Source of the DNA: Bacteroidota bacterium
GTDB taxonomy: Bacteria; Bacteroidota; Bacteroidia; Chitinophagales; LD1
Length of the DNA: 64,000 nucleotides
Direction: 5' to 3'
Assembly (NCBI GenBank): GCA_947479455.1
Contig: CANJZE010000003.1
Coordinates: 20,956 to 84,955, forward strand
Shown here: piece by piece, positions 1 through 64,000 of the stretch
Layout of the letters: the number at the start of each line of letters is the position of its first letter
Position numbering within the stretch: position 1 is the first letter of the stretch
Program-made: the position numbers and the translations under genes
Notes under the pieces: generated by a model
Database searches by the model: none
Told to the model about the DNA's origin: nothing
Seen by the model: only the letters and a program-made list of their open reading frames with translations

Positions 1-1805
1 GTGATTACCGTGTCGGTAAAATAAGTACCTGTTCCTAACTTGATGATGGAATTGTTACAGCGTGCCATATCCAAAGCATTACTCAAATTAGTTGGGCTGG
101 CGGGTGTTCCTGTGCCGTTACCGTTGGTAGTAGCATAAATAACCACGCAACTTTGTGCCGGAGGTGGGGCCGCGCTGTTTATTACAGAACAAACGGTGTC
201 GCTAGGACAAGTTCCATTTATAGTGACGTATACACAGTAGGTAGCCGAAGTAGTAGGTGTAGCAATAGGATTTGGACAAGTAGTGCAACTTAAATTGGTA
301 GTAGGTGTCCAATGATAAGTTGGATTAGCGGCTGCGGTAGAAGCCAAAAGACTTACTGAGCCACCAGAGCAAAGTGTTGAATTAGCTGGAAAAATACTGA
401 TATCGGGTTTATAAATAACGTTTACAACAACCGCATCGCTCTTAGAGCATCCATCGGCATAATAAGCGGTAACCGTGTAAATGGTCGTTGAAACAGGGCT
501 CACGGTTATAGAAGGCGTGCTCCATGTATTCACTCCATCACTCCAACTATATGAAAGAGCAGAACCACCACTCACAGTAGCATTGAGGGTGGTTGAAACG
601 CCCGGACAAATAGTTACATCGGGTCCAGCGCTTACTGGTGGATCGCTGCTTGGTACCACGTTAATGGTGTAGGAGTAGGTATTATTTCCAGTTATTGGAC
701 AATGGTCATCTTGCACAGTTACAGTGAAAAAATTAGTTCCAACATCAGCCGAGGTAGTAGCCCAACAAAAAGTGCCGGTAGGATGTTGTCCGGCAGTAGT
801 TGTAAACGATGAACCGGGAATTCCGTTGTTGTTGGTCATGGTTACATTATCTCCGGCATCGGCATCGTTCGAGGTTATCGTGAAACAAGTATCGGAACAC
901 GCAGGTAAGGTTATCACGTAATTGTTTGAACCGTTGATACCTGAAGCTATAGGTAACTGATTGGTGCAATTAATAATAGTAAACTGCATGTCGCGCACAA
1001 CACAACCAATCAATACTCCATTACGATATTCATCAACTCGAATGGCTGCTACTGCCACCTGCAAAGCATCGGGGGTGTAATTAATATCGCCATTGATGGC
1101 ATCAACAGTATAGGGGTTTATAGCATTGGTATTAAAGGGTGTGCTTCCACTATAACCTGCAGCATAAGAAACGCTGGGTCCACCATTGGAGCGTGAAAAT
1201 ACCGGATGAAATGCCAGCGAATCGCCATCCACATCAATAACCCCGTGATTGTAATTGACCGGTTGATTGACACAATAAAATGGAATGGGATTATTTAAAA
1301 ATACAGGTGAATTATTACAAGGACTAATAGTATTGTTCAAACAAATGTCGATGTAAACAGTTTCGTTGAGTGGGTCAGTTAAGTTAGTTATAGCCGCATT
1401 GCGGCAGCATAACTCCCAACTAAGCAACCAATCGTCTCCGCAACCCGGAGGTAAGTTTAAAATGCCGGTGAAGGTGTATTTTTCCACTCCATATTGTCCA
1501 TTACCATTACATGCATCATTAGGTTGTTGCGGGCAAACAGGTGTTATGTCTTCAGGAGGACCTAACTGCGTAACTGTAATTGAACTATTCACTCCACATT
1601 GCACCGATGAAAAATCAATTCGATGTGAACCTACCATACTCACTCCATTACAATCGCGGTAAACCTGCAACGTAATACGGTATTGCCCTGGCGATATACA
1701 TTCGTAAGTCATATCTACACCCATGGTATGTGTTCCGAACGAATATTGTATGTCTGTAAATAAAAAAGCCATTGCAAAAAAGGCGGGGAGTAAAATTCTT
1801 TTCAT
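1..1805 (-). CDS. Large secreted cell-surface/adhesin-like protein, N-terminal part (gene runs off the window at position 1)
   Basis: Absent from the ORF track because there is no stop in the window. Manual minus-strand translation from the ATG at 1803-1805 gives MKRILLPAFFAMAFLFTDIQYSFGTHTMGVDMTYECISPGQYRI..., a signal peptide followed by Cys/Gly/Thr/Asn-rich sequence. I checked that the frame is still open at positions 3-59 (...CNNSIIKLGTGTYFTDTVIT). Plus-strand ORFs 481-672, 724-921 and 1366-1662 are antisense shadows. Confidence 0.7.
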   Translation of the reverse strand, partial: MKRILLPAFFAMAFLFTDIQYSFGTHTMGVDMTYECISPGQYRITLQVYRDCNGVSMVGSHRIDFSSVQCGVNSSITVTQLGPPEDITPVCPQQPNDACNGNGQYGVEKYTFTGILNLPPGCGDDWLLSWELCCRNAAITNLTDPLNETVYIDICLNNTISPCNNSPVFLNNPIPFYCVNQPVNYNHGVIDVDGDSLAFHPVFSRSNGGPSVSYAAGYSGSTPFNTNAINPYTVDAINGDINYTPDALQVAVAAIRVDEYRNGVLIGCVVRDMQFTIINCTNQLPIASGINGSNNYVITLPACSDTCFTITSNDADAGDNVTMTNNNGIPGSSFTTTAGQHPTGTFCWATTSADVGTNFFTVTVQDDHCPITGNNTYSYTINVVPSSDPPVSAGPDVTICPGVSTTLNATVSGGSALSYSWSDGVNTWSTPSITVSPVSTTIYTVTAYYADGCSKSDAVVVNVIYKPDISIFPANSTLCSGGSVSLLASTAAANPTYHWTPTTNLSCTTCPNPIATPTTSATYCVYVTINGTCPSDTVCSVINSAAPPPAQSCVVIYATTNGNGTGTPASPTNLSNALDMARCNNSIIKLGTGTYFTDTVI

Positions 1806-2227
1806 ACTCAGGTAGTGTGTTCCATCAGGGTTATAAAGTGAGCGTGTAAATATTGTCAATACAATCTTAGCAAACTAATAAACTTTAGTCATTAATCGCA
1901 AAAAAATAAGACCAGCGATTATCTCCTTTGGTTGTAAATAGAGGGTGCCAAGAGTAGAAGGGTTGCTTTACCGGTTGTAATAATGAATTCGTATAATTTT
2001 CAAACCATATACCCAGGTGAATTATTTTCAGTCTTGCGTTGCTCTTGTTTAGAACCACTAATGCCCGTTGTTCAGTACTTCGAGGCTAAAGTGTTGAATT
2101 TTTTAGCATGCGTTATCTGAGTATTGAGTGGGTAGTATTAAGCGATGATGACCAGAAAATGTAATGTTTGAAGAGTAGCAAAATTCTCTTTCAGGTAGCG
2201 ATCACAATTAAACAGGAGAGTAAATCG

Positions 2228-2956
2228 TTAATCATTAAAATACGAAGCAATCTCCACGAGAAATTTTTCTTCAACTGCACCTAAATCTTCCGCAGCTTTG
2301 TTTGATAATTTTAGAACAATTTCATTGTTTGAATCGACAGATGGAACTTTACCCACCACTTTTACAAAAATGGTTTTGTGATTCAATAAATTTGTAACAC
2401 GTATAATGGAGTTTGTTTCTGCCTCGTTATAAAAAGCAAGATTCTGATTTCCTGAAGTAACGGTGGTTAGATAATTGGCAGCTCCCTTATTCTTCTTCAT
2501 TTTCATTCCTAACATAGAATACTGATTAAACAAGAATGGATATTCATTGGCAACATTTGTTACAGGTTTTGAAACGGGGGTACTTGTAGTATTGTCTATT
2601 CCTGTTTCGTTCGTTGCTACCGAAGGAATTACATTTCGTTCGCGCATGTCTTCATCTCGATAGGGTGTGTCGGGAGTTGATGGTACAAAAATCGGTTTGT
2701 AGCTTGAACGTTCAGCGGATGTAGTTTGTAGTACTGTGTCTTCAATAGGAATTAATAATAACTGACCTATACGTATGTTTGAATTGGATAAGTTACGGTT
2801 TGCTTTTAGCACGTCATTTACATTTAAGCCATATTTTTTTGAAATTGAATAAATCGTTTCTCCTTTTTTTACCACGTGTTTTCGAGTTTGTATATTAGCA
2901 TCTAACTGCAAGCTTGCTAATGAAAAAGACAATACAACCATCCAAATTCTTCCCAT
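2228..2956 (-). CDS. LysM peptidoglycan-binding domain protein (secreted)
   Basis: N-terminal signal-like segment, then a LysM motif (VVKKGETIYSISKKYGLNVNDVLKANRNLSNSNIRIGQLLLIP). Confidence 0.8.
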   Translation of the reverse strand: MGRIWMVVLSFSLASLQLDANIQTRKHVVKKGETIYSISKKYGLNVNDVLKANRNLSNSNIRIGQLLLIPIEDTVLQTTSAERSSYKPIFVPSTPDTPYRDEDMRERNVIPSVATNETGIDNTTSTPVSKPVTNVANEYPFLFNQYSMLGMKMKKNKGAANYLTTVTSGNQNLAFYNEAETNSIIRVTNLLNHKTIFVKVVGKVPSVDSNNEIVLKLSNKAAEDLGAVEEKFLVEIASYFND

Positions 2957-3006
2957 TGTTTTTTATTTGATGAACAACACAAATTTATCTGCGCTATTAT
3001 TACGTC

Positions 3007-4344
3007 ATGAACCTAACTCGAAACATTCCCACATTACTTTACGTCTTTCTGTTCAGTATAGTAAACGTATCGGCTCAAACCAAAATTGTATATACCTTCG
3101 AAATGCACGAAGAAATTGGTCCGGCCATGACTCGTTTAACTGAATACGCTATTGCTGAAGCAGAGAAAAAAAGCGCAGCGTACATTCTTATTGACATGGA
3201 TACCTACGGTGGAATGGTGCTGGATGGAGATAACATTCGCACCGCACTTTTAAAAACAAAAATTCCTACGATCGTTTTCGTTCGCAACAATGCCGCCAGT
3301 GCAGGTGCACTTATAGCCATTGCCTGCGATTCAATTTACATGCTGCCCGGCTCTACTATTGGCGCTGCAAGTGTAGTCAATCAACAAGGCGAGTTGATGC
3401 CTGAAAAATATCAAAGCTATATGCGTAAAAAAATGCGAGCAACTGCCGAGCAAACCGGAAGAAACCCGCTAATAGCAGAAGGCATGACGGATGAGAACCT
3501 GGAAATTGATTCAATCAAACCCAAAGGCAAAATTATAACCTTCAGTACCAATGAAGCTATCAAATATGGTTACTGCAATGCAGAAGTTGAAAAACTCGAA
3601 GATGTTTTAGCGAAGTTGAAAGAAGGGGAGTTTGTGTTAGAAAATCATGAATCAACTTTAGTGGAAACACTTTTGTTATGGTTGGTAAATCCTGCTGTTT
3701 CAGGAATTTTTTTGCTGCTTATTTTTGCAGGAATTTATTTTGAATTTAAAGCACCAGGCACGTTCTTGCCTATTGGGCTTTCATTAATTGCTGCACTTTT
3801 TTATTTCGCACCACTTTATCTCGAAGGTTTAGCCACCAATTGGGAAATACTGGTTTTTGCTTCAGGTATTATTTTAATTGTTCTCGAAATTTTTGTTATC
3901 CCTGGTTTTGGTATTGCTGGTATCAGCGGAATCGTGCTTACCATTGCTGGTCTCACGCTGGCTTTGGTGCGCAACATTGATTTTGATTTTACCTTTGTGC
4001 CAAAAGGAAGTTTAGCTGTTTCGTTTTTAGTTGTAAGTTTAGCCATGGCACTTCCGTTAATACTTATTATCGCGTTGGGCCAAAAACTTTTTGATTCAAC
4101 TCTGTTCAAAAAAATGGGAGTGGAGGCTGAAATGAAAACTGTCGATGGGTTTTCTGTTCGCGATAATGAGTTGCAGCGTTTAATTGGGCAAACAGGAATT
4201 GCTGTAACCAACCTACGTCCTTCGGGGAAAATTGAAATTAATAACTTTCAATACGATTCCATAGCCGATGGAAATTTTATTTCTAAAGATGCAGTGGTTA
4301 AAGTAATCCGCGTTCAGGCTACCTATCTCGTTGTAAGTATATAA
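3007..4344 (+). CDS. NfeD-family membrane-bound ClpP-class serine protease
   Basis: ClpP/NfeD-like N-terminal region (ILIDMDTYGGMVLDG...NNAASAGALIAIACDSIYMLPGSTIGAASVV), a central block of about four TM helices, and a C-terminal NfeD OB-like tail (GQTGIAVTNLRPSGKIEINNFQYDSIADGNFISKDAVVKVIRV). Confidence 0.8.
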   Translation: MNLTRNIPTLLYVFLFSIVNVSAQTKIVYTFEMHEEIGPAMTRLTEYAIAEAEKKSAAYILIDMDTYGGMVLDGDNIRTALLKTKIPTIVFVRNNAASAGALIAIACDSIYMLPGSTIGAASVVNQQGELMPEKYQSYMRKKMRATAEQTGRNPLIAEGMTDENLEIDSIKPKGKIITFSTNEAIKYGYCNAEVEKLEDVLAKLKEGEFVLENHESTLVETLLLWLVNPAVSGIFLLLIFAGIYFEFKAPGTFLPIGLSLIAALFYFAPLYLEGLATNWEILVFASGIILIVLEIFVIPGFGIAGISGIVLTIAGLTLALVRNIDFDFTFVPKGSLAVSFLVVSLAMALPLILIIALGQKLFDSTLFKKMGVEAEMKTVDGFSVRDNELQRLIGQTGIAVTNLRPSGKIEINNFQYDSIADGNFISKDAVVKVIRVQATYLVVSI

Positions 4345-4362
4345 AACAGGCATTGTTATAAA

Positions 4363-4405
4363 CAAAAAAGTCCCCTTCAGATTTACTGAAGGGGACTAAA
4401 TTTTA
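4363..4405. terminator. Bidirectional intrinsic terminator between convergent genes
   Basis: Perfect 12-bp stem AGTCCCCTTCAG (4369-4380) / CTGAAGGGGACT (4386-4397) with loop ATTTA. It is flanked by an A-run upstream and a T-run downstream. Confidence 0.85.
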
Positions 4406-4419
4406 GTGATGGCATTCCG

Positions 4420-7400
4420 CTACTTCGAACTTACAAACACTTTCTTAGTTGTAATGTCATCGTTGTTCTTTACTCTTACAATAACATAAGCGGCTTCAAG
4501 ATTTGTAAAAGCTCTGCGATAAACGGAAGAGCGACCAAATCTTTCACTGCTCAATTGTTGACCAAGGACATTATATATTTCAATCTGGGCTTCCACTTTA
4601 GGTTGCTTGCCAAAATCAACATAAACGGTATTGTCGTTACTCCAAATGGTAATCCCCGACTTGTCAGTAATAGAATTGATATCAGTAGTTGCCTTTTCGG
4701 TTACCGTAATTTGTTGTGTGCTTGTGCCATTACAGTCTGAATTAGTCGATGTAAGTGTGGCACTATAAACGCCCGGAGAAGTATAATTGTGTACCACATC
4801 AAAACCATTAGCAGAGGTGTTATCGCCAAATTCCCAAACGTTGTTTGTTGTATTTGTAGAAGTAGATGTAAAGGTTACATCCTCATTCTGCTCTACAATG
4901 TTTGCTGAAGTTACAAAAGACGATTGCACGACCTGAACACCATTTACTTGAATCTGTTTAACCACAGTATAGTTATGATTGTCAACGAGTGTAATCGTAT
5001 AAACTCCCTGTGCAGCATTCACAGTAATGGGATTATTGTTGTTTAAACTTCCGCTGCTAATCTGATCTCCATTACTATTTGTTACAACATAATTCCAGTT
5101 AGCTATTCCAACTTGTTCAGCATGTATTACACCTAATGTGTTACAAGTGGCATCAGTATGGTTGATAACAACAGGTGGAGTAAGGTGTAACACAAAACGG
5201 TCAAGGTTATCAGTTGTATCACCCGTGAATGAATAATTGCCATTTCGTACGTCATGCCATGTATTGGTCTTTCTATCTTCAAGCATAATATAACTGGTAG
5301 CGTCAAACGAATTCAACCCTTCAAAACTCATGGTGAAAGCACCCGGTAATCCGGCATCAAATCCTACAGGAATTGTTGTATTGTTACTAATGGAGGATAG
5401 TGTATTTCTTGCCATCGGCATATTGTTATTCTCAGAATAGAGACTGAGCCTATCCGGATCTCCCCATAGCTTATTGCCATCATACACTGCATCAAAATTG
5501 TCAGTTGCTTGTGTATTGAAGGCTACGATTGTTCTATCTCTTAAACCATTTGTATTGTCAACGTTAATGGCCAATTCTTGGTCGTTGTTCATGCTATGGA
5601 AATAAACTGAAGACGGTGTTCTTACACGGTCTGAACCACTAATGGTGTAGTTTGCCAAACCTCCTACAGCAGTCTTGTGCACTAGGAATGCTTGGAATGG
5701 AGCTATATTTACCGCCTCAAAACCTACCTGGTAATATCTATAACCCCCAGCATAAGGACCCGTTGTTTGCCAAACAGCAACTTGGTTATCCATACCGGCT
5801 CCACCACTTGAACTCAACGATAAATTTGCTAACCAAGGATTTGAAAGAATGTGCCAACCTGAAGTATCTCTATGACCCTGTAATGTCATGTTAGACCATC
5901 CACTATTAGTTAACGATGTTCGAGTATAACTTGTTGCCTGGTTAGCATTACCGGTAATGCTCAGAATACCCGCACCTCCTCTTGAAACGGAATACCCACG
6001 TGCATTTTCGGTATTGCCTGTTTTTACAATATACCAACCTTGTAGGTTACAAACTGCGGCATCTGGCCAGTTTTCGTCAAACTTGGCCATGTTACCTATA
6101 GGTGAATTTGCACTTGATTTTTTCTCATCGCAAAGGGTGTTTATCACTCTACCTTCAGTTCCATTTGCACCAAATGCAGTGTACAGTGGTTGATCGATTG
6201 GCGAACCCATATAGTGCTGGGTTTTGTACGAAGGAGAAGTAGGAGCATCATATTTCCGTTGCATGGTAACTGCCCCACTTATAGAACCGTTCATGCCTGG
6301 GCTAAAGTTGTCAATAATGGCAGAATGGCTGGCTGAGTTACTTACAAACACAAGGAAATTCGAAGCAGTTACGTTCACTACTCCAGTTTTTAACTCTAAC
6401 GCATTTGCAATTTGAGTAGCTGCAGTATTAATGCTAACGCCAGCAGTGTTATCAATTTGCAAGATTGCATTGAATTTGCTTTTTCCGGTAAGTGTTTGTA
6501 CTATACTCGGAGTGCTTTTCATAATCAATTTTCCTGAACCATTAATCGTGCTTACAATAGATGTTACAGAACCAACTAAATTACTGCAAAGGATAAGGTC
6601 ATTATTTAGGGTAAGAGAAGCCCCATTTACTAAGGTGATTGTTCCTACAGTTAAGCCAGGAATATTTACAGTAGGAGCAAAAGGTGTTCCTGCTTGAATA
6701 TAGGCTTTCTGAGTGCAATCATCTGGATAATCTGGAACCTGAAAACTCCAGTTGCTGTTGTTATTCCAATCGGTGCTGGTTGTGCCTATCCAAACATACC
6801 CATCATACACATTCATAACAGTTTGGGCTGAAGCCGAACATCCATTTGCATCTGTTACGGTCACTTTATAAGTGCCGGTCATGTTTACAGTAGTTGGAGT
6901 GCGTGTAGGATTTTGAAGTAAGTGTGCGGGGTTTGTTGCAAACGATGCCGGACCGCTCCAATTATAAGTATATCCCGGAGTTCCTCCGGAAGGATTTGAA
7001 AATAGATTAGCTGTTACGGTAGTAGAATATGGACTACCATTTGATGCAGTGACCGTTAATCCTGAACCAGGCTGTGTTATAGTTACACTTGAAGCGTTAG
7101 TAATACAGCCAGCGGCATCTTTCACTTTAATTTGATAGGTTCCTGCGGTTAATCCAGTGAAAATATTTGGTAATTGAAAGGTAACTCCGTTATCTTTTGA
7201 ATAAGTGTAAGTTCCTGTACCACCCGCAGCGCTGACTGTTATTGATGCGTTACTACCTCCAAAGCAGAAAACGTTCACTTGTGAAGTAGTAAAAGTAATG
7301 GCAGTAGGTTGAACAATAGTAATACTTGTAAATCCTTGAATGCAACCATTATCATCTCTTATGCCGGCCATATAATTTGCGGCCGGCAAATTGATGAAGG

Positions 7401-10400
7401 TGAATGGATCTGGACCAAACTGGAAAGTACTTCCATTATTAATAGAAAACTGATAAGGTGGCACTCCACCATTTCCGTTTATTGTTATAGTGCCATCACC
7501 AGCTCCGTTACAGTTTACGTCAGTGTAGCTTGTAGTATAAGTAACTAAGGATGGTTCTGAAATTTGAATATTACTTGCTGCTGTTACGCATCCATTAGCG
7601 TCTCTAACCTTAACCGGATAAATATTTGCCGCCAGTGTACTAAACACATTGCTTATCTGAAAATTCGAACCGTCATCATCAGAATATTCATATCCTGGTG
7701 TTCCTCCCCCTGCAGCAATTGTTATACTTCCGGTATTGTCTCCGTTGCAAAGTACATGAACCAAGGAAGTTGTAAAGGTAACTCCAGTAGGTTCTGTAAT
7801 TGTAACCTGTTGAGCTGAGGTGATACAGTTATTCGCATCTTTCACTACAATATCGTAAGTGCCTGCAGTCAATCCATTGAACACATTACTAAGTTGATAG
7901 CTTAATCCGTTATTCTTTGAATATCTATAAATGGTGGTGCCACCAGTTGCCGATACAGTAATAGATCCGGTATTATCACCATTGCAAAGCACGTCAACTT
8001 GTGAAGTGGTAAAACCTAGAACCGCGGGTTCATTAATTGTTACGCTAACAAAGGTAGTGGGACAAGAATTTGCATCTGTGATTCCAACAAGGTAACTCGC
8101 AGGCGTTAAACTGCTGAAAGTATATGGATCAGCACCTGCGTTATAGATGCTTCCATTATCATTAGAATATTGATAAGGTGCAACTCCTCCGCTTCCGTTC
8201 AATGTTATTGTTCCGTTATTATCTCCAAAACAAACTACGTCTGTTTTACTTGTGGTAAAGGACAAAGCTGAGGGTTGAGTAATTGTTACGTTTGTATTTG
8301 CAGTTTCACATCCGTTAGCGTCTTTCACCCTGATGGAATAACTGCCTTGGGCAAGTCCGGTAAATATATTACTAACCTGGAAAGGACCGGTTGCTCCATT
8401 TTTCGAATAGGTATACCCGGGTGTTCCACCAGCAGCAGTTACCGTAATTGTTCCAGTACTTCCTCCATTACAAAGCACAGCAGTGTGTGTTTCGGTGAGT
8501 GTAGGTAAACTAGCAGGTTGTGTAAGATTAATAGTTGAAACAGGAACACTAAAACAACCATTTGCATCTCGAATCATAATGTCATACGCACCTGCCGATA
8601 AACCTGTAAATGTATACGGGCTAGTTTGATTTACTACAGGATATGTTCCTCCTCCATCTTTTGAAAAGCGAAAGAGACTCGTTCCTGTGGTTACGTTAAC
8701 CAAGATAGTTCCAGACGTTCCACCATTACAAAGAATATTAGATGGAGTGGTAGTAAAAGTAGGATAAGGATATACTGTGACTACCTGTGAGGCACAAGTA
8801 GTACTATTACAAGCGCCTTTGCGATTTACGTAATAGGTGGTTGTTCCTACTGGAGGACTAACAGTTATAGGCGAACCGGTACCTAAAAGTACTCCGGCTC
8901 CCAGGTGTATGAAATCTATGTCCATTGTAACACCAGTATTACCCGCCCAATCAAAACGCCAGCCGGTAATATTACCTATTGTATTGTAAAGTGCATTGGT
9001 AGATAAATCAATGTTTAAAGTATGCCAAGCATTATCGCTAATTAATGCTCCAGCTACAGAGTAACCTCCAGTAGCGCCAGGAAGAGAGGCACTTGTAAAA
9101 AATATTTCAGCAGTACCAGCGGTACCTGCGGTAACCTTATACCGTATCTGTATGTTTTTGTAAGTTGCAGGAGCAAAAGTTCCTATTCCATGCATCACAA
9201 TCATTGGGTCACCATTGGTAGAAGTTACATTTAATACTCCGTTAGCAGTTGAATTAACCGTGGTACCCGAAGTCGTATATGGTTGCGAACCCCAATCCTG
9301 TTCAAATCCTCCGGCACCACCACATGCTCCTGAATACCAAACATCAACTCCAGCTGTACCTGTTGTACCGCCAGTTGCTGTTAATGATGTACTTCCTACA
9401 GATTGACAATAGGCAGTGGTTCCAGTGATGCCAGTAGGTGCAGTGGATAATGTATTTACAGTAATTGCTTTGGTACTCGATGCTGCACTAACACACCCAT
9501 CATTGTTAGCAAAAACAGTTAATGTACCACCCACGGTTGGCGAAAAAGTAACGCTATTAGTTGAGCCAGTTGGGGCAGGACTGCCGCCAGGATAAGTCCA
9601 GTTATATAAACTGGTAACACTTGTAACACTATATGTATTAGATGTACCACTACATACCACTGAGTTTCCTGAAATAGCACTTGGCGTAGCTGGTGTTACC
9701 CTATTATAGGTAAGTACTGCTGAGGTTGCTACCCAAGTACAGCTACTTCTGCTTGCCTGTACAACCATACTATTAGAGGTTCCGGAAAACCAGTTAGTAT
9801 TATTTCCGGTTATAGTGCCACCGGTTCCGTTAGATACAATTTGTACCTGATTAATGTTTGCAGGAAGCGCACCCCAAGAAAGATTATAGTAAGTATTAGG
9901 TGATATGGATATCGTTCTTGTTGCGCCTGAACCCACCGCTACTTGCCCGGTACCACAGCCGCTTGGACTTGTGGGTGCAGGTAAACTACTTCCTTCAGCA
10001 GCAATTCCATATCCTGTAACGATTGCATTAAATGTACAAGTGGCTCCTCCAGGCGATATAGTGTGAGTAATTGTAGTAGTTCCCAAAGGGAATGTAGCGC
10101 CACTCGCTAAACCCGAGGTACGGTTAACTAAACCACAAGTAGCAGTAGGAGTAGAATAACTAACTGCGGCTCCGGCACAAGTTGCCGATGTAGAATTTAC
10201 CACAACATCAGAAGAACAAGATGTAAACGAACCAATACATGGTGTCCAACGCCATGCTGTTCCGTTAGTCAAACCCTGGTTGCAGGCAGCTTGATAACCT
10301 ACAGTTCCTGCACTATTCTCTATTCCTATTGTTGCGCTGCTGTTATTATAAGCTTGCTGAAGGTGTACCTCAATGTTATTACTTGTTTCGAACAGTTTTA

Positions 10401-10914
10401 CTTGCACATACACATAATTAGCGCAAGTTCCTCCGGCTACAGTACTGTAGGCTTCATAATAAACAGTATATACTCTATTAGGCGAGGACCCCGTAGTTCC
10501 ATCATTAAAAAAAGTTGGCGTACAACCATAGGCAAAATAAAGGTCATCCCAATAAGCGGCAATTACATTGTTCGGAGCTGTTGAATTCGGAAGACACTGG
10601 TTAACCCATTCGGTGCTTGTACCGCCAAATGTCAATAGACCATTTGTATTAACATCTACAGTTGTATAATTATTTCCAAAGAAATTGAAAGTAAAACCAA
10701 TATTTCTAGAGTAGTCGCAGTCATCACAATCTATTGTAGAAATGGCATTTGCCGGTCGTGCGCTTAAGCTATAGGTAATTGTTGATTGTGTATAAGATGG
10801 TTGTCCTATTGTTTCCTTAGGTATAGCTACTAGTAAAGCCAAAGCCACAAAAATAATAGTTAAGTGAGTCTTAAAGGTAGACAAGATTGTTGTAGAAGTA
10901 AAATTGTTTTTCAT
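4420..10914 (-). CDS. Giant (~2164 aa) T9SS-secreted adhesin with SprB-type repeats, a PKD-like domain and a C-terminal T9SS sorting domain
   Basis: The track ORF 4420-11106 is probably over-extended. The internal ATG at 10912-10914 gives MKNNFTSTTILSTFKTHLTIIFVALALLVAIPKETIGQ, a signal/anchor. About 7-8 tandem ~80-aa repeats of the type CNGGSTGTITVTAAGGTPGYTYS...GTY.I.V.DANGC follow. A PKD-like segment is present (WEFGDNTSANGFDVVHNYTSPGVYSATLTSTN). The C-terminus resembles a T9SS CTD (IEIYNVLGQQL...YVIVRVKNNDDITTKKVFV). Confidence 0.85.
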   Translation of the reverse strand: MKNNFTSTTILSTFKTHLTIIFVALALLVAIPKETIGQPSYTQSTITYSLSARPANAISTIDCDDCDYSRNIGFTFNFFGNNYTTVDVNTNGLLTFGGTSTEWVNQCLPNSTAPNNVIAAYWDDLYFAYGCTPTFFNDGTTGSSPNRVYTVYYEAYSTVAGGTCANYVYVQVKLFETSNNIEVHLQQAYNNSSATIGIENSAGTVGYQAACNQGLTNGTAWRWTPCIGSFTSCSSDVVVNSTSATCAGAAVSYSTPTATCGLVNRTSGLASGATFPLGTTTITHTISPGGATCTFNAIVTGYGIAAEGSSLPAPTSPSGCGTGQVAVGSGATRTISISPNTYYNLSWGALPANINQVQIVSNGTGGTITGNNTNWFSGTSNSMVVQASRSSCTWVATSAVLTYNRVTPATPSAISGNSVVCSGTSNTYSVTSVTSLYNWTYPGGSPAPTGSTNSVTFSPTVGGTLTVFANNDGCVSAASSTKAITVNTLSTAPTGITGTTAYCQSVGSTSLTATGGTTGTAGVDVWYSGACGGAGGFEQDWGSQPYTTSGTTVNSTANGVLNVTSTNGDPMIVMHGIGTFAPATYKNIQIRYKVTAGTAGTAEIFFTSASLPGATGGYSVAGALISDNAWHTLNIDLSTNALYNTIGNITGWRFDWAGNTGVTMDIDFIHLGAGVLLGTGSPITVSPPVGTTTYYVNRKGACNSTTCASQVVTVYPYPTFTTTPSNILCNGGTSGTILVNVTTGTSLFRFSKDGGGTYPVVNQTSPYTFTGLSAGAYDIMIRDANGCFSVPVSTINLTQPASLPTLTETHTAVLCNGGSTGTITVTAAGGTPGYTYSKNGATGPFQVSNIFTGLAQGSYSIRVKDANGCETANTNVTITQPSALSFTTSKTDVVCFGDNNGTITLNGSGGVAPYQYSNDNGSIYNAGADPYTFSSLTPASYLVGITDANSCPTTFVSVTINEPAVLGFTTSQVDVLCNGDNTGSITVSATGGTTIYRYSKNNGLSYQLSNVFNGLTAGTYDIVVKDANNCITSAQQVTITEPTGVTFTTSLVHVLCNGDNTGSITIAAGGGTPGYEYSDDDGSNFQISNVFSTLAANIYPVKVRDANGCVTAASNIQISEPSLVTYTTSYTDVNCNGAGDGTITINGNGGVPPYQFSINNGSTFQFGPDPFTFINLPAANYMAGIRDDNGCIQGFTSITIVQPTAITFTTSQVNVFCFGGSNASITVSAAGGTGTYTYSKDNGVTFQLPNIFTGLTAGTYQIKVKDAAGCITNASSVTITQPGSGLTVTASNGSPYSTTVTANLFSNPSGGTPGYTYNWSGPASFATNPAHLLQNPTRTPTTVNMTGTYKVTVTDANGCSASAQTVMNVYDGYVWIGTTSTDWNNNSNWSFQVPDYPDDCTQKAYIQAGTPFAPTVNIPGLTVGTITLVNGASLTLNNDLILCSNLVGSVTSIVSTINGSGKLIMKSTPSIVQTLTGKSKFNAILQIDNTAGVSINTAATQIANALELKTGVVNVTASNFLVFVSNSASHSAIIDNFSPGMNGSISGAVTMQRKYDAPTSPSYKTQHYMGSPIDQPLYTAFGANGTEGRVINTLCDEKKSSANSPIGNMAKFDENWPDAAVCNLQGWYIVKTGNTENARGYSVSRGGAGILSITGNANQATSYTRTSLTNSGWSNMTLQGHRDTSGWHILSNPWLANLSLSSSGGAGMDNQVAVWQTTGPYAGGYRYYQVGFEAVNIAPFQAFLVHKTAVGGLANYTISGSDRVRTPSSVYFHSMNNDQELAINVDNTNGLRDRTIVAFNTQATDNFDAVYDGNKLWGDPDRLSLYSENNNMPMARNTLSSISNNTTIPVGFDAGLPGAFTMSFEGLNSFDATSYIMLEDRKTNTWHDVRNGNYSFTGDTTDNLDRFVLHLTPPVVINHTDATCNTLGVIHAEQVGIANWNYVVTNSNGDQISSGSLNNNNPITVNAAQGVYTITLVDNHNYTVVKQIQVNGVQVVQSSFVTSANIVEQNEDVTFTSTSTNTTNNVWEFGDNTSANGFDVVHNYTSPGVYSATLTSTNSDCNGTSTQQITVTEKATTDINSITDKSGITIWSNDNTVYVDFGKQPKVEAQIEIYNVLGQQLSSERFGRSSVYRRAFTNLEAAYVIVRVKNNDDITTKKVFVSSK
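6810..8775 (-). repeat. Tandem in-frame ~240-nt domain repeats (SprB-type) inside the giant adhesin gene
   Basis: The periodic protein motif (C.G...G.I.V...GG...Y.YS...G......F..L..G.Y...V.D.NGC) recurs 7-8 times. Boundaries are approximate. Confidence 0.7.
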
Positions 10915-11484
10915 AATCAATTTATTTAAAATTTTTAAAGGGGTTTGAAGTATATAAAGAAATAACGCTGAAAGCGCTATTATTTTTTTTGCTGATAAAA
11001 GAGGTGATGATTGGGTAATTGCAGAATTACCTTGAGGAGTAGAAATAGGATTCATAGCTGTGATTTTAAGTTTATATAAACAAATCAAAAACGCAATGAA
11101 TAGCATTTGGTAAAGCGTGTGGCGACATCGCCACTTCTACTTTGTGTTGGTCGTAAACAAATTCTAAAATATGTTTACCATAATGCCGGATGGTTCTTTA
11201 AAAACACAGCAACAAAAAATCTACAATTGATTTTTTTGTTATAACAGGGTTGTGCTTTATAATACTGAATCCTAAAAATAGTGTGTCGCTATTTCTGAAT
11301 GCCAATATATACTCTTATTTTTGAAATGTAAAGTAATGAGGCAAAAATTATTTTTTGGCCATTATTAGATTACTGATTATTTGTCTCTGTAAATAGCGGA
11401 GTTTCGTAAAAGCACACCTGTTGATAAATAATAGTTGTGAACCCCTGTGCAGGTGTTTCTTTGGGCTTCATATTTAAACAAAGT

Positions 11485-12660
11485 ATGAAAAAGTTTTGCA
11501 GCTCCTGCGGCAATCAACTTGAATTAAGCCAACGATATTGCAGCGAATGCGGTATTGTGAATCCGTTTTTTGTTCCCGCTTTTATTTTACTCTCCGATCA
11601 AAGCGATGTGCTCGAGAAACTGCGTATTGAAAAAGAAAAAATTGAAAAAGAATTGGCAGAAAAGGAGGAAAAGCAAGCTGAGTTTGTGCGTCAGGAAATG
11701 AATCGTAGAGAATTGGATGAGCACGACCGAAGAAGAAAAGAAATTTTGGAGAAGGAAATGATACTGCGCGACACGCTTGAACGAGAAAAGTTTGAAGCGA
11801 GTTTCAAAGAAGAGATTCTGCGAGTAAAAGAAGAAACAGAACAACACAAACAGGAAACGGTTGACATGTTGCGCCAAATGCGCGATGAAATTCAGCAACA
11901 GATAGAACAAGAGCATAATCGGCTGAAGCAAGAATTTGAATTGGTGAGAAAAGAACAACTTGTTCCGGAGCATGTAGATACAGCGGAACCGTCTTTAGCC
12001 AATGAGCCTGTTCAAAAGAAGAAGCCAAAGAGCAGTGGTGCTCTTCTATTATTGTTGGCAGTATTGACTGTTGGAATTGGCTTAGCCTACTTTTACTTCA
12101 CGAATATTTATACCAGCAGTTCAACTGTTTCGCAAAGTGCTGAAAAACCTTCCTCGACATTGGAGGAAACTCCAACGATCAATCATGATACATTATCAAT
12201 GGCAGAAAATGCTGCTGCCTCGGAAACAGCTTCTACAATTCCGCAGCCAATAGCCGAGGCAAGCCTTGCTGAAGCTAGTAACAATACCACTACGGAAGGA
12301 GTGAAGAAAGAAAATCGTAATTCAGTTCCTGTTACAAATACAGTTTATCACGAACCTTCTTTAACCAAACGCGAAACAGTTCCTGTACCTAGAGAAAGAA
12401 CACCCGCGATTAATGAATCAAAAGTGTTGAACGATTTGGTTGGGAAAAGAATTTCGGGATGTGGAGTTACTATCAATAGTTCAGATGAGGTGCAAGAGAT
12501 AAGTAACTTGGTTTTTGTAGAAACGTTGCCTTCGGGTTACAAAAAATATAAATTCAAAGCGAAGATTGAACAAGGAGGAGATTCATATAATGCTACGCCT
12601 TACATTTATTATTCGGCTGATGGAGGGTTTATAAAGATAGACGGCACTAATTGCGAATAA
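11485..12660 (+). CDS. Zinc-ribbon / coiled-coil single-pass membrane protein, function unknown
   Basis: The likely start is the internal ATG at 11485 (MKKFCSSCGNQLELSQRYCSECG, a CxxC...CxxC zinc ribbon). A long E/K/R/Q-rich coiled-coil follows, then a TM helix (ALLLLLAVLTVGIGLAYFYF), an S/T/E-rich linker and a small C-terminal domain. Confidence 0.6.
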   Translation: MKKFCSSCGNQLELSQRYCSECGIVNPFFVPAFILLSDQSDVLEKLRIEKEKIEKELAEKEEKQAEFVRQEMNRRELDEHDRRRKEILEKEMILRDTLEREKFEASFKEEILRVKEETEQHKQETVDMLRQMRDEIQQQIEQEHNRLKQEFELVRKEQLVPEHVDTAEPSLANEPVQKKKPKSSGALLLLLAVLTVGIGLAYFYFTNIYTSSSTVSQSAEKPSSTLEETPTINHDTLSMAENAAASETASTIPQPIAEASLAEASNNTTTEGVKKENRNSVPVTNTVYHEPSLTKRETVPVPRERTPAINESKVLNDLVGKRISGCGVTINSSDEVQEISNLVFVETLPSGYKKYKFKAKIEQGGDSYNATPYIYYSADGGFIKIDGTNCE

Positions 12661-12669
12661 CAACACTGC

Positions 12670-13911
12670 ATGAAAAAAAATCTACTATTTATTGTTCTAT
12701 CTGCCTTTTGCTTCTTTGGATTTTCGCAGGATTATTTGAACGGAAAACTGACCGATCCGCAGTGGGGAGCGCGCGAAATTTTATACGACCGAACTCAAAA
12801 CGGAATTACCTCTAATATTTTTCAAACCGTATACAAAGTGTTTGAAGAAAGCAAAACACAGATATACTCTATAACCGTAACCCACGATAGGCAAAAAGGA
12901 ATTATTCTTTTAGCCATAAAACAGACAACAGGAATTTCGAAAGGAAGCACGATTACTTACGATACAGACGAACACGGTTTAATCTTTACGAATAAAGGAA
13001 GTACAGATACTACGTTTGCAAAACCGATTTTCTATAAATATCTTCTATCATTTACTGATGCCGTAATGGATTATCCTGTTATTCATGCTGTAAAAACAGA
13101 TGATGGTAAGGTGATTGAGTTAGACCCTTTGAATAAGATTCGGTTGCGCAAACAACTTGAAGTAGTTAAAAAAATTGCCCCTCAACTTGCACTCTCAGTA
13201 AAGGAAAAACCGGAAAAGGCAACTGCCGTTACAGATGGCTTTACCGGAAATGCTTTCAATGATTATTTGTTTCTATTGCGCGATTCTGTTTACAGAATGA
13301 GCTATGATTTTACTCAACGTATTTCTGAAATGCGAAACACCATGAGTGTTGAAATTTCTAAACAATTCGGGAATCGCAAATTTGTGAGTGATGAAAAGAG
13401 CTATGCCGGTGATAAAAGAAGAGGTACCCCCGATGGTGCAGGATTGCTTGTTGAAAACGGAAATGTGTTTCAGGGAAACTTTATTGAAGGAATTTTTGCG
13501 GGTGGTGTGGCTTCAATAAATAATGATTTTTTTGAGTATTGCGGTGAATATAGTTTTGATACCATTAATGGTTTTGGTTGGTTGAAATATAAAAGTGGAA
13601 GTTATTTGCTTGGACAATTTAGTAATGGTGTATTGCAAAGTGGCACCTCTCTTTGGAAGGATAAAAACGGTGAAATGTACTTTGGTGGGGTCAAAAATAA
13701 TTTACGTAATGGTTATGGTGAATTGCGCAACTCAAATGGAGGTATGTACTGCGGGGAGTTTAAGGATGGAAAATTGGTAAAAGGATATTCGCGCGAGGTT
13801 GATCCTTTTGGCTACGCCACTTATTCAAGAATTGAAAGCAGAGGAAAATCGTCAGTTGATGCATCGGCAGCCGAAGATTTTTTCAGTTCTGTATTGAGTG
13901 CAGGAAATTAG
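12670..13911 (+). CDS. Secreted MORN-repeat protein
   Basis: Signal peptide MKKNLLFIVLSAFCFFGFSQ. C-terminal MORN-like repeats are present (YCGEYSFDTINGFGWLKYKSGSYLLGQFSNGVLQSG...YFGGVKNNLRNGYGELRNSNGGMYCGEFKDGKLVKG). Confidence 0.65.
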   Translation: MKKNLLFIVLSAFCFFGFSQDYLNGKLTDPQWGAREILYDRTQNGITSNIFQTVYKVFEESKTQIYSITVTHDRQKGIILLAIKQTTGISKGSTITYDTDEHGLIFTNKGSTDTTFAKPIFYKYLLSFTDAVMDYPVIHAVKTDDGKVIELDPLNKIRLRKQLEVVKKIAPQLALSVKEKPEKATAVTDGFTGNAFNDYLFLLRDSVYRMSYDFTQRISEMRNTMSVEISKQFGNRKFVSDEKSYAGDKRRGTPDGAGLLVENGNVFQGNFIEGIFAGGVASINNDFFEYCGEYSFDTINGFGWLKYKSGSYLLGQFSNGVLQSGTSLWKDKNGEMYFGGVKNNLRNGYGELRNSNGGMYCGEFKDGKLVKGYSREVDPFGYATYSRIESRGKSSVDASAAEDFFSSVLSAGN

Positions 13912-13924
13912 TTGGAGCACTAAA

Positions 13925-14863
13925 CTAATTAATAAAAAACTTCATCACCTCAGGTTGCACCTGCATTAATTTTTCCATCATGGGCACGTGTCCACATGAA
14001 TCGTAAACAATGAGTTCACTGCCTTTTATATCCTGATGAAAGCGTTCGGCATATTCCGCATGAACTATTTTATCCTGCTTGCCCCAAAAGATTAAAGTAG
14101 GACAACTGATGTTATGTATTTTATTTTCATCAAAAGGCTCGGTTGCATTTGCCATTTCTACGATGTGCTTTAAATTTCCTTCTCTATTCCAGAAACTGTT
14201 TACACGAGTAATTTTTTCATCGGTAATCATTTTATGGTCAAAGGCAACGCGGCTGATTCCGGCAGCAGTCATAAACTTTGGTATTCCTCGTTTAACAAAC
14301 TGTTTTACCGGCCATAAGCGAAAGAAATCGGCATTTGCTGTTTTCATTACTTCTTTTAAATCGTATCCGGCACTGTTAAACAAAATCAGCTTTTTTACTT
14401 TATCAGGATGCTGAGAAGTAAGTTCAATGGACATTAAACCACCTAACGAATTACCCATTACATAACAAGAGTCAATGTGCAAGGTATCGAGCAAAAAATT
14501 AAAGTACTCGGCATAAGCATCATGAAAATTTGTTTTGCCATATGCGAAAGGAAAGTCAGAAAGACCAAAGCCTGGCAAATCAATTCGGTAAACGTGATAC
14601 CTATGATTGATAAGTGAATCGAGCGCATAAAAATCTCTACTGCTGCCACCATAACCGTGAATCATGAGCACCGTCATGTTGCTATCGTTTCCGTTTTCTG
14701 TATAGTGTAGTTCACCACCTTTCCAGGCAAGAAAATGAGAATTGGGCAAACTGTATTTTGCCTTCACTTCTGTTTTGGATAACGTAAGATTTGGTCGAAA
14801 AAAAAGTAACAGCAAAAGTGCCGTTACCAGCACCACAAAAAAGAGAATGAGTTTACGAAGCAT
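13925..14863 (-). CDS. Alpha/beta-fold hydrolase
   Basis: N-terminal TM/signal, an HGYGGS oxyanion-type motif, the nucleophile elbow GNSLGG, and a C-terminal ...SCGHVPMME histidine region. Confidence 0.85.
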   Translation of the reverse strand: MLRKLILFFVVLVTALLLLLFFRPNLTLSKTEVKAKYSLPNSHFLAWKGGELHYTENGNDSNMTVLMIHGYGGSSRDFYALDSLINHRYHVYRIDLPGFGLSDFPFAYGKTNFHDAYAEYFNFLLDTLHIDSCYVMGNSLGGLMSIELTSQHPDKVKKLILFNSAGYDLKEVMKTANADFFRLWPVKQFVKRGIPKFMTAAGISRVAFDHKMITDEKITRVNSFWNREGNLKHIVEMANATEPFDENKIHNISCPTLIFWGKQDKIVHAEYAERFHQDIKGSELIVYDSCGHVPMMEKLMQVQPEVMKFFIN

Positions 14864-14985
14864 GGTAAAAATTTTGATGGGCGAAGATGGTTTTTTTGTG
14901 TTTTGTTATTACTCAATTTGAAACCACCGAAATTATTTTACGAAACCTATATTGCAGGCACAAAATTGAACACACCCTTTTACTC

Positions 14986-16488
14986 ATGAGCACCCAAGTT
15001 TTATTATTCAATCCTCGCGCTACCAACTACAAAGCACGAATACCAAATTCGGTGTTGCAGGTGGCTGCAAGTATTGATGGCAAATACGATTGGGTAATAG
15101 TAGACGGCAATGCAGAGGTAAATGCCGAGCAGAAAATCATAGCGTATTTAGAAACAGGTAAGTTCAAATACTTCGGCTGCACGGTAATGCCAGGTCCTCA
15201 ATTGAAACAGGCAATTTTAGTAACGAAGAAAGTGGCTGAACTTTTTCCTGACGTAAAAATTATTTGGGGAGGATACTTTGCAGCTAATCAATACAAAGTG
15301 GTTATTAATTCGGGTTGGGTAGATGCTATCATCAATGGTCCAGGTGATGTTGCCTTTCCTAAATTAATTGAAGCATTTGAAAATGGCTCAACGCTTGATT
15401 CGATTCATAATATCATTTTTAAAAAAGGAAATGAAATCATAATCACTGCTAAAGATGCTTTGTTAGAGCAAGACACTCTTCCCGATTTGCCTTACGAAAA
15501 ACTAAACCGTTTTCATTCGCTCGAAAAATATTTAGGTAAAAGTTATTTGGGTAAAAAGACCATTGCCTATCACAGTAGTTTTGGTTGTCCGTTCACCTGT
15601 TCGTTTTGCGCTGTGGTTCCTATTTACGAAGCCAAATGGAAGGGACAATCGTCAGAAAAAATTTATCGGCATATTAAATACCTCAAAGAAAACTTTGGGG
15701 CTGATGCGATTGAGTTTCACGACAACAATTTTTTTGTAAGCGAAAAACGCACGGTTGAATTTGCACAACTGATGAAGAACGAAAACATGGTTTGGTGGGG
15801 TGAAGGACGAATAGATACCCTGGATAAATACAAGGATGAATCGCTTATGCAGATTCGCGAAGCCGGTTGCAAAATGATTTTTTTTGGTGCTGAAACAGGC
15901 AACGATGAAATTTTAAAGAAGATGGATAAGGGCGGTAAGCAAACAGGCGCACAAATTCTTTCGTTTGCAGCGCGCATGAAAAAGTTCAACATCATTCCCG
16001 AATATTCTTTTGTGCTAGGTACTCCGGCAGATACTCCACAGCAAGTGATGAAACAAATTGATGAAGACATCGCTTTCATCATGAAAGTGAAAGAAGCCAA
16101 TCCTGATACCGAGATTATCATTTACGTTTACAGCCCTGTGCCAACTGAAGGTTCCGAAATGTATAAACAGGTTTTGAAAAGCGGTTTTCGCTTTCCCGAA
16201 AAATTAGATGACTGGTTGAGCGATACTTGGCAAAACTTTGATTTGCGTAAGAACCCGCTCACGCCTTGGCTCACTCCTGAAATGATTGACAAAATCAAAA
16301 ACTTTGAAACGGTGTTGAACGGATATTATCCTACCGTTTCAGATATTCGAATGAACTCTTCACAACGTAAATTGATACGAACTGTTTCGAGTATTCGCTA
16401 CAAGAACAAATGGTATAGTTATCCCTACGAAGTGAAAGTGTTGCAGAAATTGTGGAAGTATCGTCAACCCGAAACCGAAGGTTTTTAG
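14986..16488 (+). CDS. B12-binding-domain radical SAM protein
   Basis: CxxxCxxC cluster motif FGCPFTCSFCAV. The N-terminal region resembles a B12-binding Rossmann fold. The likely start is the internal ATG at 14986 (MSTQVLLFNPRA), not the track start at 14887. Confidence 0.85.
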   Translation: MSTQVLLFNPRATNYKARIPNSVLQVAASIDGKYDWVIVDGNAEVNAEQKIIAYLETGKFKYFGCTVMPGPQLKQAILVTKKVAELFPDVKIIWGGYFAANQYKVVINSGWVDAIINGPGDVAFPKLIEAFENGSTLDSIHNIIFKKGNEIIITAKDALLEQDTLPDLPYEKLNRFHSLEKYLGKSYLGKKTIAYHSSFGCPFTCSFCAVVPIYEAKWKGQSSEKIYRHIKYLKENFGADAIEFHDNNFFVSEKRTVEFAQLMKNENMVWWGEGRIDTLDKYKDESLMQIREAGCKMIFFGAETGNDEILKKMDKGGKQTGAQILSFAARMKKFNIIPEYSFVLGTPADTPQQVMKQIDEDIAFIMKVKEANPDTEIIIYVYSPVPTEGSEMYKQVLKSGFRFPEKLDDWLSDTWQNFDLRKNPLTPWLTPEMIDKIKNFETVLNGYYPTVSDIRMNSSQRKLIRTVSSIRYKNKWYSYPYEVKVLQKLWKYRQPETEGF

Positions 16489-16489
16489 A

Positions 16490-17152
16490 ATGAAAAAGCT
16501 GCTGCGCAAATTTTTTTTTCTTTTCTATAAGCCTTATGCCATCTTCCTTATTTCGAAAGATAATACCTATCGCTACAAAAATTTTTTGCTACAGATTCCA
16601 AAAGGTGTTTTTCATCCGGGGCTTTTCTTCAGCACTCATTTCTTAATTCGTGAAATGGAAACGATTGAATTAAGCGGAAAGAAATTTCTTGAACTAGGTT
16701 GCGGTAGTGGCTTAATCAGTTTAGTAGCTGCTTCAAAAAATGCCAACGTAACTTCATCAGATATAAATCCTTTAGCAGTAGAAACTGCAAGCACTAATGC
16801 TGTTGCAAACAACCTGAAGATTAGAACGATTGTGTCAGACTTGTTTCAAAACCTGCCAAACGAAACCTTCGATTACATCATTATCAATCCGCCATTCTTT
16901 AAACGAAATCCCAAAACAGATGCTGATAAAGCGTGGTTTGCAGGAGAGGAACTGGAATATTTTCAAAAACTATTTCAGCAGTTAACAAATCATTTTACAC
17001 CAACCACAGTTTGCCTAATGGTGTTGAGCGAAGATTGTGATGTGCAAGGAATAGAGAAAATTGCTGTAACAAATAATCTCAAATTACTTCTTCGCAAAAA
17101 AGAAACAATCTGGTTCGAAGAGAATTTCATTTATGAAATTCATACGGCATAA
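16490..17152 (+). CDS. Class I SAM-dependent methyltransferase (HemK/PrmC-like small-domain type)
   Basis: Motif I LELGCGSGLISLVAA and motif IV IIINPPF. The ATG lies 1 nt after the radical-SAM stop, which suggests co-transcription. Confidence 0.8.
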   Translation: MKKLLRKFFFLFYKPYAIFLISKDNTYRYKNFLLQIPKGVFHPGLFFSTHFLIREMETIELSGKKFLELGCGSGLISLVAASKNANVTSSDINPLAVETASTNAVANNLKIRTIVSDLFQNLPNETFDYIIINPPFFKRNPKTDADKAWFAGEELEYFQKLFQQLTNHFTPTTVCLMVLSEDCDVQGIEKIAVTNNLKLLLRKKETIWFEENFIYEIHTA

Positions 17153-17262
17153 AGATTTCTTAGGCGAAATGTCATGCATAACTTCTCAAAGCATTTTCAA
17201 GTTTCCTCAGTTGATTCTTTGAAAATGAAAAATACATTTGCGCCCTGTTCTAATTATTTATT

Positions 17263-17302
17263 GGGGAATTAGCTCATTTGGCTAGAGCGCTTGCATGGCA
17301 TG
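17263..17302 (+). other. attL: truncated 5' half of tRNA-Ala(GGC), acceptor through anticodon loop only
   Basis: GGGGAATTAGCTCATTTGGCTAGAGCGCTTGCATGGCATG matches 36333-36372 at 38 of 40 positions. The sequence then diverges into non-tRNA sequence with no T-arm. Confidence 0.85.
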
Positions 17303-17412
17303 TAGAAATAACCGAACCCCAGTTGATAGTAGTAGTTCGCAGTTACTCTGAAAACAAAATTGTTTTTGCGGTTCGTTCGCAGTTACAACGAGTTGAAAGT
17401 AGTTATGCGGGC

Positions 17413-17438
17413 TAAATGTTTGACCAAATCAACGACCA
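17413..17438 (+). repeat. 26-bp perfect direct repeat, copy 1 (candidate arm-type recombinase site)
   Basis: TAAATGTTTGACCAAATCAACGACCA, identical to 36261-36286. It lies just upstream of the integrase ATG. Confidence 0.85.
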
Positions 17439-17450
17439 AAAACTACTATC

Positions 17451-18800
17451 ATGAAAAAGCTAAGAGCGTTTGCCTCCATCACTGCTATTCTAAGAACAAA
17501 CAGAAAAAATAAATATGGAGAATACACTGTTTGCATAAGGATAACTAAGGACAGAAAGGTATCCCTTCTCTCAACTCCATATTCTTCACCAAAAAAATAT
17601 TGGGATAATAAAATTCAACGCCCTAATGGGAAGCATTATGATGTTGATGAACTGGATAAGTATCTTGACGATACAATCTCTGAATTCAAAAAAATAATGA
17701 AAGAACTTTCTGCTACGGAAGATTACTATTCTGCAAAGCAGGTTGTTGATATTTATAGTGCAAGAAATCAACCCTCTGTAAAAACATCTGCACAACCCGA
17801 AATTACGTTCAAGGAATTTTATGAAAAACTTCTTAATAGAATGGAGAAAAAGGGGCAATACAAAACAAGGGAAACATATATTGCTTCTGTTGCTTGGTTA
17901 AACAAATTCAAAAAACTAGAAGACATACTGTTTACAGATTTGACCCTTACCTTTTTTGAGGAATTACTAGCCTTTATGATTAGTAAAAAAGAAGAAGAGG
18001 AAAAACCTCCGTTCAAACCAAGTACATTATTTGGCTACTTTAAAAACTACTTGGCAATAATGAGCAAGGCAGTTGCTGAAAATATAATTACACCCTCTTG
18101 CACTAATTATAAAGGATTTAAACTGTCGCAGTTTAAAGTAGCGGTAAATCTAATTGCTATTCCTGCTAGTCAAATGGTCGATATTATGACCTTGAAACTT
18201 CAGCCTAATACATCAATATGGAATAGCAGAAATTATATTGTCTTTAGTTTTTTAAGTAGCGGAATAAACTTGGTGGATATGGCAAAGCTTAAGAAAGAAA
18301 ATCTCCGTGATAGTAGAATCGAGTATATAAGGTCGAAAACTGGTGAACGGTGCGTATTTAAATTAAATCCTAAAACGGAAGAAATTCTTAAATTTTACGA
18401 GGGATACACTCACGCTGATTATCTATTTCCTATTCTTCTAAAAGATTATTCTAAAAAGCAACTCCATAACAGAGTAAAAACCGTTTCGCGAATTGTGAAC
18501 AAAGACCTTAAAGAAATTGCCCGCCAATGCAGGATAGAAAGCAACCTAACGTTTTATGTAGGACGACATACTTGTGCAACAGAACTAAAATACTCGGGGA
18601 TTCCTGATAGCGCAATTGGTGAAGGTTTTGGACATGGTTCATCTAAGTCAATAAAGAATTATCTTAAACGATTACCTGATAAAAACATTGATTTGCTTAG
18701 TGATATTCTTTACCAAAAGATAATGACCCCAAAATGTGGTGCCGATTCCGCTAAAAAAACGGTTAGAAAATTAAAGCGACCACTCGTTAAAGCAAAATAG
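17451..18800 (+). CDS. Tyrosine site-specific integrase (Bacteroidota arm-binding-domain type)
   Basis: N-terminal KNKYGEYTVCIRITKDRKVSLLST resembles Bacteroidota integrase arm-binding domains. The C-terminal catalytic region has FYVGRHTCATELKYSG (HxxR) and GHGSSKSIKNYLK (His...Tyr). The gene sits next to the att repeat. Confidence 0.85.
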   Translation: MKKLRAFASITAILRTNRKNKYGEYTVCIRITKDRKVSLLSTPYSSPKKYWDNKIQRPNGKHYDVDELDKYLDDTISEFKKIMKELSATEDYYSAKQVVDIYSARNQPSVKTSAQPEITFKEFYEKLLNRMEKKGQYKTRETYIASVAWLNKFKKLEDILFTDLTLTFFEELLAFMISKKEEEEKPPFKPSTLFGYFKNYLAIMSKAVAENIITPSCTNYKGFKLSQFKVAVNLIAIPASQMVDIMTLKLQPNTSIWNSRNYIVFSFLSSGINLVDMAKLKKENLRDSRIEYIRSKTGERCVFKLNPKTEEILKFYEGYTHADYLFPILLKDYSKKQLHNRVKTVSRIVNKDLKEIARQCRIESNLTFYVGRHTCATELKYSGIPDSAIGEGFGHGSSKSIKNYLKRLPDKNIDLLSDILYQKIMTPKCGADSAKKTVRKLKRPLVKAK

Positions 18801-18959
18801 CTAATAATCGATACAGAAACTAAAGACCCTTGCCGAATAAGGGTTTCAGCGAATCGGGCAACAAATTGGCAACAAAATGTGTCAATAGAAAATAATTTAA
18901 AGCAACACAAAGAAACTTAATTAGCCATAATATAGTGACGGTATTGAGATGAAGTCATT

Positions 18960-19871
18960 TTATACAAGCCCGTTTATTAAATGCCTTATGTCAAACATCT
19001 GTATTACAGTTCTGTTTGTTGTTACACAAAATACCCTTACTGTCAAGATGCCATTGCTGTCAATCGAATGGGTATGAATAAATTTTGCCATTCCTTTCAT
19101 CATAGGAGGAATTTCATCAAAACTGAAATAGCCGATTGGTTGGTTGATGGAACTTATATGGCTTTCTCCGAATCGAATATCATTTGAGATGGAAATTTGG
19201 TTATCAAATGATGTAGTGATGGTAGAATATTTTTTCTCCGTTGGTATTTTTGAGTTTTTGGGTATCATTATTGTAAACTTATCGTCTTTCATCCCTTGAC
19301 CTATTGAGTTTTTTAAAGTCAATTCAGACCCAACAAAATCACTTCTGCTTTTAATAATTATATCTTCATCAGAAGCTAATTGGGCATCCTCTACTATTGT
19401 AATTTGTTGTGTATCTGTACTTGCATCATCCTTAACCGTTGAAACAAGTTTACATTCTTCTGTTAGCCTTTTAAAGTCAAGGAGAAATTCGTTTGCAACA
19501 GATTCATCTTTGATTATTGTGATGTTCTCTTGATTTTTATTCTCCGCAAAGTATGTCCAATTGTAAGAACCATTTATAACTGTTGCTTTATCAATTACGC
19601 AATACTTATTGTGCATCGGATTTTCAATATCACCGAAATAGAACTTACCACCTAAGTCAATAAATTTTTGGAAGTTCAATCCATCAGGCTTGTTATTTAT
19701 AGCATCGTTCAGAACGATTAGATTGATTTTAACTTCGGGTAACATATCACACAATACATCGAACAATTCATTGCTCGTAAACCAACAGACAGCGACATTG
19801 ATTTCCGCCTTTGCAGATTTCAATTCTTTTATAATCTCTTGACGTATGTCTTTGAAAAATGGTTTTATCAT
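18960..19871 (-). CDS. PLD-family (single HKD) nuclease domain fused to an Hsp70/DnaK-like substrate-binding beta-domain
   Basis: N-terminal HKD motif MHNKYCVIDKATVINGSYNWT (H.K....D......GS.N). The C-terminal ~110 aa align by eye to the DnaK SBD-beta: IMIPKNSKIPTEKKYSTITTSFDNQISISNDIRFGESHISSINQPIGYFSFDEIPPMMKGMAKFIHTHSIDSNGILTV against [76 protein letters not shown]. Confidence 0.7.
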   Translation of the reverse strand: MIKPFFKDIRQEIIKELKSAKAEINVAVCWFTSNELFDVLCDMLPEVKINLIVLNDAINNKPDGLNFQKFIDLGGKFYFGDIENPMHNKYCVIDKATVINGSYNWTYFAENKNQENITIIKDESVANEFLLDFKRLTEECKLVSTVKDDASTDTQQITIVEDAQLASDEDIIIKSRSDFVGSELTLKNSIGQGMKDDKFTIMIPKNSKIPTEKKYSTITTSFDNQISISNDIRFGESHISSINQPIGYFSFDEIPPMMKGMAKFIHTHSIDSNGILTVRVFCVTTNRTVIQMFDIRHLINGLV

Positions 19872-19915
19872 TTGAGTTTGCGGATACTATTCTACCAATG
19901 TTATAGTTGCTTCGC

Positions 19916-20962
19916 TTATGTTTCGAGGTTATTGAGTAGCTTGATAATTTGCTCTGCCAAGTCATTCACTACAACGTCTTCCGTTTTGTCTATCAAGGGG
20001 AATAAGGCAAATGATATTTCTCTACTGTTGTTTTCATAAGCGGTAACATTTAAGTGGCTCGCCAATTCACGGCTTCGTTTTCTTAGTCGGTCTGTCATCA
20101 CCCATTTCGCATTATTTGAAATATCATCCCTAACGAATATCCAAAAAGGCGAGTCCGCTCGTTCAGCCCAATACTCGAATTTCAATGATAATCCTGCACC
20201 AAATTTTTCCGTTTTAAAGAAACGGGTATAACCACCGCGATGTGCGCCCGAACTGAATCCCTTTGTATCGGCAATATTTCGCTTCCTTAATTCATCTATT
20301 ACCTTATCAAGAATATCATAGTATGAGTTAATTCTCTTTGCGTACTTCGGTGATAGTTCTTCACTTTGTATCGGTAGAAAGGCATTGCTATCAATCGTAT
20401 CACAGAAGCCAATAATTTGGTCTATGTCAGAAATCAAAACCTGCTCGTTATCCTGCACCAACTGTATTTTGACTGTTTGCAAAATTTCATTCCATGTTTT
20501 TACGAGCAGATGTTTGTTGCCATTGAATACAATGGAATGCGTTTCTTGATTTGAATTGCAATTTGCTTGAAAAGTATTACCGCGCTTCTGCAACTCGTCA
20601 AAAACAGGTCTAACACGAAGCGTTGGGCATATAAAAACTAATGCAGAGTTTTCTTGAAGTCGGTTTAAGTATTCATTCGGTTGATTGTCGGTAAGTGAAG
20701 CCCAAAACTTTGCTTCTAAAAGCAACACTTCTTTCCCGTCATTATTAAATCCCGATATATCAGGTCGCTCTAATTTATCTCCTACGTTTTGTGTAGAGTA
20801 GGTTATATCTTCAAAATCTAAATTACAGTTGCTCTTTATAATTCTGTTTATCGCAAGCCTTGCAGACTTTGACCTTTGCAATATGTATGCTAACCCTTCG
20901 GATGCTATGTCCTCCTGTGAGCCTTTAATCCGCGAATAAAATTGACCTAATAGTGACTGCAT
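19916..20962 (-). CDS. PD-(D/E)xK nuclease-fold protein with an uncharacterised C-terminal domain
   Basis: Motif ...LERPDISGFNNDGKEVLLLEAKFWA (PD ... E-A-K with canonical spacing). The remaining ~230 aa are unrecognised. Confidence 0.6.
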   Translation of the reverse strand: MQSLLGQFYSRIKGSQEDIASEGLAYILQRSKSARLAINRIIKSNCNLDFEDITYSTQNVGDKLERPDISGFNNDGKEVLLLEAKFWASLTDNQPNEYLNRLQENSALVFICPTLRVRPVFDELQKRGNTFQANCNSNQETHSIVFNGNKHLLVKTWNEILQTVKIQLVQDNEQVLISDIDQIIGFCDTIDSNAFLPIQSEELSPKYAKRINSYYDILDKVIDELRKRNIADTKGFSSGAHRGGYTRFFKTEKFGAGLSLKFEYWAERADSPFWIFVRDDISNNAKWVMTDRLRKRSRELASHLNVTAYENNSREISFALFPLIDKTEDVVVNDLAEQIIKLLNNLET

Positions 20963-20972
20963 TTATTTAGAT

Positions 20973-21863
20973 TTATTTCGATGCAAAAGATTTATATTTC
21001 AATACTCTTTTCCGTAATTCTTTATAATCATTTTCCTCTCCTTTCATTTTATGTAGCATTCTATGACAGTTCGAGCAAACAGTAATTAAATCTTCCTTGC
21101 TATTTTTGACTTTCCCACGAAGTTTTGATAGTGCAGTAGTATGATGAGCCTCTGCAAATCCTCTCCCAAGTTCACCGTAAGTGTTTTGAAAATCAAAATC
21201 ACAAACCTTGCATTTAAAGCCGTCACGTAATTTAACCTCATCAGCGAGTTTTTTTGACCTTTCTCTGCGAATATGTTGCGAAACGATTTTCCTATTCTCA
21301 TATGGATAATCCTCATTCGTATTCGATTCAATTTCAAGGGCTGAAACTGTGGCTTTCATTAGCCATTCAGTCTTCTTACTTATCCTGTTTAAGAATGACT
21401 TTTGGATTCTACCATTTGTTTTAATTTCATCAAAGAAGTAGTAAGTGAAAAATTTACTCTCATAGGGTTCAATAAGAAACCTTCCGAAATATTTCTTTGC
21501 AAGTGGCTTTTCAAGCATAGTTTCACCATCAGCATCCCTAATGTATGTTGAAGAATGGTCATCCTGAAAGTTACTTGATAAACTCTCTGCAATCTTTCTT
21601 ATTCTATCAATGTCGCGACACCAATAACAGATAGATATAACAGGTCTTCCAATATTCGGGAATAAATCAATCCAAAGATGAACGCCACCAATTTTTTTTA
21701 AACGAAACATCTTAACGGAATAGCCATAGGTGTCCATTTCCTCAACTTGCAAATCATCAATTCTAATTATTCTATGGTCGCGAATTTTACTTGTTAAGTC
21801 AGATTGAATTTCTTTCGCAATATCCTTAAGAATATTTTTGTAATCACGGCTTAATCTTTTCAT
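20973..21863 (-). CDS. HNH endonuclease (McrA-like C-terminal HNH) with an unknown N-terminal domain
   Basis: The C-terminus KLRDGFKCKVCDFDFQNTYGELGRGFAEAHHTTALSKLRG...LITVCSNCHRMLH carries CxxC...HH...CxxCH. Its start overlaps the upstream stop in an ATGA. Confidence 0.75.
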   Translation of the reverse strand: MKRLSRDYKNILKDIAKEIQSDLTSKIRDHRIIRIDDLQVEEMDTYGYSVKMFRLKKIGGVHLWIDLFPNIGRPVISICYWCRDIDRIRKIAESLSSNFQDDHSSTYIRDADGETMLEKPLAKKYFGRFLIEPYESKFFTYYFFDEIKTNGRIQKSFLNRISKKTEWLMKATVSALEIESNTNEDYPYENRKIVSQHIRRERSKKLADEVKLRDGFKCKVCDFDFQNTYGELGRGFAEAHHTTALSKLRGKVKNSKEDLITVCSNCHRMLHKMKGEENDYKELRKRVLKYKSFASK

Positions 21864-22618
21864 TTTTTAAAAATTGTATTCAGCAAATGAGCAAGCCTTA
21901 GCCCACTGAACAGAATTTGCTTTTCAACTATTGGAATGTTTTTGTCGAGATACTCTTGTGATAGTCGGTTATCAGAGAAGTTATAAACCGCAGGAAGATA
22001 AGCACGGGATTGCTCCATCCATTTAAGTAAATCTGTTTCTTCAATCTCCTGCTTTGAATATTTCGGCATCAACTTCAAACAATCTTCTTTCGTGATTCCG
22101 CTTTTCTGAATCATTTCTGAATCCCACAACTTGTGTAGGTTAGTTCCTTTCTCGAAGAACGTTACCTGAACTGTATTGCCTCCTTTATCTTTGCCGTAGC
22201 CAACGTGAAGCGGTTGGTGCAAATCCCCTACAAGATGAATTAAGATTTCCAAATCGCCTTTAACGCCCCATTGCGTTCTACTTTTGTTATCGCGAAGTCG
22301 TTGAGCAACATCGGTTAATTCGTTAATGATATTATCTCCTGTGGCTTGTTTATACTGCTCTCCCTTCTCTACATTGAGGTAGTGCATTGGCTTCATGTAA
22401 TCGAATGAGTGGTCGCTACGAATTACATCCATCCAAACACTTGCTTCTTCAATACTTGTGCCTGCTAAATATTTATCTACTGAATCTTTAACCGACTTGT
22501 CGAGGAACTGATAAGCGATGGATGCAATCATCTTATGCCCTTCTGCTCCCCACGCATTTGACTTTAATGGGATGTAGAGCGAAGTAACCGTAAGCAGTAT
22601 GCAACTTAATTTCTTCAT
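21860..22618 (-). CDS. S1/P1-family nuclease with signal peptide
   Basis: MKKLSCILLTVTSLYIPLKSNA then WGAEGHKMIA (the mature N-terminal Trp/His zinc ligands), HLVGDLHQPLH and NLHKLWD. ATGA overlaps occur at both ends (22615-22618 and 21860-21863). Confidence 0.85.
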   Translation of the reverse strand: MKKLSCILLTVTSLYIPLKSNAWGAEGHKMIASIAYQFLDKSVKDSVDKYLAGTSIEEASVWMDVIRSDHSFDYMKPMHYLNVEKGEQYKQATGDNIINELTDVAQRLRDNKSRTQWGVKGDLEILIHLVGDLHQPLHVGYGKDKGGNTVQVTFFEKGTNLHKLWDSEMIQKSGITKEDCLKLMPKYSKQEIEETDLLKWMEQSRAYLPAVYNFSDNRLSQEYLDKNIPIVEKQILFSGLRLAHLLNTIFKK

Positions 22619-23004
22619 GCTTCTTCTTTAAATAATTTTCGTCCGCTTAATTCTCCGAGTATCTTTTCCATCTTTTCATATTCTGACGTAAAGGTGCAAT
22701 AACCTGCGCGAATAATTTGTTGCCTTCCACAGTGAATGTGCAGTGACCATTCTATTCCATCAGTCACGTCAGAATCCCAACTGTATTTTTCCCAAAGAAC
22801 TATTGAAGGTAACATTTCGTTAAGTGGTTTCAATTCATCATCGGCAACTAATCTCTCAATGATATTTGGTGTATGAATCGGATTGTTTAAAGGATAGTCG
22901 CTATAAGTATGGATTACTTTGTTCTTCCGATATTCGATGCACTGATGTGACCCGAAGTAGCTGCCAATTTTGAATTTGAATGAACTGATTCTAAAGTTCG
23001 GCAT
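22615..23004 (-). CDS. Hypothetical 129-aa protein, second gene of the nuclease operon
   Basis: Intact ORF translationally coupled to the S1/P1 gene by an ATGA overlap. No motif recognised. Confidence 0.5.
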   Translation of the reverse strand: MPNFRISSFKFKIGSYFGSHQCIEYRKNKVIHTYSDYPLNNPIHTPNIIERLVADDELKPLNEMLPSIVLWEKYSWDSDVTDGIEWSLHIHCGRQQIIRAGYCTFTSEYEKMEKILGELSGRKLFKEEA

Positions 23005-23007
23005 CTG

Positions 23008-23172
23008 TCAGGTTTTGCTGAATATCAAAACCGCTCTAATAATCCCGCAAACAAGAATGCAAATAAGCCCGCCAAAAACTATAAACCTTCCTATCAGTTC
23101 TTCTTTGGTGTATTCACCGCCATCGGGTTTCGGGTAAATCAGAGAGTAAAGGTTGGAAAGTTGTCGTTTCAT
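23008..23172 (-). CDS. Small (54 aa) single-TM protein, not in the ORF track (below its size cut-off)
   Basis: Manual translation gives MKRQLSNLYSLIYPKPDGGEYTKEELIGRFIVFGGLICILVCGIIRAVLIFSKT. Its stop (23008-23010) lies 3 nt before the ATG of the 129-aa gene. Confidence 0.45.
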   Translation of the reverse strand: MKRQLSNLYSLIYPKPDGGEYTKEELIGRFIVFGGLICILVCGIIRAVLIFSKT

Positions 23173-23218
23173 GTTTAGAAAAAAGAATCAATAAGTTTAG
23201 TAATCGTGAATCACCAAA

Positions 23219-23731
23219 TCAAGGTTTAAGATATTTTTGATAATCCACTTTATCCTTTTTCTTCTTCTTTAATGCGTTATATTCTTCGGTAGCAGTAACA
23301 GCAATCCGAACCCAAATTGGGGGACAATGACTTTGAACTTTATTGAACGCCCTTCCCAAATCTTTAACGGGTAGCTTGTCCAATTTTAAGTAGCCAATGT
23401 ATTTGTAGAAATATATTTTTTGGTCTAACTCCTGCGTAAGATTGTTATGGCTTGCACCTACCCAAAAACTTTTTGTAAATATTTCTTTAGGTGAATTTCT
23501 TAGAACTTTATCAAAATAGAAAATTGCACTTTCATAGTCTTTGGCAATGAAGTAATCTACTCCCTTATTATAGTTCTCAATCCAATCATTTAAACGTTGC
23601 TGTTCATAAAAATCTAAGCCCTTATTCCAAGAACTATCAGTTGCAATTTTTTGAGGTGCATCCGTTGGACTTTGGCTAAAGCATAAAAAGCTGAAAACAC
23701 AGAGAAAATAAATGGGAATTACTTTTTTCAT
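23219..23731 (-). CDS. Secreted TPR-like small protein
   Basis: Signal peptide MKKVIPIYFLCVFSFLCFSQ. TPR-like helices are present (YNKGVDYFIAKDYESAIFYFDKVLRNSP). Confidence 0.5.
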   Translation of the reverse strand: MKKVIPIYFLCVFSFLCFSQSPTDAPQKIATDSSWNKGLDFYEQQRLNDWIENYNKGVDYFIAKDYESAIFYFDKVLRNSPKEIFTKSFWVGASHNNLTQELDQKIYFYKYIGYLKLDKLPVKDLGRAFNKVQSHCPPIWVRIAVTATEEYNALKKKKKDKVDYQKYLKP

Positions 23732-23753
23732 TTAAATGGTATTTTGAGTAAAT

Positions 23754-24002
23754 CTAAAAACGTTTCAACTCCGTTATATCAATACACGCCAAATACTTTT
23801 CCAATCTTTCGCCTTGTTTGAATGGCGTTACTTCCGATAGTTCTGTTTGCACCAAAACTACTTCGACATAAAAGCCATAAAGAGTATATAGGTTATATGC
23901 ACAATCTTCAATCACTGCGTTTGAAATAAACTCTCCTTTATCCCAAAGTATCTCTGCCCGTTCAGCAGTATCCAATAAAATGAATTCATACATTGATAGC
24001 AT
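23754..24002 (-). CDS. Hypothetical 82-aa protein
   Basis: ORF only; same strand and close spacing with its neighbours. Confidence 0.4.
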   Translation of the reverse strand: MLSMYEFILLDTAERAEILWDKGEFISNAVIEDCAYNLYTLYGFYVEVVLVQTELSEVTPFKQGERLEKYLACIDITELKRF

Positions 24003-24033
24003 ACTATTACATCAATCAAGTATTAACTAATAA

Positions 24034-25011
24034 TCAAATTGAAAATGCTTTCTGCAAAACTCCGTTTGAATTATATCCTTTCGTCTTGTTTGTAAAATAC
24101 TCCAGCACCTTTACCGTATCGCTATTAGTGAGTGATGTTTTGATTACGAATGAGTAAATATCTTCCCAACGAGTTCGGTCAAATTTTCTTTGTCCTGTCG
24201 CAATGATATGTGCGCCAAAGTCTTTTGCAATAGTTCCCTCTCGCCCTTCTAATACAAGATTGTAAAGATAAAAGTCAAGATTCATTTTATCCGCAATCCA
24301 AGTTCCAAGTAACCAAAACCGCATCAGTTCATATTTTTGGTCTTCCACTACGTCTTCATACTTACTTCTGAAAACTTTCGAGAACCAATTACCGCCTCCT
24401 GAAACATATTTTTTGGAAGACGTTTTGTGCTTTTCTAAGGCTTCACCTGTACCCGATGTTTTATTTCCTGATAGCACTTTGGCTTCTATAAAAAATAAAC
24501 CGATGTCGGTAATAACAATTATGTCAGGTTCGGAACCTTGTTTAATGGTTTCAACAAATTCAATTCGTGCTTTATTTAACCAAGACCATTGAGATTTTTC
24601 ATTCGGTGAATAAGACCATAAAATAAGTTCACTGTATTTTATCGGCTTACCTATTAGGTCGGATAGATAATCTGACAATAGGTTGTTTCGTTCAAGATAA
24701 CGGAACACATTCCAACTTACAGCGTCTTCGCTATTATTACTTTCAATGCGACTTTCCCTTTTCACTTTACTGATTTCGTTCAACCGCTTATCATCGTCAA
24801 TATCTATCCAAAGCAAATTATCATGAGGCTTCTCATAAATAAACGCAGATGGATAAACATATATCTTATGGTTTGGGCATTGAAAAGTGACAGGTAATCT
24901 CAACTCTTTTTTTTGGCGTCTTGCAACCTTATGATTACAATCTTTAACGGGACAATCAATTTCTGTTGTTGTAATCGAAAGATTTTCTTTCAAGTCATTA
25001 TATCCGTACAT
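24034..25011 (-). CDS. Putative PD-(D/E)xK restriction-endonuclease-like protein with an N-terminal Cys/His zinc-finger-like segment
   Basis: CPVKDCNHK...FQCPNHK (Cys/His pairs), then NSEDAVSWNVF... and SEPDIIVITDIGLFFIEAKVLSG (PD ... E-A-K). It is divergent from the Type ISP gene. Confidence 0.55.
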   Translation of the reverse strand: MYGYNDLKENLSITTTEIDCPVKDCNHKVARRQKKELRLPVTFQCPNHKIYVYPSAFIYEKPHDNLLWIDIDDDKRLNEISKVKRESRIESNNSEDAVSWNVFRYLERNNLLSDYLSDLIGKPIKYSELILWSYSPNEKSQWSWLNKARIEFVETIKQGSEPDIIVITDIGLFFIEAKVLSGNKTSGTGEALEKHKTSSKKYVSGGGNWFSKVFRSKYEDVVEDQKYELMRFWLLGTWIADKMNLDFYLYNLVLEGREGTIAKDFGAHIIATGQRKFDRTRWEDIYSFVIKTSLTNSDTVKVLEYFTNKTKGYNSNGVLQKAFSI

Positions 25012-25320
25012 AAGTTTTTATTGAAATGATTCTTGGCTAAACTAAGAATTGTATTTCGGACAAGTCAGATATACCGCTACACAATAAATGAATTGCCATT
25101 TTAAGCATCAAGCATCTATCCTGCACAAACCCTCGCTCGCATCCCGTTTGCGCCCAAAACACGCCCCTGCGCTCAAATTTTACGCATCAGAAAACAATTC
25201 ACGACTTCTAATTGCAGAAAAGCAATTCTGTTTATTTGCTTTATTTCAATTATTCATATTTTGCATTTGCAATACAAGTAATTCTTCTGACATACTCATC
25301 CCACTAAAACAGAATTTAGA

Positions 25321-28300
25321 ATGGCAATTACCTTCAATCAAATACTCGAAAAGTATAGAAAGATTTCTTTTTCAGAACGTGATAAAGGCGACCGTTTTGA
25401 AAGACTAATGCAAGCCTACTTGCTTACTGACCCCAAGTATTCTAACAAGCTGAAAAAGGTTTGGATGTGGAGTGAGTTTCATGGCAAGAATGATTTAGGT
25501 GGCGGTGATACAGGAATAGATTTAGTGGCTTTAACTAATGAAGGTGACTATTGGGCAATTCAGTGTAAGTGCTTTCAGGAAAGTTCTGTAATAGATAAAC
25601 CTGCTGTCGATTCTTTCCTTTCAACTTCGAGTAGAGAATTTAAAAACGAAGAATTAAAAACTGTTTCCTTCTCTCACCGACTTTGGATTTCAACTACGAA
25701 CAAATGGGGAACCAATGCAACGGAAGCAATAAAAAATCAGAAGCCACCTGTTACCCGACTAAACCTATATGACTTACAGGAAGCACCTGTTGATTGGGAA
25801 AAATTAGATAAGGGAATTCATGGTGAAGCATCTCGTACACCAAAGAAAACTTTACGGCTGCATCAAAAAGAAGCATTAGATAAAACACATGAACATTTTA
25901 AAAATGCGGAGCGCGGTAAACTTATCATGGCTTGCGGAACGGGAAAAACATTTAACTCACTTCGCATTGCTGAAAATGAAACTAATGGAAAAGGCTTAAT
26001 ACTTTTTTTAGTTCCTTCCATTGCTTTGTTGGGGCAAACTTTGCGCGAATGGTCATCAGATGCTAATGAACCAATCAATGCCATTTGCATTTGTTCTGAC
26101 CCTGAAATTTCAAGAAAGAAAACCAAGAACGAAGACAACGATAATTTCAGTGTGGTGGATTTAGCTTTACCCGCTTCTACAAATACAAAAGATATTCTTC
26201 ATCAGTTCCAACGCATTAAAACCAAAGGCAACTCGGGATTAACTGTTGTCTTTTCTACCTACCAATCCATTGAAGTTATTGCCCGCGCTCAAAAGGAATT
26301 ACTTAAAAATGGTTTCAGTGAATTTGATTTAATTATTTGTGACGAAGCACATCGTACTACGGGTGTTTCTTTGGCAGGAGAAGATGAATCCGCTTTCACT
26401 AAAGTTCACAACAACGATTTTATAAAAGGGAAAAAGCGTTTATACATGACTGCTACTCCTCGTTTGTATAATGATGATACAAAGAGCAAAGCTGCGCAAG
26501 CTGATGCTGTTTTGTGTTCAATGGACGACCCAAAATTATACGGTGAAGAAATTTATCGCATTGGTTTTGGTGAAGCAGTAGAGAGAGATTTGCTCACTGA
26601 TTATAAAGTTCTGATACTAACCCTTAGTGATAAAGATGTTCCGCCTGCCGTTCAAAAAATGATTGCAGATAAGGAAAGTGAAATCAATACCGATGATGCT
26701 TCTAAACTTATCGGTTGTATAAATGCTTTGTCAAAACAGATTTTAGGTGATGAAGGAATTATAAAAGCAAGCGACCCCGAACCTATGCGGAGAGCGGTTG
26801 CGTTTTGTTCAAGCATTGCTGTTTCAAAAAAGATAACAGCTACTTACAATACTGCCACCGATGCTTATATCAGTTCATTGCCAACAGATAAAAAGGATGA
26901 AATGGTTTCAGTTGCTTCCAAACATATTGACGGCACTATGTCAGCTCCCGAACGTGATGAATTATTGGGTTGGTTGAAAGAAGATTTCGATAACAACGAA
27001 TGTCGTGTCCTTACCAATGTTCGTTGTTTGAGTGAGGGTGTTGATGTGCCTTCCTTAGATGCAGTTATGTTTCTTTCTGCACGAAACTCACAGGTAGATG
27101 TAGTGCAATCAGTTGGTCGTGTGATGCGTAAATCAGAAGGGAAAAAATACGGGTATATTATTATACCTGTTGTAGTTCCTGCCGATGTTGAAGCTGACAA
27201 AGCCCTTGATGATAACGAAAGGTATAGAGTGGTTTGGACGGTTCTAAACGCACTCCGTGCGCATGATGACCGATTCAATGCTACGGTAAATAAAATTGAA
27301 CTCAACAAAAACAGACCCGCACAAATTTTAGTCGGCAGACCCGAATATTCTTGGGAAGATGGAAAGCCCGTTTCAGGTAGCAATGAAACAGGAACAAACA
27401 AAGACATCAGTAAACAAATGGCTTTGCAATTTGAGCAATTGCAACACGTAGTGTTTGCCCGTATGGTTAATAAAGTTGGCGACCGCAGGTATTGGGAGCA
27501 ATGGGCGAAAAGTGTAGCTGAAATTGCAGAACGACAAGTTGAACGCATCAACCGTTTAATCACCGAAGACAAAAAACATCAAAAAGCCTTTGCTAATTTC
27601 TTGGGTGGGTTACAAAAAAATATCAACCCGAGTATTACACAACAGGAAGCGGTGGAAATGCTTTCGCAACACATCATTACCAAACCTGTATTTGAAGCAT
27701 TGTTCGATGGCTATTCGTTTGTAAAGAACAATCCTATTTCGGTTTCTATGCAAACGATGTTGGATTTACTAGAAGAACAAGCTATTGAAAAGGATTTAGA
27801 TGTCCTACAAAAGTTTTATGATTTCGTAAAAAGAAATGCGGGCGGTATTGATAATGCTAAAGGAAAACAAGACATCATTATTAGGCTATACGACAGTTTC
27901 TTTAAGACTGCTTTCCCTAAAATGGTGGAGAAACTTGGCATTGTTTATACACCTACGGAAGTGGTAGACTTCATTATTCATTCGGTGAATGATGTATTGA
28001 AAAAAGAATTTGACCGCAGTATATCAGATGAAAACATTCACATCCTCGACCCTTTTACGGGAACAGGAACTTTTGTAACTCGATTACTGCAAAGCGGGTT
28101 GATTAAGAAAAAAGACCTCCAACGTAAATATCAAAATGAAATACACGCGAACGAAATTGTGTTGCTTGCCTATTACATAGCCGCAGTAAATATTGAAAAT
28201 GCTTATCACGATGCAATGGGAGAAATTGACTACCAAGCATTCGATGGAATTTGCTTAACCGACACATTTCAATTAGGCGAAAGCGATGAAAGCGAAAAAT

Positions 28301-30144
28301 TATTTTCCGAAATGTTTCCGCAAAACTCTGCTCGGGTAGCTAAGCAAAAACAGGCACCGCTTCGTGTAATCATGGGGAATCCGCCTTATTCTGTTGGACA
28401 GAAATCTGCTAATGATAATGCACAAAATCAGAGTTATAGAAAATTAGATAATCGAATTGCAGAAACCTATGTAGCTCTAACGGATGCAACTAATAAAAAC
28501 TCTTTATATGATTCTTACATAAAGGCATTTCGTTGGAGTACTGACCGATTAGATAAAAATGGTGGCATTATATGTTTTGTTTCAAATGGTGCATGGGTCG
28601 AAGGAAACAGCGCGGACGGTTTTCGTAAATCATTGGAAAAAGAATTCAGTTCTATTTATGTTTTCAATCTAAGAGGGAACGCAAGAACGAGTGGAGAACT
28701 TAGACAGAGAGAAGCAGGAAACGTATTTGGTGGTGGTTCTCGTACACCCATTGCTATAACTTTATTGGTAAAAAAGCCTGAATCAAAAAAACTAAAAGCA
28801 AGCATTCATTACCACGACATTGGAGATTACTTAAATCGTGAAGATAAATTAAAAGTTATAAAGGACTTTGGAACCGTTTTAAACGAAAATATTCAATGGA
28901 AACAACTGCAACCAAATGAGTTTGGTGATTGGATTAGTGTTAGAAACGAGGCTTTTTCACAGTTTATCCCCTTAGACGCAGAAAAGAAATTTAACCAAAA
29001 CTCTAAGTCATTTTTTATTGCTTATTCAAGAGGCAACGCATCATCGGCAGATGCGTGGGTTTATAATTATTCAAAACATTTGTTAGTCGAGAATGTAAAT
29101 TATACAATCTCCCATTATAATGAACAAAGGATTCTAATAAACAAAAAAAAGCAAAAAGAACCTATCAGAGATTCTACAAAAGGAAATTGGACAAGGGATT
29201 GGCTAAATCAATTACAAAAGAACAAAGAACTAAAGTTGAAGGAATGTGAGTATAGGATTGGTTCTTACCGACCTTTTGCAAAAACCAATCTTTATTTTGG
29301 TGATGAACTCAACCAAGAACGGTATTTACTCCCGAAATTACTTCCTAAAAAAAATTTAACCAACTTAGTAATATCTGTTTCTCAACGTTATACCGATGGA
29401 ACCGTTCTAATTACAGACAATATTCCTGACTTACATTTTAATGGTGATACACAGGCGTTCCCACTATATTATTATGAAGAACGGGAGATGCAAAATAAAG
29501 GATTGTTTGATGAAAGTGGTGAGAGTGAGTATATCCGTAGAGATGGAGTAAGTGATTTTATTTTGGAGCGCGCCAAAAAGAATTACGGCAAAACCGTAAA
29601 CAAAGAAGATATTTTCTATTACGTGTATGGCTTTTTGCATAGCCCCGAATATCGCTTAACTTATGCGAATGATTTAAAGAAAATGATGCCCCGATTACCG
29701 TTAGTAGAAGATGTAAGGGATTTTTGGAAGTTCAGTAAGGCAGGCAGAGCATTATCAGAGTTACATATCAATTACGAAACAGTTCCTGCCTATCGAGGCG
29801 TAATTGTAACAGGAGCAGATAGTGGTTTTTACACCGTAGAGAAAATGCGATTTCCGAAGAAAGACCAAAAGGATACGATTATTTACAACAGCAAAATCAC
29901 CATTTCAAACATACCTGCAAAAGCATACGAGTATGTTGTAAATGGTAAAAGTGCAATTGAATGGATTATGGAACGTTATGCCGTAACCACTCATAAAGAA
30001 AGCGGTATCAAAAACGACCCGAACGATTGGGCAGCAGAAGTGGGTAATCCGAAATATATTTTAGACCTGCTGTTAAGCATCATCAACGTGAGTATGCAAA
30101 CAGTGGAAATTGTTGAAGGATTGCCGAAGGTGAAGTTTGAATAA
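25321..30144 (+). CDS. Type ISP restriction-modification enzyme (Mrr-like nuclease, SF2 ATPase, N6-adenine methyltransferase, TRD in one 1607-aa polypeptide)
   Basis: N-terminal Mrr-type motif GIDLVAL...YWAIQCKC. Helicase motif I MACGTGKTF, motif II IICDEAHRTTG and motif VI-like QSVGRVMR. MTase motif I LDPFTGTGTF and motif IV VIMGNPPYS, followed by a ~550-aa C-terminal region. Domain order and size match LlaGI/LlaBIII-type enzymes. Confidence 0.8.
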   Translation: MAITFNQILEKYRKISFSERDKGDRFERLMQAYLLTDPKYSNKLKKVWMWSEFHGKNDLGGGDTGIDLVALTNEGDYWAIQCKCFQESSVIDKPAVDSFLSTSSREFKNEELKTVSFSHRLWISTTNKWGTNATEAIKNQKPPVTRLNLYDLQEAPVDWEKLDKGIHGEASRTPKKTLRLHQKEALDKTHEHFKNAERGKLIMACGTGKTFNSLRIAENETNGKGLILFLVPSIALLGQTLREWSSDANEPINAICICSDPEISRKKTKNEDNDNFSVVDLALPASTNTKDILHQFQRIKTKGNSGLTVVFSTYQSIEVIARAQKELLKNGFSEFDLIICDEAHRTTGVSLAGEDESAFTKVHNNDFIKGKKRLYMTATPRLYNDDTKSKAAQADAVLCSMDDPKLYGEEIYRIGFGEAVERDLLTDYKVLILTLSDKDVPPAVQKMIADKESEINTDDASKLIGCINALSKQILGDEGIIKASDPEPMRRAVAFCSSIAVSKKITATYNTATDAYISSLPTDKKDEMVSVASKHIDGTMSAPERDELLGWLKEDFDNNECRVLTNVRCLSEGVDVPSLDAVMFLSARNSQVDVVQSVGRVMRKSEGKKYGYIIIPVVVPADVEADKALDDNERYRVVWTVLNALRAHDDRFNATVNKIELNKNRPAQILVGRPEYSWEDGKPVSGSNETGTNKDISKQMALQFEQLQHVVFARMVNKVGDRRYWEQWAKSVAEIAERQVERINRLITEDKKHQKAFANFLGGLQKNINPSITQQEAVEMLSQHIITKPVFEALFDGYSFVKNNPISVSMQTMLDLLEEQAIEKDLDVLQKFYDFVKRNAGGIDNAKGKQDIIIRLYDSFFKTAFPKMVEKLGIVYTPTEVVDFIIHSVNDVLKKEFDRSISDENIHILDPFTGTGTFVTRLLQSGLIKKKDLQRKYQNEIHANEIVLLAYYIAAVNIENAYHDAMGEIDYQAFDGICLTDTFQLGESDESEKLFSEMFPQNSARVAKQKQAPLRVIMGNPPYSVGQKSANDNAQNQSYRKLDNRIAETYVALTDATNKNSLYDSYIKAFRWSTDRLDKNGGIICFVSNGAWVEGNSADGFRKSLEKEFSSIYVFNLRGNARTSGELRQREAGNVFGGGSRTPIAITLLVKKPESKKLKASIHYHDIGDYLNREDKLKVIKDFGTVLNENIQWKQLQPNEFGDWISVRNEAFSQFIPLDAEKKFNQNSKSFFIAYSRGNASSADAWVYNYSKHLLVENVNYTISHYNEQRILINKKKQKEPIRDSTKGNWTRDWLNQLQKNKELKLKECEYRIGSYRPFAKTNLYFGDELNQERYLLPKLLPKKNLTNLVISVSQRYTDGTVLITDNIPDLHFNGDTQAFPLYYYEEREMQNKGLFDESGESEYIRRDGVSDFILERAKKNYGKTVNKEDIFYYVYGFLHSPEYRLTYANDLKKMMPRLPLVEDVRDFWKFSKAGRALSELHINYETVPAYRGVIVTGADSGFYTVEKMRFPKKDQKDTIIYNSKITISNIPAKAYEYVVNGKSAIEWIMERYAVTTHKESGIKNDPNDWAAEVGNPKYILDLLLSIINVSMQTVEIVEGLPKVKFE

Positions 30145-30282
30145 AGCATTTGCATCGAAGTTTTATAATTTTGATAAAACGAATAATTGAAATGAAAACA
30201 TAAAAAGGATTACATAAACATATTGCGTACTGCAATCTTCCTCAAGATAAAACCGCGAAATTTTAAGACAGAAGATGAAAGC

Positions 30283-30376
30283 AGAGAACGCGCCCGCTGG
30301 GTGCTTCTCTAATTCATTTCTGTCGGGTGCTTCGCGGTACCTTTCTTGGGGTGATGCGGAGATAGCACCCTTTTTT
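30283..30376 (+). promoter_or_regulatory. GC-rich structured leader with alternative pairings and a terminator-like hairpin plus T6 (attenuator/riboswitch-like or small RNA)
   Basis: Hairpin AGAGAA-C-GCGCCC-GCT-GGGTGC-TTCTCT (30283-30310). A second GGGTGC lies at 30325-30330. GGGTG (30349-30353) pairs with CACCC (30366-30370) and is followed by TTTTTT (30371-30376). The element ends 28 nt before the ATG at 30405. Confidence 0.35.
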
Positions 30377-30404
30377 ATTCACAACATTAAAACAAATAAG
30401 CCCG

Positions 30405-30674
30405 ATGGAAATTAGTAAGCTAAAGATTGACGGGAAGGAATACGTAGGAAAATTTATTCAGAGTGAGCAGTTTGCTGCTTTTCAAATTAAAGAGTTTGAC
30501 AAGGAGCCTAATGAAGACAACTGCTTAAAAGGAATATACCGTCATGGTTCTAAGGGAGAAGAAAAAATATTAAAAATTCGATTCGTAAAGGGTAGTCCTG
30601 TCGGCTTTAGGCTTTACAATAAACGAAACAAAACAAAAAGCAAAACTGCTTGGCATTTTATCAAAGTAGCTTAA
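30405..30674 (+). CDS. Hypothetical 89-aa basic protein
   Basis: ORF only; first of six same-strand small ORFs. Confidence 0.4.
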   Translation: MEISKLKIDGKEYVGKFIQSEQFAAFQIKEFDKEPNEDNCLKGIYRHGSKGEEKILKIRFVKGSPVGFRLYNKRNKTKSKTAWHFIKVA

Positions 30675-30685
30675 TACGTGTCTAA

Positions 30686-31066
30686 ATGAATATTCGTAAC
30701 AATTCCGATTGGGTAGAGATAGCTGATAGCAATTTTCGATACAATGTTCAACTAAATGGCTTTAATATAGATTACGTTCAATATGCAAAAGAAAATCCCG
30801 AAAAAATAATTGGAATTGGGTTTGACATTGAAGGTGATGGTAAAAGCTATAACAAGATAATGAACAATGAAAACAATCGCAATGCAGTTCAAATGCTAAG
30901 TAGGAACAGTGATATATTTTTATTTACAGTTAGCAAGTGGAACATTGAGTATATGCCGAATGGCATCAATCAAACCAATATTTTTCGGTGGGAGGTAACA
31001 AACGATATATCTCGTTTGATTTTTTTAATCCGTGATTTTGCTGAAAGCAATAAGCCAATAGACTAA
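30686..31066 (+). CDS. Hypothetical 126-aa protein
   Basis: ORF only; 11-nt spacing from the previous ORF. Confidence 0.4.
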   Translation: MNIRNNSDWVEIADSNFRYNVQLNGFNIDYVQYAKENPEKIIGIGFDIEGDGKSYNKIMNNENNRNAVQMLSRNSDIFLFTVSKWNIEYMPNGINQTNIFRWEVTNDISRLIFLIRDFAESNKPID

Positions 31067-31077
31067 ACAACATTTAT

Positions 31078-31872
31078 ATGGATTCTCTCGCAGACAAAAA
31101 ATTGGTAGTAGATAAAATTAGAAATTTCGTATTCAATGAAATTCCTCATGCTAAATGGGGAGAAGATAAGCCACAAAGATTTTTGATTTTCAGGACTTTG
31201 CTTGCATTTCCGTTTAGACGACATGAAGGTTCTGTAAATTTGAAATTTACTAATTACAAAGACAAAGGGAATGACGAATGCCTTGAACGTTTTGTTTTAG
31301 TTATTGACGAATCGGAAATCAGATTAAGCTATTCAGACGAGAATGAATATGATAACTATTGCTATCATTTGGAAGGTGACCATGATGATTATAAGGATAT
31401 GGATTGGGAGGAGTGGATTAGACAAGTAGAAGCAGGTCTTGTTGCAAATGAGTTAGAACTTGAGGTTGAAGGTGGTTTGAAATTACTTTCTAAAAAAACG
31501 GGTTATGAATGTTTGCAAGACCGTTATGAATCAGAAGGATTAAAACAAGCAGAATATGACCCAAACTATGCGGATTCTGTAATTACAGAAAGTAATAGCA
31601 ATTATTTTGTTTTTAAAGATAGTAACGGCTACGGAGTTAAGGATGATGTTGGTGATATTCTTGAAGAAGGATTAACAAGCGAACCTGAATATTGGGGTAA
31701 AGAAGTTGATAGAGTGTCTTTTTATATTGGAGATAAAAATCATGATAGAATTTACGATGAGATTGGTGGGGAAGTTATTTGGGGCGACTTCAAAGTAATT
31801 GAAAATAAAGATGAGTATTTAGTTTTAAAAGATATGGACGGATTGGTGTCAAATCTTTATGAAGCAGAATAA
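31078..31872 (+). CDS. Hypothetical 264-aa strongly acidic protein
   Basis: ORF only; rich in D/E (DENEYDNYCYHLEGDHDDYKDMDWEEW). Confidence 0.45.
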   Translation: MDSLADKKLVVDKIRNFVFNEIPHAKWGEDKPQRFLIFRTLLAFPFRRHEGSVNLKFTNYKDKGNDECLERFVLVIDESEIRLSYSDENEYDNYCYHLEGDHDDYKDMDWEEWIRQVEAGLVANELELEVEGGLKLLSKKTGYECLQDRYESEGLKQAEYDPNYADSVITESNSNYFVFKDSNGYGVKDDVGDILEEGLTSEPEYWGKEVDRVSFYIGDKNHDRIYDEIGGEVIWGDFKVIENKDEYLVLKDMDGLVSNLYEAE

Positions 31873-32006
31873 TTGAACTGCTACCTCTTTTAACCAAATA
31901 TGGTTAAGCATGATATTTTTGTCAAGGATTGTCATGGCACATAAACCTCAAAAAAAGTATCATACTTCAAAAAGATATTTCTTAAGTTTGGAATAAATAA
32001 TACAAT

Positions 32007-32324
32007 ATGAAAACACATTATCTGAATGTAGAAAAGGTTTCAAAGTTTGAAGACATCTATAATTTCTTTTATAAAGGTGAAATATCAAATGGAGATGAAG
32101 TTGTTGTTGATGAAGGCACTTCGGGTTACGATTTTGTTCATAGACAAGTGATGTACGGAATTTTCAGAGAAGCCTTGCATCGTAAAAACTATGAAACTCA
32201 ACATTCCTATTACACACCACTTGAATACAAGATTCTTCCACCGTTTTTTGAAACCACGTTTTTCGCAGATACTTTAACGAAGGATACGGGAATTACATTT
32301 AAGGTTGTTAAGGGAAATTCGTAA
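32007..32324 (+). CDS. Hypothetical 105-aa protein
   Basis: ORF only. Confidence 0.4.
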   Translation: MKTHYLNVEKVSKFEDIYNFFYKGEISNGDEVVVDEGTSGYDFVHRQVMYGIFREALHRKNYETQHSYYTPLEYKILPPFFETTFFADTLTKDTGITFKVVKGNS

Positions 32325-32432
32325 ACGTAAATTTCAATTATTCTTATATAAGCTAAAATTTCACGTTCACGAAAAACGCGTTTGAACGCATATTAAATAC
32401 TATAAACTTTTTAAAAATTAAATTTAATAGCA

Positions 32433-32834
32433 ATGAGAAAAATCATTACTAACATCACTATAATAGCAATATCTCTATTGCTTTTTTCCTGTGGCAACGA
32501 CCAGAACAAAAAAGTAATTGGAACACCAATCAAGATGGGCAGTTTTGAAGTTGCCGAAAACGACCTCTCTAAATTGTTTAATTGGAATGAAGGAAAAGGT
32601 GAATGTGTTGCTTTAGGCGATGGATGGAGATTACCTACAAAAGAGGAAATGGAAATAATGCACAACTATCCATCACAAGAGCATCTTGCAAAAAAAATAT
32701 TTGATGATGGCGAATATTGGAGTTCAAATGAAATTGATGACGTTTATGCTTGGTCTATGTATTTGAACGGAGGCAAATCTATTGGAAACGAAAAGACGCA
32801 TGAAAAACTCATTAGACCAGTAAGGTCTTTATAA
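32433..32834 (+). CDS. Lipoprotein with a DUF1566-like (Lcl C-terminal-like) domain
   Basis: Lipobox-like ...LLLFSCGND. The motif pattern GWRLPTKEEME...YWSSNE...AWSMYLNGG...IRPVRSL is typical of DUF1566-family proteins as I recall them. Confidence 0.5.
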   Translation: MRKIITNITIIAISLLLFSCGNDQNKKVIGTPIKMGSFEVAENDLSKLFNWNEGKGECVALGDGWRLPTKEEMEIMHNYPSQEHLAKKIFDDGEYWSSNEIDDVYAWSMYLNGGKSIGNEKTHEKLIRPVRSL

Positions 32835-32893
32835 AGAGCAAATAGGCATTCCTTTGCGGAGCGTTCAACCCGACAGAATAAACAAAATGAGTT

Positions 32894-33217
32894 ATGAGTA
32901 AAGTATTCAACCTACAAGGTCAAGTAGTTGCAACTTATGTGTTTGATAAAGTTTGGAACAAAGATACTTCTGACGGAACGCCTATTGGCAGGTTTGTGTT
33001 TGGTAGAATTTATAACAAAGATAGCACTGACGGAGAACCTATCGGCTATTATGGACTTGGCAAAATTTGGGATAAGGGTAAATCCATTCACCAACCAATC
33101 GGCTCTTACGCCATTGGTAAAATATTCAAGGGTTATCCAAATGGCAAACTTGTAGGAACTTATTCTGGGCATGATGATGGCGCTGCAGCCTCCGCCTATC
33201 TATTGCTATTTAAATAG
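32894..33217 (+). CDS. Small protein built from four ~19-aa internal repeats
   Basis: Repeats are ATYVFDKVWNKDTSDGTPIG / RFVFGRIYNKDSTDGEPIG / YYGLGKIWDKGKSIHQPIG / SYAIGKIFKGYPNGKLVG. Confidence 0.5.
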   Translation: MSKVFNLQGQVVATYVFDKVWNKDTSDGTPIGRFVFGRIYNKDSTDGEPIGYYGLGKIWDKGKSIHQPIGSYAIGKIFKGYPNGKLVGTYSGHDDGAAASAYLLLFK

Positions 33218-33313
33218 CACCTAACAAACGTCCGTTTATTTATCATGGTTGTGACAGGGGAGGTTCCATAGGCAATTACTCGATTTTTTGAAAAACAATT
33301 ATTTGGGGGAGTA

Positions 33314-33928
33314 TTATTTGCTTTCTACTGTATCGGGTAGGTAATCATTGATTTGCCGATAGATACCTTTATCGACATCTTGTTTTTTTCTTTTGCTTGC
33401 TTCACGTAATAGATACCCGCCCGATTTACGCTTCTTAGTGTCTTTACTGTCTTTGGGTCTGCCTAATAACTTGCCTTGATTTTTTGCTCTCCACAAACCT
33501 TCAATTGTTCTTTCTCGAATTAGTTCACGCTCGAATTCTGCAAAGGCGCAAAGAATTTGAAAATGGAGTTTTCCCGATGCAGTAGAAAAATCAAGGTTGT
33601 CGCTTATTGAAATAAACTGAACTCCTTTATCAAGCAATTCTTTTATCTCTGTTATTAACTCTTTTGAACTTCTTGCCCATCGGTCGAGTTTATATACAAC
33701 AACCGCAGAATATACACCTGCCCTTAACCTGGCTAACAATTCTTGCTTAACAGGTCGGGTTTTGCGCGTAGTCATAACTTCTTCAAACAAGTCAAACTCA
33801 CACCCTTTAGTTTTTGCAAATTCGTGAAGACGTAATGTTTGGTTATCTACCGTTTGAGTATCAGTTGAAACTCGGGCGTATAGCGCGATTTTCATGTTAG
33901 CTATATTATCTTGTGTATCGTTTAGCAT
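33314..33928 (-). CDS. Serine recombinase (small resolvase/invertase family)
   Basis: MKIALYARVSTDTQ (catalytic Ser motif), VVVYKLDRWARS, FISISDNLDFST...G. The true start may be the internal ATG at 33895. Confidence 0.85.
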   Translation of the reverse strand: MLNDTQDNIANMKIALYARVSTDTQTVDNQTLRLHEFAKTKGCEFDLFEEVMTTRKTRPVKQELLARLRAGVYSAVVVYKLDRWARSSKELITEIKELLDKGVQFISISDNLDFSTASGKLHFQILCAFAEFERELIRERTIEGLWRAKNQGKLLGRPKDSKDTKKRKSGGYLLREASKRKKQDVDKGIYRQINDYLPDTVESK

Positions 33929-34113
33929 TACGGTCGTTTTATTTGGTCAGATAAGTCTTTATAATTCTTTGCAGTAAACGTAAGTATTTGGAAAAGCCCA
34001 CCCACAACCAAAAGAACGCCTCCGACCAATGCAATTACTTTTATTGTCGTAAACATTTTGCTTTCGCCAAATTCCATGAGCGAATCCTTTAAATTTTCAT
34101 TTCCCTTTGTCAT
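33928..34113 (-). CDS. Small (61 aa) single-TM protein
   Basis: TM segment IKVIALVGGVLLVVGGLFQILTF. It overlaps both neighbouring genes. Confidence 0.4.
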   Translation of the reverse strand: MTKGNENLKDSLMEFGESKMFTTIKVIALVGGVLLVVGGLFQILTFTAKNYKDLSDQIKRP

Positions 34114-34288
34114 AATCGAATGGTTGATTTTTTCTTGTAATGTATAAAAGTGTCATGCCCGCTATTACCATACCTCCGATAAATATCCAATAGCCATTAC
34201 TGTCGTTGCTTTCGTTTCCGTTCGCAGAATTACGCGGGGTGGCACCCGATATTTGAGATGCACCTGCTAATTGAGAAATCTTATTCAT
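34097..34288 (-). CDS. Small (63 aa) single-TM protein
   Basis: The internal ATG at 34286-34288 (MNKISQLAG...) overlaps the stop of the upstream 121-aa ORF by 8 nt. TM segment YWIFIGGMVIAGMTLLYI. Confidence 0.4.
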   Translation of the reverse strand: MNKISQLAGASQISGATPRNSANGNESNDSNGYWIFIGGMVIAGMTLLYITRKNQPFDYDKGK

Positions 34289-34646
34289 AATCACCTCTCT
34301 TAACGATGTAATAATTCGTGTCAATTGAATCTTGCTCAATCGTATAATGGTATATAGATGCTATTAGTTTCCCATTATGCCTCTCATGACTTGTCATTAC
34401 GGTGAAATCGTAGCCACGCCCTCGTAAAAACTCATGATGAAGTCTAATATTACTTCCTCCTTCAAGTGCATTAGTCAGGATACGAAAATTTTTCAATAGA
34501 GGCTTATCAATAACTGCCCGTATCTGTCGGTCTTGCTGTGCGCGAAGGTTATGATATCGAATTCGATTTTTTGCTTCCGAAAATTTTTGTGTAATTCTCT
34601 TAGGAACAAATTTTTCTTTCGTATGTAAATCTTGTCTTGTTTCCAT
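34281..34646 (-). CDS. Hypothetical 121-aa basic protein
   Basis: ORF only; first gene of the minus-strand unit that ends with the serine recombinase. Confidence 0.4.
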   Translation of the reverse strand: METRQDLHTKEKFVPKRITQKFSEAKNRIRYHNLRAQQDRQIRAVIDKPLLKNFRILTNALEGGSNIRLHHEFLRGRGYDFTVMTSHERHNGKLIASIYHYTIEQDSIDTNYYIVKRGDYE

Positions 34647-34915
34647 TTTTTAAATATTAGTGAACGTGCAAAGATACAGGAATATTATCCATATATGCAA
34701 ATAATATATAATGTTATGCATACTATGTGCATTGATAGATTTATACATATTGTGTTGTATGTTTGATTTGTGTTTAATATGTATTGCTAAGTTTTGTACC
34801 CATATTTTATGTGTATTAAATAGCTTTAAGAAAAAAGGATATATAAAGGTATTTAGTAATTATTCTTAATACATAATACATAGTATGTGGAAGAATTCTT
34901 CTACTCCCCCGCGAT

Positions 34916-35665
34916 TCATTTAGCTTCTCTGTCTTCATGATTGTTTCTTGATTCATTTAGGTTATTCATATACTGCTTTATTGAATCCTGTGCCGTTGTT
35001 GCACCCTTAGTCCTGTTAGCCTGTTTTAGTGCATCTGCGGTGTATCCATCCCTTCTAATTGGGTAATTGCTTCTATTGTTTCGCGGTGGTAGTAATTCAA
35101 CAATGGTCGGGTACCCGCCTCCAATAGCCTGTTGGATTATTTTTCCTCTTATCTCATTATAAGACAACTGCGGGTAATTACACTTGCTCCTAAATGCCAA
35201 ACCCTCCAATTTTTTCAAAAACGCTTCGAGTGTTTTTTGTGAATAGATAGGCTTTCGGCTTTGCATTCTATAATCAACAAACTCTATGATTAAATCTCGA
35301 TAGGAAGTATCAATGGCATCAAAATTTAATTCTGTCCTCGTATTCGGGTTTTGGTCTGGTTTGTTATCATTTAACACAGGTTTGAAATTTTGAACAACGA
35401 TATTTAAGTAACGCTTACGACCATCGCTCTTTTTAACCCAAATAAGCCCAAGTTCCTTTAGTTCGCTGACGTATTTACTTATAGTACGACCGCCTACGTT
35501 TAATCGCTTTCCTAATGTTTCGTTGCTTTCAAAACAATCCTTCCCGTTATTTGAATAGCTAAGTATAAGCCCGTACAATAATTTAGAATTTGGGTGCATT
35601 GAGATTTTTAAAATGTGTGTAGGGATAGTTATAAATGTGTCCCTCTTTATTTTGTTTTGTGACAT
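34916..35665 (-). CDS. Winged-helix DNA-binding protein (replication-initiator-like or regulator) of the island
   Basis: wHTH segment ETLGKRLNVGGRTISKYVSELKELGLIWV. It sits directly downstream of the excisionase-type gene (2-nt gap). The function is inferred from context. Confidence 0.5.
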   Translation of the reverse strand: MSQNKIKRDTFITIPTHILKISMHPNSKLLYGLILSYSNNGKDCFESNETLGKRLNVGGRTISKYVSELKELGLIWVKKSDGRKRYLNIVVQNFKPVLNDNKPDQNPNTRTELNFDAIDTSYRDLIIEFVDYRMQSRKPIYSQKTLEAFLKKLEGLAFRSKCNYPQLSYNEIRGKIIQQAIGGGYPTIVELLPPRNNRSNYPIRRDGYTADALKQANRTKGATTAQDSIKQYMNNLNESRNNHEDREAK

Positions 35666-35667
35666 GG

Positions 35668-35976
35668 CTATTTGTTTTTGCGTTTAATTGTTCGAACTGT
35701 ATCCCTAATCTGTTGTTGTCGTCCTGACACAAGCCAATCAAGCAGTTCTTGTCTTATGAAGCGCTTATGCTTACCTATTCTTCGAAAACCGATAAGCCCC
35801 GTATCGGTGTAATAATTGAGTGTGCTTTCGGATAGCTTTAATAATTCAGCCGCTTCTGAAAGTGTTAGTACATCATCGGGATTTGTAGTTGTTTTGATTT
35901 TAGTTACGATGAGTAACTCTTTCATAACTTCTAAAATGCTGTTGAGCATTTCCTTTGGAGTTGTTTGTTCTGTCAT
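35668..35976 (-). CDS. Excisionase-family (MerR-like) helix-turn-helix DNA-binding protein
   Basis: LTLSEAAELLKLSESTLNYYTDTGLIGFRRIGKHKRFIRQELLDWL. Confidence 0.7.
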   Translation of the reverse strand: MTEQTTPKEMLNSILEVMKELLIVTKIKTTTNPDDVLTLSEAAELLKLSESTLNYYTDTGLIGFRRIGKHKRFIRQELLDWLVSGRQQQIRDTVRTIKRKNK

Positions 35977-36260
35977 TATAGTTGGTTTTAACTGTAACAG
36001 AACAAATTGTAAGCCTCAAAAAAATATTATTTATCTTATTTGAATTATGCAATTTATACCTGACATGAAGGACTGACAAAAAAAAATAGTAGTCAAATCG
36101 TCAAGTGATTTCGACTAAAATGTCAGAAATAATTTCCAAATTATGTAGTTGAGTAATTACATGCAAGGTTCCTCTGCGATATTACTTTATACTGTAACTA
36201 TCTGTGCGCATTTGTAAAAAATATTAGGTTTGCCTTGCTATCAACTGGATGTTCTGTTTA

Positions 36261-36286
36261 TAAATGTTTGACCAAATCAACGACCA
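36261..36286 (+). repeat. 26-bp perfect direct repeat, copy 2 (candidate arm-type recombinase site)
   Basis: TAAATGTTTGACCAAATCAACGACCA, identical to 17413-17438. It lies 46 nt upstream of the tRNA. Confidence 0.85.
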
Positions 36287-36332
36287 TCTTTTCTTCAATT
36301 GCAGAAAGATGTAGTGATTTTACCTATGAAAA

Positions 36333-36406
36333 GGGGAATTAGCTCATTTGGCTAGAGCGTCTGCATGGCATGCAAGAGGCGACCGGTTCGAATCCGGTAT
36401 TCTCCA
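36333..36406 (+). tRNA. tRNA-Ala (anticodon GGC), hybrid attR copy
   Basis: Manual cloverleaf: acceptor GGGGAAT/ATTCTCC with a G3:U70 pair, D-arm GCTC-ATTTGGCTA-GAGC, anticodon loop ATGGCAT, T-arm ACCGG-TTCGAAT-CCGGT, discriminator A. 74 nt, no encoded CCA. The anticodon stem TCTGC/GCAAG has one G-U pair and one C-A mismatch. Confidence 0.85.
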
Positions 36407-36481
36407 CAGATTGTTCGAAGGACTTTTTCATTAGCTGCATGTGGAAAGATTTGGTAAGACAGGCCCGCAAAATTTTTTTGT

Positions 36482-37606
36482 ATGAAGAATATAGTTGTAT
36501 TAGGAGCAGGAATGGTAGGCAGTGCAATTGCGCGCGATTTATCAACCAGGTATAAAGTCACATCCGTTGACTTAAATAAAACTTCCCTCGACTTTCTGAA
36601 AAAGAATTTTGGTGTTAATACTGTTGAGGCTAACCTCAAAGACAAAAAGAAAATTCAGGAAATAATTTCAAAAGCAGATTTAGTAATTGGTGCAGTGCCC
36701 GGCTTTATGGGTTTCGAAACTTGTAAGACTGTGATTGAAGCAGGAAAGAACATGGTAGATATTTCTTTCTTTCCCGAAGATGCTTTTGAACTCGATGCAT
36801 TAGCCAAGAAAAAGAAAGTAACCATTGTGGTTGATTGCGGAGTTGCTCCGGGTATGGATAATATTCTATTGGGTTATCACTACAAACGAATGGAAGTGGA
36901 AGAATTCACCTGTATGGTTGGAGGGTTGCCTTTCACACGCTCACTTCCTTTTCAATACAAAGCTCCGTTTAGTCCAATTGATGTTATTGAAGAATACACC
37001 CGACCTGCGCGCTTGGTCGAAAACAATAAGGTTGTTACAAAACCAGCACTAAGTGAAGCTGAATTTGTGGAGTTCGAAAACATAGGAACTCTTGAAGCAT
37101 TCAATACCGATGGTTTGCGCTCATTGGTTAAAACCATGCGCATTAAAAACATGAAAGAGAAAACGCTTCGTTATCCCGGTCACCGTCAAATTATGGAAAC
37201 ACTTCGCGATGCAGGAATGTTCAGTGATAAGAAGATTGAATTGAACGGAGCAACAACAAGCGCTTTAGAAATTACATCAAAGGTTTTATTGCATCAATGG
37301 AAATTGCAACCTGAAGAAAGAGAGTTCACCGTCATGCGCGTTATCATCAGCGGAAAAGAGAAAGGGAAGAAGAAAACATACACCTACGATTTGTTTGACC
37401 AATACGATGCAGCAACAAAACTCTCTTCAATGGCGCGCACAACGGGCTTTACTTGTGCGGCTGTTGCCAGCCTTGTTGCCGAAGGCAAATTCAAACGAAA
37501 AGGCATTGTTGCCCCTGAATTTATTGGTGATGACGAAAAAGCGTTTAGCTTTGTAATCAATTACCTAAAGCACCGCAAGGTTTACTACAGCAAAACAGAG
37601 CGGTAA
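36482..37606 (+). CDS. Saccharopine dehydrogenase-family NAD(P)-binding protein
   Basis: Rossmann motif IVVLGAGMVGSAIARDL. Size and overall pattern resemble saccharopine dehydrogenase-like proteins. Confidence 0.75.
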   Translation: MKNIVVLGAGMVGSAIARDLSTRYKVTSVDLNKTSLDFLKKNFGVNTVEANLKDKKKIQEIISKADLVIGAVPGFMGFETCKTVIEAGKNMVDISFFPEDAFELDALAKKKKVTIVVDCGVAPGMDNILLGYHYKRMEVEEFTCMVGGLPFTRSLPFQYKAPFSPIDVIEEYTRPARLVENNKVVTKPALSEAEFVEFENIGTLEAFNTDGLRSLVKTMRIKNMKEKTLRYPGHRQIMETLRDAGMFSDKKIELNGATTSALEITSKVLLHQWKLQPEEREFTVMRVIISGKEKGKKKTYTYDLFDQYDAATKLSSMARTTGFTCAAVASLVAEGKFKRKGIVAPEFIGDDEKAFSFVINYLKHRKVYYSKTER

Positions 37607-37734
37607 TATTTTCTAAACATCGCTGTATTTTAATACTCCCTTCCTCTCAATTATTTTCTGAAATTCATTTTAAATTTTTATTCTAATCGCGGTTCTATTA
37701 CCGTAAACGCAGCCATTATGCTGCATCATTAACT

Positions 37735-39903
37735 ATGTCGAAAAACAAACAAAAACAAAACAAAACAAAAAAGCATTCCGGTTCTTCGGGCGATGCACAG
37801 TATATTCTCAGTATCGTACGCGGGCTTGGAAGAGATGCTAATTTGAAAGACCTCTTTCCTAAAGTGCTCAAGAAAATAAGTCAAACCGAAATCATTCTTG
37901 CGCTTCATCAATTGGAACGCGAAGGAAAAATTCGCCTCGAACAAAAAGGGAAAATCAAAGTACTTAGAGATACACACCAACAAAAAACAGAACAGCGCAA
38001 TGCAAAAGTTCTTTTCGGCACAGCCGATATTACCAAGAGCGGAGCGGCTTTTGTGAATGTTGAAGGAATGGATAAAGACATTTACATACCCAACAAATTT
38101 GTGCGCAATGCTATGCAGGGCGATGCAGTAAAAGTGAAACTGACTATTTACGGCAGAAGACCCGAAGGTGAGATTGTAGAAATTATCAAACGCTCGCAAG
38201 ACAGTTTTTCGGGAAGAGTTGATGTGTTTGAGAAGTTTGCATTCTTTATTGCCGATGAACGCAATCTGAAAACAGATATTTTCATTCCGCTTACTTCATT
38301 GGGAAAAGCAAAACACCGCGACCGAGTTATTGTGCGCATTACCGACTGGAATCTCGATGGCAAAAAACCGATTGGTGAAGTAATGGAAGTGCTCAGCGAT
38401 ACGCCTTCTTCCGACTACGATATGAAAATGATTCTGATTCAAAACGGTTTCAGTATTGATTTTCCGAAAGATGTTTACAAAGAATTAGAAAAGCATACCG
38501 ACCAAATTCCGAAAGAAGAAATTGCGAAGCGATTGGATTTTAGAAAAGTGCTTACCGTTACCATTGACCCTGTTGATGCGAAAGATTTTGATGATGCCAT
38601 TTCGTATCGCGTTTTAGAAAACGGCAATTACGAAATTGGTGTTCACATTGCCGATGTATCGCACTATGTTCGCGAAGGTTCGCAACTCGATAAAGAAGCG
38701 GAACGCAGAGCTACTTCGGTTTATTTACCGGACCGTGTTTGCCCGATGTTGCCCGAAAAACTTTCGAATGAATTATGCTCGCTTCGACCAAACGAAGACA
38801 AACTGACTTTTGCCACTATTTTTGAAATGGACGCAGCTTTCAATATTAAGAATTTCACTATTGCGCGAACGGTTATTCATTCTAAACGCAGATTTACCTA
38901 TGAAGAAGTGCAGGAAGTTTTAGAAACCGGTAAAGGCGATTATGTGGAAGAACTGCAAACGCTCGATAAAATTGCGAAACACATTCGCGCCAAACGAATG
39001 AAGAGCGGAGCCATTGCTTTTGAAAAAGATGAAGTGCGCTTTAAACTCGATGAAACCGGAAAGCCAATTGGCATTATGATTAAGACGCGCAAAGATGCGC
39101 ACTTGCTCGTAGAGGATTTTATGTTGCTGGCAAATGAAACCGTAGCTAAATATGGTTCAAAGATTCATGGACATAAAAAACAGATTCCTTTTGTTTATCG
39201 CATTCACGACACTCCCGACCCGCAGAAATTAGAAATGTTTAGTGCCGTGGCTGCACGCTTCGGTTACAAAATAAATTTTGATGACCCAAAGGATGCAGCA
39301 GGTGTTTTCAATACTTTGCTAAAGAAGGTTCAGGGCAAACCGGAACAAAATACGTTGGAAACAATGGCTATTCGCAGTATGGCTAAAGCAGCTTATACTA
39401 CTGCAAACATTGGTCACTATGGTTTAGCAATGGAATATTATACACACTTTACTTCGCCTATTCGCAGATACCCCGATGTAATGGTGCATCGTTTGCTCGA
39501 ACATTTGCTTACGCAAAGTGACAGTATTATTGATAAAGGAGAATTGGAATCGCGCTGTAAAAATTCATCGCTAATGGAACGCAAAGCTATGGATGCCGAG
39601 CGCGAAGCGGTGAAGTATAAACAGATTGAGTTTATGCAGGATAGAGTGGGAGAGGAGTTTGAAGGAGTAATTACAGGGGTAATAGCGCGTGGTGTTTTCG
39701 TGGAAATGCGAGAAACAAAATGCGAAGGAATGGTAAGCACTGAAATGTTGGGCGATGAAGATTTTGTTTTCGATGAAAAAATGGTTCGCTTAACCGGAAG
39801 AGATACCAAAAAGAAATTTGAACTAGGCGATGTAATAAAAGTGAAACTGCTTTCAGCCGATATTGTTTTACGAAGAATTGATTTGGGATTGGCGGAGGAA
39901 TAA
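37735..39903 (+). CDS. rnr: Ribonuclease R
   Basis: RNB catalytic motifs IDPVDAKDFDDAIS and HYGLAMEYYTHFTSPIRRYPD. N-terminal cold-shock-like region and a C-terminal S1 domain (GEEFEGVITGVIARGVFVEM). Confidence 0.9.
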   Translation: MSKNKQKQNKTKKHSGSSGDAQYILSIVRGLGRDANLKDLFPKVLKKISQTEIILALHQLEREGKIRLEQKGKIKVLRDTHQQKTEQRNAKVLFGTADITKSGAAFVNVEGMDKDIYIPNKFVRNAMQGDAVKVKLTIYGRRPEGEIVEIIKRSQDSFSGRVDVFEKFAFFIADERNLKTDIFIPLTSLGKAKHRDRVIVRITDWNLDGKKPIGEVMEVLSDTPSSDYDMKMILIQNGFSIDFPKDVYKELEKHTDQIPKEEIAKRLDFRKVLTVTIDPVDAKDFDDAISYRVLENGNYEIGVHIADVSHYVREGSQLDKEAERRATSVYLPDRVCPMLPEKLSNELCSLRPNEDKLTFATIFEMDAAFNIKNFTIARTVIHSKRRFTYEEVQEVLETGKGDYVEELQTLDKIAKHIRAKRMKSGAIAFEKDEVRFKLDETGKPIGIMIKTRKDAHLLVEDFMLLANETVAKYGSKIHGHKKQIPFVYRIHDTPDPQKLEMFSAVAARFGYKINFDDPKDAAGVFNTLLKKVQGKPEQNTLETMAIRSMAKAAYTTANIGHYGLAMEYYTHFTSPIRRYPDVMVHRLLEHLLTQSDSIIDKGELESRCKNSSLMERKAMDAEREAVKYKQIEFMQDRVGEEFEGVITGVIARGVFVEMRETKCEGMVSTEMLGDEDFVFDEKMVRLTGRDTKKKFELGDVIKVKLLSADIVLRRIDLGLAEE

Positions 39904-40092
39904 GTCATTTAGCAGGCTTGTTTGTCTGCTTAAGAAACATGATTCATCTAAGCAATTCTAGTTGTTGTTACTTATTCAATTACGTTTGATTTGAGATCAA
40001 ATTGATTTTGCCATCCCCTTAAATTGATTATATCGGACAAGTGTTTTTCTTTGTGAACTTTAAAACCTCAATTCATTTTTAAAACTTCTTTT

Positions 40093-42090
40093 ATGAGATC
40101 AACATTTAAGTTATTCAGTTTGCTAACTGTACTTACGTTTTGTTGTTTTAAAACAACTTTAGCAAACAATGCAGTTTACGAACAGCGTAGACAGGATTAC
40201 ATAGATACTTCACTTACTTACAGCGGAGAGAATAAACTTGTATTGCAAGCTTACCGAGGTTTACCTTTAGATACTGCCGCACTTAACTTAGTGCTTAACC
40301 GTGTTCCTACTCGCGAAACGGCCGACTTCGATATCATTCACCTGATTCGAATTTTATTTCTAACCACCGGCACTTACGATGCACAAATATTGCCGGTCCT
40401 TAACCCCATTCATTTTTGGATAAACTATGGCGATACACTTCATAATTATTTTTCCGAAAACCACGGGGTAATGTGGATGGGTTCTGAGTGGTTGCTACAT
40501 GAAAAATACAACAGGTCAATTGATAATCGCCTGGAAGCGCGCTTGAAACATTATCTGCAAGTAAAAGTACAATTCGGATTTTATGAATTTTTTTCTTCCA
40601 CTTACGCTCCATTCGAGTTGGGTGGTTTGTTGAACCTGGCCGATTTTTCACAAGACCCATTGATTAAAAATTTGGCAGCTGAGGCTTCGCAAATATTGTT
40701 GAAAGAATTTTTGTTATTGACAAATGATCGCGGCACCTTCTTTCCGGTAGCGGGAAGAAATTATCCCGCCAGGTATGAAACGGCATATGGTCAAAATCAC
40801 AACGATCTAATTTTTCTGATGACGGGTTTTGGTCCATCACCGCAAAGAGCATCGCACGCAGGTCCTTTTCTAGCTTCTACCGACCTACCCATGGATAGTG
40901 TAATTGCTTCTTGGAGGCCTTTTGAGAATTTTACGATGCACAACGGGCACAGTTTAGACACCGGCTTTATTATTAATGCTGCCCTTACTACTACAGACCG
41001 GGTAGTTTTTCAATGGAGTTCGGGTGCTTACTTTCATCCGTCAGTTGTTCAAGAAACTGCCCAATTACTTCTCGATTCTAATCTTTGGGCACAAAACGAT
41101 TTCGCATTACTAGCCCCGCTCTCCAGTATTCCTCCGCAAGATATGCCGGCTTTAGCCAATAATTTGAGTAGTATTTCTAAAAGTGGGGGACTGTTTGAAG
41201 CAAATATTTCAATTTTTAAAAACCATTCGATAACGCTTTCATCTATTCTCGATTTCTGGAAGGGCAAAGTGGGGTTTCAACAATATCCATGCGTTGCCAA
41301 TGTGGGCACTACAGCTGTTTACACAGGCTCAGGCGAAGTGAAACCGAATTGGCAAGACCGCAACCCTAATAACCAGAATACACACTTGCCTTATGTGGAG
41401 CAGCACAAAAATGTTTCACTGATTATGTATCGTCCCGAAGATGTGCCCCCGGTATTGGGTGCCAACTTTGCTTTTAAAGATGTTGCCCTGCACTGGAAAG
41501 ATGCTGATTTTGACGAAGCTGTAGAAGACAGTATGTGGCTGATAGGTCGACAACAACAAAGTTATGTAGCCGTGCGCAGAGCTTGCATTGGTGAAATTAA
41601 TGGTATACGCGCCTGTCCAACTAGCGTTGGACAAACTTGGGTGATAATGGTAGGAGACTCTTCCATGTATGGCAACTTTACAAACTTTCAAAGCGTGGTA
41701 CATCAATCGCAATTTGAAGAGCGATGGTATTTAGATACGCTGAGTTCTCAGTATGTGTACTATGCCAAAGTGATTGTAGATACAACTACTATTGATTATG
41801 CTTGGGGCGTGGATAGTTTAGCTACAGGAATTCCAAAACTTGGAGAAGACAATTCTCACTGGACCATTTATCCTAACCCGGCTAACACTACGTTACAAGT
41901 GGACTTGAAAGAAATTTACGGACCAACAACTTTTCAAATTTATAATACGCTTGGGGAGCTTTTTTATACTAATACAGCAAACGATAAACTAGTTACAATC
42001 TCTACACAATCATTAAGCAATGGCATGTATGTGCTAAAAATGATTACTGCTAAAAACGTAAGTTCAAAGAGGTTTATTATAGCGCATTAG
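40093..42090 (+). CDS. T9SS-secreted protein of unknown function, paralogue A
   Basis: Signal peptide and a T9SS CTD (WTIYPNPANTTLQVDL...NGMYVLKMITAKNVSSKRFIIAH). By eye about three-quarters identical to the 53809-55809 product along its full length. Confidence 0.75.
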   Translation: MRSTFKLFSLLTVLTFCCFKTTLANNAVYEQRRQDYIDTSLTYSGENKLVLQAYRGLPLDTAALNLVLNRVPTRETADFDIIHLIRILFLTTGTYDAQILPVLNPIHFWINYGDTLHNYFSENHGVMWMGSEWLLHEKYNRSIDNRLEARLKHYLQVKVQFGFYEFFSSTYAPFELGGLLNLADFSQDPLIKNLAAEASQILLKEFLLLTNDRGTFFPVAGRNYPARYETAYGQNHNDLIFLMTGFGPSPQRASHAGPFLASTDLPMDSVIASWRPFENFTMHNGHSLDTGFIINAALTTTDRVVFQWSSGAYFHPSVVQETAQLLLDSNLWAQNDFALLAPLSSIPPQDMPALANNLSSISKSGGLFEANISIFKNHSITLSSILDFWKGKVGFQQYPCVANVGTTAVYTGSGEVKPNWQDRNPNNQNTHLPYVEQHKNVSLIMYRPEDVPPVLGANFAFKDVALHWKDADFDEAVEDSMWLIGRQQQSYVAVRRACIGEINGIRACPTSVGQTWVIMVGDSSMYGNFTNFQSVVHQSQFEERWYLDTLSSQYVYYAKVIVDTTTIDYAWGVDSLATGIPKLGEDNSHWTIYPNPANTTLQVDLKEIYGPTTFQIYNTLGELFYTNTANDKLVTISTQSLSNGMYVLKMITAKNVSSKRFIIAH

Positions 42091-42172
42091 TTTAATTAAG
42101 GAAGAACTATAAAAACCGAAACGCAAGAGTTGGAAAAATTAGATGCTTAGAGTTGTAGTTCAAACTTCGGTT

Positions 42173-43810
42173 CTACGTCTGTATAACCCCCACACTAAAC
42201 TGCTTAGTTATTGGAGCTTGATTTGCGGCTTCTATTCCCATAGAAATTACTTTGCGGGTATCAAGTGGGTCAATGATACCGTCTGTCCATAAACGGGCAG
42301 CTGCATATTTAGGGTCGAGGGTTTTGAAATACTTATCTTTTATTTTATCGAGTAACTTCTTTTCATCTTCGGGTAAAATTTCTTGTCCCTTTGATTTCAA
42401 TGCAGCCACTTCAATCTGCAACATCACTTTAGCGGCTTGCTCACCACCCATTACCGCAATACGCGAAGTAGGCCACGCGTAAATCAAGCGGGGTCCGTAA
42501 GCTTTTCCGCACATGGCATAGTTGCCTGCACCGTAACTGTTGCCAATAATAATGGTGAATTTAGGCACCACCGAATTAGAAACAGCATTCACCATCTTTG
42601 CTCCGTCTTTTATAATTCCTCCGTGCTCACTTCTTGAGCCTACCATAAAGCCGGTTACGTCTTGCAAGAACACTAAAGGAATTTTTTTCTGATTGCAATT
42701 CATAATGAAGCGTGCTGATTTATCGGCACTATCGCTATAAATAACTCCACCAAACTGCATTTCACCTTTCTTGCTCTTTACTACTTTGCGTTGATTAGCA
42801 ACAATACCCACCGCCCAACCATCAATGCGGGCATAGCAAGTGATTATGCTTTTGCCGTAATCTTCTTTGTATTCTTCAATTTCCGAATTATCAACTAGTC
42901 GCTTGATAATTTCATGCATGTCGTACTGGCTTGTAATACTTTCGGGAATAATGCCGTAGATTTCTTCTTCGTTCAAAGAAGGTTTAGCAGGAGCGGCTCT
43001 GTCAAATCCTGCATCGGCAGGCTTGCCGAATTTATCTACGAGGTTGCGAATAGTTTTTAAACACTCTTCATCGTTCTTCATTTTGTAATCTGTAACTCCC
43101 GAAATTTCGCAATGTGTTACCGCACCGCCAAGCGTTTCGTTGTCTACCTCTTCACCAACCGCACTTTTCACCAAATAGCTACCTGCAAGAAACACCGAAC
43201 CTGTTCCTTCCACAATCAAAGCCTCATCACTCAGGATTGGTAGATAAGCACCACCCGCCACACAACTTCCCATAATGGCAGAAATTTGCGGAATGCCCAT
43301 AGAACTCATAATAGAGTTGTTGTAAAATATGCGACCGAAGTTTTCTTTATCAGGAAAGATTTCATCCTGCATAGGAAGAAACGCACCAGCACTATCCACC
43401 AGATACAAAACAGGAATATGATTCTCCATGGCTATTTCCTGTGCACGAAGATTTTTCTTTCCGGTTATAGGAAACCATGCTCCAGCTTTAACTGTGGCAT
43501 CATTCGCCACTATCATGCACAGGCGCCCTTTCACATAACCCATTACCACAACTACCCCGCCCGATGGACAACCACCTTGTTCTTCATACATTCCCCAACC
43601 TGCAAACTCTCCTATTTCAATAACGGGTTTTCCTTTATCGAGCAGTTGTTCAATTCTTTCGCGCGCGGTTAATTTGCCTTTGGCTTTATGCTTTTCAATT
43701 GACTTTTTACCACCTCCTAACTTAATTTGCTCACTCAGTCTGCGCAGGTCGCTCATGACCAGTTTCATCGCATCTTCGTTCTTATTGAATTCTAAATTTG
43801 TGTTTGACAT
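42173..43810 (-). CDS. Acyl-CoA carboxylase carboxyltransferase (beta) subunit, methylcrotonyl/propionyl-CoA type
   Basis: Carboxyltransferase pattern: GKLTARERIEQLLD, MIVANDATVKAGAW, SAIMGSCVAGGAYLP, VANQ...GG.I..DSADKSARFI. Confidence 0.85.
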   Translation of the reverse strand: MSNTNLEFNKNEDAMKLVMSDLRRLSEQIKLGGGKKSIEKHKAKGKLTARERIEQLLDKGKPVIEIGEFAGWGMYEEQGGCPSGGVVVVMGYVKGRLCMIVANDATVKAGAWFPITGKKNLRAQEIAMENHIPVLYLVDSAGAFLPMQDEIFPDKENFGRIFYNNSIMSSMGIPQISAIMGSCVAGGAYLPILSDEALIVEGTGSVFLAGSYLVKSAVGEEVDNETLGGAVTHCEISGVTDYKMKNDEECLKTIRNLVDKFGKPADAGFDRAAPAKPSLNEEEIYGIIPESITSQYDMHEIIKRLVDNSEIEEYKEDYGKSIITCYARIDGWAVGIVANQRKVVKSKKGEMQFGGVIYSDSADKSARFIMNCNQKKIPLVFLQDVTGFMVGSRSEHGGIIKDGAKMVNAVSNSVVPKFTIIIGNSYGAGNYAMCGKAYGPRLIYAWPTSRIAVMGGEQAAKVMLQIEVAALKSKGQEILPEDEKKLLDKIKDKYFKTLDPKYAAARLWTDGIIDPLDTRKVISMGIEAANQAPITKQFSVGVIQT

Positions 43811-43878
43811 ACTTCAAAAATTTGAGCCGTGAAACTATTAGAAAAAGTGAATAGTGAATAGGATATAGTGAAACGGAA

Positions 43879-45594
43879 TCATTCTTTAATAAAACTTTCT
43901 GAATGCATTCTTCCGGCTGTGGTAAGGTTCAATGAATAAACACCAAGGGGTAACGAAACTATATTGATGATTCTCTTGTCTGGGGTAAGTTTTCCTTGCA
44001 CAACTATTTGCCCCATTGAATTCAAAACAGAAAAAGAATTGGTCTCATCACTCTCATGCAATTCTACAATCAAATTATTCTTTGCCGGGTTTGGATACAA
44101 GCGAAAGGAATTCTTCTCCTCCACCGATTGAATACTGTTTCCAAAATGCGTTTCGTCTACACCGCAATCAACAATTCCGTTGATGCGGCTTTCTCCATCC
44201 ATATCTTTTTCATTAAGGGCAGAAATAAAAGCAGGATTGCCTGCATCTATCCCTTTCGAAATTTGCAGCAAATGAAAATCTGGTGTAGTAATACTTGAGT
44301 TTACAAACTGCGGATTACTCCATGTAGAATGCGAGTTGGTGGAAGTTCCGTTAATCGAATTGGTATAGCCTGTATAGTTTGTTCCGTTCCATTTAAAAAG
44401 AAGAGACGCACTATCTGCATCGGAATAAATAAGATTGTAATCGAAGAAAATACTCGGTTGAGTTAGTTCTGCATTCACAATAATATTTTGAGTAGATGCA
44501 TAGAAAATATTGTTTTCAATTAGTAAGTTTTCGCTGTAAGAAAGATACAGTTCACCATTGGCACTTACCGAGTAATCATTGGCATAGCAAGTGTTATTTG
44601 TAAATGAACAATTCTTTATTTTTCCTGAATTGGTTGGATAATCGTAACCGCCCAATGCAGCAGATGCCACTTGATTATTATAAAAAGCATTGTTACGCAC
44701 AAAAATTGAATCAGCCGATTTTCCCACGTGCTCACAACCTATCTCAATACCATACCCATTCTGTGAGCAAACATTATTCTCAATCACCACATTCTTTGCC
44801 CCGTCAATATAAATTCCACCGGAGGTAGCATAAGCCGAAAGACAATTCCTAGCAATATTGTTTTTGATAACACCATTGCGCGCCTGGTCTTTTGCAACCG
44901 TAGCGCAAGTGCCTTCAAAACCAATAGCATCAATTCCAATGTTGGTGATGTCGTGCACATAATTTCCGCTCATTTCAAAACCATCTACGTTTCCATTTAC
45001 AGCAATTCCTTCGCTGTAACCAAGCCTGCAATTGTAAACTTCGTTGTTCAATATCTTTAGATTAGTAATGGCATTTGCAGCACTTGTGCCATAAACAATA
45101 ATGGCTTGTGCGTTGGTGTTTGCATTAACTGCAGCATTTACACTTGCAGAAAAATGAATATTGTGCACGCGACAGTTTTGAATGGTAATATTCTGCGCAT
45201 TACCGCTCACTAAAATTCCCTGAGCGTCTAAATGGATGTTATCGCCAATTTCCAATCCATCAATGGTGATGTTTGAATGATCGGTAATTTCAATCACGGC
45301 ACTCTGCGAAGTAATTCCGGTTCCTCTTACTACGACAGTGTCGTTGTTGTAATTCTTAAGCGTGATGTTGGAAAAGTTGAAATTGATTTTCTCATGGTAA
45401 GTACCCGCTTTCACATTCACTACATCGCCTGAACTTACGTTGTCGATGGCGTATTGAATCGTTTGCCAGGGTTGAGCAAGTGTTCCGTTACTCGCATTAT
45501 CTACTCCGTTTGGCGAAACATAGTAGTTCGTTTGTGCAGAAAGAAGATGACCGAGGAGAAACAAAATTGCTGTGAGCGTAGAAACTTTTAGCAT
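43879..45594 (-). CDS. Right-handed parallel beta-helix repeat protein with T9SS CTD
   Basis: Periodic ...I.NN.. /N.I.I.. repeats typical of the pectin-lyase fold. T9SS CTD FRLYPNPAKNNLIVEL...GVYSLNL. Confidence 0.75.
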   Translation of the reverse strand: MLKVSTLTAILFLLGHLLSAQTNYYVSPNGVDNASNGTLAQPWQTIQYAIDNVSSGDVVNVKAGTYHEKINFNFSNITLKNYNNDTVVVRGTGITSQSAVIEITDHSNITIDGLEIGDNIHLDAQGILVSGNAQNITIQNCRVHNIHFSASVNAAVNANTNAQAIIVYGTSAANAITNLKILNNEVYNCRLGYSEGIAVNGNVDGFEMSGNYVHDITNIGIDAIGFEGTCATVAKDQARNGVIKNNIARNCLSAYATSGGIYIDGAKNVVIENNVCSQNGYGIEIGCEHVGKSADSIFVRNNAFYNNQVASAALGGYDYPTNSGKIKNCSFTNNTCYANDYSVSANGELYLSYSENLLIENNIFYASTQNIIVNAELTQPSIFFDYNLIYSDADSASLLFKWNGTNYTGYTNSINGTSTNSHSTWSNPQFVNSSITTPDFHLLQISKGIDAGNPAFISALNEKDMDGESRINGIVDCGVDETHFGNSIQSVEEKNSFRLYPNPAKNNLIVELHESDETNSFSVLNSMGQIVVQGKLTPDKRIINIVSLPLGVYSLNLTTAGRMHSESFIKE

Positions 45595-45657
45595 AGTAGT
45601 AGATATTGAACCACGTCAAAGATAGATTTTGAAAATGAAGTCTTGTTTCGCGAATTT

Positions 45658-46002
45658 CTAATTCTGCGAAGCCAGAAGCTTCTCTACTTCTTCCAATTTA
45701 TCAAGCGAAACCTTAGAAAGCATTTTGCTGATTTCAATTTTCTTTTCGCGCTTTCTTATGTGTTGCAGCGGATGTTTAGGATGGTCATCCAACAAATCAT
45801 TAGGTCCCCATTCAAAAATATCATTGGGTGTGCAATGCAATAGGACACATAGTTTTTCAATGTGGTCAAGTCGCATATGTTCTACCTTGTTGTTCTTGTA
45901 TTTATGCGCTGTGAAAGGAACAAAACCATTCTGCACTAAAAACTTATAAGGCTGGTCAATGCCGCGCGCTTTAAAAATGCGTTGGAGGTTTAAATGTATC
46001 AT
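45658..46002 (-). CDS. XRE-family helix-turn-helix transcriptional regulator
   Basis: The pattern LQRIFKARGIDQPYKFLVQNGF...MRLDHIEKLCVLLHCTPNDIFEW resembles a Cro/C1-type HTH. Confidence 0.65.
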   Translation of the reverse strand: MIHLNLQRIFKARGIDQPYKFLVQNGFVPFTAHKYKNNKVEHMRLDHIEKLCVLLHCTPNDIFEWGPNDLLDDHPKHPLQHIRKREKKIEISKMLSKVSLDKLEEVEKLLASQN

Positions 46003-46216
46003 AGGTGTTAGTAGTGTGTGATTAACTGATGATAAAAATACAAAGTGGACTTAGGGTTTATGACATAAACTTCCCACAACTGTGAATAAATAATCTATAA
46101 GCTCAACCTCTTCTGCTAAATCATCTGACAGAAATATTAAAAACCCAAACTAATATTTTAAAAACTCAAACTCACTTTCATTTCAAATACTAATTCAAAA
46201 TGCAGTTATTCGTGCC

Positions 46217-47569
46217 ATGAATTACGCCAGTATTAGTCCTCTCAACAATCAGATTTTAAAAGAGTTTAAATTTTCTTCCTATCCCGATTTAAGTCTTTCG
46301 CACAATGCTTTTAATACCTGGAAGAAGTTAAATGTGGAAAAAAGAGGCCTTCAACTTCGTAAAGTGGCGGACTTGCTGGAGAAGAACAAAAAGAAATACG
46401 CTGAGCTCATTACCCTCGAAATGGGCAAGCCCCTTCGCGAAGCAGAATATGAGTTAAACAAAACAATAACGGCTTTTGACTATTATATTGAGAATGCCCC
46501 GAAGTTTTTGAAGAATGAAGAAGTAAAGAGCAATGCCTCTAAAAGCTATATCAGTTTTCAACCGCTAGGAATTATCCTGAGCATTATGCCCTGGAACTTC
46601 CCTTTCTGGCAGGTGTTTCGGTTTGCGGTTCCTACTCTTATTTCGGGTAACGTAACCATATTAAAACACGCACCCAATGTGCCGCAATGTGCTTTAGCCA
46701 TTCAGGAATTGTTTGATGAAGCGGGAGTAACCCCAAATATTTTCCGCAATTACTTTCTTACCAATGAAGATGCTGGTAAGTTGATTGCCGACCCGCACAT
46801 TCAGGGATTGAGTTTTACCGGTAGCGATGCCACCGGAAGTTTATTGGCATCGTTAGCAGGAAAAAACATTAAGAAATGTGTTATGGAATTAGGAGGCAAC
46901 GATGCATTTATTGTGTTAGAAGATGCCGATCTAAGTATGGCGGTGGAAGGTGCCATTAAATCGCGCGGTATTAATAGCGGACAATCGTGCAATGGAGCAA
47001 AACGATTTATTGTTTTGGAAAAAGTGGCGGGAGAATTCACCAGCCGCTTGATTGAAAAAGTAACACAATTGAAGGTTGGCAATCCGTTGGATGCAACAAC
47101 CAATATCGGTCCATTAGCCAGAAAAGATTTAGCTGTAAAAGCACAGAAACAAATTGCTGATTCAATAGCCCAAGGTGCTATTGCACATTTTGGAAATTCT
47201 GTTCCAAACGAAGAAGGAAACTTTGTTTCTCCTGTTGTGCTTACCAATGTGAATGAGTCTACCATTGCTTTTAATCAGGAAATTTTTGCCCCAGTATGGA
47301 GCGTTATCGTTGTAAGGAACATTGATGATGCCATTGCTACAGCCAACAATTCTGTTTATGGTTTGGGTGCTTCGATATGGAGTAGCGATAAGGCAAAAGC
47401 TGAAACTCTTTCGCAACAATTAGAGGTAGGCAATGTGTTTATCAATGATATTGTAAAGAGCGATGCGCGCCTGCCTTTTGGTGGCATTAAACGAAGCGGT
47501 TTTGGCAGAGAACTTTCTGAATACGGTTTAAAAGAGTTTGTGAATGTTAAGACTGTTTATATTCAATAG
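46217..47569 (+). CDS. NAD(P)-dependent aldehyde dehydrogenase (succinate-semialdehyde dehydrogenase-like)
   Basis: ALDH motifs MELGGNDAFIV (catalytic Glu) and GQSCNGAKRFIV (catalytic Cys), plus FTGSDATG. Confidence 0.85.
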   Translation: MNYASISPLNNQILKEFKFSSYPDLSLSHNAFNTWKKLNVEKRGLQLRKVADLLEKNKKKYAELITLEMGKPLREAEYELNKTITAFDYYIENAPKFLKNEEVKSNASKSYISFQPLGIILSIMPWNFPFWQVFRFAVPTLISGNVTILKHAPNVPQCALAIQELFDEAGVTPNIFRNYFLTNEDAGKLIADPHIQGLSFTGSDATGSLLASLAGKNIKKCVMELGGNDAFIVLEDADLSMAVEGAIKSRGINSGQSCNGAKRFIVLEKVAGEFTSRLIEKVTQLKVGNPLDATTNIGPLARKDLAVKAQKQIADSIAQGAIAHFGNSVPNEEGNFVSPVVLTNVNESTIAFNQEIFAPVWSVIVVRNIDDAIATANNSVYGLGASIWSSDKAKAETLSQQLEVGNVFINDIVKSDARLPFGGIKRSGFGRELSEYGLKEFVNVKTVYIQ

Positions 47570-47577
47570 ATCATCTC

Positions 47578-48561
47578 CTATGCACCGGCTTCAATAAAAG
47601 CGGTATCTGTTCTAAACTCAAAATACCCGAAAGCTAAACTTACCAATGCTGAGAAAGCAAAATACACCGACACTATGATTGTTCCATGCTGTATAAAATT
47701 ATTGAGTGTAAACCAGCCACCGTAAAAATTGATTATCCCAAATGCACAAAACAATCGTAGTAATTCAGTAAGCCAGGCATATCTCGATTTGTCCATCAAC
47801 GATGTGTAACTGTAAACTGTAAGGAAAATAAATGCTGCGTAAACAAACAATGCCGACTTGAGCATATCCAGCAAATCGCCTTTTGTATGTCCGGTTTTTC
47901 TGCGGTCGCTTATCAGTTTGTAAATAATGTCGTCCAATACTTTCACGTTATTTTTAAAGGCAACATTTTCAGACGTAGGAATCCAGATAGGAAAATTTAC
48001 ACCGCGCAAAACTCTTTTCTCCATTGCTTTCAGCAGATACGTTAGCGTAATGCCAACCGATTTCGACTCGGTTCTAAAATCGGTGCTCAACATTGTTTTA
48101 CCAATTATCTGCAGCGTAACTTTATTCATCTCCTCAGCAAAATCAATTTTTCCACCATTTGCAACATCCGCTTTCCAATCGCTTATTATCTCGTTGGCGC
48201 AGTTCAGCATTTCATCAAAAAGGTTGTTGATATACTGCTTATGAAACGAAGGTTGAATCAATTTCCGCTGACTTTTCCATAGCTTTCCTTCACTGGTAAC
48301 TAAGCCCTGACCTAACAGCAACTTCAACTGGTTATACATGGTGCTTTTTACATAGTGCTTCTGGTTTGTTTGAAGAATAAACCGCACTAACACCGGATCG
48401 GTTAACTGCACTACATCTAAGTGCAAAAATTTCCAGTGAAGAATACCCGGAAATTTTTTATCGGTTTCGATTAAAAAATTCAAAGGGTTTTTCCGCAACG
48501 CGTTTCCGCTTTTTAAAAAAGTATTGCCTTGTAGTTTCGGAATTTCTTTACCCTTTATCAT
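47578..48561 (-). pseudogene. Truncated cytochrome P450 (N-terminal ~234 aa only) fused in frame to an unrelated ~93-aa multi-TM tail
   Basis: The P450-like N-terminal half (...GQGLVTSEGKLWKSQRKLIQPSFHK...DRRKTGHTKGDLLDML) stops before the I-helix. No ExxR or heme Cys motif (FxxGxRxCxG) is present. From about nt 47859 the sequence is hydrophobic (ALFVYAAFIFLTVYSY...IIVSVYFAFSALVSLAFGYF). Confidence 0.55.
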
Positions 48562-48615
48562 TCTTGCTTATTTAAAACTAATGCAGGAGCCTAACTGCAT
48601 TCCTTATGCTATAAA

Positions 48616-50055
48616 TTATTGCACCACCAGTTTTCGGTGCGCCCTCAACCCGTTCATATTGCTCAACTCTACTGAATAAATTCCGACAGGTATATTTTCA
48701 AGACTTACTGATTCAATGTCGCTCCTTAATGTGTTGTGATAAATTTTCTGTCCATTCACATTGAACACAGAGATTTGAAACACACCTTCTTCTTTCAGAA
48801 TTTTAAAATCACCGGTGGTGGGATTGGGATATACCATAAAACTGATTGCCGGTGTTTCCCGAATACCGGTGCAGATTGAAAATTTACCGAGTATATAAAA
48901 TGTAGCAGAAGTTAGCGCGGGCTGCACACAGCCGCCATGATTCAGATTTCCAAAGTTCTCAATCTGAATATCCGGGGCGCCATTGGCTCGCCAAGCGGAG
49001 TCAGCGCGTATGGCATTCAGATAAGGCACTTGTTCATCGGCTGTGCAATAAGCAATTTTGACGGGCTTTTGCGGTGTCCAACCCAGCAGGTCATTTTCGT
49101 CAAGTATCTGTCGCAGGGGATGGTTGAGGTCGTTTTCAAATTCTGCAATCACAGAATCTTTAATCATTTGCCGAGGAACCTGGGTGCAAAACTGCGACAC
49201 ATCATCCAGCGTATAGTTTCGGCTATACAACATAGGTGGTATAATGCTGTCATAAGGGTGTTTGAATACATCGGAAGGAGTAGGATACAATTGCTGCAAT
49301 GAAGGATACACGGAGTGGTAGCCGAGAAGCAGAAAGGGCAGATAACCGGGAGTGGCATAGGGGGCATTGGAGAGCATTAAATCTACCATGGTAACTTTCA
49401 GATCGTATGGTCCACTCATGGGCGCAAGTGCCACCACATTAAACTCGTTAGAATAATTTTCCTGAATCAGTTTAGCAGTAGCCATAGTAGTATAGCCACC
49501 CTCTGAATAGCCGGTGAGCGCCACTTCGCCACTAAGTGAAAAGTTAAGTGTATCGGCTAATTGTCTTGCAGCCCGCATAATATTGATGGAAGCATAACCG
49601 GAGTGAAACTTATTGATGTAAGTATGGATAAGCACGCTGCTGTCGCAGTCTCCCAACCCCAAATCATCGGGCATTGCGGTTAACACTCCCCCAATACCGG
49701 CAAAGAAAAACCCGATAGGACGTTCAGGTCCGTTGTAGCTGGGCACCTGGTCGCGTCTGCTGAAACTGCCGTGGGCATAGCAACCTAAACCACTTGGACA
49801 CGGTGTGTTTTTCGGAAACACCACAATACCCGAAACATTTACTAAGGAATCGATATGCTTGTATGGTGTTTTATAAATAACCTGATACACATCTATGTCG
49901 TATTGTGGCGGTATTGGAAGGGTGAGACCGTTGGCTGCAAAAAAGCTATCGAGCTGTGCAACAGTATAGCTCACCTGAAGAGAATACGAAACCAACTGTG
50001 CATTGCTGTTTCCAAAAAGGAATAATGTAATTGCCAAAAGAAAAAAACGTTTCAT
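48616..50055 (-). CDS. Secreted alpha/beta-hydrolase (lipase/esterase-like) with T9SS CTD
   Basis: Likely start is the ATG at 50053-50055 (MKRFFLLAITLFLFGNSNAQ). Nucleophile elbow GYSEGG. T9SS CTD FMVYPNPTTGDFKIL...GIYSVELSN. Confidence 0.75.
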   Translation of the reverse strand: MKRFFLLAITLFLFGNSNAQLVSYSLQVSYTVAQLDSFFAANGLTLPIPPQYDIDVYQVIYKTPYKHIDSLVNVSGIVVFPKNTPCPSGLGCYAHGSFSRRDQVPSYNGPERPIGFFFAGIGGVLTAMPDDLGLGDCDSSVLIHTYINKFHSGYASINIMRAARQLADTLNFSLSGEVALTGYSEGGYTTMATAKLIQENYSNEFNVVALAPMSGPYDLKVTMVDLMLSNAPYATPGYLPFLLLGYHSVYPSLQQLYPTPSDVFKHPYDSIIPPMLYSRNYTLDDVSQFCTQVPRQMIKDSVIAEFENDLNHPLRQILDENDLLGWTPQKPVKIAYCTADEQVPYLNAIRADSAWRANGAPDIQIENFGNLNHGGCVQPALTSATFYILGKFSICTGIRETPAISFMVYPNPTTGDFKILKEEGVFQISVFNVNGQKIYHNTLRSDIESVSLENIPVGIYSVELSNMNGLRAHRKLVVQ

Positions 50056-50478
50056 GTTGTTTGATTTACATTGGTAAATATATACTTGATTGTTTGGTTG
50101 CAAACTTAATTTGTGAGTAACTGTATTCGGCTGTTTATGCAGGCATACTTTTTTTTTCGAAGGGAATTGAGAATGCTAAAACATTTGCTCAAGAATAGCC
50201 AGTGGGCTTCCGACCAAATGTGCGGGACAGGTTCGCCCTTGTTTTTGTATTTTGTTTTTAAGCGACTTGCCTACATAACCTTTTCAAAAATTTGTGTCAA
50301 CGGTTTGCAGCTACAATATGTTGGCGATTTTGGAAACTAAAACTGTATGCCAGCATTGAACTTGATACGAAGCACAATTCCGAAAGCTACCCGGAGAAAT
50401 GGTAAGAGAGGTGAGAAGAAGGACTTGTTTCATTTTTGATTTAGATGAATTATAGTGAGGAGAATATGCTTAACAATT

Positions 50479-51219
50479 CTATTGCTTACCTTCTTCGAGC
50501 GATTTACATTCCCAAACATTGAAATTTCGATAGTTGAATTGAGTCCATTTCATTTGTCGGAAACCAATTTTACCGGCATGCAAAATCTTACCTAACTTTT
50601 GTCCTTCATCTAACCAATCAATTGCTTTTCGACCGTCAATGAAGAGTTGTATTCTTCCCTCAAATTTCACTAATTGAATTTTGTGAATGGCTTGTGAACG
50701 AAGCGGTATGCCTGGTTCTTTCTCCTGCACTAAGTGAAAGCCTTTGTTCTTACGCAGATGGGCAGTTTCTCTTCCAGGATGATCTTTGCTGTTGGCGTAA
50801 TAAGAGATATGATAATTGTTGATAGCCCCGTTTGTATATTCTTTGAACGTTCCATTTCGTTTAGGTAATGAGGAGTCAAAGATGTCCTCCGCGTTCAAAC
50901 CTTTGGAAGCAAAAAACACGATACACAGTCCTGCTTCTGTATGCAGGTTTTGAACTTCCCATTCGGCAATGAAATTTCCAGGGAATTCCTGCGGACACCA
51001 AAACACATGATGCCCTTTTTCTTTAGGCGAAAACATTTTCATCCATCCGGTTGTAAATTCAACATCTCCTTCACCTTCCATTCGCCAACCGGCTGTGTCT
51101 TCTTTGCTTGAAAGCAGGTTAGAATACAATAATTCTCCTTTTGTATATGACTGTGATGACGCAATTAAGAAAGTGAGTTGTAGAAATCCGAAAAATATAA
51201 GGGTTAATAATGTTTTCAT
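50479..51219 (-). CDS. Secreted concanavalin-like (DUF1961-like) protein
   Basis: Signal peptide. The overall pattern (WRMEGEGDVEF..GWMKM...FWCPQEFPGNFIAEWEV) is reminiscent of DUF1961/YesU-type lectin-fold proteins. This is a tentative call. Confidence 0.45.
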   Translation of the reverse strand: MKTLLTLIFFGFLQLTFLIASSQSYTKGELLYSNLLSSKEDTAGWRMEGEGDVEFTTGWMKMFSPKEKGHHVFWCPQEFPGNFIAEWEVQNLHTEAGLCIVFFASKGLNAEDIFDSSLPKRNGTFKEYTNGAINNYHISYYANSKDHPGRETAHLRKNKGFHLVQEKEPGIPLRSQAIHKIQLVKFEGRIQLFIDGRKAIDWLDEGQKLGKILHAGKIGFRQMKWTQFNYRNFNVWECKSLEEGKQ

Positions 51220-51230
51220 ATCCGATTTGA

Positions 51231-51923
51231 TTATCGCCTGGTAATATCCGTTTCTTTTTTGCTCAATATATAAATCATGTCACCGGAAACCGTCAAAATC
51301 CAGGAGCCAATCATGACACAATAAGCCCATTCCAAAACGGTAAGTCCCCATAATTCAGGACGAATAAAGTTTACCGGGTCTTCAACTGATTGTGTCAATA
51401 ATTCTTTAGGCCACACTAAGACTATTAAAAAAATAAACGCGATAAGAAATCCCTGTATGCTAATGCTGTGGTGCATTTTTCTCTGCTTGTTTTGCCAGAT
51501 ACAATAACTAAATAGAACAATTGAAATCATTGTCCCTGAGAAAAATACCATGGCGGCATTTCGGTGGGCAGTCCAACTGTCCGCAGTAAAATAGCCGACA
51601 GCCGAAAAGCTGAGGGTTGCACCTATCCCAATATAAGAAGCATACCATGCTAACGGAATTTTACGAAGATATATTCCCAATCCATTTGTAAACATCATTA
51701 ACAGCACACCTCCAAAGCCTAAACAGATATTAAAAATATAGGAATATTCACTTGCCGTAGCCAAGCCGAGTTCAGATATAAAATGGTTTTGTGGAGAATA
51801 TGTGATTGAGCGGGTGTAATGTGATGCTGATGCAAAAAGTCCAAATGATATAACTAAGCAACCTGCAATGCCCGTAGTCGGTGTGATATAATTTAGATTG
51901 AAGTTTTTGAAATTAACACGCAT
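51231..51923 (-). CDS. Multi-pass membrane protein, function unknown
   Basis: About six hydrophobic segments in 230 aa. Confidence 0.55.
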   Translation of the reverse strand: MRVNFKNFNLNYITPTTGIAGCLVISFGLFASASHYTRSITYSPQNHFISELGLATASEYSYIFNICLGFGGVLLMMFTNGLGIYLRKIPLAWYASYIGIGATLSFSAVGYFTADSWTAHRNAAMVFFSGTMISIVLFSYCIWQNKQRKMHHSISIQGFLIAFIFLIVLVWPKELLTQSVEDPVNFIRPELWGLTVLEWAYCVMIGSWILTVSGDMIYILSKKETDITRR

Positions 51924-51941
51924 AAGACATCAAAAATTGGA

Positions 51942-52805
51942 TTAGTCCAAATCAACAATTGCATTTGGTAGTTTTTTAAAGAGGTAGTAAATCCAGCAAA
52001 TCATACCCACATGCAGCACATCATTTTCTGTAAACCAAATACCTTTTTGCCACAATGATGCTCCGATACCTGAACCGAGATAAGCACCATAGGTAATTCC
52101 AACAGCAACGAAAATGAGCCATGTATTCAGAAGTAATAAATTCATTTTGTCTTTGTTCTTCGCGTAGCTTGTTGTATGCAATAGTAGCAGGAAGATAACG
52201 CTGGGTGTAGAAATAAGCGACATACATTCGAAGGATACCGCAAACTTGACAGCGAACAAAGCACCATACAAAAGTAGAATTGAATAACCGATAGTGTTGA
52301 TGAGTGTATACGCTATGATTGCTTTTCTGAAATTGCCTTTTGCATTGGTGTATGCTGTGGCAACTAAAAAAGCATTCATGCCGGGAACGGAGAGCAACAT
52401 GTAAATTATTTCCCACCAACTTGTCCAGGTGCAGAACTCTCTCCCGTTGCATTTAATTTCATAACCAAGTGCCTGATAACTTGTTCCCGCAAACAATGCC
52501 CCAAGCCCCGTGAGTAAAAGACCTATGCCCCACCATAATTTTGACTGTTGTTTTTTCCTGTTACGTATGAATGTATACCCGACATACATACTAAACAGCC
52601 CTACAAAAAAAACGATGATAGTAGAAGTTGGCTGGCTCCAAATGAAACTGAAATCGCCTGCAGCAATTTTTATGTAATGTTGATCTTGAAGAAAGGTTAC
52701 AGGACTGGTTTTGGGTGAATACCCGATGTTATCCAAGTGTCTGCAACCCGAACTCAAAAGCAATACTGGAGTTGAGAAAAAAAATGGTTTGAAAAGTTTT
52801 TGCAC
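51942..52805 (-). CDS. Multi-pass membrane protein, function unknown
   Basis: About seven hydrophobic segments. The ORF 52021-52452 is an alternative-frame shadow. Confidence 0.55.
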   Translation of the reverse strand: MQKLFKPFFFSTPVLLLSSGCRHLDNIGYSPKTSPVTFLQDQHYIKIAAGDFSFIWSQPTSTIIVFFVGLFSMYVGYTFIRNRKKQQSKLWWGIGLLLTGLGALFAGTSYQALGYEIKCNGREFCTWTSWWEIIYMLLSVPGMNAFLVATAYTNAKGNFRKAIIAYTLINTIGYSILLLYGALFAVKFAVSFECMSLISTPSVIFLLLLHTTSYAKNKDKMNLLLLNTWLIFVAVGITYGAYLGSGIGASLWQKGIWFTENDVLHVGMICWIYYLFKKLPNAIVDLD

Positions 52806-52881
52806 GATGATCTATATCCCGTTACTGTGTAAATTTTTTTTTGGCTGAGTCACAAATTTACTAATGTCGCAACATAGTCCT

Positions 52882-53454
52882 TCAAGCTAATTGTTCGATT
52901 ACAATTTTTTTGAGTTGCGGAACAACTTCCTGTTCAAACCAGGGATTTTTTTTCTGCCAAATTTTGTTTCTTGGTGAAGGGTGAACCAAGGGCAAATACT
53001 TTGGTAGAAACTCACGATAGTTTTTTACGGTCTCTGTCAATGTTGGTTTGAGTTTATCTCCCAAATAAAACCTTTGTGAATACTGTCCGATGAGCAGCGT
53101 AAGTTTTACATTTTTCATTTTTGCAAATAGCTGATGATGCCAGAGAGGTGCACATTCAGGTCTTGGTGGTAAGTCGCCCGTTGCACTTTTACCGGGATAA
53201 CAAAAACCCATTGGCATCAGTCCAAAAAGTTTGGTGTCGTAGAATTGTTCTTTGTTAACTCCAAGCCATCTTCTCAATTCATTTCCGCTTTGGTCGTCCC
53301 AAGGAATTCGGCTATCGTGAACTTTCTGCCCAGGTGCTTGTCCAATGATTAAAATTTTACAGTCCTTGCTTACAGTAAAAACCGGTCGCGGTGAATTAGG
53401 CAAAAATGATTTGCAGATGGTGCAAGCTTGTACTTCAGTTATTAAAGCTCTCAT
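52882..53454 (-). CDS. Uracil-DNA glycosylase superfamily protein
   Basis: ILIIGQAPG (motif A-like) and LVHPSPRN (motif B-like HPSP.N), in a ~190-aa protein. Confidence 0.7.
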   Translation of the reverse strand: MRALITEVQACTICKSFLPNSPRPVFTVSKDCKILIIGQAPGQKVHDSRIPWDDQSGNELRRWLGVNKEQFYDTKLFGLMPMGFCYPGKSATGDLPPRPECAPLWHHQLFAKMKNVKLTLLIGQYSQRFYLGDKLKPTLTETVKNYREFLPKYLPLVHPSPRNKIWQKKNPWFEQEVVPQLKKIVIEQLA

Positions 53455-53758
53455 TTTGTTTTCTTTTTTTTATTCTCATTATTTTCTCTGCAATGAAAAA
53501 AAGAACGATAGATGCAATCAGGTTTGCGAAAATTACCGCCACTAAAGAATCGTAAACCGGAATTCCAAGTTTGAAACAATAGGAGAGTCCCGAAGCAATT
53601 GCTACGGGAGTTTCAATTAAAGCGGTTGCAGCCCGTATTGGTTTTGGTAAAATTTCATGAGCATAGAAAAACCAAGTCAGAAAGGTTGTTAGCAAAACAA
53701 CTGCGATAGTGAATTTGATATGCCTTTGAGTAATCTTCATTTCTAAATTCAACAGCAA
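53435..53758 (-). CDS. Small three-TM membrane protein
   Basis: Hydrophobic segments only. Its 3' end overlaps the UDG-family gene start by 20 nt. Confidence 0.45.
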   Translation of the reverse strand: MLLNLEMKITQRHIKFTIAVVLLTTFLTWFFYAHEILPKPIRAATALIETPVAIASGLSYCFKLGIPVYDSLVAVIFANLIASIVLFFIAEKIMRIKKRKQNESFNN

Positions 53759-53808
53759 TTAAAAAAAATCGCGTTTGTAAGTATTCCGTTACTAACGGTT
53801 TATCTCAA

Positions 53809-55809
53809 CTAATGCTCTACTATGAACTTCTTTGAACTCACACTTTTAGCAGTAATTATTTTCAGAACATACATGCCGTTGCTAAAAGTTTGCGTAGAAA
53901 CGGATAAAAATTTTTCATTGCCGCGGTGAGCATAAACAAGCGAGCCACTGATATCGAAAATCTGAATCAATGTTGGTTCATTAATTTCTTTCGAGTCAAT
54001 GTTTAACGCTGAGTTAGTTGGGTTTGGATAAATCGCCCAATTGGAATTATCCCCTTTAAGACTTGTAATTCCTGTTGCAGTACTATCCACGCCCCATGCA
54101 TAATCTATGGTAGTGGTATCTACAACTACCTTTGCATAATACACATACTGCGAAGTAAGCGTATCTAAATACCAGCGCTCTTCAAATTGCGATAGATGCA
54201 CCACATTCTGAAAGTTCGCAAAGTTGCCATACATGGAAGAGTCTCCCACCATTATCACCCAGGTTTGTCCTCCGGTAGTAGGGCATGCTCGCACTGAATT
54301 AATTTCACCTATGCAGGCTCTGCGCACCGCAACATAGCTTTCCACTTGACGACCCAAAAGCCACATACTGTCTTCCACTACTTCATCAAAATCGGCATCC
54401 TTCCAGTGCAGTGCAACTTCTTTAAATGCAAAGTTGGCACCTACTAAAGGCGAAACTGCTTCGGGACGATACATTAGGAGCGAAATATTTTTGTGCTGCT
54501 CCACATAAGGCAAATGTGTATTCTGGTTATTGCTGTTGCGGTCTTGCCAATTCGGTTTCACTTCGCCTGAGCCTGTGTACACAGCGGTGGTGCCAATATT
54601 TGCAACACAGGGATATTGCTGAAAACCTACCTTGCCTTTCCAGAAATCAAGCAGAGAAGAAAGAGTTATCGATTTGTTTTTAAAGATGGCTATGTCGGCT
54701 TTGCACAATACCGAACTTTTAGAAATGCTGCTCAATGAATTCGCTGCGGCAGGCATACTTGCTGGAGGTATGCTCGATAGAGGTGCCAGTATTGAGAAAT
54801 CGGCTTGTGCCCAAAGACTGGAATCGTTTAGTAGTTGTGCGGTTTCCTGCACTACATCGGGGTGAAAGTAAGCTCCCGAACTCCATTGAAACACCACGCG
54901 GTCAGTCGTTGTCATGGCTGCGTTAATAATAAAACCGGTATCTAAGCTGTGTCCGTTGTGCAGGGTAAAATCCACAAACGGACTCCATGAATCAATAACA
55001 GAATCCATAGGCAGAGTCGAAGAAACCAGAAAAGGACCTGCGTGCGAAGCACTTTGTGGCACTTCACCAAAACCTGTCATTAAATAAATCAGGTTGTTGT
55101 GATTCTGTCCATAAGCGTTATCATATTTGCCCGGATAGTTTCTTCCTGCCACCGGAAAGTAAGTGCCGCGGTCGTTCGTCATTACCAAAAAGTCCTTTAG
55201 CAATAATTTCGAAGCTTGAGTGGCCAAATTTTTAATCACGGTATCTTGTGAAAAATCTGCAAGGTTTAGTAAACCGCTTAATTCGTATGGACCATACACC
55301 GATGAAAAGAATTCGTAGAATCCGAATTGCACTTTCAGTTGCAGATAATGTTTCAACCGTGCTTCCAGCCTGTTGTCAATTGGTTTATTGTATTTTTCAT
55401 GCAACAACCAGTCAGAACCCATCCACATTATCATATGGTTCTCTGACCAGTAATTTCGAACCAGGTCACCATTGTTGACCCAATACGGCACTGCTAAAAT
55501 CACTGGCAGAATGGCTGCATCGTAGGTGCCGTTGGTAAGATATAAAATTCGAATCAGTTCAATGATGTCGAAGTCACTCGTTTCACCGGTAGAAATATCG
55601 CTGAGCATGGCGTTCAAGTCAGCAGTATCTAAAGGCAAACCACGGTATGCCTGCAGAATAAGTTTAGTGCCTCCACCGTTTATTAGCGAAGAATCAGTGT
55701 AATCCTGTTTGCGCTGTTCGTAAGTTGCATTGCTCGCTAAAGTTGTTTTAAAACAACAGAAAAAAATAACTACTGATAGAAAACTGAGATGCTTAAAGTG
55801 TGAATTCAT
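53809..55809 (-). CDS. T9SS-secreted protein of unknown function, paralogue B
   Basis: Collinear with the 40093-42090 product. T9SS CTD WAIYPNPTNSALNID...NGMYVLKIITAKSVSSKKFIVEH. Confidence 0.75.
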   Translation of the reverse strand: MNSHFKHLSFLSVVIFFCCFKTTLASNATYEQRKQDYTDSSLINGGGTKLILQAYRGLPLDTADLNAMLSDISTGETSDFDIIELIRILYLTNGTYDAAILPVILAVPYWVNNGDLVRNYWSENHMIMWMGSDWLLHEKYNKPIDNRLEARLKHYLQLKVQFGFYEFFSSVYGPYELSGLLNLADFSQDTVIKNLATQASKLLLKDFLVMTNDRGTYFPVAGRNYPGKYDNAYGQNHNNLIYLMTGFGEVPQSASHAGPFLVSSTLPMDSVIDSWSPFVDFTLHNGHSLDTGFIINAAMTTTDRVVFQWSSGAYFHPDVVQETAQLLNDSSLWAQADFSILAPLSSIPPASMPAAANSLSSISKSSVLCKADIAIFKNKSITLSSLLDFWKGKVGFQQYPCVANIGTTAVYTGSGEVKPNWQDRNSNNQNTHLPYVEQHKNISLLMYRPEAVSPLVGANFAFKEVALHWKDADFDEVVEDSMWLLGRQVESYVAVRRACIGEINSVRACPTTGGQTWVIMVGDSSMYGNFANFQNVVHLSQFEERWYLDTLTSQYVYYAKVVVDTTTIDYAWGVDSTATGITSLKGDNSNWAIYPNPTNSALNIDSKEINEPTLIQIFDISGSLVYAHRGNEKFLSVSTQTFSNGMYVLKIITAKSVSSKKFIVEH

Positions 55810-56044
55810 AAAGCTGTGTTTAAAAAATAAAAATTGGCAGCGGCATTAATGTTTGCAAATAAAGGGGTTTGCTCCAAATAATCTATTTTCCAGAGTGCGA
55901 TAGTCGGGCTGTTTTGTGTTTGATTGTTTCGCACGTTCTATCTGTGCGAGTTTAGGATGCACTAACTGTACGGCTAAAACTAAAAGTAATAAGAAATACA
56001 AAACGCATATTTAAAACTTAGCTCCGCAAGGCAGCAATGCCTTG

Positions 56045-56278
56045 TTAGCGATTACGGTAATTATAATTTATTGCTTTGCCCCGAGCAAAATTTCGGACCA
56101 TGTAGGCTTTGCCGCCAAGTCGTTTTTTTGTTCTTTCAATTACGTTTGATGAAATGTCCAACACCGAAATGTTTTCAAAACCTTCGTCAAGAAGATTGTC
56201 AACATGTTTGCTGTCACCTCCGCCAATGTCAATAAAGCTTGCGGTCTTTGGTAATTTGAAACTACGCGCAAAGTTCAA
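56045..56278 (-). pseudogene. Remnant of a class I SAM-dependent methyltransferase (motif I region only)
   Basis: SFIDIGGGDSKHVDNLLDEGFENISVLDISSNVIERTKKRLG is a typical motif I to post-I segment. The ORF is only 77 aa and ends in unrelated sequence. Confidence 0.5.
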
Positions 56279-56431
56279 GGATGTTTTTGGAAGTTTTGTT
56301 TCCCGACCAACGCAAAAAACAAAACAGTCGGGGCAAGTGTGTTAGCGATAGAAATGCAAATGCCTCATCCCGCTTTGGGGCGAGTACTTGAAGCGATAGC
56401 TCGACCTGCGCTTTGGCGCGATGCGCTATGC

Positions 56432-57784
56432 TTATTCTTTTTGTTTGCTTTTAGCTGCAGAAGTTTTTTCTACCGCACCTGCCGCTTCAAAACGCACATC
56501 GGCATTTTTAGAAACCAATCCATTATCTAAAGTTTCATCGGCACGGTTACAAACAACTGTGTATTGGAAAGAAGTATTCGAAAATCCATTGGCTAATTCA
56601 ACCACATCAAAACCCGTAGATGATTTAGCCGAAACATAAACACCATTGCAATCGCCTTCAAGCTGAACAAACACCCTCAAAGGATGAGCCGCATTAATAG
56701 TTACATTTTTTGCAAAAATGGGATCTAAGTTAATATGCGCTCTTCCATTCACTAAACTGCCAAAGCCATAATCCTGCAAATAAATCTCGGGCGTTTCGGT
56801 GGCGTGCATAACCACATTCTTGTTATTTAAATCTTTTACAACAGTTGAAACAGTACCGGCTCCTTGAATTTTATACTGAGTAGTTCCACTCCAATAATTC
56901 ACCCGCACTATAGACCCGAAGTTATCGGTATAAACAGCTTGCGATGCAGCGCTTGAATTGCTCTTGGCAAATAAACCTGTGGTAGTTCCTGTAAACGCTC
57001 CACCACTGCCTGTGTTCATGAGTAGCGCCCCCGATGCATTTCCAAAACCTACCACTCCTGTTCCTGTGGTGTTGCCGTTTTCGCCCCAAACGCCTGCTGC
57101 CATAGAACTGTTTTGTGAAGTAATTCCAACTATTCCACAACCGGCACCGTTATTAGCCGAAGCACCATTATGCGCCCATATAGCATCATGGTCTTTGTTA
57201 CTATTGTAAATGTATGCGCTCATGGTAGCCCCGCTGTTTACCTGTAAAGGATACGCGGGCGTTGCGGTTCCTATACCCACTCCAATACCATTTTCCACAA
57301 TAGATGAATTACCCAAACTTGTTGATGTAGCATATTTAGAAAGGTAATTGGTTGTGCCATTTATATTTGCCGAACCCGAAGATACGGTGCTTACACAACG
57401 ACCTGTAATTACCCAGCCCGTATCAGCCGCATAGGCAATTGAATTTAAATCAGTATCAAACACCAGTAAGCCACTGGCAGGCGAAACAATATCTGTGCGT
57501 AGTGCCGAAGTCATGCGCGGAATCAGCAATCCTTGAGTAGAGGAAGAAAGGTCGAGGACTGCCGAGGGATGAGGAGTAGTAGTTCCAATACCTACTTGTC
57601 CTTCAATCAACATACCGTTAGCAGGAGCCTGCAATGTAGAATAGTGTGAACCCACTATTGTGTTCCCCTTTACCGAAAGTTTGCTACCAGGTATAGGTTC
57701 ACCTACACCAGTGTTTTGTGCGCTTACTTTTGAAGCACCAATAGATAAATTGATGAGTAATGAAAGAATGATAAGCTTCTTCAT
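56432..57784 (-). CDS. Secreted Gly/Ser/Thr/Asn-rich protein (fibre-like), function unknown
   Basis: Signal peptide MKKLIILSLLINLSIGASKVSAQ. VGIGTTTPHPSAVLDL-type segments are common in Bacteroidota surface proteins. Confidence 0.6.
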   Translation of the reverse strand: MKKLIILSLLINLSIGASKVSAQNTGVGEPIPGSKLSVKGNTIVGSHYSTLQAPANGMLIEGQVGIGTTTPHPSAVLDLSSSTQGLLIPRMTSALRTDIVSPASGLLVFDTDLNSIAYAADTGWVITGRCVSTVSSGSANINGTTNYLSKYATSTSLGNSSIVENGIGVGIGTATPAYPLQVNSGATMSAYIYNSNKDHDAIWAHNGASANNGAGCGIVGITSQNSSMAAGVWGENGNTTGTGVVGFGNASGALLMNTGSGGAFTGTTTGLFAKSNSSAASQAVYTDNFGSIVRVNYWSGTTQYKIQGAGTVSTVVKDLNNKNVVMHATETPEIYLQDYGFGSLVNGRAHINLDPIFAKNVTINAAHPLRVFVQLEGDCNGVYVSAKSSTGFDVVELANGFSNTSFQYTVVCNRADETLDNGLVSKNADVRFEAAGAVEKTSAAKSKQKE

Positions 57785-57920
57785 GAGGTATATTTTCGGT
57801 TTAAAATGTTTTTAGACATAGTCCTTCAACAGCAGTTAACGGAAACCCTTCAATATAGTTCTACACAAGCGGCAGATTGTTACAAGTTTTTTCTGGTAGA
57901 AGCATTTGAGGCATACTGAA

Positions 57921-57955
57921 AACAAAAATAGCTGATGAAATTTTACCTCATCAGC
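57921..57955 (-). terminator. Intrinsic terminator downstream of the 57979 stop
   Basis: Perfect 8-bp stem GCTGATGA (57931-57938) / TCATCAGC (57948-57955). On the minus strand it is followed by TATTTTTGTTTT. Confidence 0.65.
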
Positions 57956-57978
57956 CATTTTAAAAAAGCGGTGCTCAA

Positions 57979-59898
57979 TTATTTTGTATAAACAAATCTG
58001 CGAACAGCTTTCATTTCGTTAGCAGTTACACGCACATAATAAACGCCTTGTGCTTGTTTGCTCATATCGAAACTTTCAATAGCGCTTACCTGAGTAGTGC
58101 GGCCAAGCATAGTTTCGCCCAACACGTTTACAATTTCAATTTTTGCTTCGCCTTTTAACAGTCCATTTAAATTTACATTCAACATTTTGTAAGTAGGGTT
58201 TGGATACACACTTATATTTTCAGAAATATCCACTTGCTCTAAACCGGTAACAGTAATGTCATGACAAACAGTATCGGAACCGGCAAGGTTGGTTACAATC
58301 AGGCAAATGGTTTTGGTGCCACTTGTTGCGTAAGTATGTGGTCCTACAATTTGCCCTTGAGAAGTAGTTCCATCACCCCAGTTCCAATCCCAAGTTGTAA
58401 TCATATCAGTAGATGCATCGGTTACATTTACCAAAGAACCGTTTGGTGTTGCGGTAAATACTGCAGTAGGTTTTAGTAACTCCGTAATATGCACATCATC
58501 CACATCAAGAAACCAGGCATCGGCATCGCTGTAGCAATGAAAACCGAGGTAGTACGATGCAGTTGTTGCCGGTTTAAAAGCTACCTTTTGTTCTTCGTAT
58601 GAACTAACACTCAATGTTCCGAAATCAAGAATGTTTTCGGTCATGCCTGCAGTTGTATTTGCAGTGCCCATTTTTACTTCTAACTTTTCCGGATACAAAG
58701 CATTTGCATCCTCACCCACTTCTTCCCAAAAAGAAAGTTTATAAGCCTTGCTGGCATCTAAAGAAATACAAGGGCTATATAACCAGTCATCGCCACCGGT
58801 ATTTCCATCTTCATTATATGAATAGCGGAAGTGAACCGCACCTCCATTAGCCGAGGCAGTAGAAAGATACCAACTGTAATCATCTCCATTCGCATCTTCG
58901 TTAGTCCAGGTAAAGCCGCCTATTTCATTCCCAATATTCGGAACTTCAAAACCCATGGTATATGGAACGGATGAAGAAGCAACAGAAATTGCAAAGTTGA
59001 ACGCAGTATCGTTCGTATGTAAATTATCGTTGAGTAAATCAACCCAACCGGTTATGGCATAATTACCTGCAACCGAAAAATTAGCAGCAGCAATGAAAGT
59101 ATATGTATACGATTCACCATATGCCAAAGGAGATGGTAGAATTACTTTTTCGCTTACCGCAGCCCCACCGTTAACAGAGTAATGTGCCATTACTGAATCA
59201 ACCGTGCTTAATCCTCTTCCGGTGAAAACAATTTTAATTGGTTCAGCGTTGCTCAATAAGCATCCGTTACTCAGTAAATTCTGAACTTCATCTGTTTGCA
59301 CATCCGCTGCCGGAGGAACGGCTAAACTTACGTCATCCACAAACCAATAGTAATCATAAGAACCTACCCAGCTAAAACGGATATAAACCGAATCGCGATT
59401 GGCAGCAATGGCCTAAATATTTTCTGTTACAAAATTTGGATTAGCTGATGCTTGGTTTGTTGCCAAACCGTCAGAAGAAGTATGAACAAGGGTCCAATTA
59501 ACTGAATCATTACTCACAAATACCTTTCCTTCATCGGCTAAATACTTTGCATAATATTCTGTAAAATTTAAGAGCACACCCGGCTGGCCAAGGCAGCTAA
59601 TTCGACTTGAAGTTATTGTGGTAGACTCTGGTGTTCCATCAACACCCGCATTGTCGCTATCTACTCGTATGTGTCCGTTAGCTGCGCCCGAACCATTAAA
59701 GGTTCCTGCAGCTCCACCTGCACTGTTAGGGTCTGTGCTCCATTCCCAAACTACTACACTTGTTCCGGCCAAATCGTTAACGATGGTCCAGCCGGGTAAA
59801 GATTGATTAGTAAAGCTGTCAATAAAGAATGTTTGTGCGCTTACTTTATCAAATGGTAACAAACAAAGCACCGCAAAGGCGAGTAAAACTTTTTTCAT
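57979..59898 (-). pseudogene. Surface protein (two choice-of-anchor-J-like modules, PKD domain, T9SS CTD) interrupted by one in-frame TAG at 59413-59415
   Basis: ORFs 59413-59898 (with signal peptide) and 57979-59340 share one frame. Manual translation across the gap reads ...NPNFVTENI*AIAANRDSVYIRFSWVGSYDYYWFVDDVSLAVPP... The downstream part has a PKD-like segment (WNWGDGTTSQGQIVGPHTYATSGTKTICLIVTN) and a CTD (ISVYPNPTYKMLNVNL...). Confidence 0.6.
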
Positions 59899-60015
59899 GA
59901 TAAATATTTTGATTTTAAAAAAATCGAATGTAGAAATTTGAAGATAGGATGATTCTATCGTTTTGTTCTAAGCAATAAGATGCAGCGGTAAACCTTTTTT
60001 GAGAAGACAAAACTT

Positions 60016-61242
60016 TCAATTGAGTTCTAGAAGAAAATCACTAATGGCGCTATAGACGACTTTCAAATCTTCACTCGAAATGCAATAAGGCGGTAGTATA
60101 TAAATCACATTCCCCAGTGGCCGAAGAATTATTTTCCGGTCAATAAAAAACTGATAAGCGCGGTCGCGAACGTTATTTAGATAACCACTGGCTTCATCGG
60201 TTTGTATTTCAATGGCAAGGATTGTTCCGCGTTGGCGAATTTCTTTAACTCGCTTGTTGTTCTTTAACGTTTCGGCAAATGCAGCGTGTTGTGTTTGAAT
60301 GAGCGCAATTTTTTCAAACGTGTTTTCTGTTTCAAACAATTCGAGTGAAGCAATAGCAGCAGCGCATCCTAAAGGGTTAGCAGTGTAACTATGTCCATGC
60401 AAAAACATTTTCTGTTTCTCAGTTGAAAGAAAGGCATCGTAAATATTTTGAGTACAAGTAGTAGCGGCAAAAGGAAGAAAGCCACCGGTAATTCCTTTCG
60501 AAAGACAAATGATATCGGGTTTGTTTGTGCAGTAATCGGTAGCCAAAAATTTTCCTGTACGCCCGAAACCTGTCATTACTTCATCGGCAATGGTGATGAT
60601 GTTGTTCTTCTTACTCACTGCAAGCAATTCATCGAGCAAGTCTGCTGAATACATTTTCATTCCTGCAGAACCAAGAACTAGAGGCTCAAAAATAAACGCA
60701 GCTACATCAGCATTTTCAAATTTCCAAATTTCCGAATTTCCGAATTCGATGAATTCCACATCAAACAATAACTGCTGAAACGGGGAAGTGAAAACTCCGC
60801 GCTCACTCACACTCATAGTGCCGAAAGTATCGCCATGATAAGCATTACGAAAGCAGATTATTTTTTTGCGTGCTTCGCCTTTGTTGCTCCAATACTGCAA
60901 TGACATTTTGATTGCTACTTCAACAGCAGTTGAGCCGTTATCGGAATAAAATACTTTTTGATGATGAGGAATGCGTTGCAATAATTTATGCGCAAGTGTT
61001 TCCGCAGGTTCATGAGTGAACCCTGCAAAAATTACCTGCTCTAATTTCTTCGCTTGTTCAGCAATGGCGTTCGCGATATACGGATGTGCATGTCCGTGAA
61101 CATTCGTCCACCAACTGGCAACAGCATCAATGTATTGATTGCCTTTATCGTCATACAAATAAGTTCCTTCACCGCGGGTGATGGGAATAATATCTGCACC
61201 CTGCATTTGTGTGTAAGGATGCCAAACAGGAGACTCCTTCAC
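60016..61242 (-). CDS. bioA: Adenosylmethionine-8-amino-7-oxononanoate aminotransferase
   Basis: VWHPYTQMQ N-terminus, an aminotransferase class III pattern, and a PLP-lysine region ICLSKGITGG. Overlaps bioD by 4 nt. Confidence 0.85.
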   Translation of the reverse strand: MKESPVWHPYTQMQGADIIPITRGEGTYLYDDKGNQYIDAVASWWTNVHGHAHPYIANAIAEQAKKLEQVIFAGFTHEPAETLAHKLLQRIPHHQKVFYSDNGSTAVEVAIKMSLQYWSNKGEARKKIICFRNAYHGDTFGTMSVSERGVFTSPFQQLLFDVEFIEFGNSEIWKFENADVAAFIFEPLVLGSAGMKMYSADLLDELLAVSKKNNIITIADEVMTGFGRTGKFLATDYCTNKPDIICLSKGITGGFLPFAATTCTQNIYDAFLSTEKQKMFLHGHSYTANPLGCAAAIASLELFETENTFEKIALIQTQHAAFAETLKNNKRVKEIRQRGTILAIEIQTDEASGYLNNVRDRAYQFFIDRKIILRPLGNVIYILPPYCISSEDLKVVYSAISDFLLELN

Positions 61243-61886
61243 AGTTGAAAGTTTAGTGATAGAGAGAGTTTCATCTTTTCTGCTTGTGCAGACACAAAAT
61301 CTTTGTCAATCGTTTTTGCTTCGTCAATTCTACCGATGATGGGCAACGCTGTGAAGTGCTGAACTATTTCTTCGTTGTCGTTGTAGTTTTCTCCGCTGAT
61401 GATTATACCGGGTATTTCAATTCCCTGTGTTTGAAGAAATTCAATCGTGAGCAAAGCATGATTAATACTGCCGAGATAATTTCTGACCACAACGATAGCT
61501 GGCAGTCGCAAATAATCAATCAGGTCGAACATCACTAACTCGTTATTCATAGGAACCATAATTCCTCCCGCGCCTTCTATGATTAAACGATTGTTGGTTT
61601 CGGGCAGTTTGAATTTTTCAATTTCTATTTCAACGTTCTCTTTCGCACCAGCAAAGTGTGGAGATGCTGCTTCTTTGAGCCTATAGGTTTCAGCATGAAA
61701 TTTTGAAACTGAATTGGAAACTAGTGATTGCACTAATTGTGTATCGCTGTTTTCCAGATTGCCGCATTGCACAGGTTTCCAGTAATCGGCTTGCAGTGCT
61801 TCGCACAAAACTGCCGAGGCAAGTGTTTTGCCCACACCAGTACCTATGCCGGTAATAAAGATTTGTTGGGGGAGTTTTGGTTTCAT
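61239..61886 (-). CDS. bioD: Dethiobiotin synthase
   Basis: P-loop ITGIGTGVGKT, EGAGG motif, ~215 aa, located between bioF and bioA. Confidence 0.85.
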   Translation of the reverse strand: MKPKLPQQIFITGIGTGVGKTLASAVLCEALQADYWKPVQCGNLENSDTQLVQSLVSNSVSKFHAETYRLKEAASPHFAGAKENVEIEIEKFKLPETNNRLIIEGAGGIMVPMNNELVMFDLIDYLRLPAIVVVRNYLGSINHALLTIEFLQTQGIEIPGIIISGENYNDNEEIVQHFTALPIIGRIDEAKTIDKDFVSAQAEKMKLSLSLNFQL

Positions 61887-61902
61887 GGAATTCGAAAAAT
61901 CA

Positions 61903-61978
61903 TTTTACACAAAGACACGAAGTCGCAAAGTATTGAAAAAGCATTTGTATTCTTCGTGTCTTTTCGTCTTTGTGTAAA
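61903..61978 (-). promoter_or_regulatory. Long intergenic hairpin between bioF and bioD
   Basis: TTTTACACAAAGACACGAAG (61903-61922) pairs with CTTCGTGTCTTT-TCGT-CTTTGTGTAAA (61952-61978). The stem is ~19 bp with a 4-nt insertion in one arm and a 29-nt loop. Confidence 0.4.
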
Positions 61979-61981
61979 TAT

Positions 61982-63124
61982 TTACAAAGAGTTGATTATT
62001 GCAACAAGTTTACTCACTTCTTCTTCGGTATTAAAACTATGAAGACAAATTCTTATGCGCTCTTTTCCTTTGGGCACGGTGGGATAAAGTATCGGGCGAA
62101 CATCAAAACCCTGCTCTTGAATTTTTTTTGCAAAGTCCTTTACGTTTTGGTTTCCTGAAACCACAATGCTTTGTACTGGCGTATCACTCGATATGAGTTG
62201 AAAGTTCTCCTTCGGTTGAATTTGTTTTTTGAAAAGCATATTCAATGCAAATAGTTTTTCTCTGCGCTCTTTTGATGCATTCAAAAATTGATAAGAACAT
62301 TTAATGGCTACCAATGAATAAAATGGCAATGCCGTTGAAAAAATAAACGGACGACAGTAATTGATTAAAAACTCTTTCAAATCATTTGAACAAAGAATTA
62401 CTGCGCCATGCGCGCCTAATGCTTTGCTGAACGTGTGAACACGCGCAATAATATTTGCATTTTGTATTTCCCCCGTTACTCGTCCCTCGCCCTTCGTGCC
62501 TGCAATGCCTGTAGCGTGTGCTTCATCTACTATTAAACCGGCTTCATACTTTTTGCAGACTGATGCAATTTTTACAAGCGGAGCAAAATCGCCATCCATA
62601 GAATAGACAGATTCCACCACTACATACTTTAATCCTGTTGCAGTTTTTAATTTTTGTTCTAAATCTGCCACATTATTATGCGCAAACGAAACTCCGTTTG
62701 CCTTGCTGTTTCGTATGCCATCGTGAATAGAAGCATGAACCAACTCATCATATAGAATAGTATCGCCACGGTAAGGAAGCGAAGAGAGCAAACCATAATT
62801 GGCATCGAAACCCGAATTGAAAATGAGCGCGGCTTCTGCATCATGATAATCAGCAATAAACTTTTCGAGTTGCTCGGCATATTTACTATTACCTGATAGC
62901 AATCTTGAACCTGTGCTGCCGAGAAATGCTTGGTGATGTGATTTTATTTCTTCAGCAACGCGCGCTTTCAAGTTTTCATCACGCGCAAAGCCCAGGTAAT
63001 CGTTCGAATAAAAATCAACCAGTCCTTTGGTTACTCTCAACGCACGAAAATTATTTTCCTGTTTTCGCTGTTCAAGTTTGCCGATTATATATTGTTGAAT
63101 AGAGTTACTCATGAGGGAGTGCAA
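61982..63124 (-). CDS. bioF: 8-amino-7-oxononanoate synthase
   Basis: FYSNDYLGF, DEAHATG, and the PLP-lysine region HTFSKALGAHGA. Confidence 0.85.
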   Translation of the reverse strand: MHSLMSNSIQQYIIGKLEQRKQENNFRALRVTKGLVDFYSNDYLGFARDENLKARVAEEIKSHHQAFLGSTGSRLLSGNSKYAEQLEKFIADYHDAEAALIFNSGFDANYGLLSSLPYRGDTILYDELVHASIHDGIRNSKANGVSFAHNNVADLEQKLKTATGLKYVVVESVYSMDGDFAPLVKIASVCKKYEAGLIVDEAHATGIAGTKGEGRVTGEIQNANIIARVHTFSKALGAHGAVILCSNDLKEFLINYCRPFIFSTALPFYSLVAIKCSYQFLNASKERREKLFALNMLFKKQIQPKENFQLISSDTPVQSIVVSGNQNVKDFAKKIQEQGFDVRPILYPTVPKGKERIRICLHSFNTEEEVSKLVAIINSL

Positions 63125-63449
63125 TAGAAAGTATAAAAACAGAAAGCAGCAAGTGGAATGCTACTTCTTCACCCATCCATCTTTCGTTCCCACCTTGTTG
63201 GTAAACAGGTTTACATCGGCACTGTAAATAATAGGTGTAAGATTGACGATTGATACTTGATGAACTCTCAGCAACGTCTTTCCTACTTGGTTTGAAACAG
63301 TAGGCTTGAAAAAAACAGAGCAGGGTGAAACAGCCAACAGAATTTCGTCCTTTGTGTTGCAAACATTGCTTACTTTATTTCTTCGCGGCTTGCAGGCTAA
63401 CTTTTTTCATCTCAATGCCATTTGAACAAAATAAGTTTTTCGTTCGTTT

Positions 63450-64000
63450 TTAATTAGCAGCCCCCACTATTATTCCCACCGCAAACAGCAGCGAAAAAAT
63501 AAATGTGCCTATTGCCAGTTGCTTCAGCAGCGGGTCATACTCCCGAGCATCTTCAACTTTAGAAACCATAGCCAGATGCTTGCGAAAAAGCGTAACTGTA
63601 ATAATGAATAAGAATTGCATAGTAGAAGTAAAATTCAAACACGCAAAAACAATACTCGCCACAAAACCGAGGATGATTAAAGCGGTGTGATATTTTTTTG
63701 CAGCATCAATTCCAATCTTTACCACCAAAGAATTTTTTCCCGCTTTGGCATCGCTATCTCGGTCACGCATATTGTTTAAGTTCAATACCCCTGCAGCAAA
63801 TGCACCGATAGAAAATGCAGGTAACAAAACCGAATAATTTAACTGATGTGCTAGTAAATAATAACTACCACACACTCCCACAACTCCAAAAAACAAAAGC
63901 ACAAACACATCGCCCAATCCGCGATAACCATAAGCATTTTTGCCTACGGTATATTTTATAGCTGCAGCAATTGCAGCAAGTCCTAAAGCAAAAAAGAAAA
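63450..64000 (-). CDS. menA: 1,4-dihydroxy-2-naphthoate polyprenyltransferase (UbiA family), C-terminal part; the start lies beyond the window
   Basis: ...YGYRGLGDVFVLLFFG... and NNMRDRDSDAKAGKNSLVV are typical of MenA. I checked that the frame is open from 63918 to 64000 (...FFFALGLAAIAAAIKYTVGKNAYGYRG). The track start at 63917 is an internal TTG. Confidence 0.75.
   Translation of the reverse strand, partial: FFFALGLAAIAAAIKYTVGKNAYGYRGLGDVFVLLFFGVVGVCGSYYLLAHQLNYSVLLPAFSIGAFAAGVLNLNNMRDRDSDAKAGKNSLVVKIGIDAAKKYHTALIILGFVASIVFACLNFTSTMQFLFIITVTLFRKHLAMVSKVEDAREYDPLLKQLAIGTFIFSLLFAVGIIVGAAN

Follow-up and report, generated by a model that had tools for sequence, protein, structure and literature searches.

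A genomic island in a Bacteroidota bacterium that probably integrated into the anticodon loop of tRNA-Ala(GGC) and supplied the 5′ part of the gene

Among the tRNA-targeting elements of Bacteroidota, NBU1 and NBU2 are small and non-conjugative, carry a tyrosine integrase with arm-binding domains together with excision helpers, sit downstream of a tRNA, and duplicate its 3′ end. Integration into the anticodon loop is exemplified by phage HP1 in tRNA-Leu, and integrases acting there reportedly form the "symmetric sublocation" class of Williams 2002. An earlier note on the DNA studied here had remarked that most tRNA islands duplicate the 3′ part, which holds for the Islander collection, although 5′-fragment islands were already a known minority there (159 versus 3760, or 159 of 3919 in all; Hudson, Lau and Williams 2015, PMC4383910). 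Islands of Klebsiella pneumoniae designated arg2A-VII also integrate upstream of a tRNA gene, tRNA-Arg (preprint 10.1101/2020.11.02.365908). The island described here lies in a 64,000-nucleotide stretch of Bacteroidota DNA (the window); its own tyrosine integrase very probably inserted it into the anticodon loop of tRNA-Ala(GGC), the island supplying the 5′ part of that gene.

The only tRNA in the window is tRNA-Ala(GGC), called by ARAGORN at 36333-36407 on the plus strand, and its first 40 nt recur at 17263-17302 on the same strand with 2 mismatches (CT at 17290-17291 versus TC at 36360-36361). Together, the ARAGORN call and the 40-nt match bear out the earlier observation of a truncated 5′ half paired with a complete tRNA, both on the plus strand; the end of identity, which the note had set inside the anticodon loop, had to be moved, as identity covers the entire 7-nt loop and one further base. 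Beyond that point, the left copy still resembles a tRNA over 5 further bases (GTAGA-A, to 17307), where the 3′ strand of its anticodon stem has another allele, the one found in the relatives G008, G023, and G001. A 62-nt degenerate pattern over both junctions matched just these two places, with 0 matches expected from shuffled sequences. Moreover, an independent NCBI MAG (L041, L017) contains both junctions at 100% identity on a single 101-kb contig, and ENA and Logan contigs likewise span both; therefore, the arrangement is not an assembly artifact. As in the islands collected by Islander (PMC4383910), the full tDNA marks one end, a similarly oriented 5′ fragment lies upstream at the opposite end, a tyrosine integrase gene is present within the island, and the start-to-start spacing of the repeats, 19,070 bp, falls within the 2- to 200-kb length range. 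The features at the two ends are as follows:

17203-17262, plus strand: native tRNA-Ala(GGC) upstream region, matching the sequence upstream of the tRNA in G008, G023, G001, G014, G009, and G024
17233-17240, plus strand: Bacteroidota-type -7 box TACATTTG in the native upstream region (motif position)
17263-17307, plus strand: attL, displaced 5′ fragment of the tRNA, with bases 1 to ~35 assigned to the host (CTTGC) and the loop onward (GTAGA-A) to the element
17292-17302, plus strand: left copy of the 11-bp identical core TGCATGGCATG, with loop ATGGCAT at 17295-17301 and allele differences bounding it on both sides
36333-36407, plus strand: attR, intact hybrid tRNA-Ala(GGC) (ARAGORN call); 5′ part assigned to the element (TCTGC), 3′ part to the host (GCAAG onward)
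36362-36372, plus strand: right copy of the 11-bp identical core, with the anticodon loop at 36365-36371

The anticodon stem reads CTTGC-loop-GTAGA in the left copy and TCTGC-loop-GCAAG in the right copy, and swapping the stem alleles back at the loop yields two perfect stems, CTTGC/GCAAG and TCTGC/GTAGA. The former is present in 16 of the 19 species of the genus, and the tRNA of G018 equals, base for base, the reconstructed empty site (positions 1-35 of the left copy plus 36-75 of the right copy). Because of this identity and this prevalence, the CTTGC/GCAAG form can be assigned to the host attB, and the TCTGC/GTAGA form, an allele also carried by G008, G023, and G001, would be the attP of the element. 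The assignment of attL follows the same pattern, with CTTGC being genus-typical and GTAGA-A being continuous with the integrase arm. These reassorted alleles place the exchange in the 11-bp identical core containing the anticodon loop, just where the earlier note had put the crossover. The exchange is thus bounded to TGCATGGCATG with inverted stem strands flanking it, as in the anticodon-loop (symmetric sublocation) class, and the exact cleavage positions presumably lie within the core. The host stem-loop, CTTGC-ATGGCAT-GCAAG, is 17 bp long and palindromic apart from its central base.

A decayed tRNA duplicate unrelated to the island, with the stem differences as point mutations, might also account for a 40-nt repeat with just two mismatches, and tRNA pseudogene fragments do occur. 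This explanation is scarcely credible here, considering that the left fragment stops exactly at the integrase arm, that arm repeats lie on both sides of the core, that the stem differs at five positions, which fall into two fully complementary allele pairs, both found as real tRNAs in congeners, and that the same junction recurs in L024, from another host, beside an integrase of 77% identity.

The proposed history of anticodon-loop integration also fits the left flank. The 60 nt 5′ of the left fragment resemble the tRNA-Ala(GGC) upstream region in six congeners (94% to G008), with the TAnnTTTG box conserved 22 nt from tRNA position 1. The 19-kb island would have been inserted by its own integrase into the host's only tRNA-Ala(GGC) gene, its attP carrying tRNA positions 1-45 instead of the usual 3′ part; such an attP, together with a crossover in the loop, would therefore put the island upstream of the tRNA. 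Given that the left flank resembles what precedes this tRNA in relatives, the host's own promoter and 5′ half would have been displaced to a position directly in front of int. The native upstream region, no longer adjacent to the working tRNA, now faces int, and no terminator-like site was found between that region and int; read-through from the displaced promoter into int may occur.

At the right end, island DNA precedes the intact tRNA. The working tRNA would thus combine an element 5′ part with the native 3′ part, and this reading of the geometry, already proposed in the note, agrees with the stem alleles, the left flank, G018, and L024. Since the element allele differs from that of the host, the hybrid anticodon stem is weakened, having one U-G wobble and one C-A mismatch, and the cloverleaf free energy is -20.7 kcal/mol for the hybrid versus -24.4 kcal/mol for the reconstructed native tRNA. 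The hybrid gene would have to be transcribed from within the right arm of the island. The note had credited the element with the tRNA 5′ half and, presumably, a promoter; the same four lines of evidence uphold the former, while the latter corresponds to a candidate motif, TAGGTTTG, 100 nt upstream of the tRNA, which has a chance of ~1-in-5 of occurring in a spacer of such size. The element may accordingly supply the promoter for the intact tRNA. The two arms contain the following features:

17308-17450, plus strand: integrase-proximal arm (P′), carrying repeats
17319-17329: P′ arm repeat CCAGTTGATAG
17335-17346 and 17375-17386: P′ arm repeat GTTCGCAGTTAC
17413-17438: first 26-bp DR2 copy, in the P′ arm
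35977-36332, plus strand: far arm (P) of the element, with candidate promoter box, inverted repeat, and second DR2
36225-36232, plus strand: candidate promoter box TAGGTTTG (motif)
36238-36248: CTATCAACTGG, inverted copy of 17319-17329
36261-36286: second 26-bp DR2 copy, in the far arm

Both DR2 copies are perfect, one per arm, and flank the core in attP, as does the 11-bp inverted pair (the CCAGTTGATAG site at 17319-17329 versus 36238-36248). By comparison with heterobivalent Arm-DNA-bind_5 (IntDOT/NBU-like) integrases, the DR2 copies and the inverted pair are candidate arm-type sites. In each of the five members of the integrase clade, CCAGTTGAT and DR2 are conserved a short way 5′ of int.

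Between the arms, the island encodes the following:

17451-18800, plus strand: tyrosine integrase, 449 aa (Pfam Arm-DNA-bind_5, Phage_int_SAM_5, and Phage_integrase)
18960-33217, no single strand given: cargo (Pfam), including a PLD nuclease fused to an Hsp70 beta-domain, an HNH protein, and an S1/P1 nuclease
25321-30144: type ISP/IIG restriction-modification enzyme, 1607 aa (PADLOC REase_MTase_IIG, 2342 bits)
33314-33928, minus strand: small serine recombinase of the resolvase/invertase type (Pfam Resolvase, 1e-37)
34916-35665, minus strand: HTH_36 protein with a weak match to the RepC N-terminal domain
35668-35976, minus strand: excisionase-family DNA-binding protein, 102 aa, candidate Xis (TIGR01764; PF12728 HTH_17)

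The cargo also includes a NERD-like protein and a run of small ORFs (Pfam), and the serine recombinase has weak NCBIfam matches to invertases. Residues R294, R372, H395, and Y404 of the integrase are invariant in alignment A1, and the candidate Xis scores 33.8 bits on TIGR01764 (cutoff, 28.8). The G+C content is 0.34-0.37 in the island and 0.38-0.42 outside. No Pfam family for virion structure or packaging, type IV secretion, or a relaxase was found among the 20 island ORFs, several small ones of which had no assignment, and a prophage or an integrative conjugative element (ICE) was rejected on this basis. Judging from its gene content, the element appears to be a mobile defense island of ~19 kb with restriction and nuclease cargo.

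The island may still be mobile at present. Searching for exact matches to the proteins of the flanking gene and of the integrase gave only island-bearing contigs and no island-free genome of the same species; the 13-18 contigs recovered with either gene all carry the island at 100% identity and effectively represent one lineage. A single degenerate pattern for attL, attR, attB, and attP had no match in JGI metagenome contigs, nor did a core plus P′ arm pattern give a match. It could be argued that, after a history such as that described, the island has become an immobile, fixed remnant, with the hybrid tRNA and displaced promoter as tolerated scars without present function; the island is indeed in every assembly of the lineage, and the core arms of attL and attR are mismatched to each other. 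We consider this rather unlikely, given that neither the integrase nor the excisionase-family reading frame is disrupted and the integrase catalytic residues are conserved, that both DR2 copies are perfect and the 11-bp core does not differ between the ends, and that fixation says little when the sampled contigs are effectively one clone.

Comparison with related integrases bears on both the geometry and its origin. In L024, from another host, the neighboring gene, promoter, and tRNA positions 1-40 are followed by int, and the host flank is 92% identical to that of G008, which has an uninterrupted tRNA at that place and thus appears to be the matching empty site for the L024 insertion. Relative to the gene at 36482-37606, the promoter-to-tRNA block of the window has the reverse of the orientation seen in L024, G008, G009, G005, and G023. 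This true inversion, together with an almost palindromic core at which an integrase-made inversion is conceivable, leaves some room for a classical 3′-supplying island that came first and took on an apparent 5′ geometry through later rearrangement, such as an inversion of the whole block or one between the cores. However, by reasoning, a core-to-core inversion of a 3′-type insertion predicts the reverse complement of the 3′ part at the far junction, where a correct D-arm and acceptor 5′ strand are seen, and L024, which shows this 5′ geometry although its synteny is not inverted, largely refutes such an origin, making it very improbable. Integrase action was likewise rejected as the cause of the inverted synteny, as the break sits in the ~33-nt spacer between promoter region and neighboring gene, outside the tRNA core. 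The block inversion would thus require at least one further rearrangement, apparently not made by the integrase, and integration with a 5′ part neither needs nor explains it. No further homology was found in the 74-nt spacer after the tRNA or in the spacer after the 220-aa gene.

In L025, L026, and L027, whose integrases are 43-46% identical, the reverse complement of the tRNA 3′ part adjoins int, and it likewise lies beside int in the outgroups L037, L036, and L038; these 3′-type relatives were typed from the int-side junction. Phylogenetic analysis grouped the window integrase with L024 (support, 100/99), nested among the 3′-type members. Because the 43-46% identical integrases and the outgroups keep the usual 3′-fragment geometry on the same stem-loop, the 5′-fragment geometry appears to be derived within this clade. 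Searches for further relatives gave little: a scan of GTDB genomes with the integrase found no close relatives, and the best matches outside this genome among 400 genomes of the order were 32-33% identical, without an adjoining tRNA. A core-plus-arm pattern had two matches in GTDB genomes, both in unrelated phyla and taken as chance, and L045, with first bases GGGATTAGC, was considered as the same element in another host and not relied on, as the match lies at a contig end.

The window element and its 77% relative use the stem-loop in the direction opposite to the rest of the clade. Since the stem-loop is palindromic except for the central base pair, the integrase and arm apparatus could engage it either way, the same half-sites being offered in both directions. 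We tentatively suggest, as a possibility well worth considering, that the polarity of tRNA use switched within one integrase clade, with one asymmetric overlap base pair setting the direction, and that a lineage inserted the wrong way captured the 5′ half, perhaps with its promoter, by aberrant excision. If so, the element would become upstream-integrating, int would come to lie behind a host tRNA promoter, and element stem alleles would be written into host tRNAs, which could bear on the variation of the TCTGC/GTAGA allele and of the genomic position of this tRNA among congeners. Moreover, sister integrases of opposite polarity would offer a compact system for studying how one asymmetric overlap base pair sets direction, and how the half of a gene that an element has to bring along can change.

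These findings leave the overall view of tRNA-targeting islands as it was. The locus is a clean natural example of rare upstream (5′-fragment) tRNA-gene integration because host and element carried distinguishable stem alleles; therefore, the place of the crossover and the foreign half of the working tRNA can be read from the sequence alone. In the host, the promoter of the only tRNA-Ala(GGC) gene would come from island DNA, the anticodon stem of that tRNA contains a mismatch, and the integrase lies downstream of the displaced tRNA promoter. Among known systems, the 10K island of Riemerella anatipestifer (tRNA-Arg) is similar in its Bacteroidota tyrosine integrase with an arm-binding domain, its small, non-conjugative nature, and its excision helpers, but it sits downstream of the tRNA and duplicates the 3′ end (PMC6764341). 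The dusA-specific integrases (Farrugia et al. 2015, PMC4482086) also insert in the 5′ end of their target and so must replace the 5′ part, whereas that target is protein coding rather than a tRNA, and these enzymes belong to an integrase family unrelated to that of the island. In the Klebsiella arg2A-VII islands, the sublocation is the D-loop rather than the anticodon loop, and both phylum and integrase architecture differ (10.1101/2020.11.02.365908). The symmetric-sublocation integrases, as summarized elsewhere (10.1101/2020.11.02.365908; PMC4383910), share the crossover in the 7-nt loop and the stem strands as inverted core-type sites, but carry the part from the loop to the 3′ end, whereas the part carried here runs from position 1 to the stem's 3′ strand. 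The 5′-fragment islands of Islander have the same internal tyrosine integrase, intact tRNA at one end, co-oriented 5′ fragment upstream, and restoration of the split gene (PMC4383910); compared with them, the island described here is a new element from an uncultured Bacteroidota lineage, in which stem alleles show the source of each half and whose sister integrases work on that tRNA in the 3′ configuration.

The tRNA-Ala(GGC) gene at 36333-36407 (+), the sole tRNA that ARAGORN detected in the window, has its first 40 nt repeated at 17263-17302, with CT versus TC at positions 28-29 of the 75-nt gene. The two copies are 19,070 bp apart, and a 62-nt degenerate pattern spanning both junctions matched only these two places, with no match expected by chance. 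The geometry described in the earlier note, with a tRNA 5' half beside the integrase and a complete tRNA at the far end, both on the plus strand, was thus reproduced by ARAGORN, repeat comparison, and the junction pattern. The identity starts at tRNA position 1, as claimed there, but rather than stopping inside the anticodon loop it covers the entire loop plus one base. Past this point, the left copy is still tRNA-like (GTAGA-A, to 17307) and carries the other allele of the anticodon-stem 3' strand. The following features accompany the two copies:

17451-18800, plus strand: tyrosine integrase of 449 aa adjoining the left copy, with Arm-DNA-bind_5, Phage_int_SAM_5, and Phage_integrase domains
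35668-35976, minus strand: excisionase-family protein near the island right end (TIGR01764, over its cut-off)
near the island right end, minus strand: HTH_36 protein
near the island right end, minus strand: small serine recombinase
17413-17438 and 36261-36286: DR2, a perfect 26-bp direct repeat common to both arms
17319-17329 and 36238-36248: 11-bp inverted pair common to both arms

Both the left flank and the anticodon stem favored the proposal that the element supplied the tRNA 5' half, with the 3' half being native. The 60 nt 5' of the left fragment match the tRNA-Ala(GGC) upstream region in six congeners (94% to G008, the closest relative) and include a conserved TAnnTTTG box (TACATTTG, 17233-17240) located 22 nt from tRNA position 1, the same distance at which such a box occurs in many tRNA genes of this genome. 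The DNA preceding the intact tRNA holds the island arm repeats and lacks a counterpart in relatives. The sharpest evidence on which half is native comes from the anticodon-stem alleles. The stem-loop reads CTTGC-ATGGCAT-GTAGA in the left copy and TCTGC-ATGGCAT-GCAAG in the intact copy, where ARAGORN draws a U-G wobble and a C-A mismatch; when the parts are swapped at the loop, CTTGC/GCAAG and TCTGC/GTAGA are obtained, each completely paired. The CTTGC/GCAAG allele occurs in 16 of 19 congeners, and left positions 1-35 joined to right positions 36-75 are identical at every base to the tRNA of congener G018. This reassortment, together with the congener alleles, therefore indicates that the host attB was a CTTGC/GCAAG tRNA, and that tRNA 1-45 was present on the element attP as the TCTGC/GTAGA allele. 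The two complementary pairs likewise bear out the suggested crossover, which fell within the 11-bp identical TGCATGGCATG that includes the anticodon loop. The TCTGC/GTAGA allele is also carried by three relatives (G008, G023, and G001), on differing T-arm backgrounds, which could reflect shared ancestry or element alleles written into host tRNAs.

The comparison with island-free relatives proposed in the earlier note was informative across species, through the G018 tRNA and the G008 locus described below, and not within the lineage itself. Among contigs with the flanking gene or the integrase, none was island-free; all were island-bearing, 100% identical, and represent one lineage. Nothing useful emerged from pattern scans across metagenome and genome collections. 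Close relatives of the integrase were few, the closest (77% identity) being on a 3.1-kb Logan contig, L024, on which the minus-strand neighbor gene is followed by the upstream region seen here, tRNA 1-40, an arm that matches (CCCCAGTTGATAG..., DR2), and the integrase. The host DNA flanking this insertion shares 92% identity with G008, where the tRNA is uninterrupted at that place, and the two appear to form an occupied-site/empty-site pair at the close-species level.

Three further integrases (L025, L026, and L027; 43-46% identity) are preceded by these arm motifs and DR2, but beside the core lies the tRNA-Ala(GGC) 3' part in reverse complement; in L026, a terminator and then chromosomal genes come next. 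This configuration is the classical one, with the tRNA 3' part supplied by the element, and all three outgroup integrases (∼28% identity; one at tRNA-Ala, the other two at tRNA-Met) are classical as well. In the maximum-likelihood tree, the five integrases formed one clade (support 100/100), in which the window integrase and L024 (100/99) were sister to L027 and L026, with L025 basal. By this placement among 3'-type integrases and classical outgroups, the 5' geometry is derived. CTTGC-ATGGCAT-GCAAG is its own reverse complement apart from the central loop base, so the host-side half-site, read in the integrase direction, is CTTGC in both classes; the loop itself is ATGGCAT for the 5' class and ATGCCAT for the 3' class. 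Tyrosine recombinases require matching overlap sequences; by this general rule, integration into this tRNA would take its direction from a single base pair, and the element would have to carry the tRNA half that restores the gene. One route to the 5' half might be a wrong-way insertion followed by an aberrant excision capturing the upstream region and 5' half.

The hybrid cloverleaf is 3.7 kcal/mol less stable than the reconstructed native one (-20.7 versus -24.4 kcal/mol), and the hybrid is the only tRNA-Ala gene detected in this 96%-complete assembly. tRNA-Ala(UGC) is usually located in rRNA operons and is probably merely unassembled here. Transcription of the intact tRNA would have to start in island DNA, where the nearest Bacteroidota-type -7 box, the candidate TAGGTTTG (36225-36232), lies 100 nt 5' of the gene; an A-rich run precedes it, as with the native box, and a chance occurrence is expected in about one in five such spacers. 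With no terminator-like site in between, the native promoter and the 5' fragment, both displaced, now point into the integrase gene, which may therefore be transcribed by read-through from the tRNA promoter.

The gene at 36482-37606, encoding a 374-aa dehydrogenase-like protein, is adjacent to and divergent from the tRNA upstream region in L024, G008, G009, G005, and G023, but is located downstream of the tRNA in the window. Relative to these five relatives, the block of tRNA upstream region, island, and tRNA (17203-36481) is inverted with respect to this gene. The break lies within the ∼33-nt spacer, outside the tRNA, and is therefore not an integrase product; some other event inverted either the block in its entirety or, prior to island arrival, the tRNA module. 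Synteny with G008 is broken every few kilobases (1-3 kb), and tRNA-Ala(GGC) occupies at least three gene neighborhoods across the genus (loci L002-L012 and L028-L035). Just 3' of this tRNA in L006 (genome G009; 1242-1431), ARAGORN called a tandem pair of tRNA-like genes whose anticodon has 4 bases (agca). A dispersed repeat common to G008 and the window's genome was also seen at several intergenic places:

L013 941-1017 and 11432-11518; G000 C5:62358-62419, C14, C1, and C6: dispersed repeat of ∼70 nt

Integrase residues R294, R372, H395, and Y404 showed no variation in the alignment with relatives, and the arm repeats would sit on either side of the core in a circularized element, in the manner of candidate arm-type sites. 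G+C content is 0.34-0.37 within the island versus 0.38-0.42 outside. The cargo looks defensive, including a 1607-aa Type ISP/IIG restriction-modification enzyme and an NERD-like protein, and no phage structural or conjugation genes were seen among the island genes. A tightly packed run of minus-strand genes (18960-23004) encodes a fusion of a PLD nuclease with an Hsp70 substrate-binding beta-domain, a 348-aa protein of unknown type, an HNH protein, an S1/P1 nuclease, and a 129-aa unknown. It had only weak DrmC-like and HNH matches in PADLOC and is a candidate uncharacterized defense module. Four Logan contigs (L042-L045) share an end base at 18873-18874, 73 nt past the integrase stop, pointing to a branch in the assembly graph at which different cargo is joined to the integrase module. 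The cargo behind the L024 integrase is unrelated to that of the window island.

The statement in the earlier note that most described tRNA-targeting islands duplicate the 3' part agrees with Islander, which lists a 3' tDNA fragment for 3760 islands and a 5' fragment for 159, and whose filters expressly permit a 5' fragment upstream (PMC4383910); the window island has the same arrangement as this minority. Islands integrating upstream of tRNA-Arg were reported in a Klebsiella survey (10.1101/2020.11.02.365908), and PMC4482086 describes integrases specific for dusA, a protein-coding gene whose 5' end they replace. The observation is confirmed, and the interpretation that the element supplies the tRNA 5' half is supported. 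The window island is a fresh member of an already known, uncommon class, distinguished by unusually legible crossover evidence and by sister integrases that use the same tRNA in the opposite polarity.

Follow-up and report, generated by a model that had tools for sequence, protein, structure and literature searches.

A co-directional gene array in a tRNA-bounded island

The window, meaning the whole stretch of 64,000 nucleotides of a Bacteroidota bacterium that was analysed, contains an island of ~19 kb with tRNA-Ala sequences at both bounds and its cargo at 18960-25011. The left bound is a fragment that differs at 2 positions from the first 40 nt of the intact tRNA-Ala on the right (Table 1). 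A TAnnTTTG motif is found at 17233, 23 nt upstream of this fragment. The island also encodes two recombinases, a Rep-like HTH protein and a Type ISP restriction-modification enzyme with Mrr_cat_2, ResIII/Helicase_C, ISP_coupler, N6_Mtase and Type_ISP_C (E 8.5e-102) domains, whose gene diverges from the cargo in transcription direction. The repeat, the integrase and a complete Type ISP gene were all found, in agreement with the original prediction, which placed the operon in a tRNA-integrated island and beside such an enzyme.

That prediction described the cargo as an operon of six minus-strand genes encoding four nuclease folds. All six ORFs are located where it had placed them, but six is too few: the co-directional array continues upstream past g54 through TPR170, g82 and a NERD-like protein as far as 25011, giving nine ORFs. 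The tight packing is real, with 4-nt ATGA overlaps at g129/S1P1 and S1P1/HNH and gaps of 3 nt (g54/g129), 10 nt (HNH/348) and 44 nt (348/PLD), within an array-wide range of 3 to 46 nt. After scanning the array for promoters and terminators, we obtained signals at chance level, which speak neither for nor against an internal promoter or terminator. Judging by their spacing, the genes may be translationally coupled, and they would be co-transcribed.

Table 1. Coordinates of the island features within the window, with the basis of each assignment
Feature	Position	Strand	Basis
tRNA-Ala 5' fragment, 40 nt; left direct repeat of island (att-type)	17263-17302	+	Alignment to intact tRNA-Ala
Tyrosine integrase of island	17451-18800	+	Pfam Arm-DNA-bind_5, Phage_int_SAM_5, Phage_integrase
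PLD-SBD-beta, 303 aa	18960-19871	-	Pfam, AF2 model, Foldseek, profile matches
348-aa PD-(D/E)xK protein	19916-20962	-	Family alignment, AF2 model, Foldseek
McrA-like HNH endonuclease (HNH-296), 296 aa	20973-21863	-	Pfam HNH E 2.4e-6; motif positions; homologues
S1/P1 zinc nuclease, predicted secreted, 252 aa	21860-22618	-	Pfam S1-P1_nuclease E 3.4e-52, full length
g129, 129 aa, rare family	22615-23004	-	ORF; within 605-bp insertion relative to related island
g54, 54-aa ORF (candidate gene), hydrophobic C-terminal stretch	23008-23172	-	ORF only
TPR170, 170-aa TPR protein	23219-23731	-	TPR_1, TPR_2 matches, both under Pfam curated cut-offs
g82, 82 aa	23754-24002	-	ORF kept in related island
NERD-like protein, 325 aa; first gene of array	24034-25011	-	Pfam NERD weak, E 0.0024
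Type ISP restriction-modification enzyme, 1607 aa, complete	25321-30144	+	Pfam
Serine recombinase (resolvase)	33314-33928	-	Pfam Resolvase, E 1e-37
Intact tRNA-Ala(GGC), right island boundary	36333-36407	+	ARAGORN; repeat of 17263-17302

Nuclease folds and domain architectures

The four folds are present: S1/P1, HNH, PD-(D/E)xK and a PLD domain fused to an Hsp70 SBD-beta. The motifs of the array's nucleases are all intact.

In the PLD-SBD protein (Pfam PLDc_2, E 2.5e-21; HSP70 residues 394-483, E 6e-11), a disordered linker (154-181) connects a Nuc/Zucchini-type nuclease domain, with one HKD motif, to a C-terminal substrate-binding beta domain of Hsp70 that lacks the lid. The HKD residues H87, K89 and D94 occupy invariant columns of the family alignment, and profile searches matched Zucchini (4ggj, 2.5e-17) and Nuc (1byr, 8.4e-17). 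The AF2 model (pLDDT 82) superposes on the DnaK SBD-beta with an rmsd of ~1.0 Å over 110 residues at 27% identity (Foldseek E 3e-12). The protein would be a half-site nuclease that needs dimerisation to build one active site, and we suggest that the lidless peptide-binding domain gates dimerisation or activity when an extended peptide, of phage or partner-protein origin, docks on it.

Regarding the 348-aa protein, the weak sequence match to PDDEXK_4 (Pfam E 0.014) is backed by a D68/E83-x-K85 catalytic motif conserved in the family alignment and by Foldseek matches of its AF2 model (pLDDT 80) to YaeQ and NucS, themselves weak. These data support the PD-(D/E)xK fold. The C-terminal domain gave weak Foldseek matches only, to the DNA-binding domain of T4 MotA (MotA-CTD); across YaeQ, NucS and MotA-CTD the best E was 6e-3, with all values above 1e-3. 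The protein is a putative nuclease with a possible C-terminal DNA-binding domain.

The Pfam match and the motif positions of a C-terminal beta-beta-alpha-Me finger (C218/C221, H240/H241, N254, C263/C266, H267/H271) mark HNH-296 as an HNH protein of the McrA-like type. The finger is preceded by an N-terminal domain of unassigned fold. We found 230 homologues, mostly full length, across phyla, including Ignavibacteria, Dehalococcoidia and Planctomycetes; their sources name them McrA or HNH. HNH-296 would act as a standalone McrA-like, Type IV-style restriction nuclease, its N-terminal domain reading DNA, possibly modified DNA, and its finger cutting.

The S1/P1 nuclease carries a signal peptide (residues 1-22), as had been proposed. 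In P1 nuclease the N-terminal Trp is a zinc ligand. The signal peptide is supported here because the mature W1 of PDB 8qjl aligns to W23, the mature N-terminus. The motifs that should carry the zinc ligands also line up and are conserved. The enzyme would be exported and cut before this Trp; it would find its substrate, single-stranded nucleic acid, beyond the cytoplasm and so work apart from the cytoplasmic nucleases. TPR170 also has a signal-like N-terminus, g82 matched no Pfam family, and PADLOC gave no match for S1/P1, TPR170 or g82; the three may form an envelope module.

Among the remaining genes, g129 showed no match in Pfam, PADLOC, NCBIfam or PHROG, and its family has only 9 representatives among 1.84 billion proteins. 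As for the claimed 54-aa TM peptide, the ORF and its hydrophobic stretch are present, but its status as a gene did not find support, the gene call being absent from public records. Both may be a rare inserted pair. The NERD-like protein shows N-terminal cysteines (C20/C25, C45) and PD-(D/E)xK residues (D163, E176, K178) read from its sequence, and would be a standalone nuclease of this fold.

PLD-SBD, 348 and HNH-296 families occur apart in other genomes

Using family HMMs, we found zero cross-matches between the PLD-SBD, 348 and HNH-296 families in 81, 83 and 5 foreign loci, respectively (169 in total). Besides, tblastn with all window proteins detected no other window gene within 10 kb on either side of PLD-SBD homologues in 80 species-level genome loci. 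The same was true of 348-family homologues in 80 metagenome loci, on contigs that are often short (at least 1 kb upstream in 35 and downstream in 32 of them). Relatives of S1/P1, g129 and g54 were likewise not found by tblastn beside PLD-SBD or 348 homologues.

The PLD-SBD family belongs to Bacteroidota, and its neighbours vary, many being defence or mobile-element genes, with none universal. A gene for an iREC-REC (iREC+REC) protein lies directly upstream in 6 foreign loci, in 3 of which a RecD-like PDC-M16A gene is also adjacent; other neighbours include GmrSD, Type I R-M, patatin, relaxase/T4CP and integrase genes, as well as TBP-TOTE domains. The window contains no iREC/REC, TOTE-type or PDC-M16 partner. 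HNH-296 homologues have TIR/SEFIR, ThsB_TIR, GIY-YIG, GmrSD, HsdR and AAA_15 genes as neighbours, and their sequences and surroundings point to a cross-phylum, McrA-like standalone nuclease of defence islands. At 39 of 59 foreign loci, the gene directly upstream of the 348-family gene encodes a ~105-aa protein. This partner, without Pfam or PDB relative, is absent from the window. The pair sits between housekeeping genes and is spread across lineages, with AbiEi, Fic and Imm5-like neighbours at a few loci; the family would normally travel as a two-gene selfish or addiction-like module and appears orphaned in this island. In viral contigs, these families were either rare or missing.

The original prediction proposed the six genes as one candidate undescribed defence system, a claim that would be undermined if the homologues neither co-occurred nor were enriched in defence islands. 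The homologues of PLD-SBD, 348 and HNH-296 never co-occur in the foreign loci searched, and we regard a single system as very improbable; a defence-island setting was nevertheless found for HNH-296 and PLD-SBD, and a defence-type role for individual genes is therefore still plausible.

A related island with an exchanged nuclease gene

Only one other locus (L086) shares the block, in a close relative with 83-90% nucleotide identity. Amino acid identities are 88% for g82, 89% for TPR170, 92% for S1P1, 98% for 348 and 80% for PLD-SBD, while the 605-bp g54+g129 segment is missing and the NERD-like gene was not found there. In place of HNH-296 there is an unrelated 335-aa gene of the PD-(D/E)xK type (PDDEXK_4). 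This is an exact replacement: homology breaks at the S1P1 stop and resumes ~12 nt before the 348 start, so HNH-296 occupies an exchangeable slot. Between both islands, dS was 0.15 for 348, 0.40 for g82, 0.48 for TPR170, 0.79 for PLD-SBD and 1.25 for S1P1, with dN/dS of 0.05-0.17 (TPR170 0.10; g82 0.17), indicative of purifying selection. The low dN/dS shows that the shared genes are genuine, and the uneven dS that recombination has made the block a mosaic.

A stack of cassettes or a single system

Given that the PLD-SBD, 348 and HNH-296 families occur apart in other genomes, the array is likely to be a co-directional stack of separately acquired, exchangeable, mostly nuclease cassettes on an integrative element, and not one co-evolved system. 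The nuclease cassettes are probably defensive. Tight spacing and overlaps would then reflect gene-for-gene replacement at start and stop codons; the cassettes would probably share read-through transcription, their spacing being no sign of functional interdependence.

One could argue that the stretch from g54 to PLD-SBD, with its five or six genes, is one translationally coupled multi-nuclease defence system, in which infection is sensed by the unassigned domains or the SBD and several nucleases cooperate. Indeed, the overlaps and short gaps of the nine ORFs equal the packing of a true operon, the nuclease motifs are intact, purifying selection acts on the shared genes and the island setting includes an adjacent Type ISP enzyme. 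Moreover, the related island retains the g82-TPR170-S1P1-[slot]-348-PLD-SBD frame, the slot being filled by a nuclease in each island, which could be read as effector swapping inside one system. However, that island is no more than a close relative, so the shared frame reflects common descent, and the 8-fold dS spread makes even this frame a mosaic. Both g54 and g129 are dispensable there, and elsewhere the conserved partner of the 348 family is another gene. Since S1/P1 and TPR170 carry signal sequences, at least part of the array is predicted to work in another compartment, leaving no common cytoplasmic substrate. With the lack of co-occurrence in the HMM and tblastn searches added, a single system seems very improbable.

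The cassettes could also serve the element and not host immunity, by excluding rival mobile elements, by addiction or post-segregational killing, which would apply above all to the 348 module, or by degrading host or competitor DNA, with phage defence at most a side effect. The integrase, resolvase and Rep-like HTH protein of the island, the insertion of the 348 pair between housekeeping genes like a selfish module, its AbiEi, Fic and Imm5-like company, and the relaxase, T4CP and integrase genes near PLD-SBD homologues would fit. We consider this unlikely: homologues of HNH-296 and PLD-SBD lie beside classic anti-phage genes (GmrSD, Type I R-M, TIR, PDC candidates), and the 348-aa protein has lost its partner, the presumed antidote, which speaks against active addiction in this island, although defence and element-serving roles look alike at sequence level. 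Least credible is housekeeping salvage of nucleotides or phosphate from extracellular nucleic acids by the secreted S1/P1 nuclease with TPR170 and g82, a role that could be extended to the whole array. A complete S1/P1 nuclease with predicted export, the signal-like N-terminus of TPR170 and the lack of PADLOC matches agree with it, but these genes lie on a mobile island instead of among genes for transport or salvage, the other four nucleases come from restriction-like families and have no signal peptides, and it could account for the three-gene envelope module only.

Comparison with known systems

No named system matches the array, as originally proposed; PADLOC returned weak single-domain matches only. 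The array resembles defence islands and cargo hotspots on integrative elements, where R-M, Abi and nuclease genes accumulate independently in stacks, in its tRNA bounds, integrase, adjacent Type ISP enzyme, several restriction-like nucleases and gene-for-gene replacement between related islands. It differs in being unusually tight and co-directional, with ATGA overlaps, and in adding an exported S1/P1 nuclease along with proteins for which PADLOC 2.0 has no matching model.

HNH-296 is similar in size and layout to E. coli McrA and other standalone HNH Type IV enzymes, sharing with McrA an N-terminal non-catalytic domain, a C-terminal Cys-bracketed finger and a standalone gene in defence islands. 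Its sole PDB sequence match is the finger of McrA (6ghc, E 0.15), whereas the N-terminal domain has no detectable similarity. The 348 family, elsewhere a tight pair with its small upstream partner, resembles two-gene toxin-antitoxin or mini restriction-like modules in gene layout, in its insertion between housekeeping genes and in its spread across lineages; the pair is broken in the window.

The resemblance to iREC/REC-regulated and TOTE-type systems and to the PADLOC candidate PDC-M16 lies in the neighbours of PLD-SBD in foreign loci. TOTE-type conflict systems comprise TPR, OB, TBP and Effector components, as cited in PMC12458937. In contrast, the window's TPR protein is apparently exported, and the Pfam search revealed neither an OB nor a TBP domain. 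With Nuc (Salmonella pKM101), Zucchini/MitoPLD, DrmC, DpdK and MkoC, the last three of which are its weak PADLOC matches, PLD-SBD shares one HKD per chain in an HxK(x)4D(x)6GSxN motif, but only PLD-SBD bears a C-terminal Hsp70 SBD-beta. Its NCBIfam scores as DrmC (15.5 vs 133) or DpdK (21.1 vs 100) are far under the cut-offs, and the partner genes of DISARM, Dpd and Mokosh are missing around it.

Finally, PLD-SBD has the genuine SBD-beta fold of Hsp70/DnaK chaperones, and Hsp70 NBD/SBD-McrB fusions of Type IV restriction are a precedent for joining Hsp70 domains to restriction-type machinery (PMC11090510). Compared with these, it has no nucleotide-binding ATPase domain, alpha-helical lid or McrB GTPase and keeps only the peptide-binding beta sandwich, fused to a nuclease. 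This fusion and the 348-plus-partner module are leads worth following.

Organization of the island and its gene array

Nine ORFs run head to tail on the minus strand at 18960-25011, with ATGA overlaps at the g129/S1P1 and S1P1/HNH junctions and gaps of 3-46 nt elsewhere. The original prediction had described a packed, translationally coupled run of six genes with several nuclease folds. The ORFs, ATGA overlaps, short gaps and intact catalytic motifs are all present, but the array is really nine ORFs long, and one of the six, g54, lacks gene-call support; every other ORF is also called in public records of this DNA, namely MAG GCA_947481275.1 and Logan assemblies. The spacing is as tight as described, and translational coupling is suggested by that spacing only. 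Scans for sigma-70 promoters, terminators and the Bacteroidota -7 motif (TAnnTTTG) gave matches at or below the chance level and were uninformative on transcription units.

Features of the island, and foreign loci carrying neighbours of the array families
Feature	Coordinates	Strand	Description
tRNA-Ala 5' fragment	17263-17302		40 nt, repeats start of intact tRNA-Ala
PLD-SBD	18960-19871	-	303 aa
PD-(D/E)xK (348)	19916-20962	-	348 aa
HNH (HNH-296)	20973-21863	-	296 aa
S1/P1	21860-22618	-	252 aa
g129	22615-23004	-	129 aa
g54	23008-23172	-	54 aa, ORF without public gene call
TPR170	23219-23731	-	170 aa
g82	23754-24002	-	82 aa
NERD-like protein	24034-25011	-	325 aa, first gene of array
Lcl_C-domain protein	32433-32834		
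Serine resolvase	33314-33928		
HTH_36/RP-C-like protein	34916-35665		
Intact tRNA-Ala	36333-36407		
~105-aa partner of 348 family	L099:317-634		foreign locus (alignment A6)
~105-aa partner of 348 family	L176:7671-8000		foreign locus (alignment A6)
~105-aa partner of 348 family	L179:7672-8001		foreign locus (alignment A6)
iREC+REC locus	L019:8292-9992		
iREC+REC locus	L021:4916-6634		
iREC+REC locus	L030:8200-10017		
iREC+REC locus	L032:7698-10001		
iREC+REC locus	L033		
iREC+REC locus	L034		

The two copies of the tRNA-Ala repeat differ at 2 positions, and the part of the tRNA duplicated on integration seems to be the 5' half, where the 3' end would be usual. The displaced 5' fragment still has TACATTTG, a -7 motif of the Bacteroidota type, 23 nt upstream (17233-17302), and the intact tRNA-Ala has TAGGTTTG about 100 nt upstream (36225-36407). 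Between the copies lie a tyrosine integrase, a complete Type ISP enzyme, a resolvase and an HTH/Rep-like protein. The Type ISP enzyme is a single polypeptide of the LlaGI/LlaBIII type, with the Mrr-like nuclease, SF2 helicase, coupler, N6-MTase and C-terminal specificity domain all present (Type_ISP_C, E 8.5e-102). The repeat, the integrase and the complete five-domain enzyme thus bear out the tRNA-bounded island with an adjacent Type ISP enzyme that had been proposed. The rest of the island (30686-35665) encodes small unknown proteins besides the Lcl_C-domain, resolvase and HTH_36/RP-C-like genes, a content consistent with a mobilisable integrative element. A phage origin of the array families was considered and rejected: scans of viral contigs gave only 2 distant relatives of PLD-SBD, the fusion of a PLD nuclease to an Hsp70 SBD-beta, and none of the 348-aa or S1/P1 proteins.

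The array genes in other genomes

We surveyed the neighbourhoods of three array families. When every protein of the window was compared by tblastn with 80 PLD-SBD loci from species-representative genomes (+/-10 kb), no other array gene was found. Likewise, none of the other array genes was present in 80 metagenome loci of the 348 family, many of them on short contigs (at least 1 kb upstream in 35 and at least 1 kb downstream in 32), or in the five loci with homologues of HNH-296, the McrA-like HNH protein. Family HMMs, each built from about 100-120 homologues, gave zero cross-hits between PLD-SBD, 348 and HNH-296 in 81, 83 and 5 foreign loci, respectively. Co-occurrence of the component families across distant genomes, our operational definition of a single multi-gene defence system, was therefore not observed.

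Only L086, a related island in a close relative (83-90% nucleotide identity), has more than one array gene in common with the window, namely g82, TPR170, S1P1, 348 and PLD-SBD. In place of HNH-296 it carries an unrelated 335-aa PDDEXK_4 gene (window 20968-21856 versus L086:1942-2969). Homology ends at the S1P1 stop codon and restarts about 12 nt before the 348 start, an exact gene-for-gene replacement. The 335-aa protein was also considered as a paralogue of 348 and rejected, as the BLAST match over the nuclease core was not significant (E 0.69); any relationship would be remote and at the level of the fold. The slot upstream of the 348 gene behaves like a hotspot for cassettes. At L106, a 348 homologue (77% identity) has yet another upstream gene, encoding a 150-aa HNH protein.

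Synonymous divergence between window positions 18960-24002 and L086 shows an 8-fold spread between neighbours, with dS values of 0.15 for 348, 0.79 for PLD-SBD, 1.25 for S1P1 and 0.4-0.5 for TPR170 and g82. The comparison suggests that the 348 segment was recently replaced by recombination. All the genes common to both islands are under purifying selection (dN/dS 0.05-0.17). These genes are thus genuine, and recombination has made a mosaic of the block they form. The claim that six genes form one defence system does not survive the zero cross-hits among the three families and the altered content of the sole related block. What stands of the defence reading is the island setting and the defence-like character of individual genes.

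PLD-SBD-beta

The PLD-SBD protein matches Pfam PLDc_2 (76 bits, E 2.5e-21) and an Hsp70 SBD segment (E 6.3e-11). Each chain has a single HxK(x)4D(x)6GSxN motif, of which H87, K89, D94 and G101-S102-x-N104 are invariant in 16 homologues. In an AF2 monomer model (pLDDT 82), residues 154-181 form a disordered linker between a Nuc-like domain and a beta sandwich. The PLD half most resembles Zucchini/MitoPLD and Nuc. The sandwich aligns structurally with DnaK SBD-beta (~1.0 A, 27% identity), and the model contains neither an ATPase domain nor a lid. Nuc-type enzymes need a dimer to form the active site. From this requirement and the intact SBD fold, we infer that peptide binding by the SBD would gate dimerisation of the half-site nuclease.

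The family comprises 174 clusters in a set of 5.8 billion proteins and at least 252 confirmed stretches in species-representative genomes; of the 80 loci listed, nearly all are from Bacteroidota. No neighbour gene is shared by the whole family. In six Bacteroidota loci an iREC+REC protein (570-770 aa) is encoded directly upstream, and three of these six also have an adjacent gene for a RecD-like protein that matches PDC-M16A, a PADLOC candidate (E down to 5.5e-277). PLD-SBD may be an accessory effector of this candidate system. Other neighbours include GmrSD, Type I R-M, patatin effectors, TBP-TOTE proteins, relaxase/T4CP and integrases.

The 348-aa nuclease and its partner

The 348 family is very conserved (mean column identity 64%), with D68, E83 and K85 invariant in the alignment. 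The protein scored 15.8 against Pfam PDDEXK_4, below the cut-off of 22.3. Foldseek searches with its AF2 model (pLDDT 80) gave weak matches: YaeQ as the best, with a probability of 0.99 but an E-value of 6e-3, as well as NucS, which like YaeQ has the PD-(D/E)xK fold, and the DNA-binding domain of T4 MotA, none reaching 1e-3. By its core motif we classify 348 as a PD-(D/E)xK nuclease, and assign it with moderate confidence to the restriction-endonuclease-like fold.

In 39 of the 59 loci with upstream sequence, the 348-family gene is directly preceded by one for a ~105-aa protein (motif W-x-F-A-K-T...P-H-E-Y...Y-W...N-R), overlapping it or a few nt away. Searches of Pfam, PHROG and PDB gave no relative of this partner, and its HMM matched neither the six-frame translation of the window nor the 335-aa protein of L086. 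The pair is flanked by housekeeping genes (2-oxoglutarate dehydrogenase, ribosomal proteins, ParAB) and in a minority of cases by TA, Abi or R-M genes, which is the pattern of a small selfish module. Together, 348 and its partner look like an undescribed module.

HNH-296 and the remaining genes

HNH-296 matches Pfam HNH with 28 bits (cut-off 21.4, E 2.4e-6) and carries the motif residues C218/C221, H240/H241, N254, C263/C266 and H267/H271. Its sole PDB sequence match, a marginal one, is the HNH finger of E. coli McrA, and the N-terminal ~200 residues matched nothing in Pfam or PDB by sequence. There are 230 detectable homologues across phyla, mostly full length (~290-300 aa) and labelled McrA or HNH endonuclease by their sources. 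They occur as single genes amid TIR/SEFIR, ThsB_TIR, GIY-YIG, GmrSD, HsdR and AAA_15 genes. One homologue (39% identity; L173:4303-6906) begins 3 nt after the gene of a 564-aa AAA_15/AAA_21 ATPase, adjoined by GmrSD and Type I HsdR, and this may be an ATPase+HNH two-gene variant.

S1/P1 is a full-length member of its family, covering positions 1-258 of the 258 in PF02265 (S1-P1_nuclease; 178.3 bits, cut-off 29.5, E 3.4e-52). It also matches PDB 8qjl (E 5.7e-31), with W23 paired to residue 1 of the mature chain, and the predicted zinc-ligand motifs WGAEGH, WMD, HYLN, HLVGDLHQPLH and NLHKLWD are conserved. Compared with L086, which has 14 bp at this place, the window carries a 605-bp insertion (22613-23217) that contains g129 and the uncalled g54 and also alters the first 18 residues of S1/P1. 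With 9 representatives in 1.84 billion protein clusters, the g129 product is almost an orphan.

The NERD-like gene is a fifth nuclease-like gene, left out of the set originally proposed. Its product has a weak Pfam NERD match, N-terminal Cys motifs (C20/C25, C45) and a nuclease motif (D163...E176-x-K178); a PDB sequence search gave no match.

Possible functions of the array

The array is likely to consist of cassettes that were acquired independently and are stacked in the cargo region of an integrative element. Gene-for-gene exchange of these cassettes at start and stop codons would also account for the tight spacing. Most plausibly, the cytoplasmic members (NERD-like, HNH-296, 348 and PLD-SBD-beta) would be standalone restriction-like or conflict nucleases. 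For the exported S1/P1 with TPR170 and g82, the most likely explanation is an envelope module working in another compartment. Housekeeping scavenging is plausible for this S1/P1 module only, and we regard it as highly improbable. One could argue that the packing points to a true multi-nuclease defence system. Operon-like packing and mixed nuclease folds are, however, insufficient to call a new defence system, and with the component families found apart in other genomes this is very unlikely. A variant confined to this lineage, in which S1/P1-[variable nuclease]-348-PLD-SBD would be one system with a swappable effector slot, could accommodate the replacement in L086; it too is unlikely, to the point of being a slender chance. 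Functions that serve the element itself, such as exclusion or addiction, would suit genes carried on a mobilisable element, and we judge them improbable. What resolves the array as a mosaic is the co-occurrence test, together with the exact swap of a cassette in one related island.

More tentatively, the island could be a bank of immune modules, at least two of them so far undescribed and each made of one or two genes, a possibility that we find rather doubtful: a PLD-SBD-beta sensor-nuclease, and 348 with its ~105-aa 'WxFAKT..PHEY' partner. In the former, the lidless SBD would recognise a peptide in extended form, be it from a phage protein, an unfolded protein or the tail of a partner, and thereby license dimerisation of the half-site Nuc/Zucchini-type nuclease. 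If defensive, the widespread Bacteroidota PLD-SBD family would present a chaperone peptide-binding module as an infection sensor. The other lead is a highly conserved PD-(D/E)xK protein travelling with a small non-Pfam partner. The two families are from Bacteroidota, a group in which defence genes have been little surveyed.

Comparison with known systems

The gene combination had not been recognised as any named system, and PADLOC, NCBIfam and PHROGs agreed, giving only weak single-domain matches for all nine array proteins. Likeness to DrmC, DpdK, MkoC and ZorE is confined to the catalytic domain, far below the family cut-offs. DISARM and Dpd were rejected on NCBIfam scores (DrmC_I 15.5 against a cut-off of 133, DpdK 21.1 against 100) and because none of the nine array proteins matches a core partner (DrmA/B/MTase, DpdA-K); Mokosh, on a weak MkoC match with none of the nine proteins matching the core component MkoA/B; and Zorya type II, on a ZorE score of 14.7 against 600 with no ZorA/B match among the array proteins.

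Contexts of the iREC/REC and TOTE-type conflict systems (PMC12458937) surround some PLD-SBD homologues, but not the copy in the window. An iREC-REC HMM made from the foreign loci had no match in the six-frame window, and Pfam found no TBP-TOTE, OB or iREC domain in the array proteins. Membership of TOTE or iREC-REC systems was rejected, as the required TPR-OB, TBP and/or iREC-REC proteins were not found beside the effector.

Hsp70 chaperones have an N-terminal actin-like ATPase (NBD), SBD-beta and an alpha lid, whereas the PLD-SBD model ends after the beta sandwich. The protein was rejected as an Hsp70, since only HSP70 profile positions 394-483 match, with no NBD, and it scores 47-50 on the DnaK models of NCBIfam, whose cut-offs are 648-822. 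The literature searched, which covered key reviews incompletely, held no description of a PLD-Hsp70-SBD fusion, a weak negative. Hsp70 domains within restriction-type machinery have their closest precedent in an Hsp70 NBD/SBD-McrB fusion described with CoCoNuT systems (PMC11090510). As a whole, the array is a further instance of something known, a mosaic nuclease-rich island, in which the PLD-SBD-beta fusion and the pair of 348 and its partner are uncharacterised architectures worth following.

Follow-up and report, generated by a model that had tools for sequence, protein, structure and literature searches.

A Bacteroidota protein family joining a PLD-like domain to a lone Hsp70 substrate-binding beta-domain, with a putative role in defense

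The gene described here lies in a 64,000-nucleotide stretch of a Bacteroidota contig, which we call the window. It encodes an N-terminal phospholipase D-like (PLD) domain joined to a C-terminal Hsp70-type substrate-binding beta-domain (SBD-beta), a fusion that we refer to as PLD-SBD (Table 1). The reading frame, taken from the list of open reading frames of the window, opens with ATG, and the plus-strand translation of 18960-19871 is riddled with stops. The identical 303-amino-acid protein has been called on 21 public contigs. A terminator scan returned 3 sites where 2.6 are expected by chance, so the hairpin downstream of the gene is weak and at most suggestive. The promoter scan gave fewer sigma-70-like sites than shuffled sequence, and because Bacteroidota promoters fall outside the tool's models, it is uninformative on the transcription unit. 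The PLD-SBD sequence shows no signal peptide and neither a transmembrane segment nor an amphipathic anchor.

Table 1. Features of the PLD-SBD gene and its downstream flank, in window coordinates.
Feature	Position	Strand	Basis
Terminator-like hairpin	18826..18844	-	~115 nt downstream of the PLD-SBD stop codon; consensus scan
Complete ORF, PLD-SBD fusion	18960..19871	-	303 aa plus stop codon; both Pfam domains above gathering thresholds
Hsp70-type substrate-binding beta-sandwich, SBD-beta	18975..19322 (aa 184-299)	-	Pfam, PDB, and Foldseek matches; 4 residues follow, then the stop
Interdomain linker, acidic, predicted disordered in the short-form subclade	19323..19451 (aa 141-183)	-	AlphaFold model
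N-terminal PLD-like domain, Nuc/NucT/Zucchini type, one HKD	19452..19871 (aa 1-140)	-	PLDc_2, PDB, and NCBIfam matches
HKD catalytic motif HNKYCVIDKATVINGSYNWT, HxK(x)4D(x)6GSxN	19554..19613 (aa 87-106)	-	Read from sequence

The PLD half is well supported. Residues 13-136 match the Pfam profile PLDc_2 (PF13091) over positions 1-131 of 132 (E 2.5e-21; 76.3 bits against a cut-off of 27). Each chain holds one PLDc_2 stretch and one HKD motif, HNKYCVIDKATVINGSYNWT, which is the single, Nuc-type motif that the original prediction had read, and it is intact (H87-N-K89-YCVI-D94-KATVIN-G101-S102-Y-N104). In 48 aligned homologs, H87, K89, D94, G101, S102, and N104 are invariant, and E110, N113, E115, and N116 likewise. 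Mean pairwise identity in the family is 55% for the PLD half versus 33% for the SBD, and this level of identity, together with the invariant residues, points to purifying selection on catalysis. In a phmmer search of the PDB, residues 12-139 matched Zucchini/MitoPLD (E ~1e-9; 9e-10), with further matches to Nuc (1byr; 3e-6) and NucT (0.019). The NCBIfam NucT model also matches this half (E 6e-9), and the NCBIfam match to ClsB is weak (E 0.0027). By sequence, then, the nearest characterized relatives are nucleases (Zucchini, Nuc, NucT, and the defense proteins DrmC and DpdK), and ClsB-type lipid enzymes score far worse. The kinship with Zucchini, Nuc, and NucT suggests that the target of the PLD half would be nucleic acid rather than lipid. 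As is established for Nuc, BfiI, and Zucchini, a single-HKD PLD domain pairs with a second copy to form one phosphodiesterase active site. Since PLD-SBD has one HKD per chain, a homodimeric active site would be expected by analogy.

The C-terminal half had been aligned by eye with DnaK SBD-beta, and every landmark named in that alignment is present in the sequence: KNSKIPT at 205-211, DNQ at 223-225, GE at 235-236, G247, P255, and G260-M261, and the ID..GIL.V stretch at 270-278. Profile and structure searches bear the alignment out. Pfam HSP70 (PF00012) matches residues 190-280 over profile positions 394-483 of 599 (E 6.3e-11; 41.6 bits against a cut-off of 20.6), and phmmer against the PDB pairs residues 181-285 with a DnaK SBD (9p7u_A; E 1.2e-10). 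The AlphaFold2 model of the window protein has a mean pLDDT of 88.5 and a pTM of 0.53, which leaves its two domains without a confident mutual arrangement. The modeled C-terminal half, with eight predicted beta strands, superposes on the DnaK SBD crystal structures 1dkx, 1dkz, and 3dpo at 0.9 Å rmsd over ~110 columns (Foldseek E ~1e-11 to 1e-12). Equivalents of DnaK P419, T428, D431, N432, Q433, G443, N451, G468, and L484 are conserved.

The rest of Hsp70 is missing, as had been predicted for the NBD and the lid. Nothing in the protein matches HSP70 profile positions 1-393, which cover the ATPase domain, and residues 1-140 are PLD. The hydrophobic interdomain linker of Hsp70 (VLLL) is absent from the window protein. 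The chain stops 4-9 residues past the last SBD strand, and no helix of at least 4 residues is predicted after residue 149, so there is no helical lid. Against the NCBIfam DnaK models, the protein reaches 37-50 bits, where the cut-offs are 648-1019. Thus, the identities of the two domains, the intact catalytic motif, and the absence of NBD and lid are established.

The region between the domains differs across the family. In the window protein, residues 156-176 have pLDDT below 50. The acidic linker of the original prediction holds for the short-linker subclade to which this protein belongs. Elsewhere in the family, a conserved three-helix element takes its place, and in these longer members the whole model is rigid (pLDDT 93.2, pTM 0.83). 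We considered the helical linker of the long form as a candidate surrogate lid; Foldseek against lid-containing structures aligns only the ~110 columns of the beta-sandwich. A linker motif, h-I-V-E-x-A ... D-E-D-h-x-x-Q/K, is common to PLD-SBD and to relatives in which the PLD domain is joined to a J domain (PLD-J).

A PLD half joined to a lone Hsp70 SBD-beta is a real and recurrent architecture. The family comprises more than 170 clusters, and all full-length members are in Bacteroidota, a distribution that we regard as established. Public records label the homologs only "Hsp70 family protein," "phospholipase D-like domain-containing protein" ("PLD-like"), or "hypothetical." Neither NCBIfam nor PADLOC has a curated family for PLD-SBD, with just weak matches to one half or the other. 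We found no description of the fusion in the literature searched, which leaves out most subscription-journal full texts. The suggestion that the architecture is undescribed agrees with these results.

Mobile elements yielded little. No full-length homolog was found on 72,556 plasmids, many of which carry PLD-like genes. Among the matches listed for the phage collection, one is full length, on an unverified 5.5-kb contig of fecal origin, which has Mrr-like genes and resembles a restriction island of a bacterium. The other SBD-half matches in the phage and plasmid collections, among those listed (15 of 33 records), are DnaK genes: bacterial-type DnaK in two records, and Lak megaphage matches in unannotated records, which we take to be phage DnaK. 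One PLD-half match is also among those listed. A viral fold library holds no protein with PLD and SBD together. When the SBD alone was searched against 1.84 billion representatives, most matches were ordinary Hsp70s or fragments of them. Two high-ranking, multi-stretch SBD matches (P0125 and P0134) were rejected as compositional artifacts from Ig/SprB-repeat proteins.

The same PLD core, at 40-50% identity, is elsewhere joined to TPR, vWA, cold-shock, or J domains. In the PLD-J proteins, the HPD motif is invariant and Pfam DnaJ is matched in 9 of 12 (best E 7.5e-9). A TPR gene adjoins PLD-J at 9 of 15 loci, and the hosts are Bacteroidota, Desulfobacterota-like lineages, and Anaerolineae.

The genomic contexts of PLD-SBD are likewise established. 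The window copy sits in a mobile, ~19-kb integrase/tRNA-Ala island (L001) with a Type ISP restriction-modification enzyme and with HNH, PD-(D/E)xK-like, S1/P1, and NERD-like genes. The island further holds the integrase, a resolvase, and a replication-initiator-like HTH protein, and it contains no RT gene. Every PLD-SBD locus examined has a defense-island setting, with Type I restriction-modification at L005, L006, and L010, DarT/Macro at L008, GmrSD, Type III restriction-modification, and DndD at L009, and DndB at L011. Clustering of neighbors across 44 loci found no universal neighbor gene and no conserved small antitoxin- or immunity-like neighbor. The 348-amino-acid gene upstream of the window copy is kept only in an 80%-identical relative and is absent at 63% identity or below. 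The lack of a universal neighbor is consistent with a sensor-effector that would act by itself in the subclade of the window protein. In two sister subclades, a retron-type (XI-like) operon ends in PLD-SBD, which is translationally coupled. The gene order there is RT-HisKin-conflict, a ~210-amino-acid protein, iREC-REC, and PLD-SBD, with the RT either fused to the HisKin-conflict domain or next to it. It directly follows iREC-REC at L009, L026, L033, L037, L095, and L096, with a variant gene order at L036. This terminal place is usually the slot of a toxic effector. The operon is absent at the window gene and its closest relatives (L001, L005, L013, L094, and the P0003 contig).

How does PLD-SBD compare with known systems? 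Its PLD half resembles Nuc (from the Salmonella plasmid pKM101), NucT (Helicobacter), and Zucchini/MitoPLD, which share the ~140-amino-acid PLD fold with one HxK(x)4D(x)6GSxN motif and are its best solved-structure and NCBIfam matches. Unlike PLD-SBD, none of them carries a domain for ligand binding at the C terminus. Zucchini is anchored in the membrane, and Nuc and NucT are periplasmic or secreted proteins, whereas PLD-SBD appears from its sequence to have neither feature. The order of parts recalls BfiI, in which a Nuc-type PLD that dimerizes to give one active site is followed by a linker and then by a C-terminal domain for specificity, which governs access to that site. This likeness is one of overall logic and domain order, and the PDB sequence search returned no BfiI match. 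The C-terminal domains also differ, since that of BfiI is a B3-like DNA-binding domain that reads DNA sequence and that of PLD-SBD is an Hsp70 peptide-binding beta-sandwich. The latter is homologous to that of Hsp70/DnaK and of lid-less SBD-beta fragments (DnaK 393-507, 1dg4, 1q5l), at 27-30% identity and 0.7-0.9 Å rmsd. DnaK and PLD-SBD have in common the T-x-x-D-N-Q cleft loop and equivalents of P419, G443, N451, and L484. PLD-SBD departs from DnaK in its changed central pocket residues and in having no ATPase domain, VLLL linker, or lid, and without these three no ATP-driven client cycle is possible.

Hsp70-derived modules have been recruited beside nucleases in other predicted prokaryotic conflict systems. 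Hsp70 NBD/SBD units occur in McrBC-related CoCoNuT systems (PMC11090510), and Hsp70 components occur in GTPase-centered conflict systems (PMC7159879). Those Hsp70s keep both ATPase and SBD and are fused to McrB/McrC-type proteins or stand beside GTPases and tubulins, whereas PLD-SBD keeps the SBD only. Kaur et al. describe an Hsp70 copy that retains the ATPase without the peptide-binding domain, the opposite truncation (PMC7159879). PLD-type effectors also occur in defense contexts as DrmC (DISARM), DpdK (Dpd), and MkoC (Mokosh-type), none of which carries an SBD. PADLOC matches to these are weak and confined to the PLD half (DrmC 2.1e-6, the best; DpdK 8.7e-5; MkoC 1.1e-4), and NCBIfam scores fall far under family level (DpdK, 21 bits against a cut-off of 100; DrmC, 15.5 against 133). 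None of the partner genes of these systems adjoins the window gene, whose neighbors are unrelated. With sub-threshold scores and no system genes nearby, we rejected membership of the window protein in DISARM, Dpd, or Mokosh-type systems. Another parallel is bNACHT25, an NLR-related antiphage nuclease that needs DnaJ to detect phage, so that the Hsp70/Hsp40 network feeds one bacterial immune sensor (PMC12169576). bNACHT25 is a STAND NTPase that uses host DnaJ in trans, whereas PLD-SBD, with its putative defense role, has a chaperone-derived domain built in.

The binding cleft bears on what the SBD might recognize. Positions are given in DnaK numbering, which agrees with the 1dkx coordinates. 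Among 134 family members, residues of the DnaK central pocket are replaced by small or polar ones: I401 by E, A, or L, V436 by C, S, or M, and I438 by S, T, or I. The window protein has Q192, I228, and N230 at the three sites and K195/S221 as its arch pair. In a comparison set of 116 other Hsp70-type SBDs, I401 is I, L, or V, V436 is V or I, and I438 is I, V, or F. The backbone-binding loop (T428, D431, N432, and Q433) is retained in the family as in other Hsp70s, and the equivalents of F426, I472, and T403 remain hydrophobic. A retained backbone loop with a remodeled hydrophobic pocket makes a specific peptide ligand likelier than generic unfolded protein. These sequence patterns suit a peptide-binding cleft whose preference is altered and probably specific more than they suit a general detector of hydrophobic segments. 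The pocket is not conserved, so DnaK-like peptide binding is not guaranteed. Two further ideas about the domain were set aside. An arms-race signature at the cleft was rejected, since contact positions are no more variable than the rest of the domain relative to other Hsp70s (Mann-Whitney p = 0.19). Constraint is lost at the equivalents of L454, G455, D481, and I483; three of these, L454, D481, and I483, are what we take to be NBD-docking positions in DnaK, and their place among the most constraint-losing positions argues against docking of the SBD on the host DnaK ATPase in trans.

Our best overall explanation, which we hold tentatively at a probability of roughly 0.45, is that PLD-SBD is a defense-island PLD nuclease controlled or aimed by a clamp for specific peptides. 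It would be a cytoplasmic, single-polypeptide nuclease of an anti-mobile-element defense island, in which the Nuc/Zucchini-type PLD half dimerizes to form one phosphodiesterase active site. Freed from ATPase and lid, the SBD-beta would act as a nucleotide-independent clamp for an extended peptide from one or a few specific proteins. For relatives encoded within an operon, this ligand may be a partner protein from that operon; the window form, which stands alone, may instead bind a protein of the phage or of the host. Occupancy of the clamp would control the nuclease, either by relieving occlusion of the active site of the PLD dimer, a role played in BfiI by the linker and the C-terminal DNA-binding domains, or by guiding the enzyme to its target. 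The pTM of 0.53 for the window protein gives no structural support for active-site occlusion. Activation would lead to the degradation of nucleic acid, which would halt either the invader or the infected cell. We infer dimerization, the nucleic acid substrate, peptide binding, gating, and the defense phenotype from the relatives, cleft, and contexts described above, and the defense-island location is circumstantial evidence for a defense role.

The original prediction had the nuclease gated by an unfolded or foreign polypeptide. In this alternative, the clamp would have kept the promiscuity of DnaK toward exposed hydrophobic segments and would sense proteotoxic load. The cleft would fill, and the nuclease would be turned on, when non-native polypeptides of the phage appear in a burst or when the host DnaK system is hijacked or titrated, and immunity would thereby guard proteostasis. 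Lid-less DnaK SBD-beta constructs do fold autonomously and have been solved with and without peptide (1dg4, 1q5l), lid-truncated BiP oligomerizes (7a4u), the hydrophobic equivalents of F426, I472, and T403 persist, PLD-J proteins with their invariant HPD link the same nuclease core to the Hsp70 cycle, and bNACHT25 senses phage via DnaJ (PMC12169576). We nonetheless find this unlikely, given that three leucine-pocket residues are small or polar family-wide and that the window protein has the substitutions and arch pair given above. In addition, with no ATPase there is no client release, which would risk constant activation by nascent host chains, and a dedicated partner would be the more economical ligand in the retron-type operons. 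The polar remodeling of the pocket is also what might be seen if the SBD-beta no longer bound peptide at all and served as a nucleic-acid-binding or structural/oligomerization module that places the PLD dimer on its substrate, as does the C-terminal domain of BfiI. In other lineages, this PLD core carries cold-shock domains, which bind single-stranded DNA or RNA. The long form is modeled as rigid across its PLD domain, helical linker, and SBD (pTM 0.83), and Hsp70/DnaK is reported to bind AU- or C-rich RNA through NBD and SBD (summarized in PMC11090510). Still, the best-conserved SBD positions (T428, D431, N432, and Q433) hold the peptide backbone and shape the cleft loops, the alternative partner domains are mostly protein-binding (TPR, vWA, J), and neither a basic surface nor a known nucleic-acid-binding motif is evident in the sequence, which makes such a module somewhat less probable again.

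The remaining alternatives concern the role of the nuclease and its substrate. PLD-SBD might ride variable islands without a part in defense, as a toxin or maintenance function of an integrative element or as a housekeeping nuclease in DNA uptake or turnover. The integrase, resolvase, and replication-initiator-like protein around the window copy would suit this, as would the fact that Nuc, the founding member of the PLD clade, is plasmid-borne. Against it stand the missing antitoxin or immunity neighbor in 44 loci, the absence of full-length homologs from the plasmids, with a single full-length match listed for the phage collection, on a bacterial-looking contig, and the association with restriction-modification, Dnd, DarTG, GmrSD, and retron-type systems that recurs in unrelated genomes. 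We therefore regard a non-defense role as quite improbable. An enzyme that modifies phospholipids of membranes, akin to a cardiolipin hydrolase or synthase, is very improbable. The top PDB matches are deposited as "mitochondrial cardiolipin hydrolase," and there is the weak ClsB match. However, those entries are Zucchini/MitoPLD, whose structures have been interpreted as single-strand nucleases of the piRNA pathway, Nuc and NucT are matched as well, no membrane-directing feature is visible in the sequence, and a single HKD in ~140 amino acids is the minimal fold of the nuclease type.

On this reading, PLD-SBD would be a further instance of sensor-nuclease fusion, itself an already known kind. 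To our knowledge, the Hsp70 field treats SBD-beta as inseparable from the ATPase that drives the client cycle. A natural, widespread family with SBD-beta only, joined to a nuclease, indicates that the Hsp70 clamp is usable as a free-standing recognition module, and the family provides natural pocket variants for studies of specificity. It also adds a candidate sensor-effector, new to PADLOC, NCBIfam, and the literature searched, that is abundant in Bacteroidota, a phylum whose defense is under-explored. Two more undescribed arrangements are linked to it: retron-type RT-histidine kinase-receiver operons ending in PLD-SBD, and PLD-J/TPR pairs. These, together with the DnaJ dependence of bNACHT25, make a testable idea of chaperone-type client recognition as a recurrent route of infection sensing. 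The nuclease core may have been joined to client recognition of the Hsp70 type on two or more occasions, in PLD-SBD through the clamp itself and in PLD-J through a J domain, usually with the TPR partner alongside. If both monitor the condition of chaperone clients in the infected cell, this would be a chaperone-mimic or proteostasis-guarding form of innate immune sensing in bacteria, with an ATP-independent Hsp70 clamp as the receptor, a reading that we consider doubtful. If the proteostasis-guarding reading is true, the isolated SBD-beta would be a natural, evolvable scaffold for peptide recognition, with pocket variants setting the ligands, and a peptide-gated nuclease, if that is what PLD-SBD proves to be, would be useful as a tool.

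The window protein combines a PLD nuclease domain with the peptide-clamp domain of Hsp70 (SBD-beta), and has neither the Hsp70 ATPase nor the helical lid. Its gene is a real ORF of 303 aa, read on the minus strand; the plus-strand translation of the same interval has stops throughout. The protein belongs to the PLD superfamily, as it contains the predicted HKD stretch (HNKYCVIDKATVINGSYNWT, residues 87-106) and its residues 13-136 match Pfam PLDc_2 above the curated threshold (E 2.5e-21). Among PDB sequences, this half matches Zucchini/MitoPLD (E ~1e-9), Nuc (1byr, 3e-6), and NucT. The original prediction aligned the C-terminal half with DnaK by eye, and each landmark that it named is in the protein. 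Profile searches bear out the similarity: residues 190-280 match positions 394-483 of the 599-position Pfam HSP70 profile (E 6.3e-11, above the curated threshold), and residues 181-285 match isolated DnaK substrate-binding domains in the PDB (9p7u_A, E 1.2e-10). In an AlphaFold2 model built with 48 homologues (mean pLDDT 88.5), the PLD alpha/beta domain is joined through a linker of low confidence (156-176) to a beta-sandwich of eight strands. Foldseek superposes this sandwich on DnaK SBD structures 1dkx, 1dkz, and 3dpo (~110 columns, 0.9 A rmsd, E 1e-11 to 1e-12). No region matches the Hsp70 ATPase, and only a few residues follow the final strand, leaving no lid. The fusion is thus confirmed. 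Since ATPase and lid were looked for and are absent, we ruled out an Hsp70 chaperone; assignments to DrmC, DpdK, or MkoC were also rejected.

Among 5.8 billion protein clusters we found 174 relatives, and both Pfam domains are present in 89 of the 120 matches listed, with most others aligning end to end. As the original prediction supposed, the architecture appears to be undescribed: where source records name these proteins at all, it is only as "Hsp70 family protein," "phospholipase D-like domain-containing protein," or "hypothetical," and we found neither a description in the literature searched nor a curated family. In a scan with a single genome for each GTDB species, the PLD core has relatives in at least 570. 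Of the 80 top-ranking loci, those with full-length PLD-SBD are all in Bacteroidota (Flavobacteriia, Chitinophagia, Cytophagia, Sphingobacteriia, and Bacteroidia, including Prevotella and Bacteroides). The PLD is the conserved half (mean pairwise identity 55%; SBD 33%, linker 26%), and H87, K89, D94, G101, S102, and N104 are invariant catalytic residues. The window protein falls in a subclade of ~300 aa with a short acidic linker; most members have 326-350 aa, with three helices separating the domains. The model of one long member (P0032) is rigid throughout (pLDDT 93.2, pTM 0.83, versus pTM 0.53 for the window protein).

In three further PLD proteins, one from Bacteroides fragilis, the C-terminal half gets no HSP70 call from Pfam but by eye resembles a divergent SBD-beta (motifs IIPKGTKIP, GEN, and G.F). 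Profile matches may thus understate how common the fusion is in gut Bacteroidales. Scaffold 4 of Paucihalobacter ruber has two copies ~24 kb apart (L016 and L047); the second is truncated to an ORF of 183 aa, suggesting that a duplicate has decayed. The phage collection has a single full-length homologue (L093; MT838246.1, "UNVERIFIED: Bacteriophage sp."), on a 5.5-kb fecal-metagenome contig that also encodes an Mrr-like restriction endonuclease and has further nuclease-like ORFs; this contig looks like a bacterial defense island misfiled as phage.

Is the clamp still a clamp? The E. coli DnaK SBD was aligned with 134 family members, which we then compared with 116 other Hsp70-type SBDs; positions follow the DnaK numbering, in a register that agrees with the 1dkx coordinates. 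The equivalents of G400, P419, T428, D431, Q433, G443, N451, and G468 are kept in both groups, including the loop that hydrogen bonds the client backbone in DnaK. In contrast, the central hydrophobic pocket is altered: I401 (I/L/V in other Hsp70s) is E/A/L in the family, V436 (V/I) is C/S/M, and I438 (I/V/F) is S/T/I; the F426 equivalent is V/L/F. The window protein has Q192, I228, N230, and I218 at the I401, V436, I438, and F426 equivalents, and K195/S221 as its arch pair. Cleft contact positions showed no excess variability over the rest of the SBD (p = 0.19). From these alignments, the cleft is probably still shaped to hold an extended peptide, with a changed and probably specific side-chain preference. 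Constraint loss is strongest at positions including L454, G455, D481, and I483, presumably part of DnaK's ATPase-docking surface, which is consistent with a domain freed from ATPase control.

The window gene is the last of a same-strand run within a ~19-kb island that is bounded by tRNA-Ala and its partial copy and also holds a resolvase and an HTH_36 protein (see table). The 348-aa upstream gene is kept in an 80%-identical relative (L094), where an unrelated 335-aa gene replaces the HNH gene, and is gone at ≤63% identity; thus, PLD-SBD looks self-contained in this subclade. Other loci have Type I or Type III restriction-modification, DarT/Macro, GmrSD, DndB, or DndD genes as neighbors, and clustering all neighbors within 4 kb at 44 loci revealed no universal partner.

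Two sister subclades are organized as a tight operon, recurrent in Bacteroidota, in which PLD-SBD is the final gene, starting 1-3 bp past the preceding stop or overlapping it. The operon reverse transcriptase (RT) is retron type (best PADLOC match RT-Protease_XI, E 1.6e-100), and PLD-SBD holds the effector position in these operons. The RT probably falls in "TXI_C2like," a WYL-RT lineage that a 2026 preprint places only in Bacteroidota. The preprint surveyed two genes either side of the RT only and reports no PLD, Hsp70, or kinase. The 13-type retron classification includes no such system, and we found no description of the operon in the literature searched. The window copy was rejected as part of such an operon.

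Features of the window island, of PLD-SBD operons, and of related architectures (positions refer to the window or to the locus named)
Feature	Position	Strand	Remarks
Partial tRNA-Ala copy	17263-17302		~40 nt of 5' half (27 nt exact, then 2 mismatches); island boundary, left of integrase
Second direct repeat, TAAATGTTTGACCAAATCAACGACCA	17413-17438; 36261-36286		26 nt; just inside each island end
Tyrosine integrase	17451-18800		adjoins tRNA copy
PLD-SBD gene	18960-19871	minus	ATG at 19871, stop 18960-18962
Nuclease-rich array	19916-25011	minus	upstream of PLD-SBD, same strand
Array gene, 348 aa		minus	PD-(D/E)xK-like; PD...EAK motif, weak PDDEXK_4 match
Array gene, 296 aa		minus	HNH
Array gene		minus	S1/P1 nuclease with signal peptide
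Array gene, 325 aa		minus	NERD-like
Array small ORFs		minus	including 129 aa; one TPR-like
Type ISP restriction-modification enzyme, 1607 aa	25321-30144	plus	divergent; Mrr_cat_2, helicase, methyltransferase, Type_ISP_C
tRNA-Ala(GGC)	36333-36407		intact; island boundary
PLD-SBD operon, L095	2962-12716		also L009, L026, L033, L036, L037, L096
Operon element 1			divergent WYL regulator
Operon element 2			retron-type (XI-like) RT fused or adjacent to "HisKin-conflict" domain
Operon element 3			~210 aa, no known domain
Operon element 4			iREC-REC protein
Operon element 5			PLD-SBD, translationally coupled, last
Past operon end			often TOTE pair, PADLOC candidate PDC-M16A/B
PLD-J gene, L079	7992-9383		neighbor 9373-10650; other PLD-J loci L070-L074, L080-L086, L088, L091
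PLD with SBD-like C terminus, L056	8001-9086		
PLD with SBD-like C terminus, L062	1597-2634		Bacteroides fragilis
PLD with SBD-like C terminus, L058			
P0124, 200 aa			J domain-SBD
P0131			kinase-DnaJ_C-SBD
P0152			membrane-anchored SBD; N-terminal transmembrane segments, coiled coil
P0150, P0197			SBD-beta without ATPase; N-terminal regions of unassigned type

In other lineages, the PLD core (40-50% identity) is joined to TPR repeats, to vWA-TerF, or to cold-shock domains at the N terminus, among others in a Methanobrevibacter metagenome-assembled genome (MAG) for the cold-shock form. Another architecture (PLD-J, ~460 aa) has the PLD core, a long coiled coil, and then a J domain. Its HPD motif occurs in 15 of 36 PLD loci without a recognized SBD, is invariant in all 12 aligned sequences (9 with a Pfam DnaJ match, best E 7.5e-9), and is placed by hhalign on helices II-III of E. 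coli DnaJ. A TPR gene adjoins the PLD-J gene at 9 of the 15 loci, often with overlapping stop and start. PLD-J is found in Bacteroidota, Geobacter/Desulfobulbaceae-type MAGs, and one Anaerolineae MAG. SBD-beta without an ATPase is rare elsewhere (see table), and in one protein (P0133) a complete Hsp70 is joined to a TIR domain.

How might PLD-SBD work? Single-HKD PLDs of the Nuc/BfiI/Zucchini type dimerize to form one nuclease site, and by analogy the PLD of PLD-SBD would do the same. The clamp would bind a specific protein through an extended segment of it and so control or target the nuclease, a reading to which we give a probability of about 45%. It draws on the intact catalytic motif of a Nuc-type PLD, a folded clamp without lid or ATPase, the defense-island location, the effector position, and the exchange of partner domains. 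The closest mechanistic analogue is BfiI, which has the same PLD, linker, and C-terminal recognition domain; in BfiI, that domain restrains the active site until ligand is bound.

The original proposal can be read as a generic sensor of unfolded protein. The J-domain sisters of the PLD core and the dependence of bNACHT25 on DnaJ (PMC12169576) favor this, but the remodeled pocket argues against it, and we consider it unlikely. Somewhat less likely still, the SBD could bind nucleic acid or be purely structural. It is improbable that the protein serves the mobile element outside defense, and more improbable yet that this Nuc-type PLD acts on a lipid.

Hsp70 modules are already on record in conflict systems, always with the ATPase kept (PMC11090510, PMC7159879), whereas PLD-SBD is without it. 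The architecture is both well established and surprising, with ties to two more undescribed arrangements; its function we infer entirely. PLD-SBD would be a defense-island nuclease effector with a sensor or adaptor domain attached, and with a choice of sensor that is without precedent.
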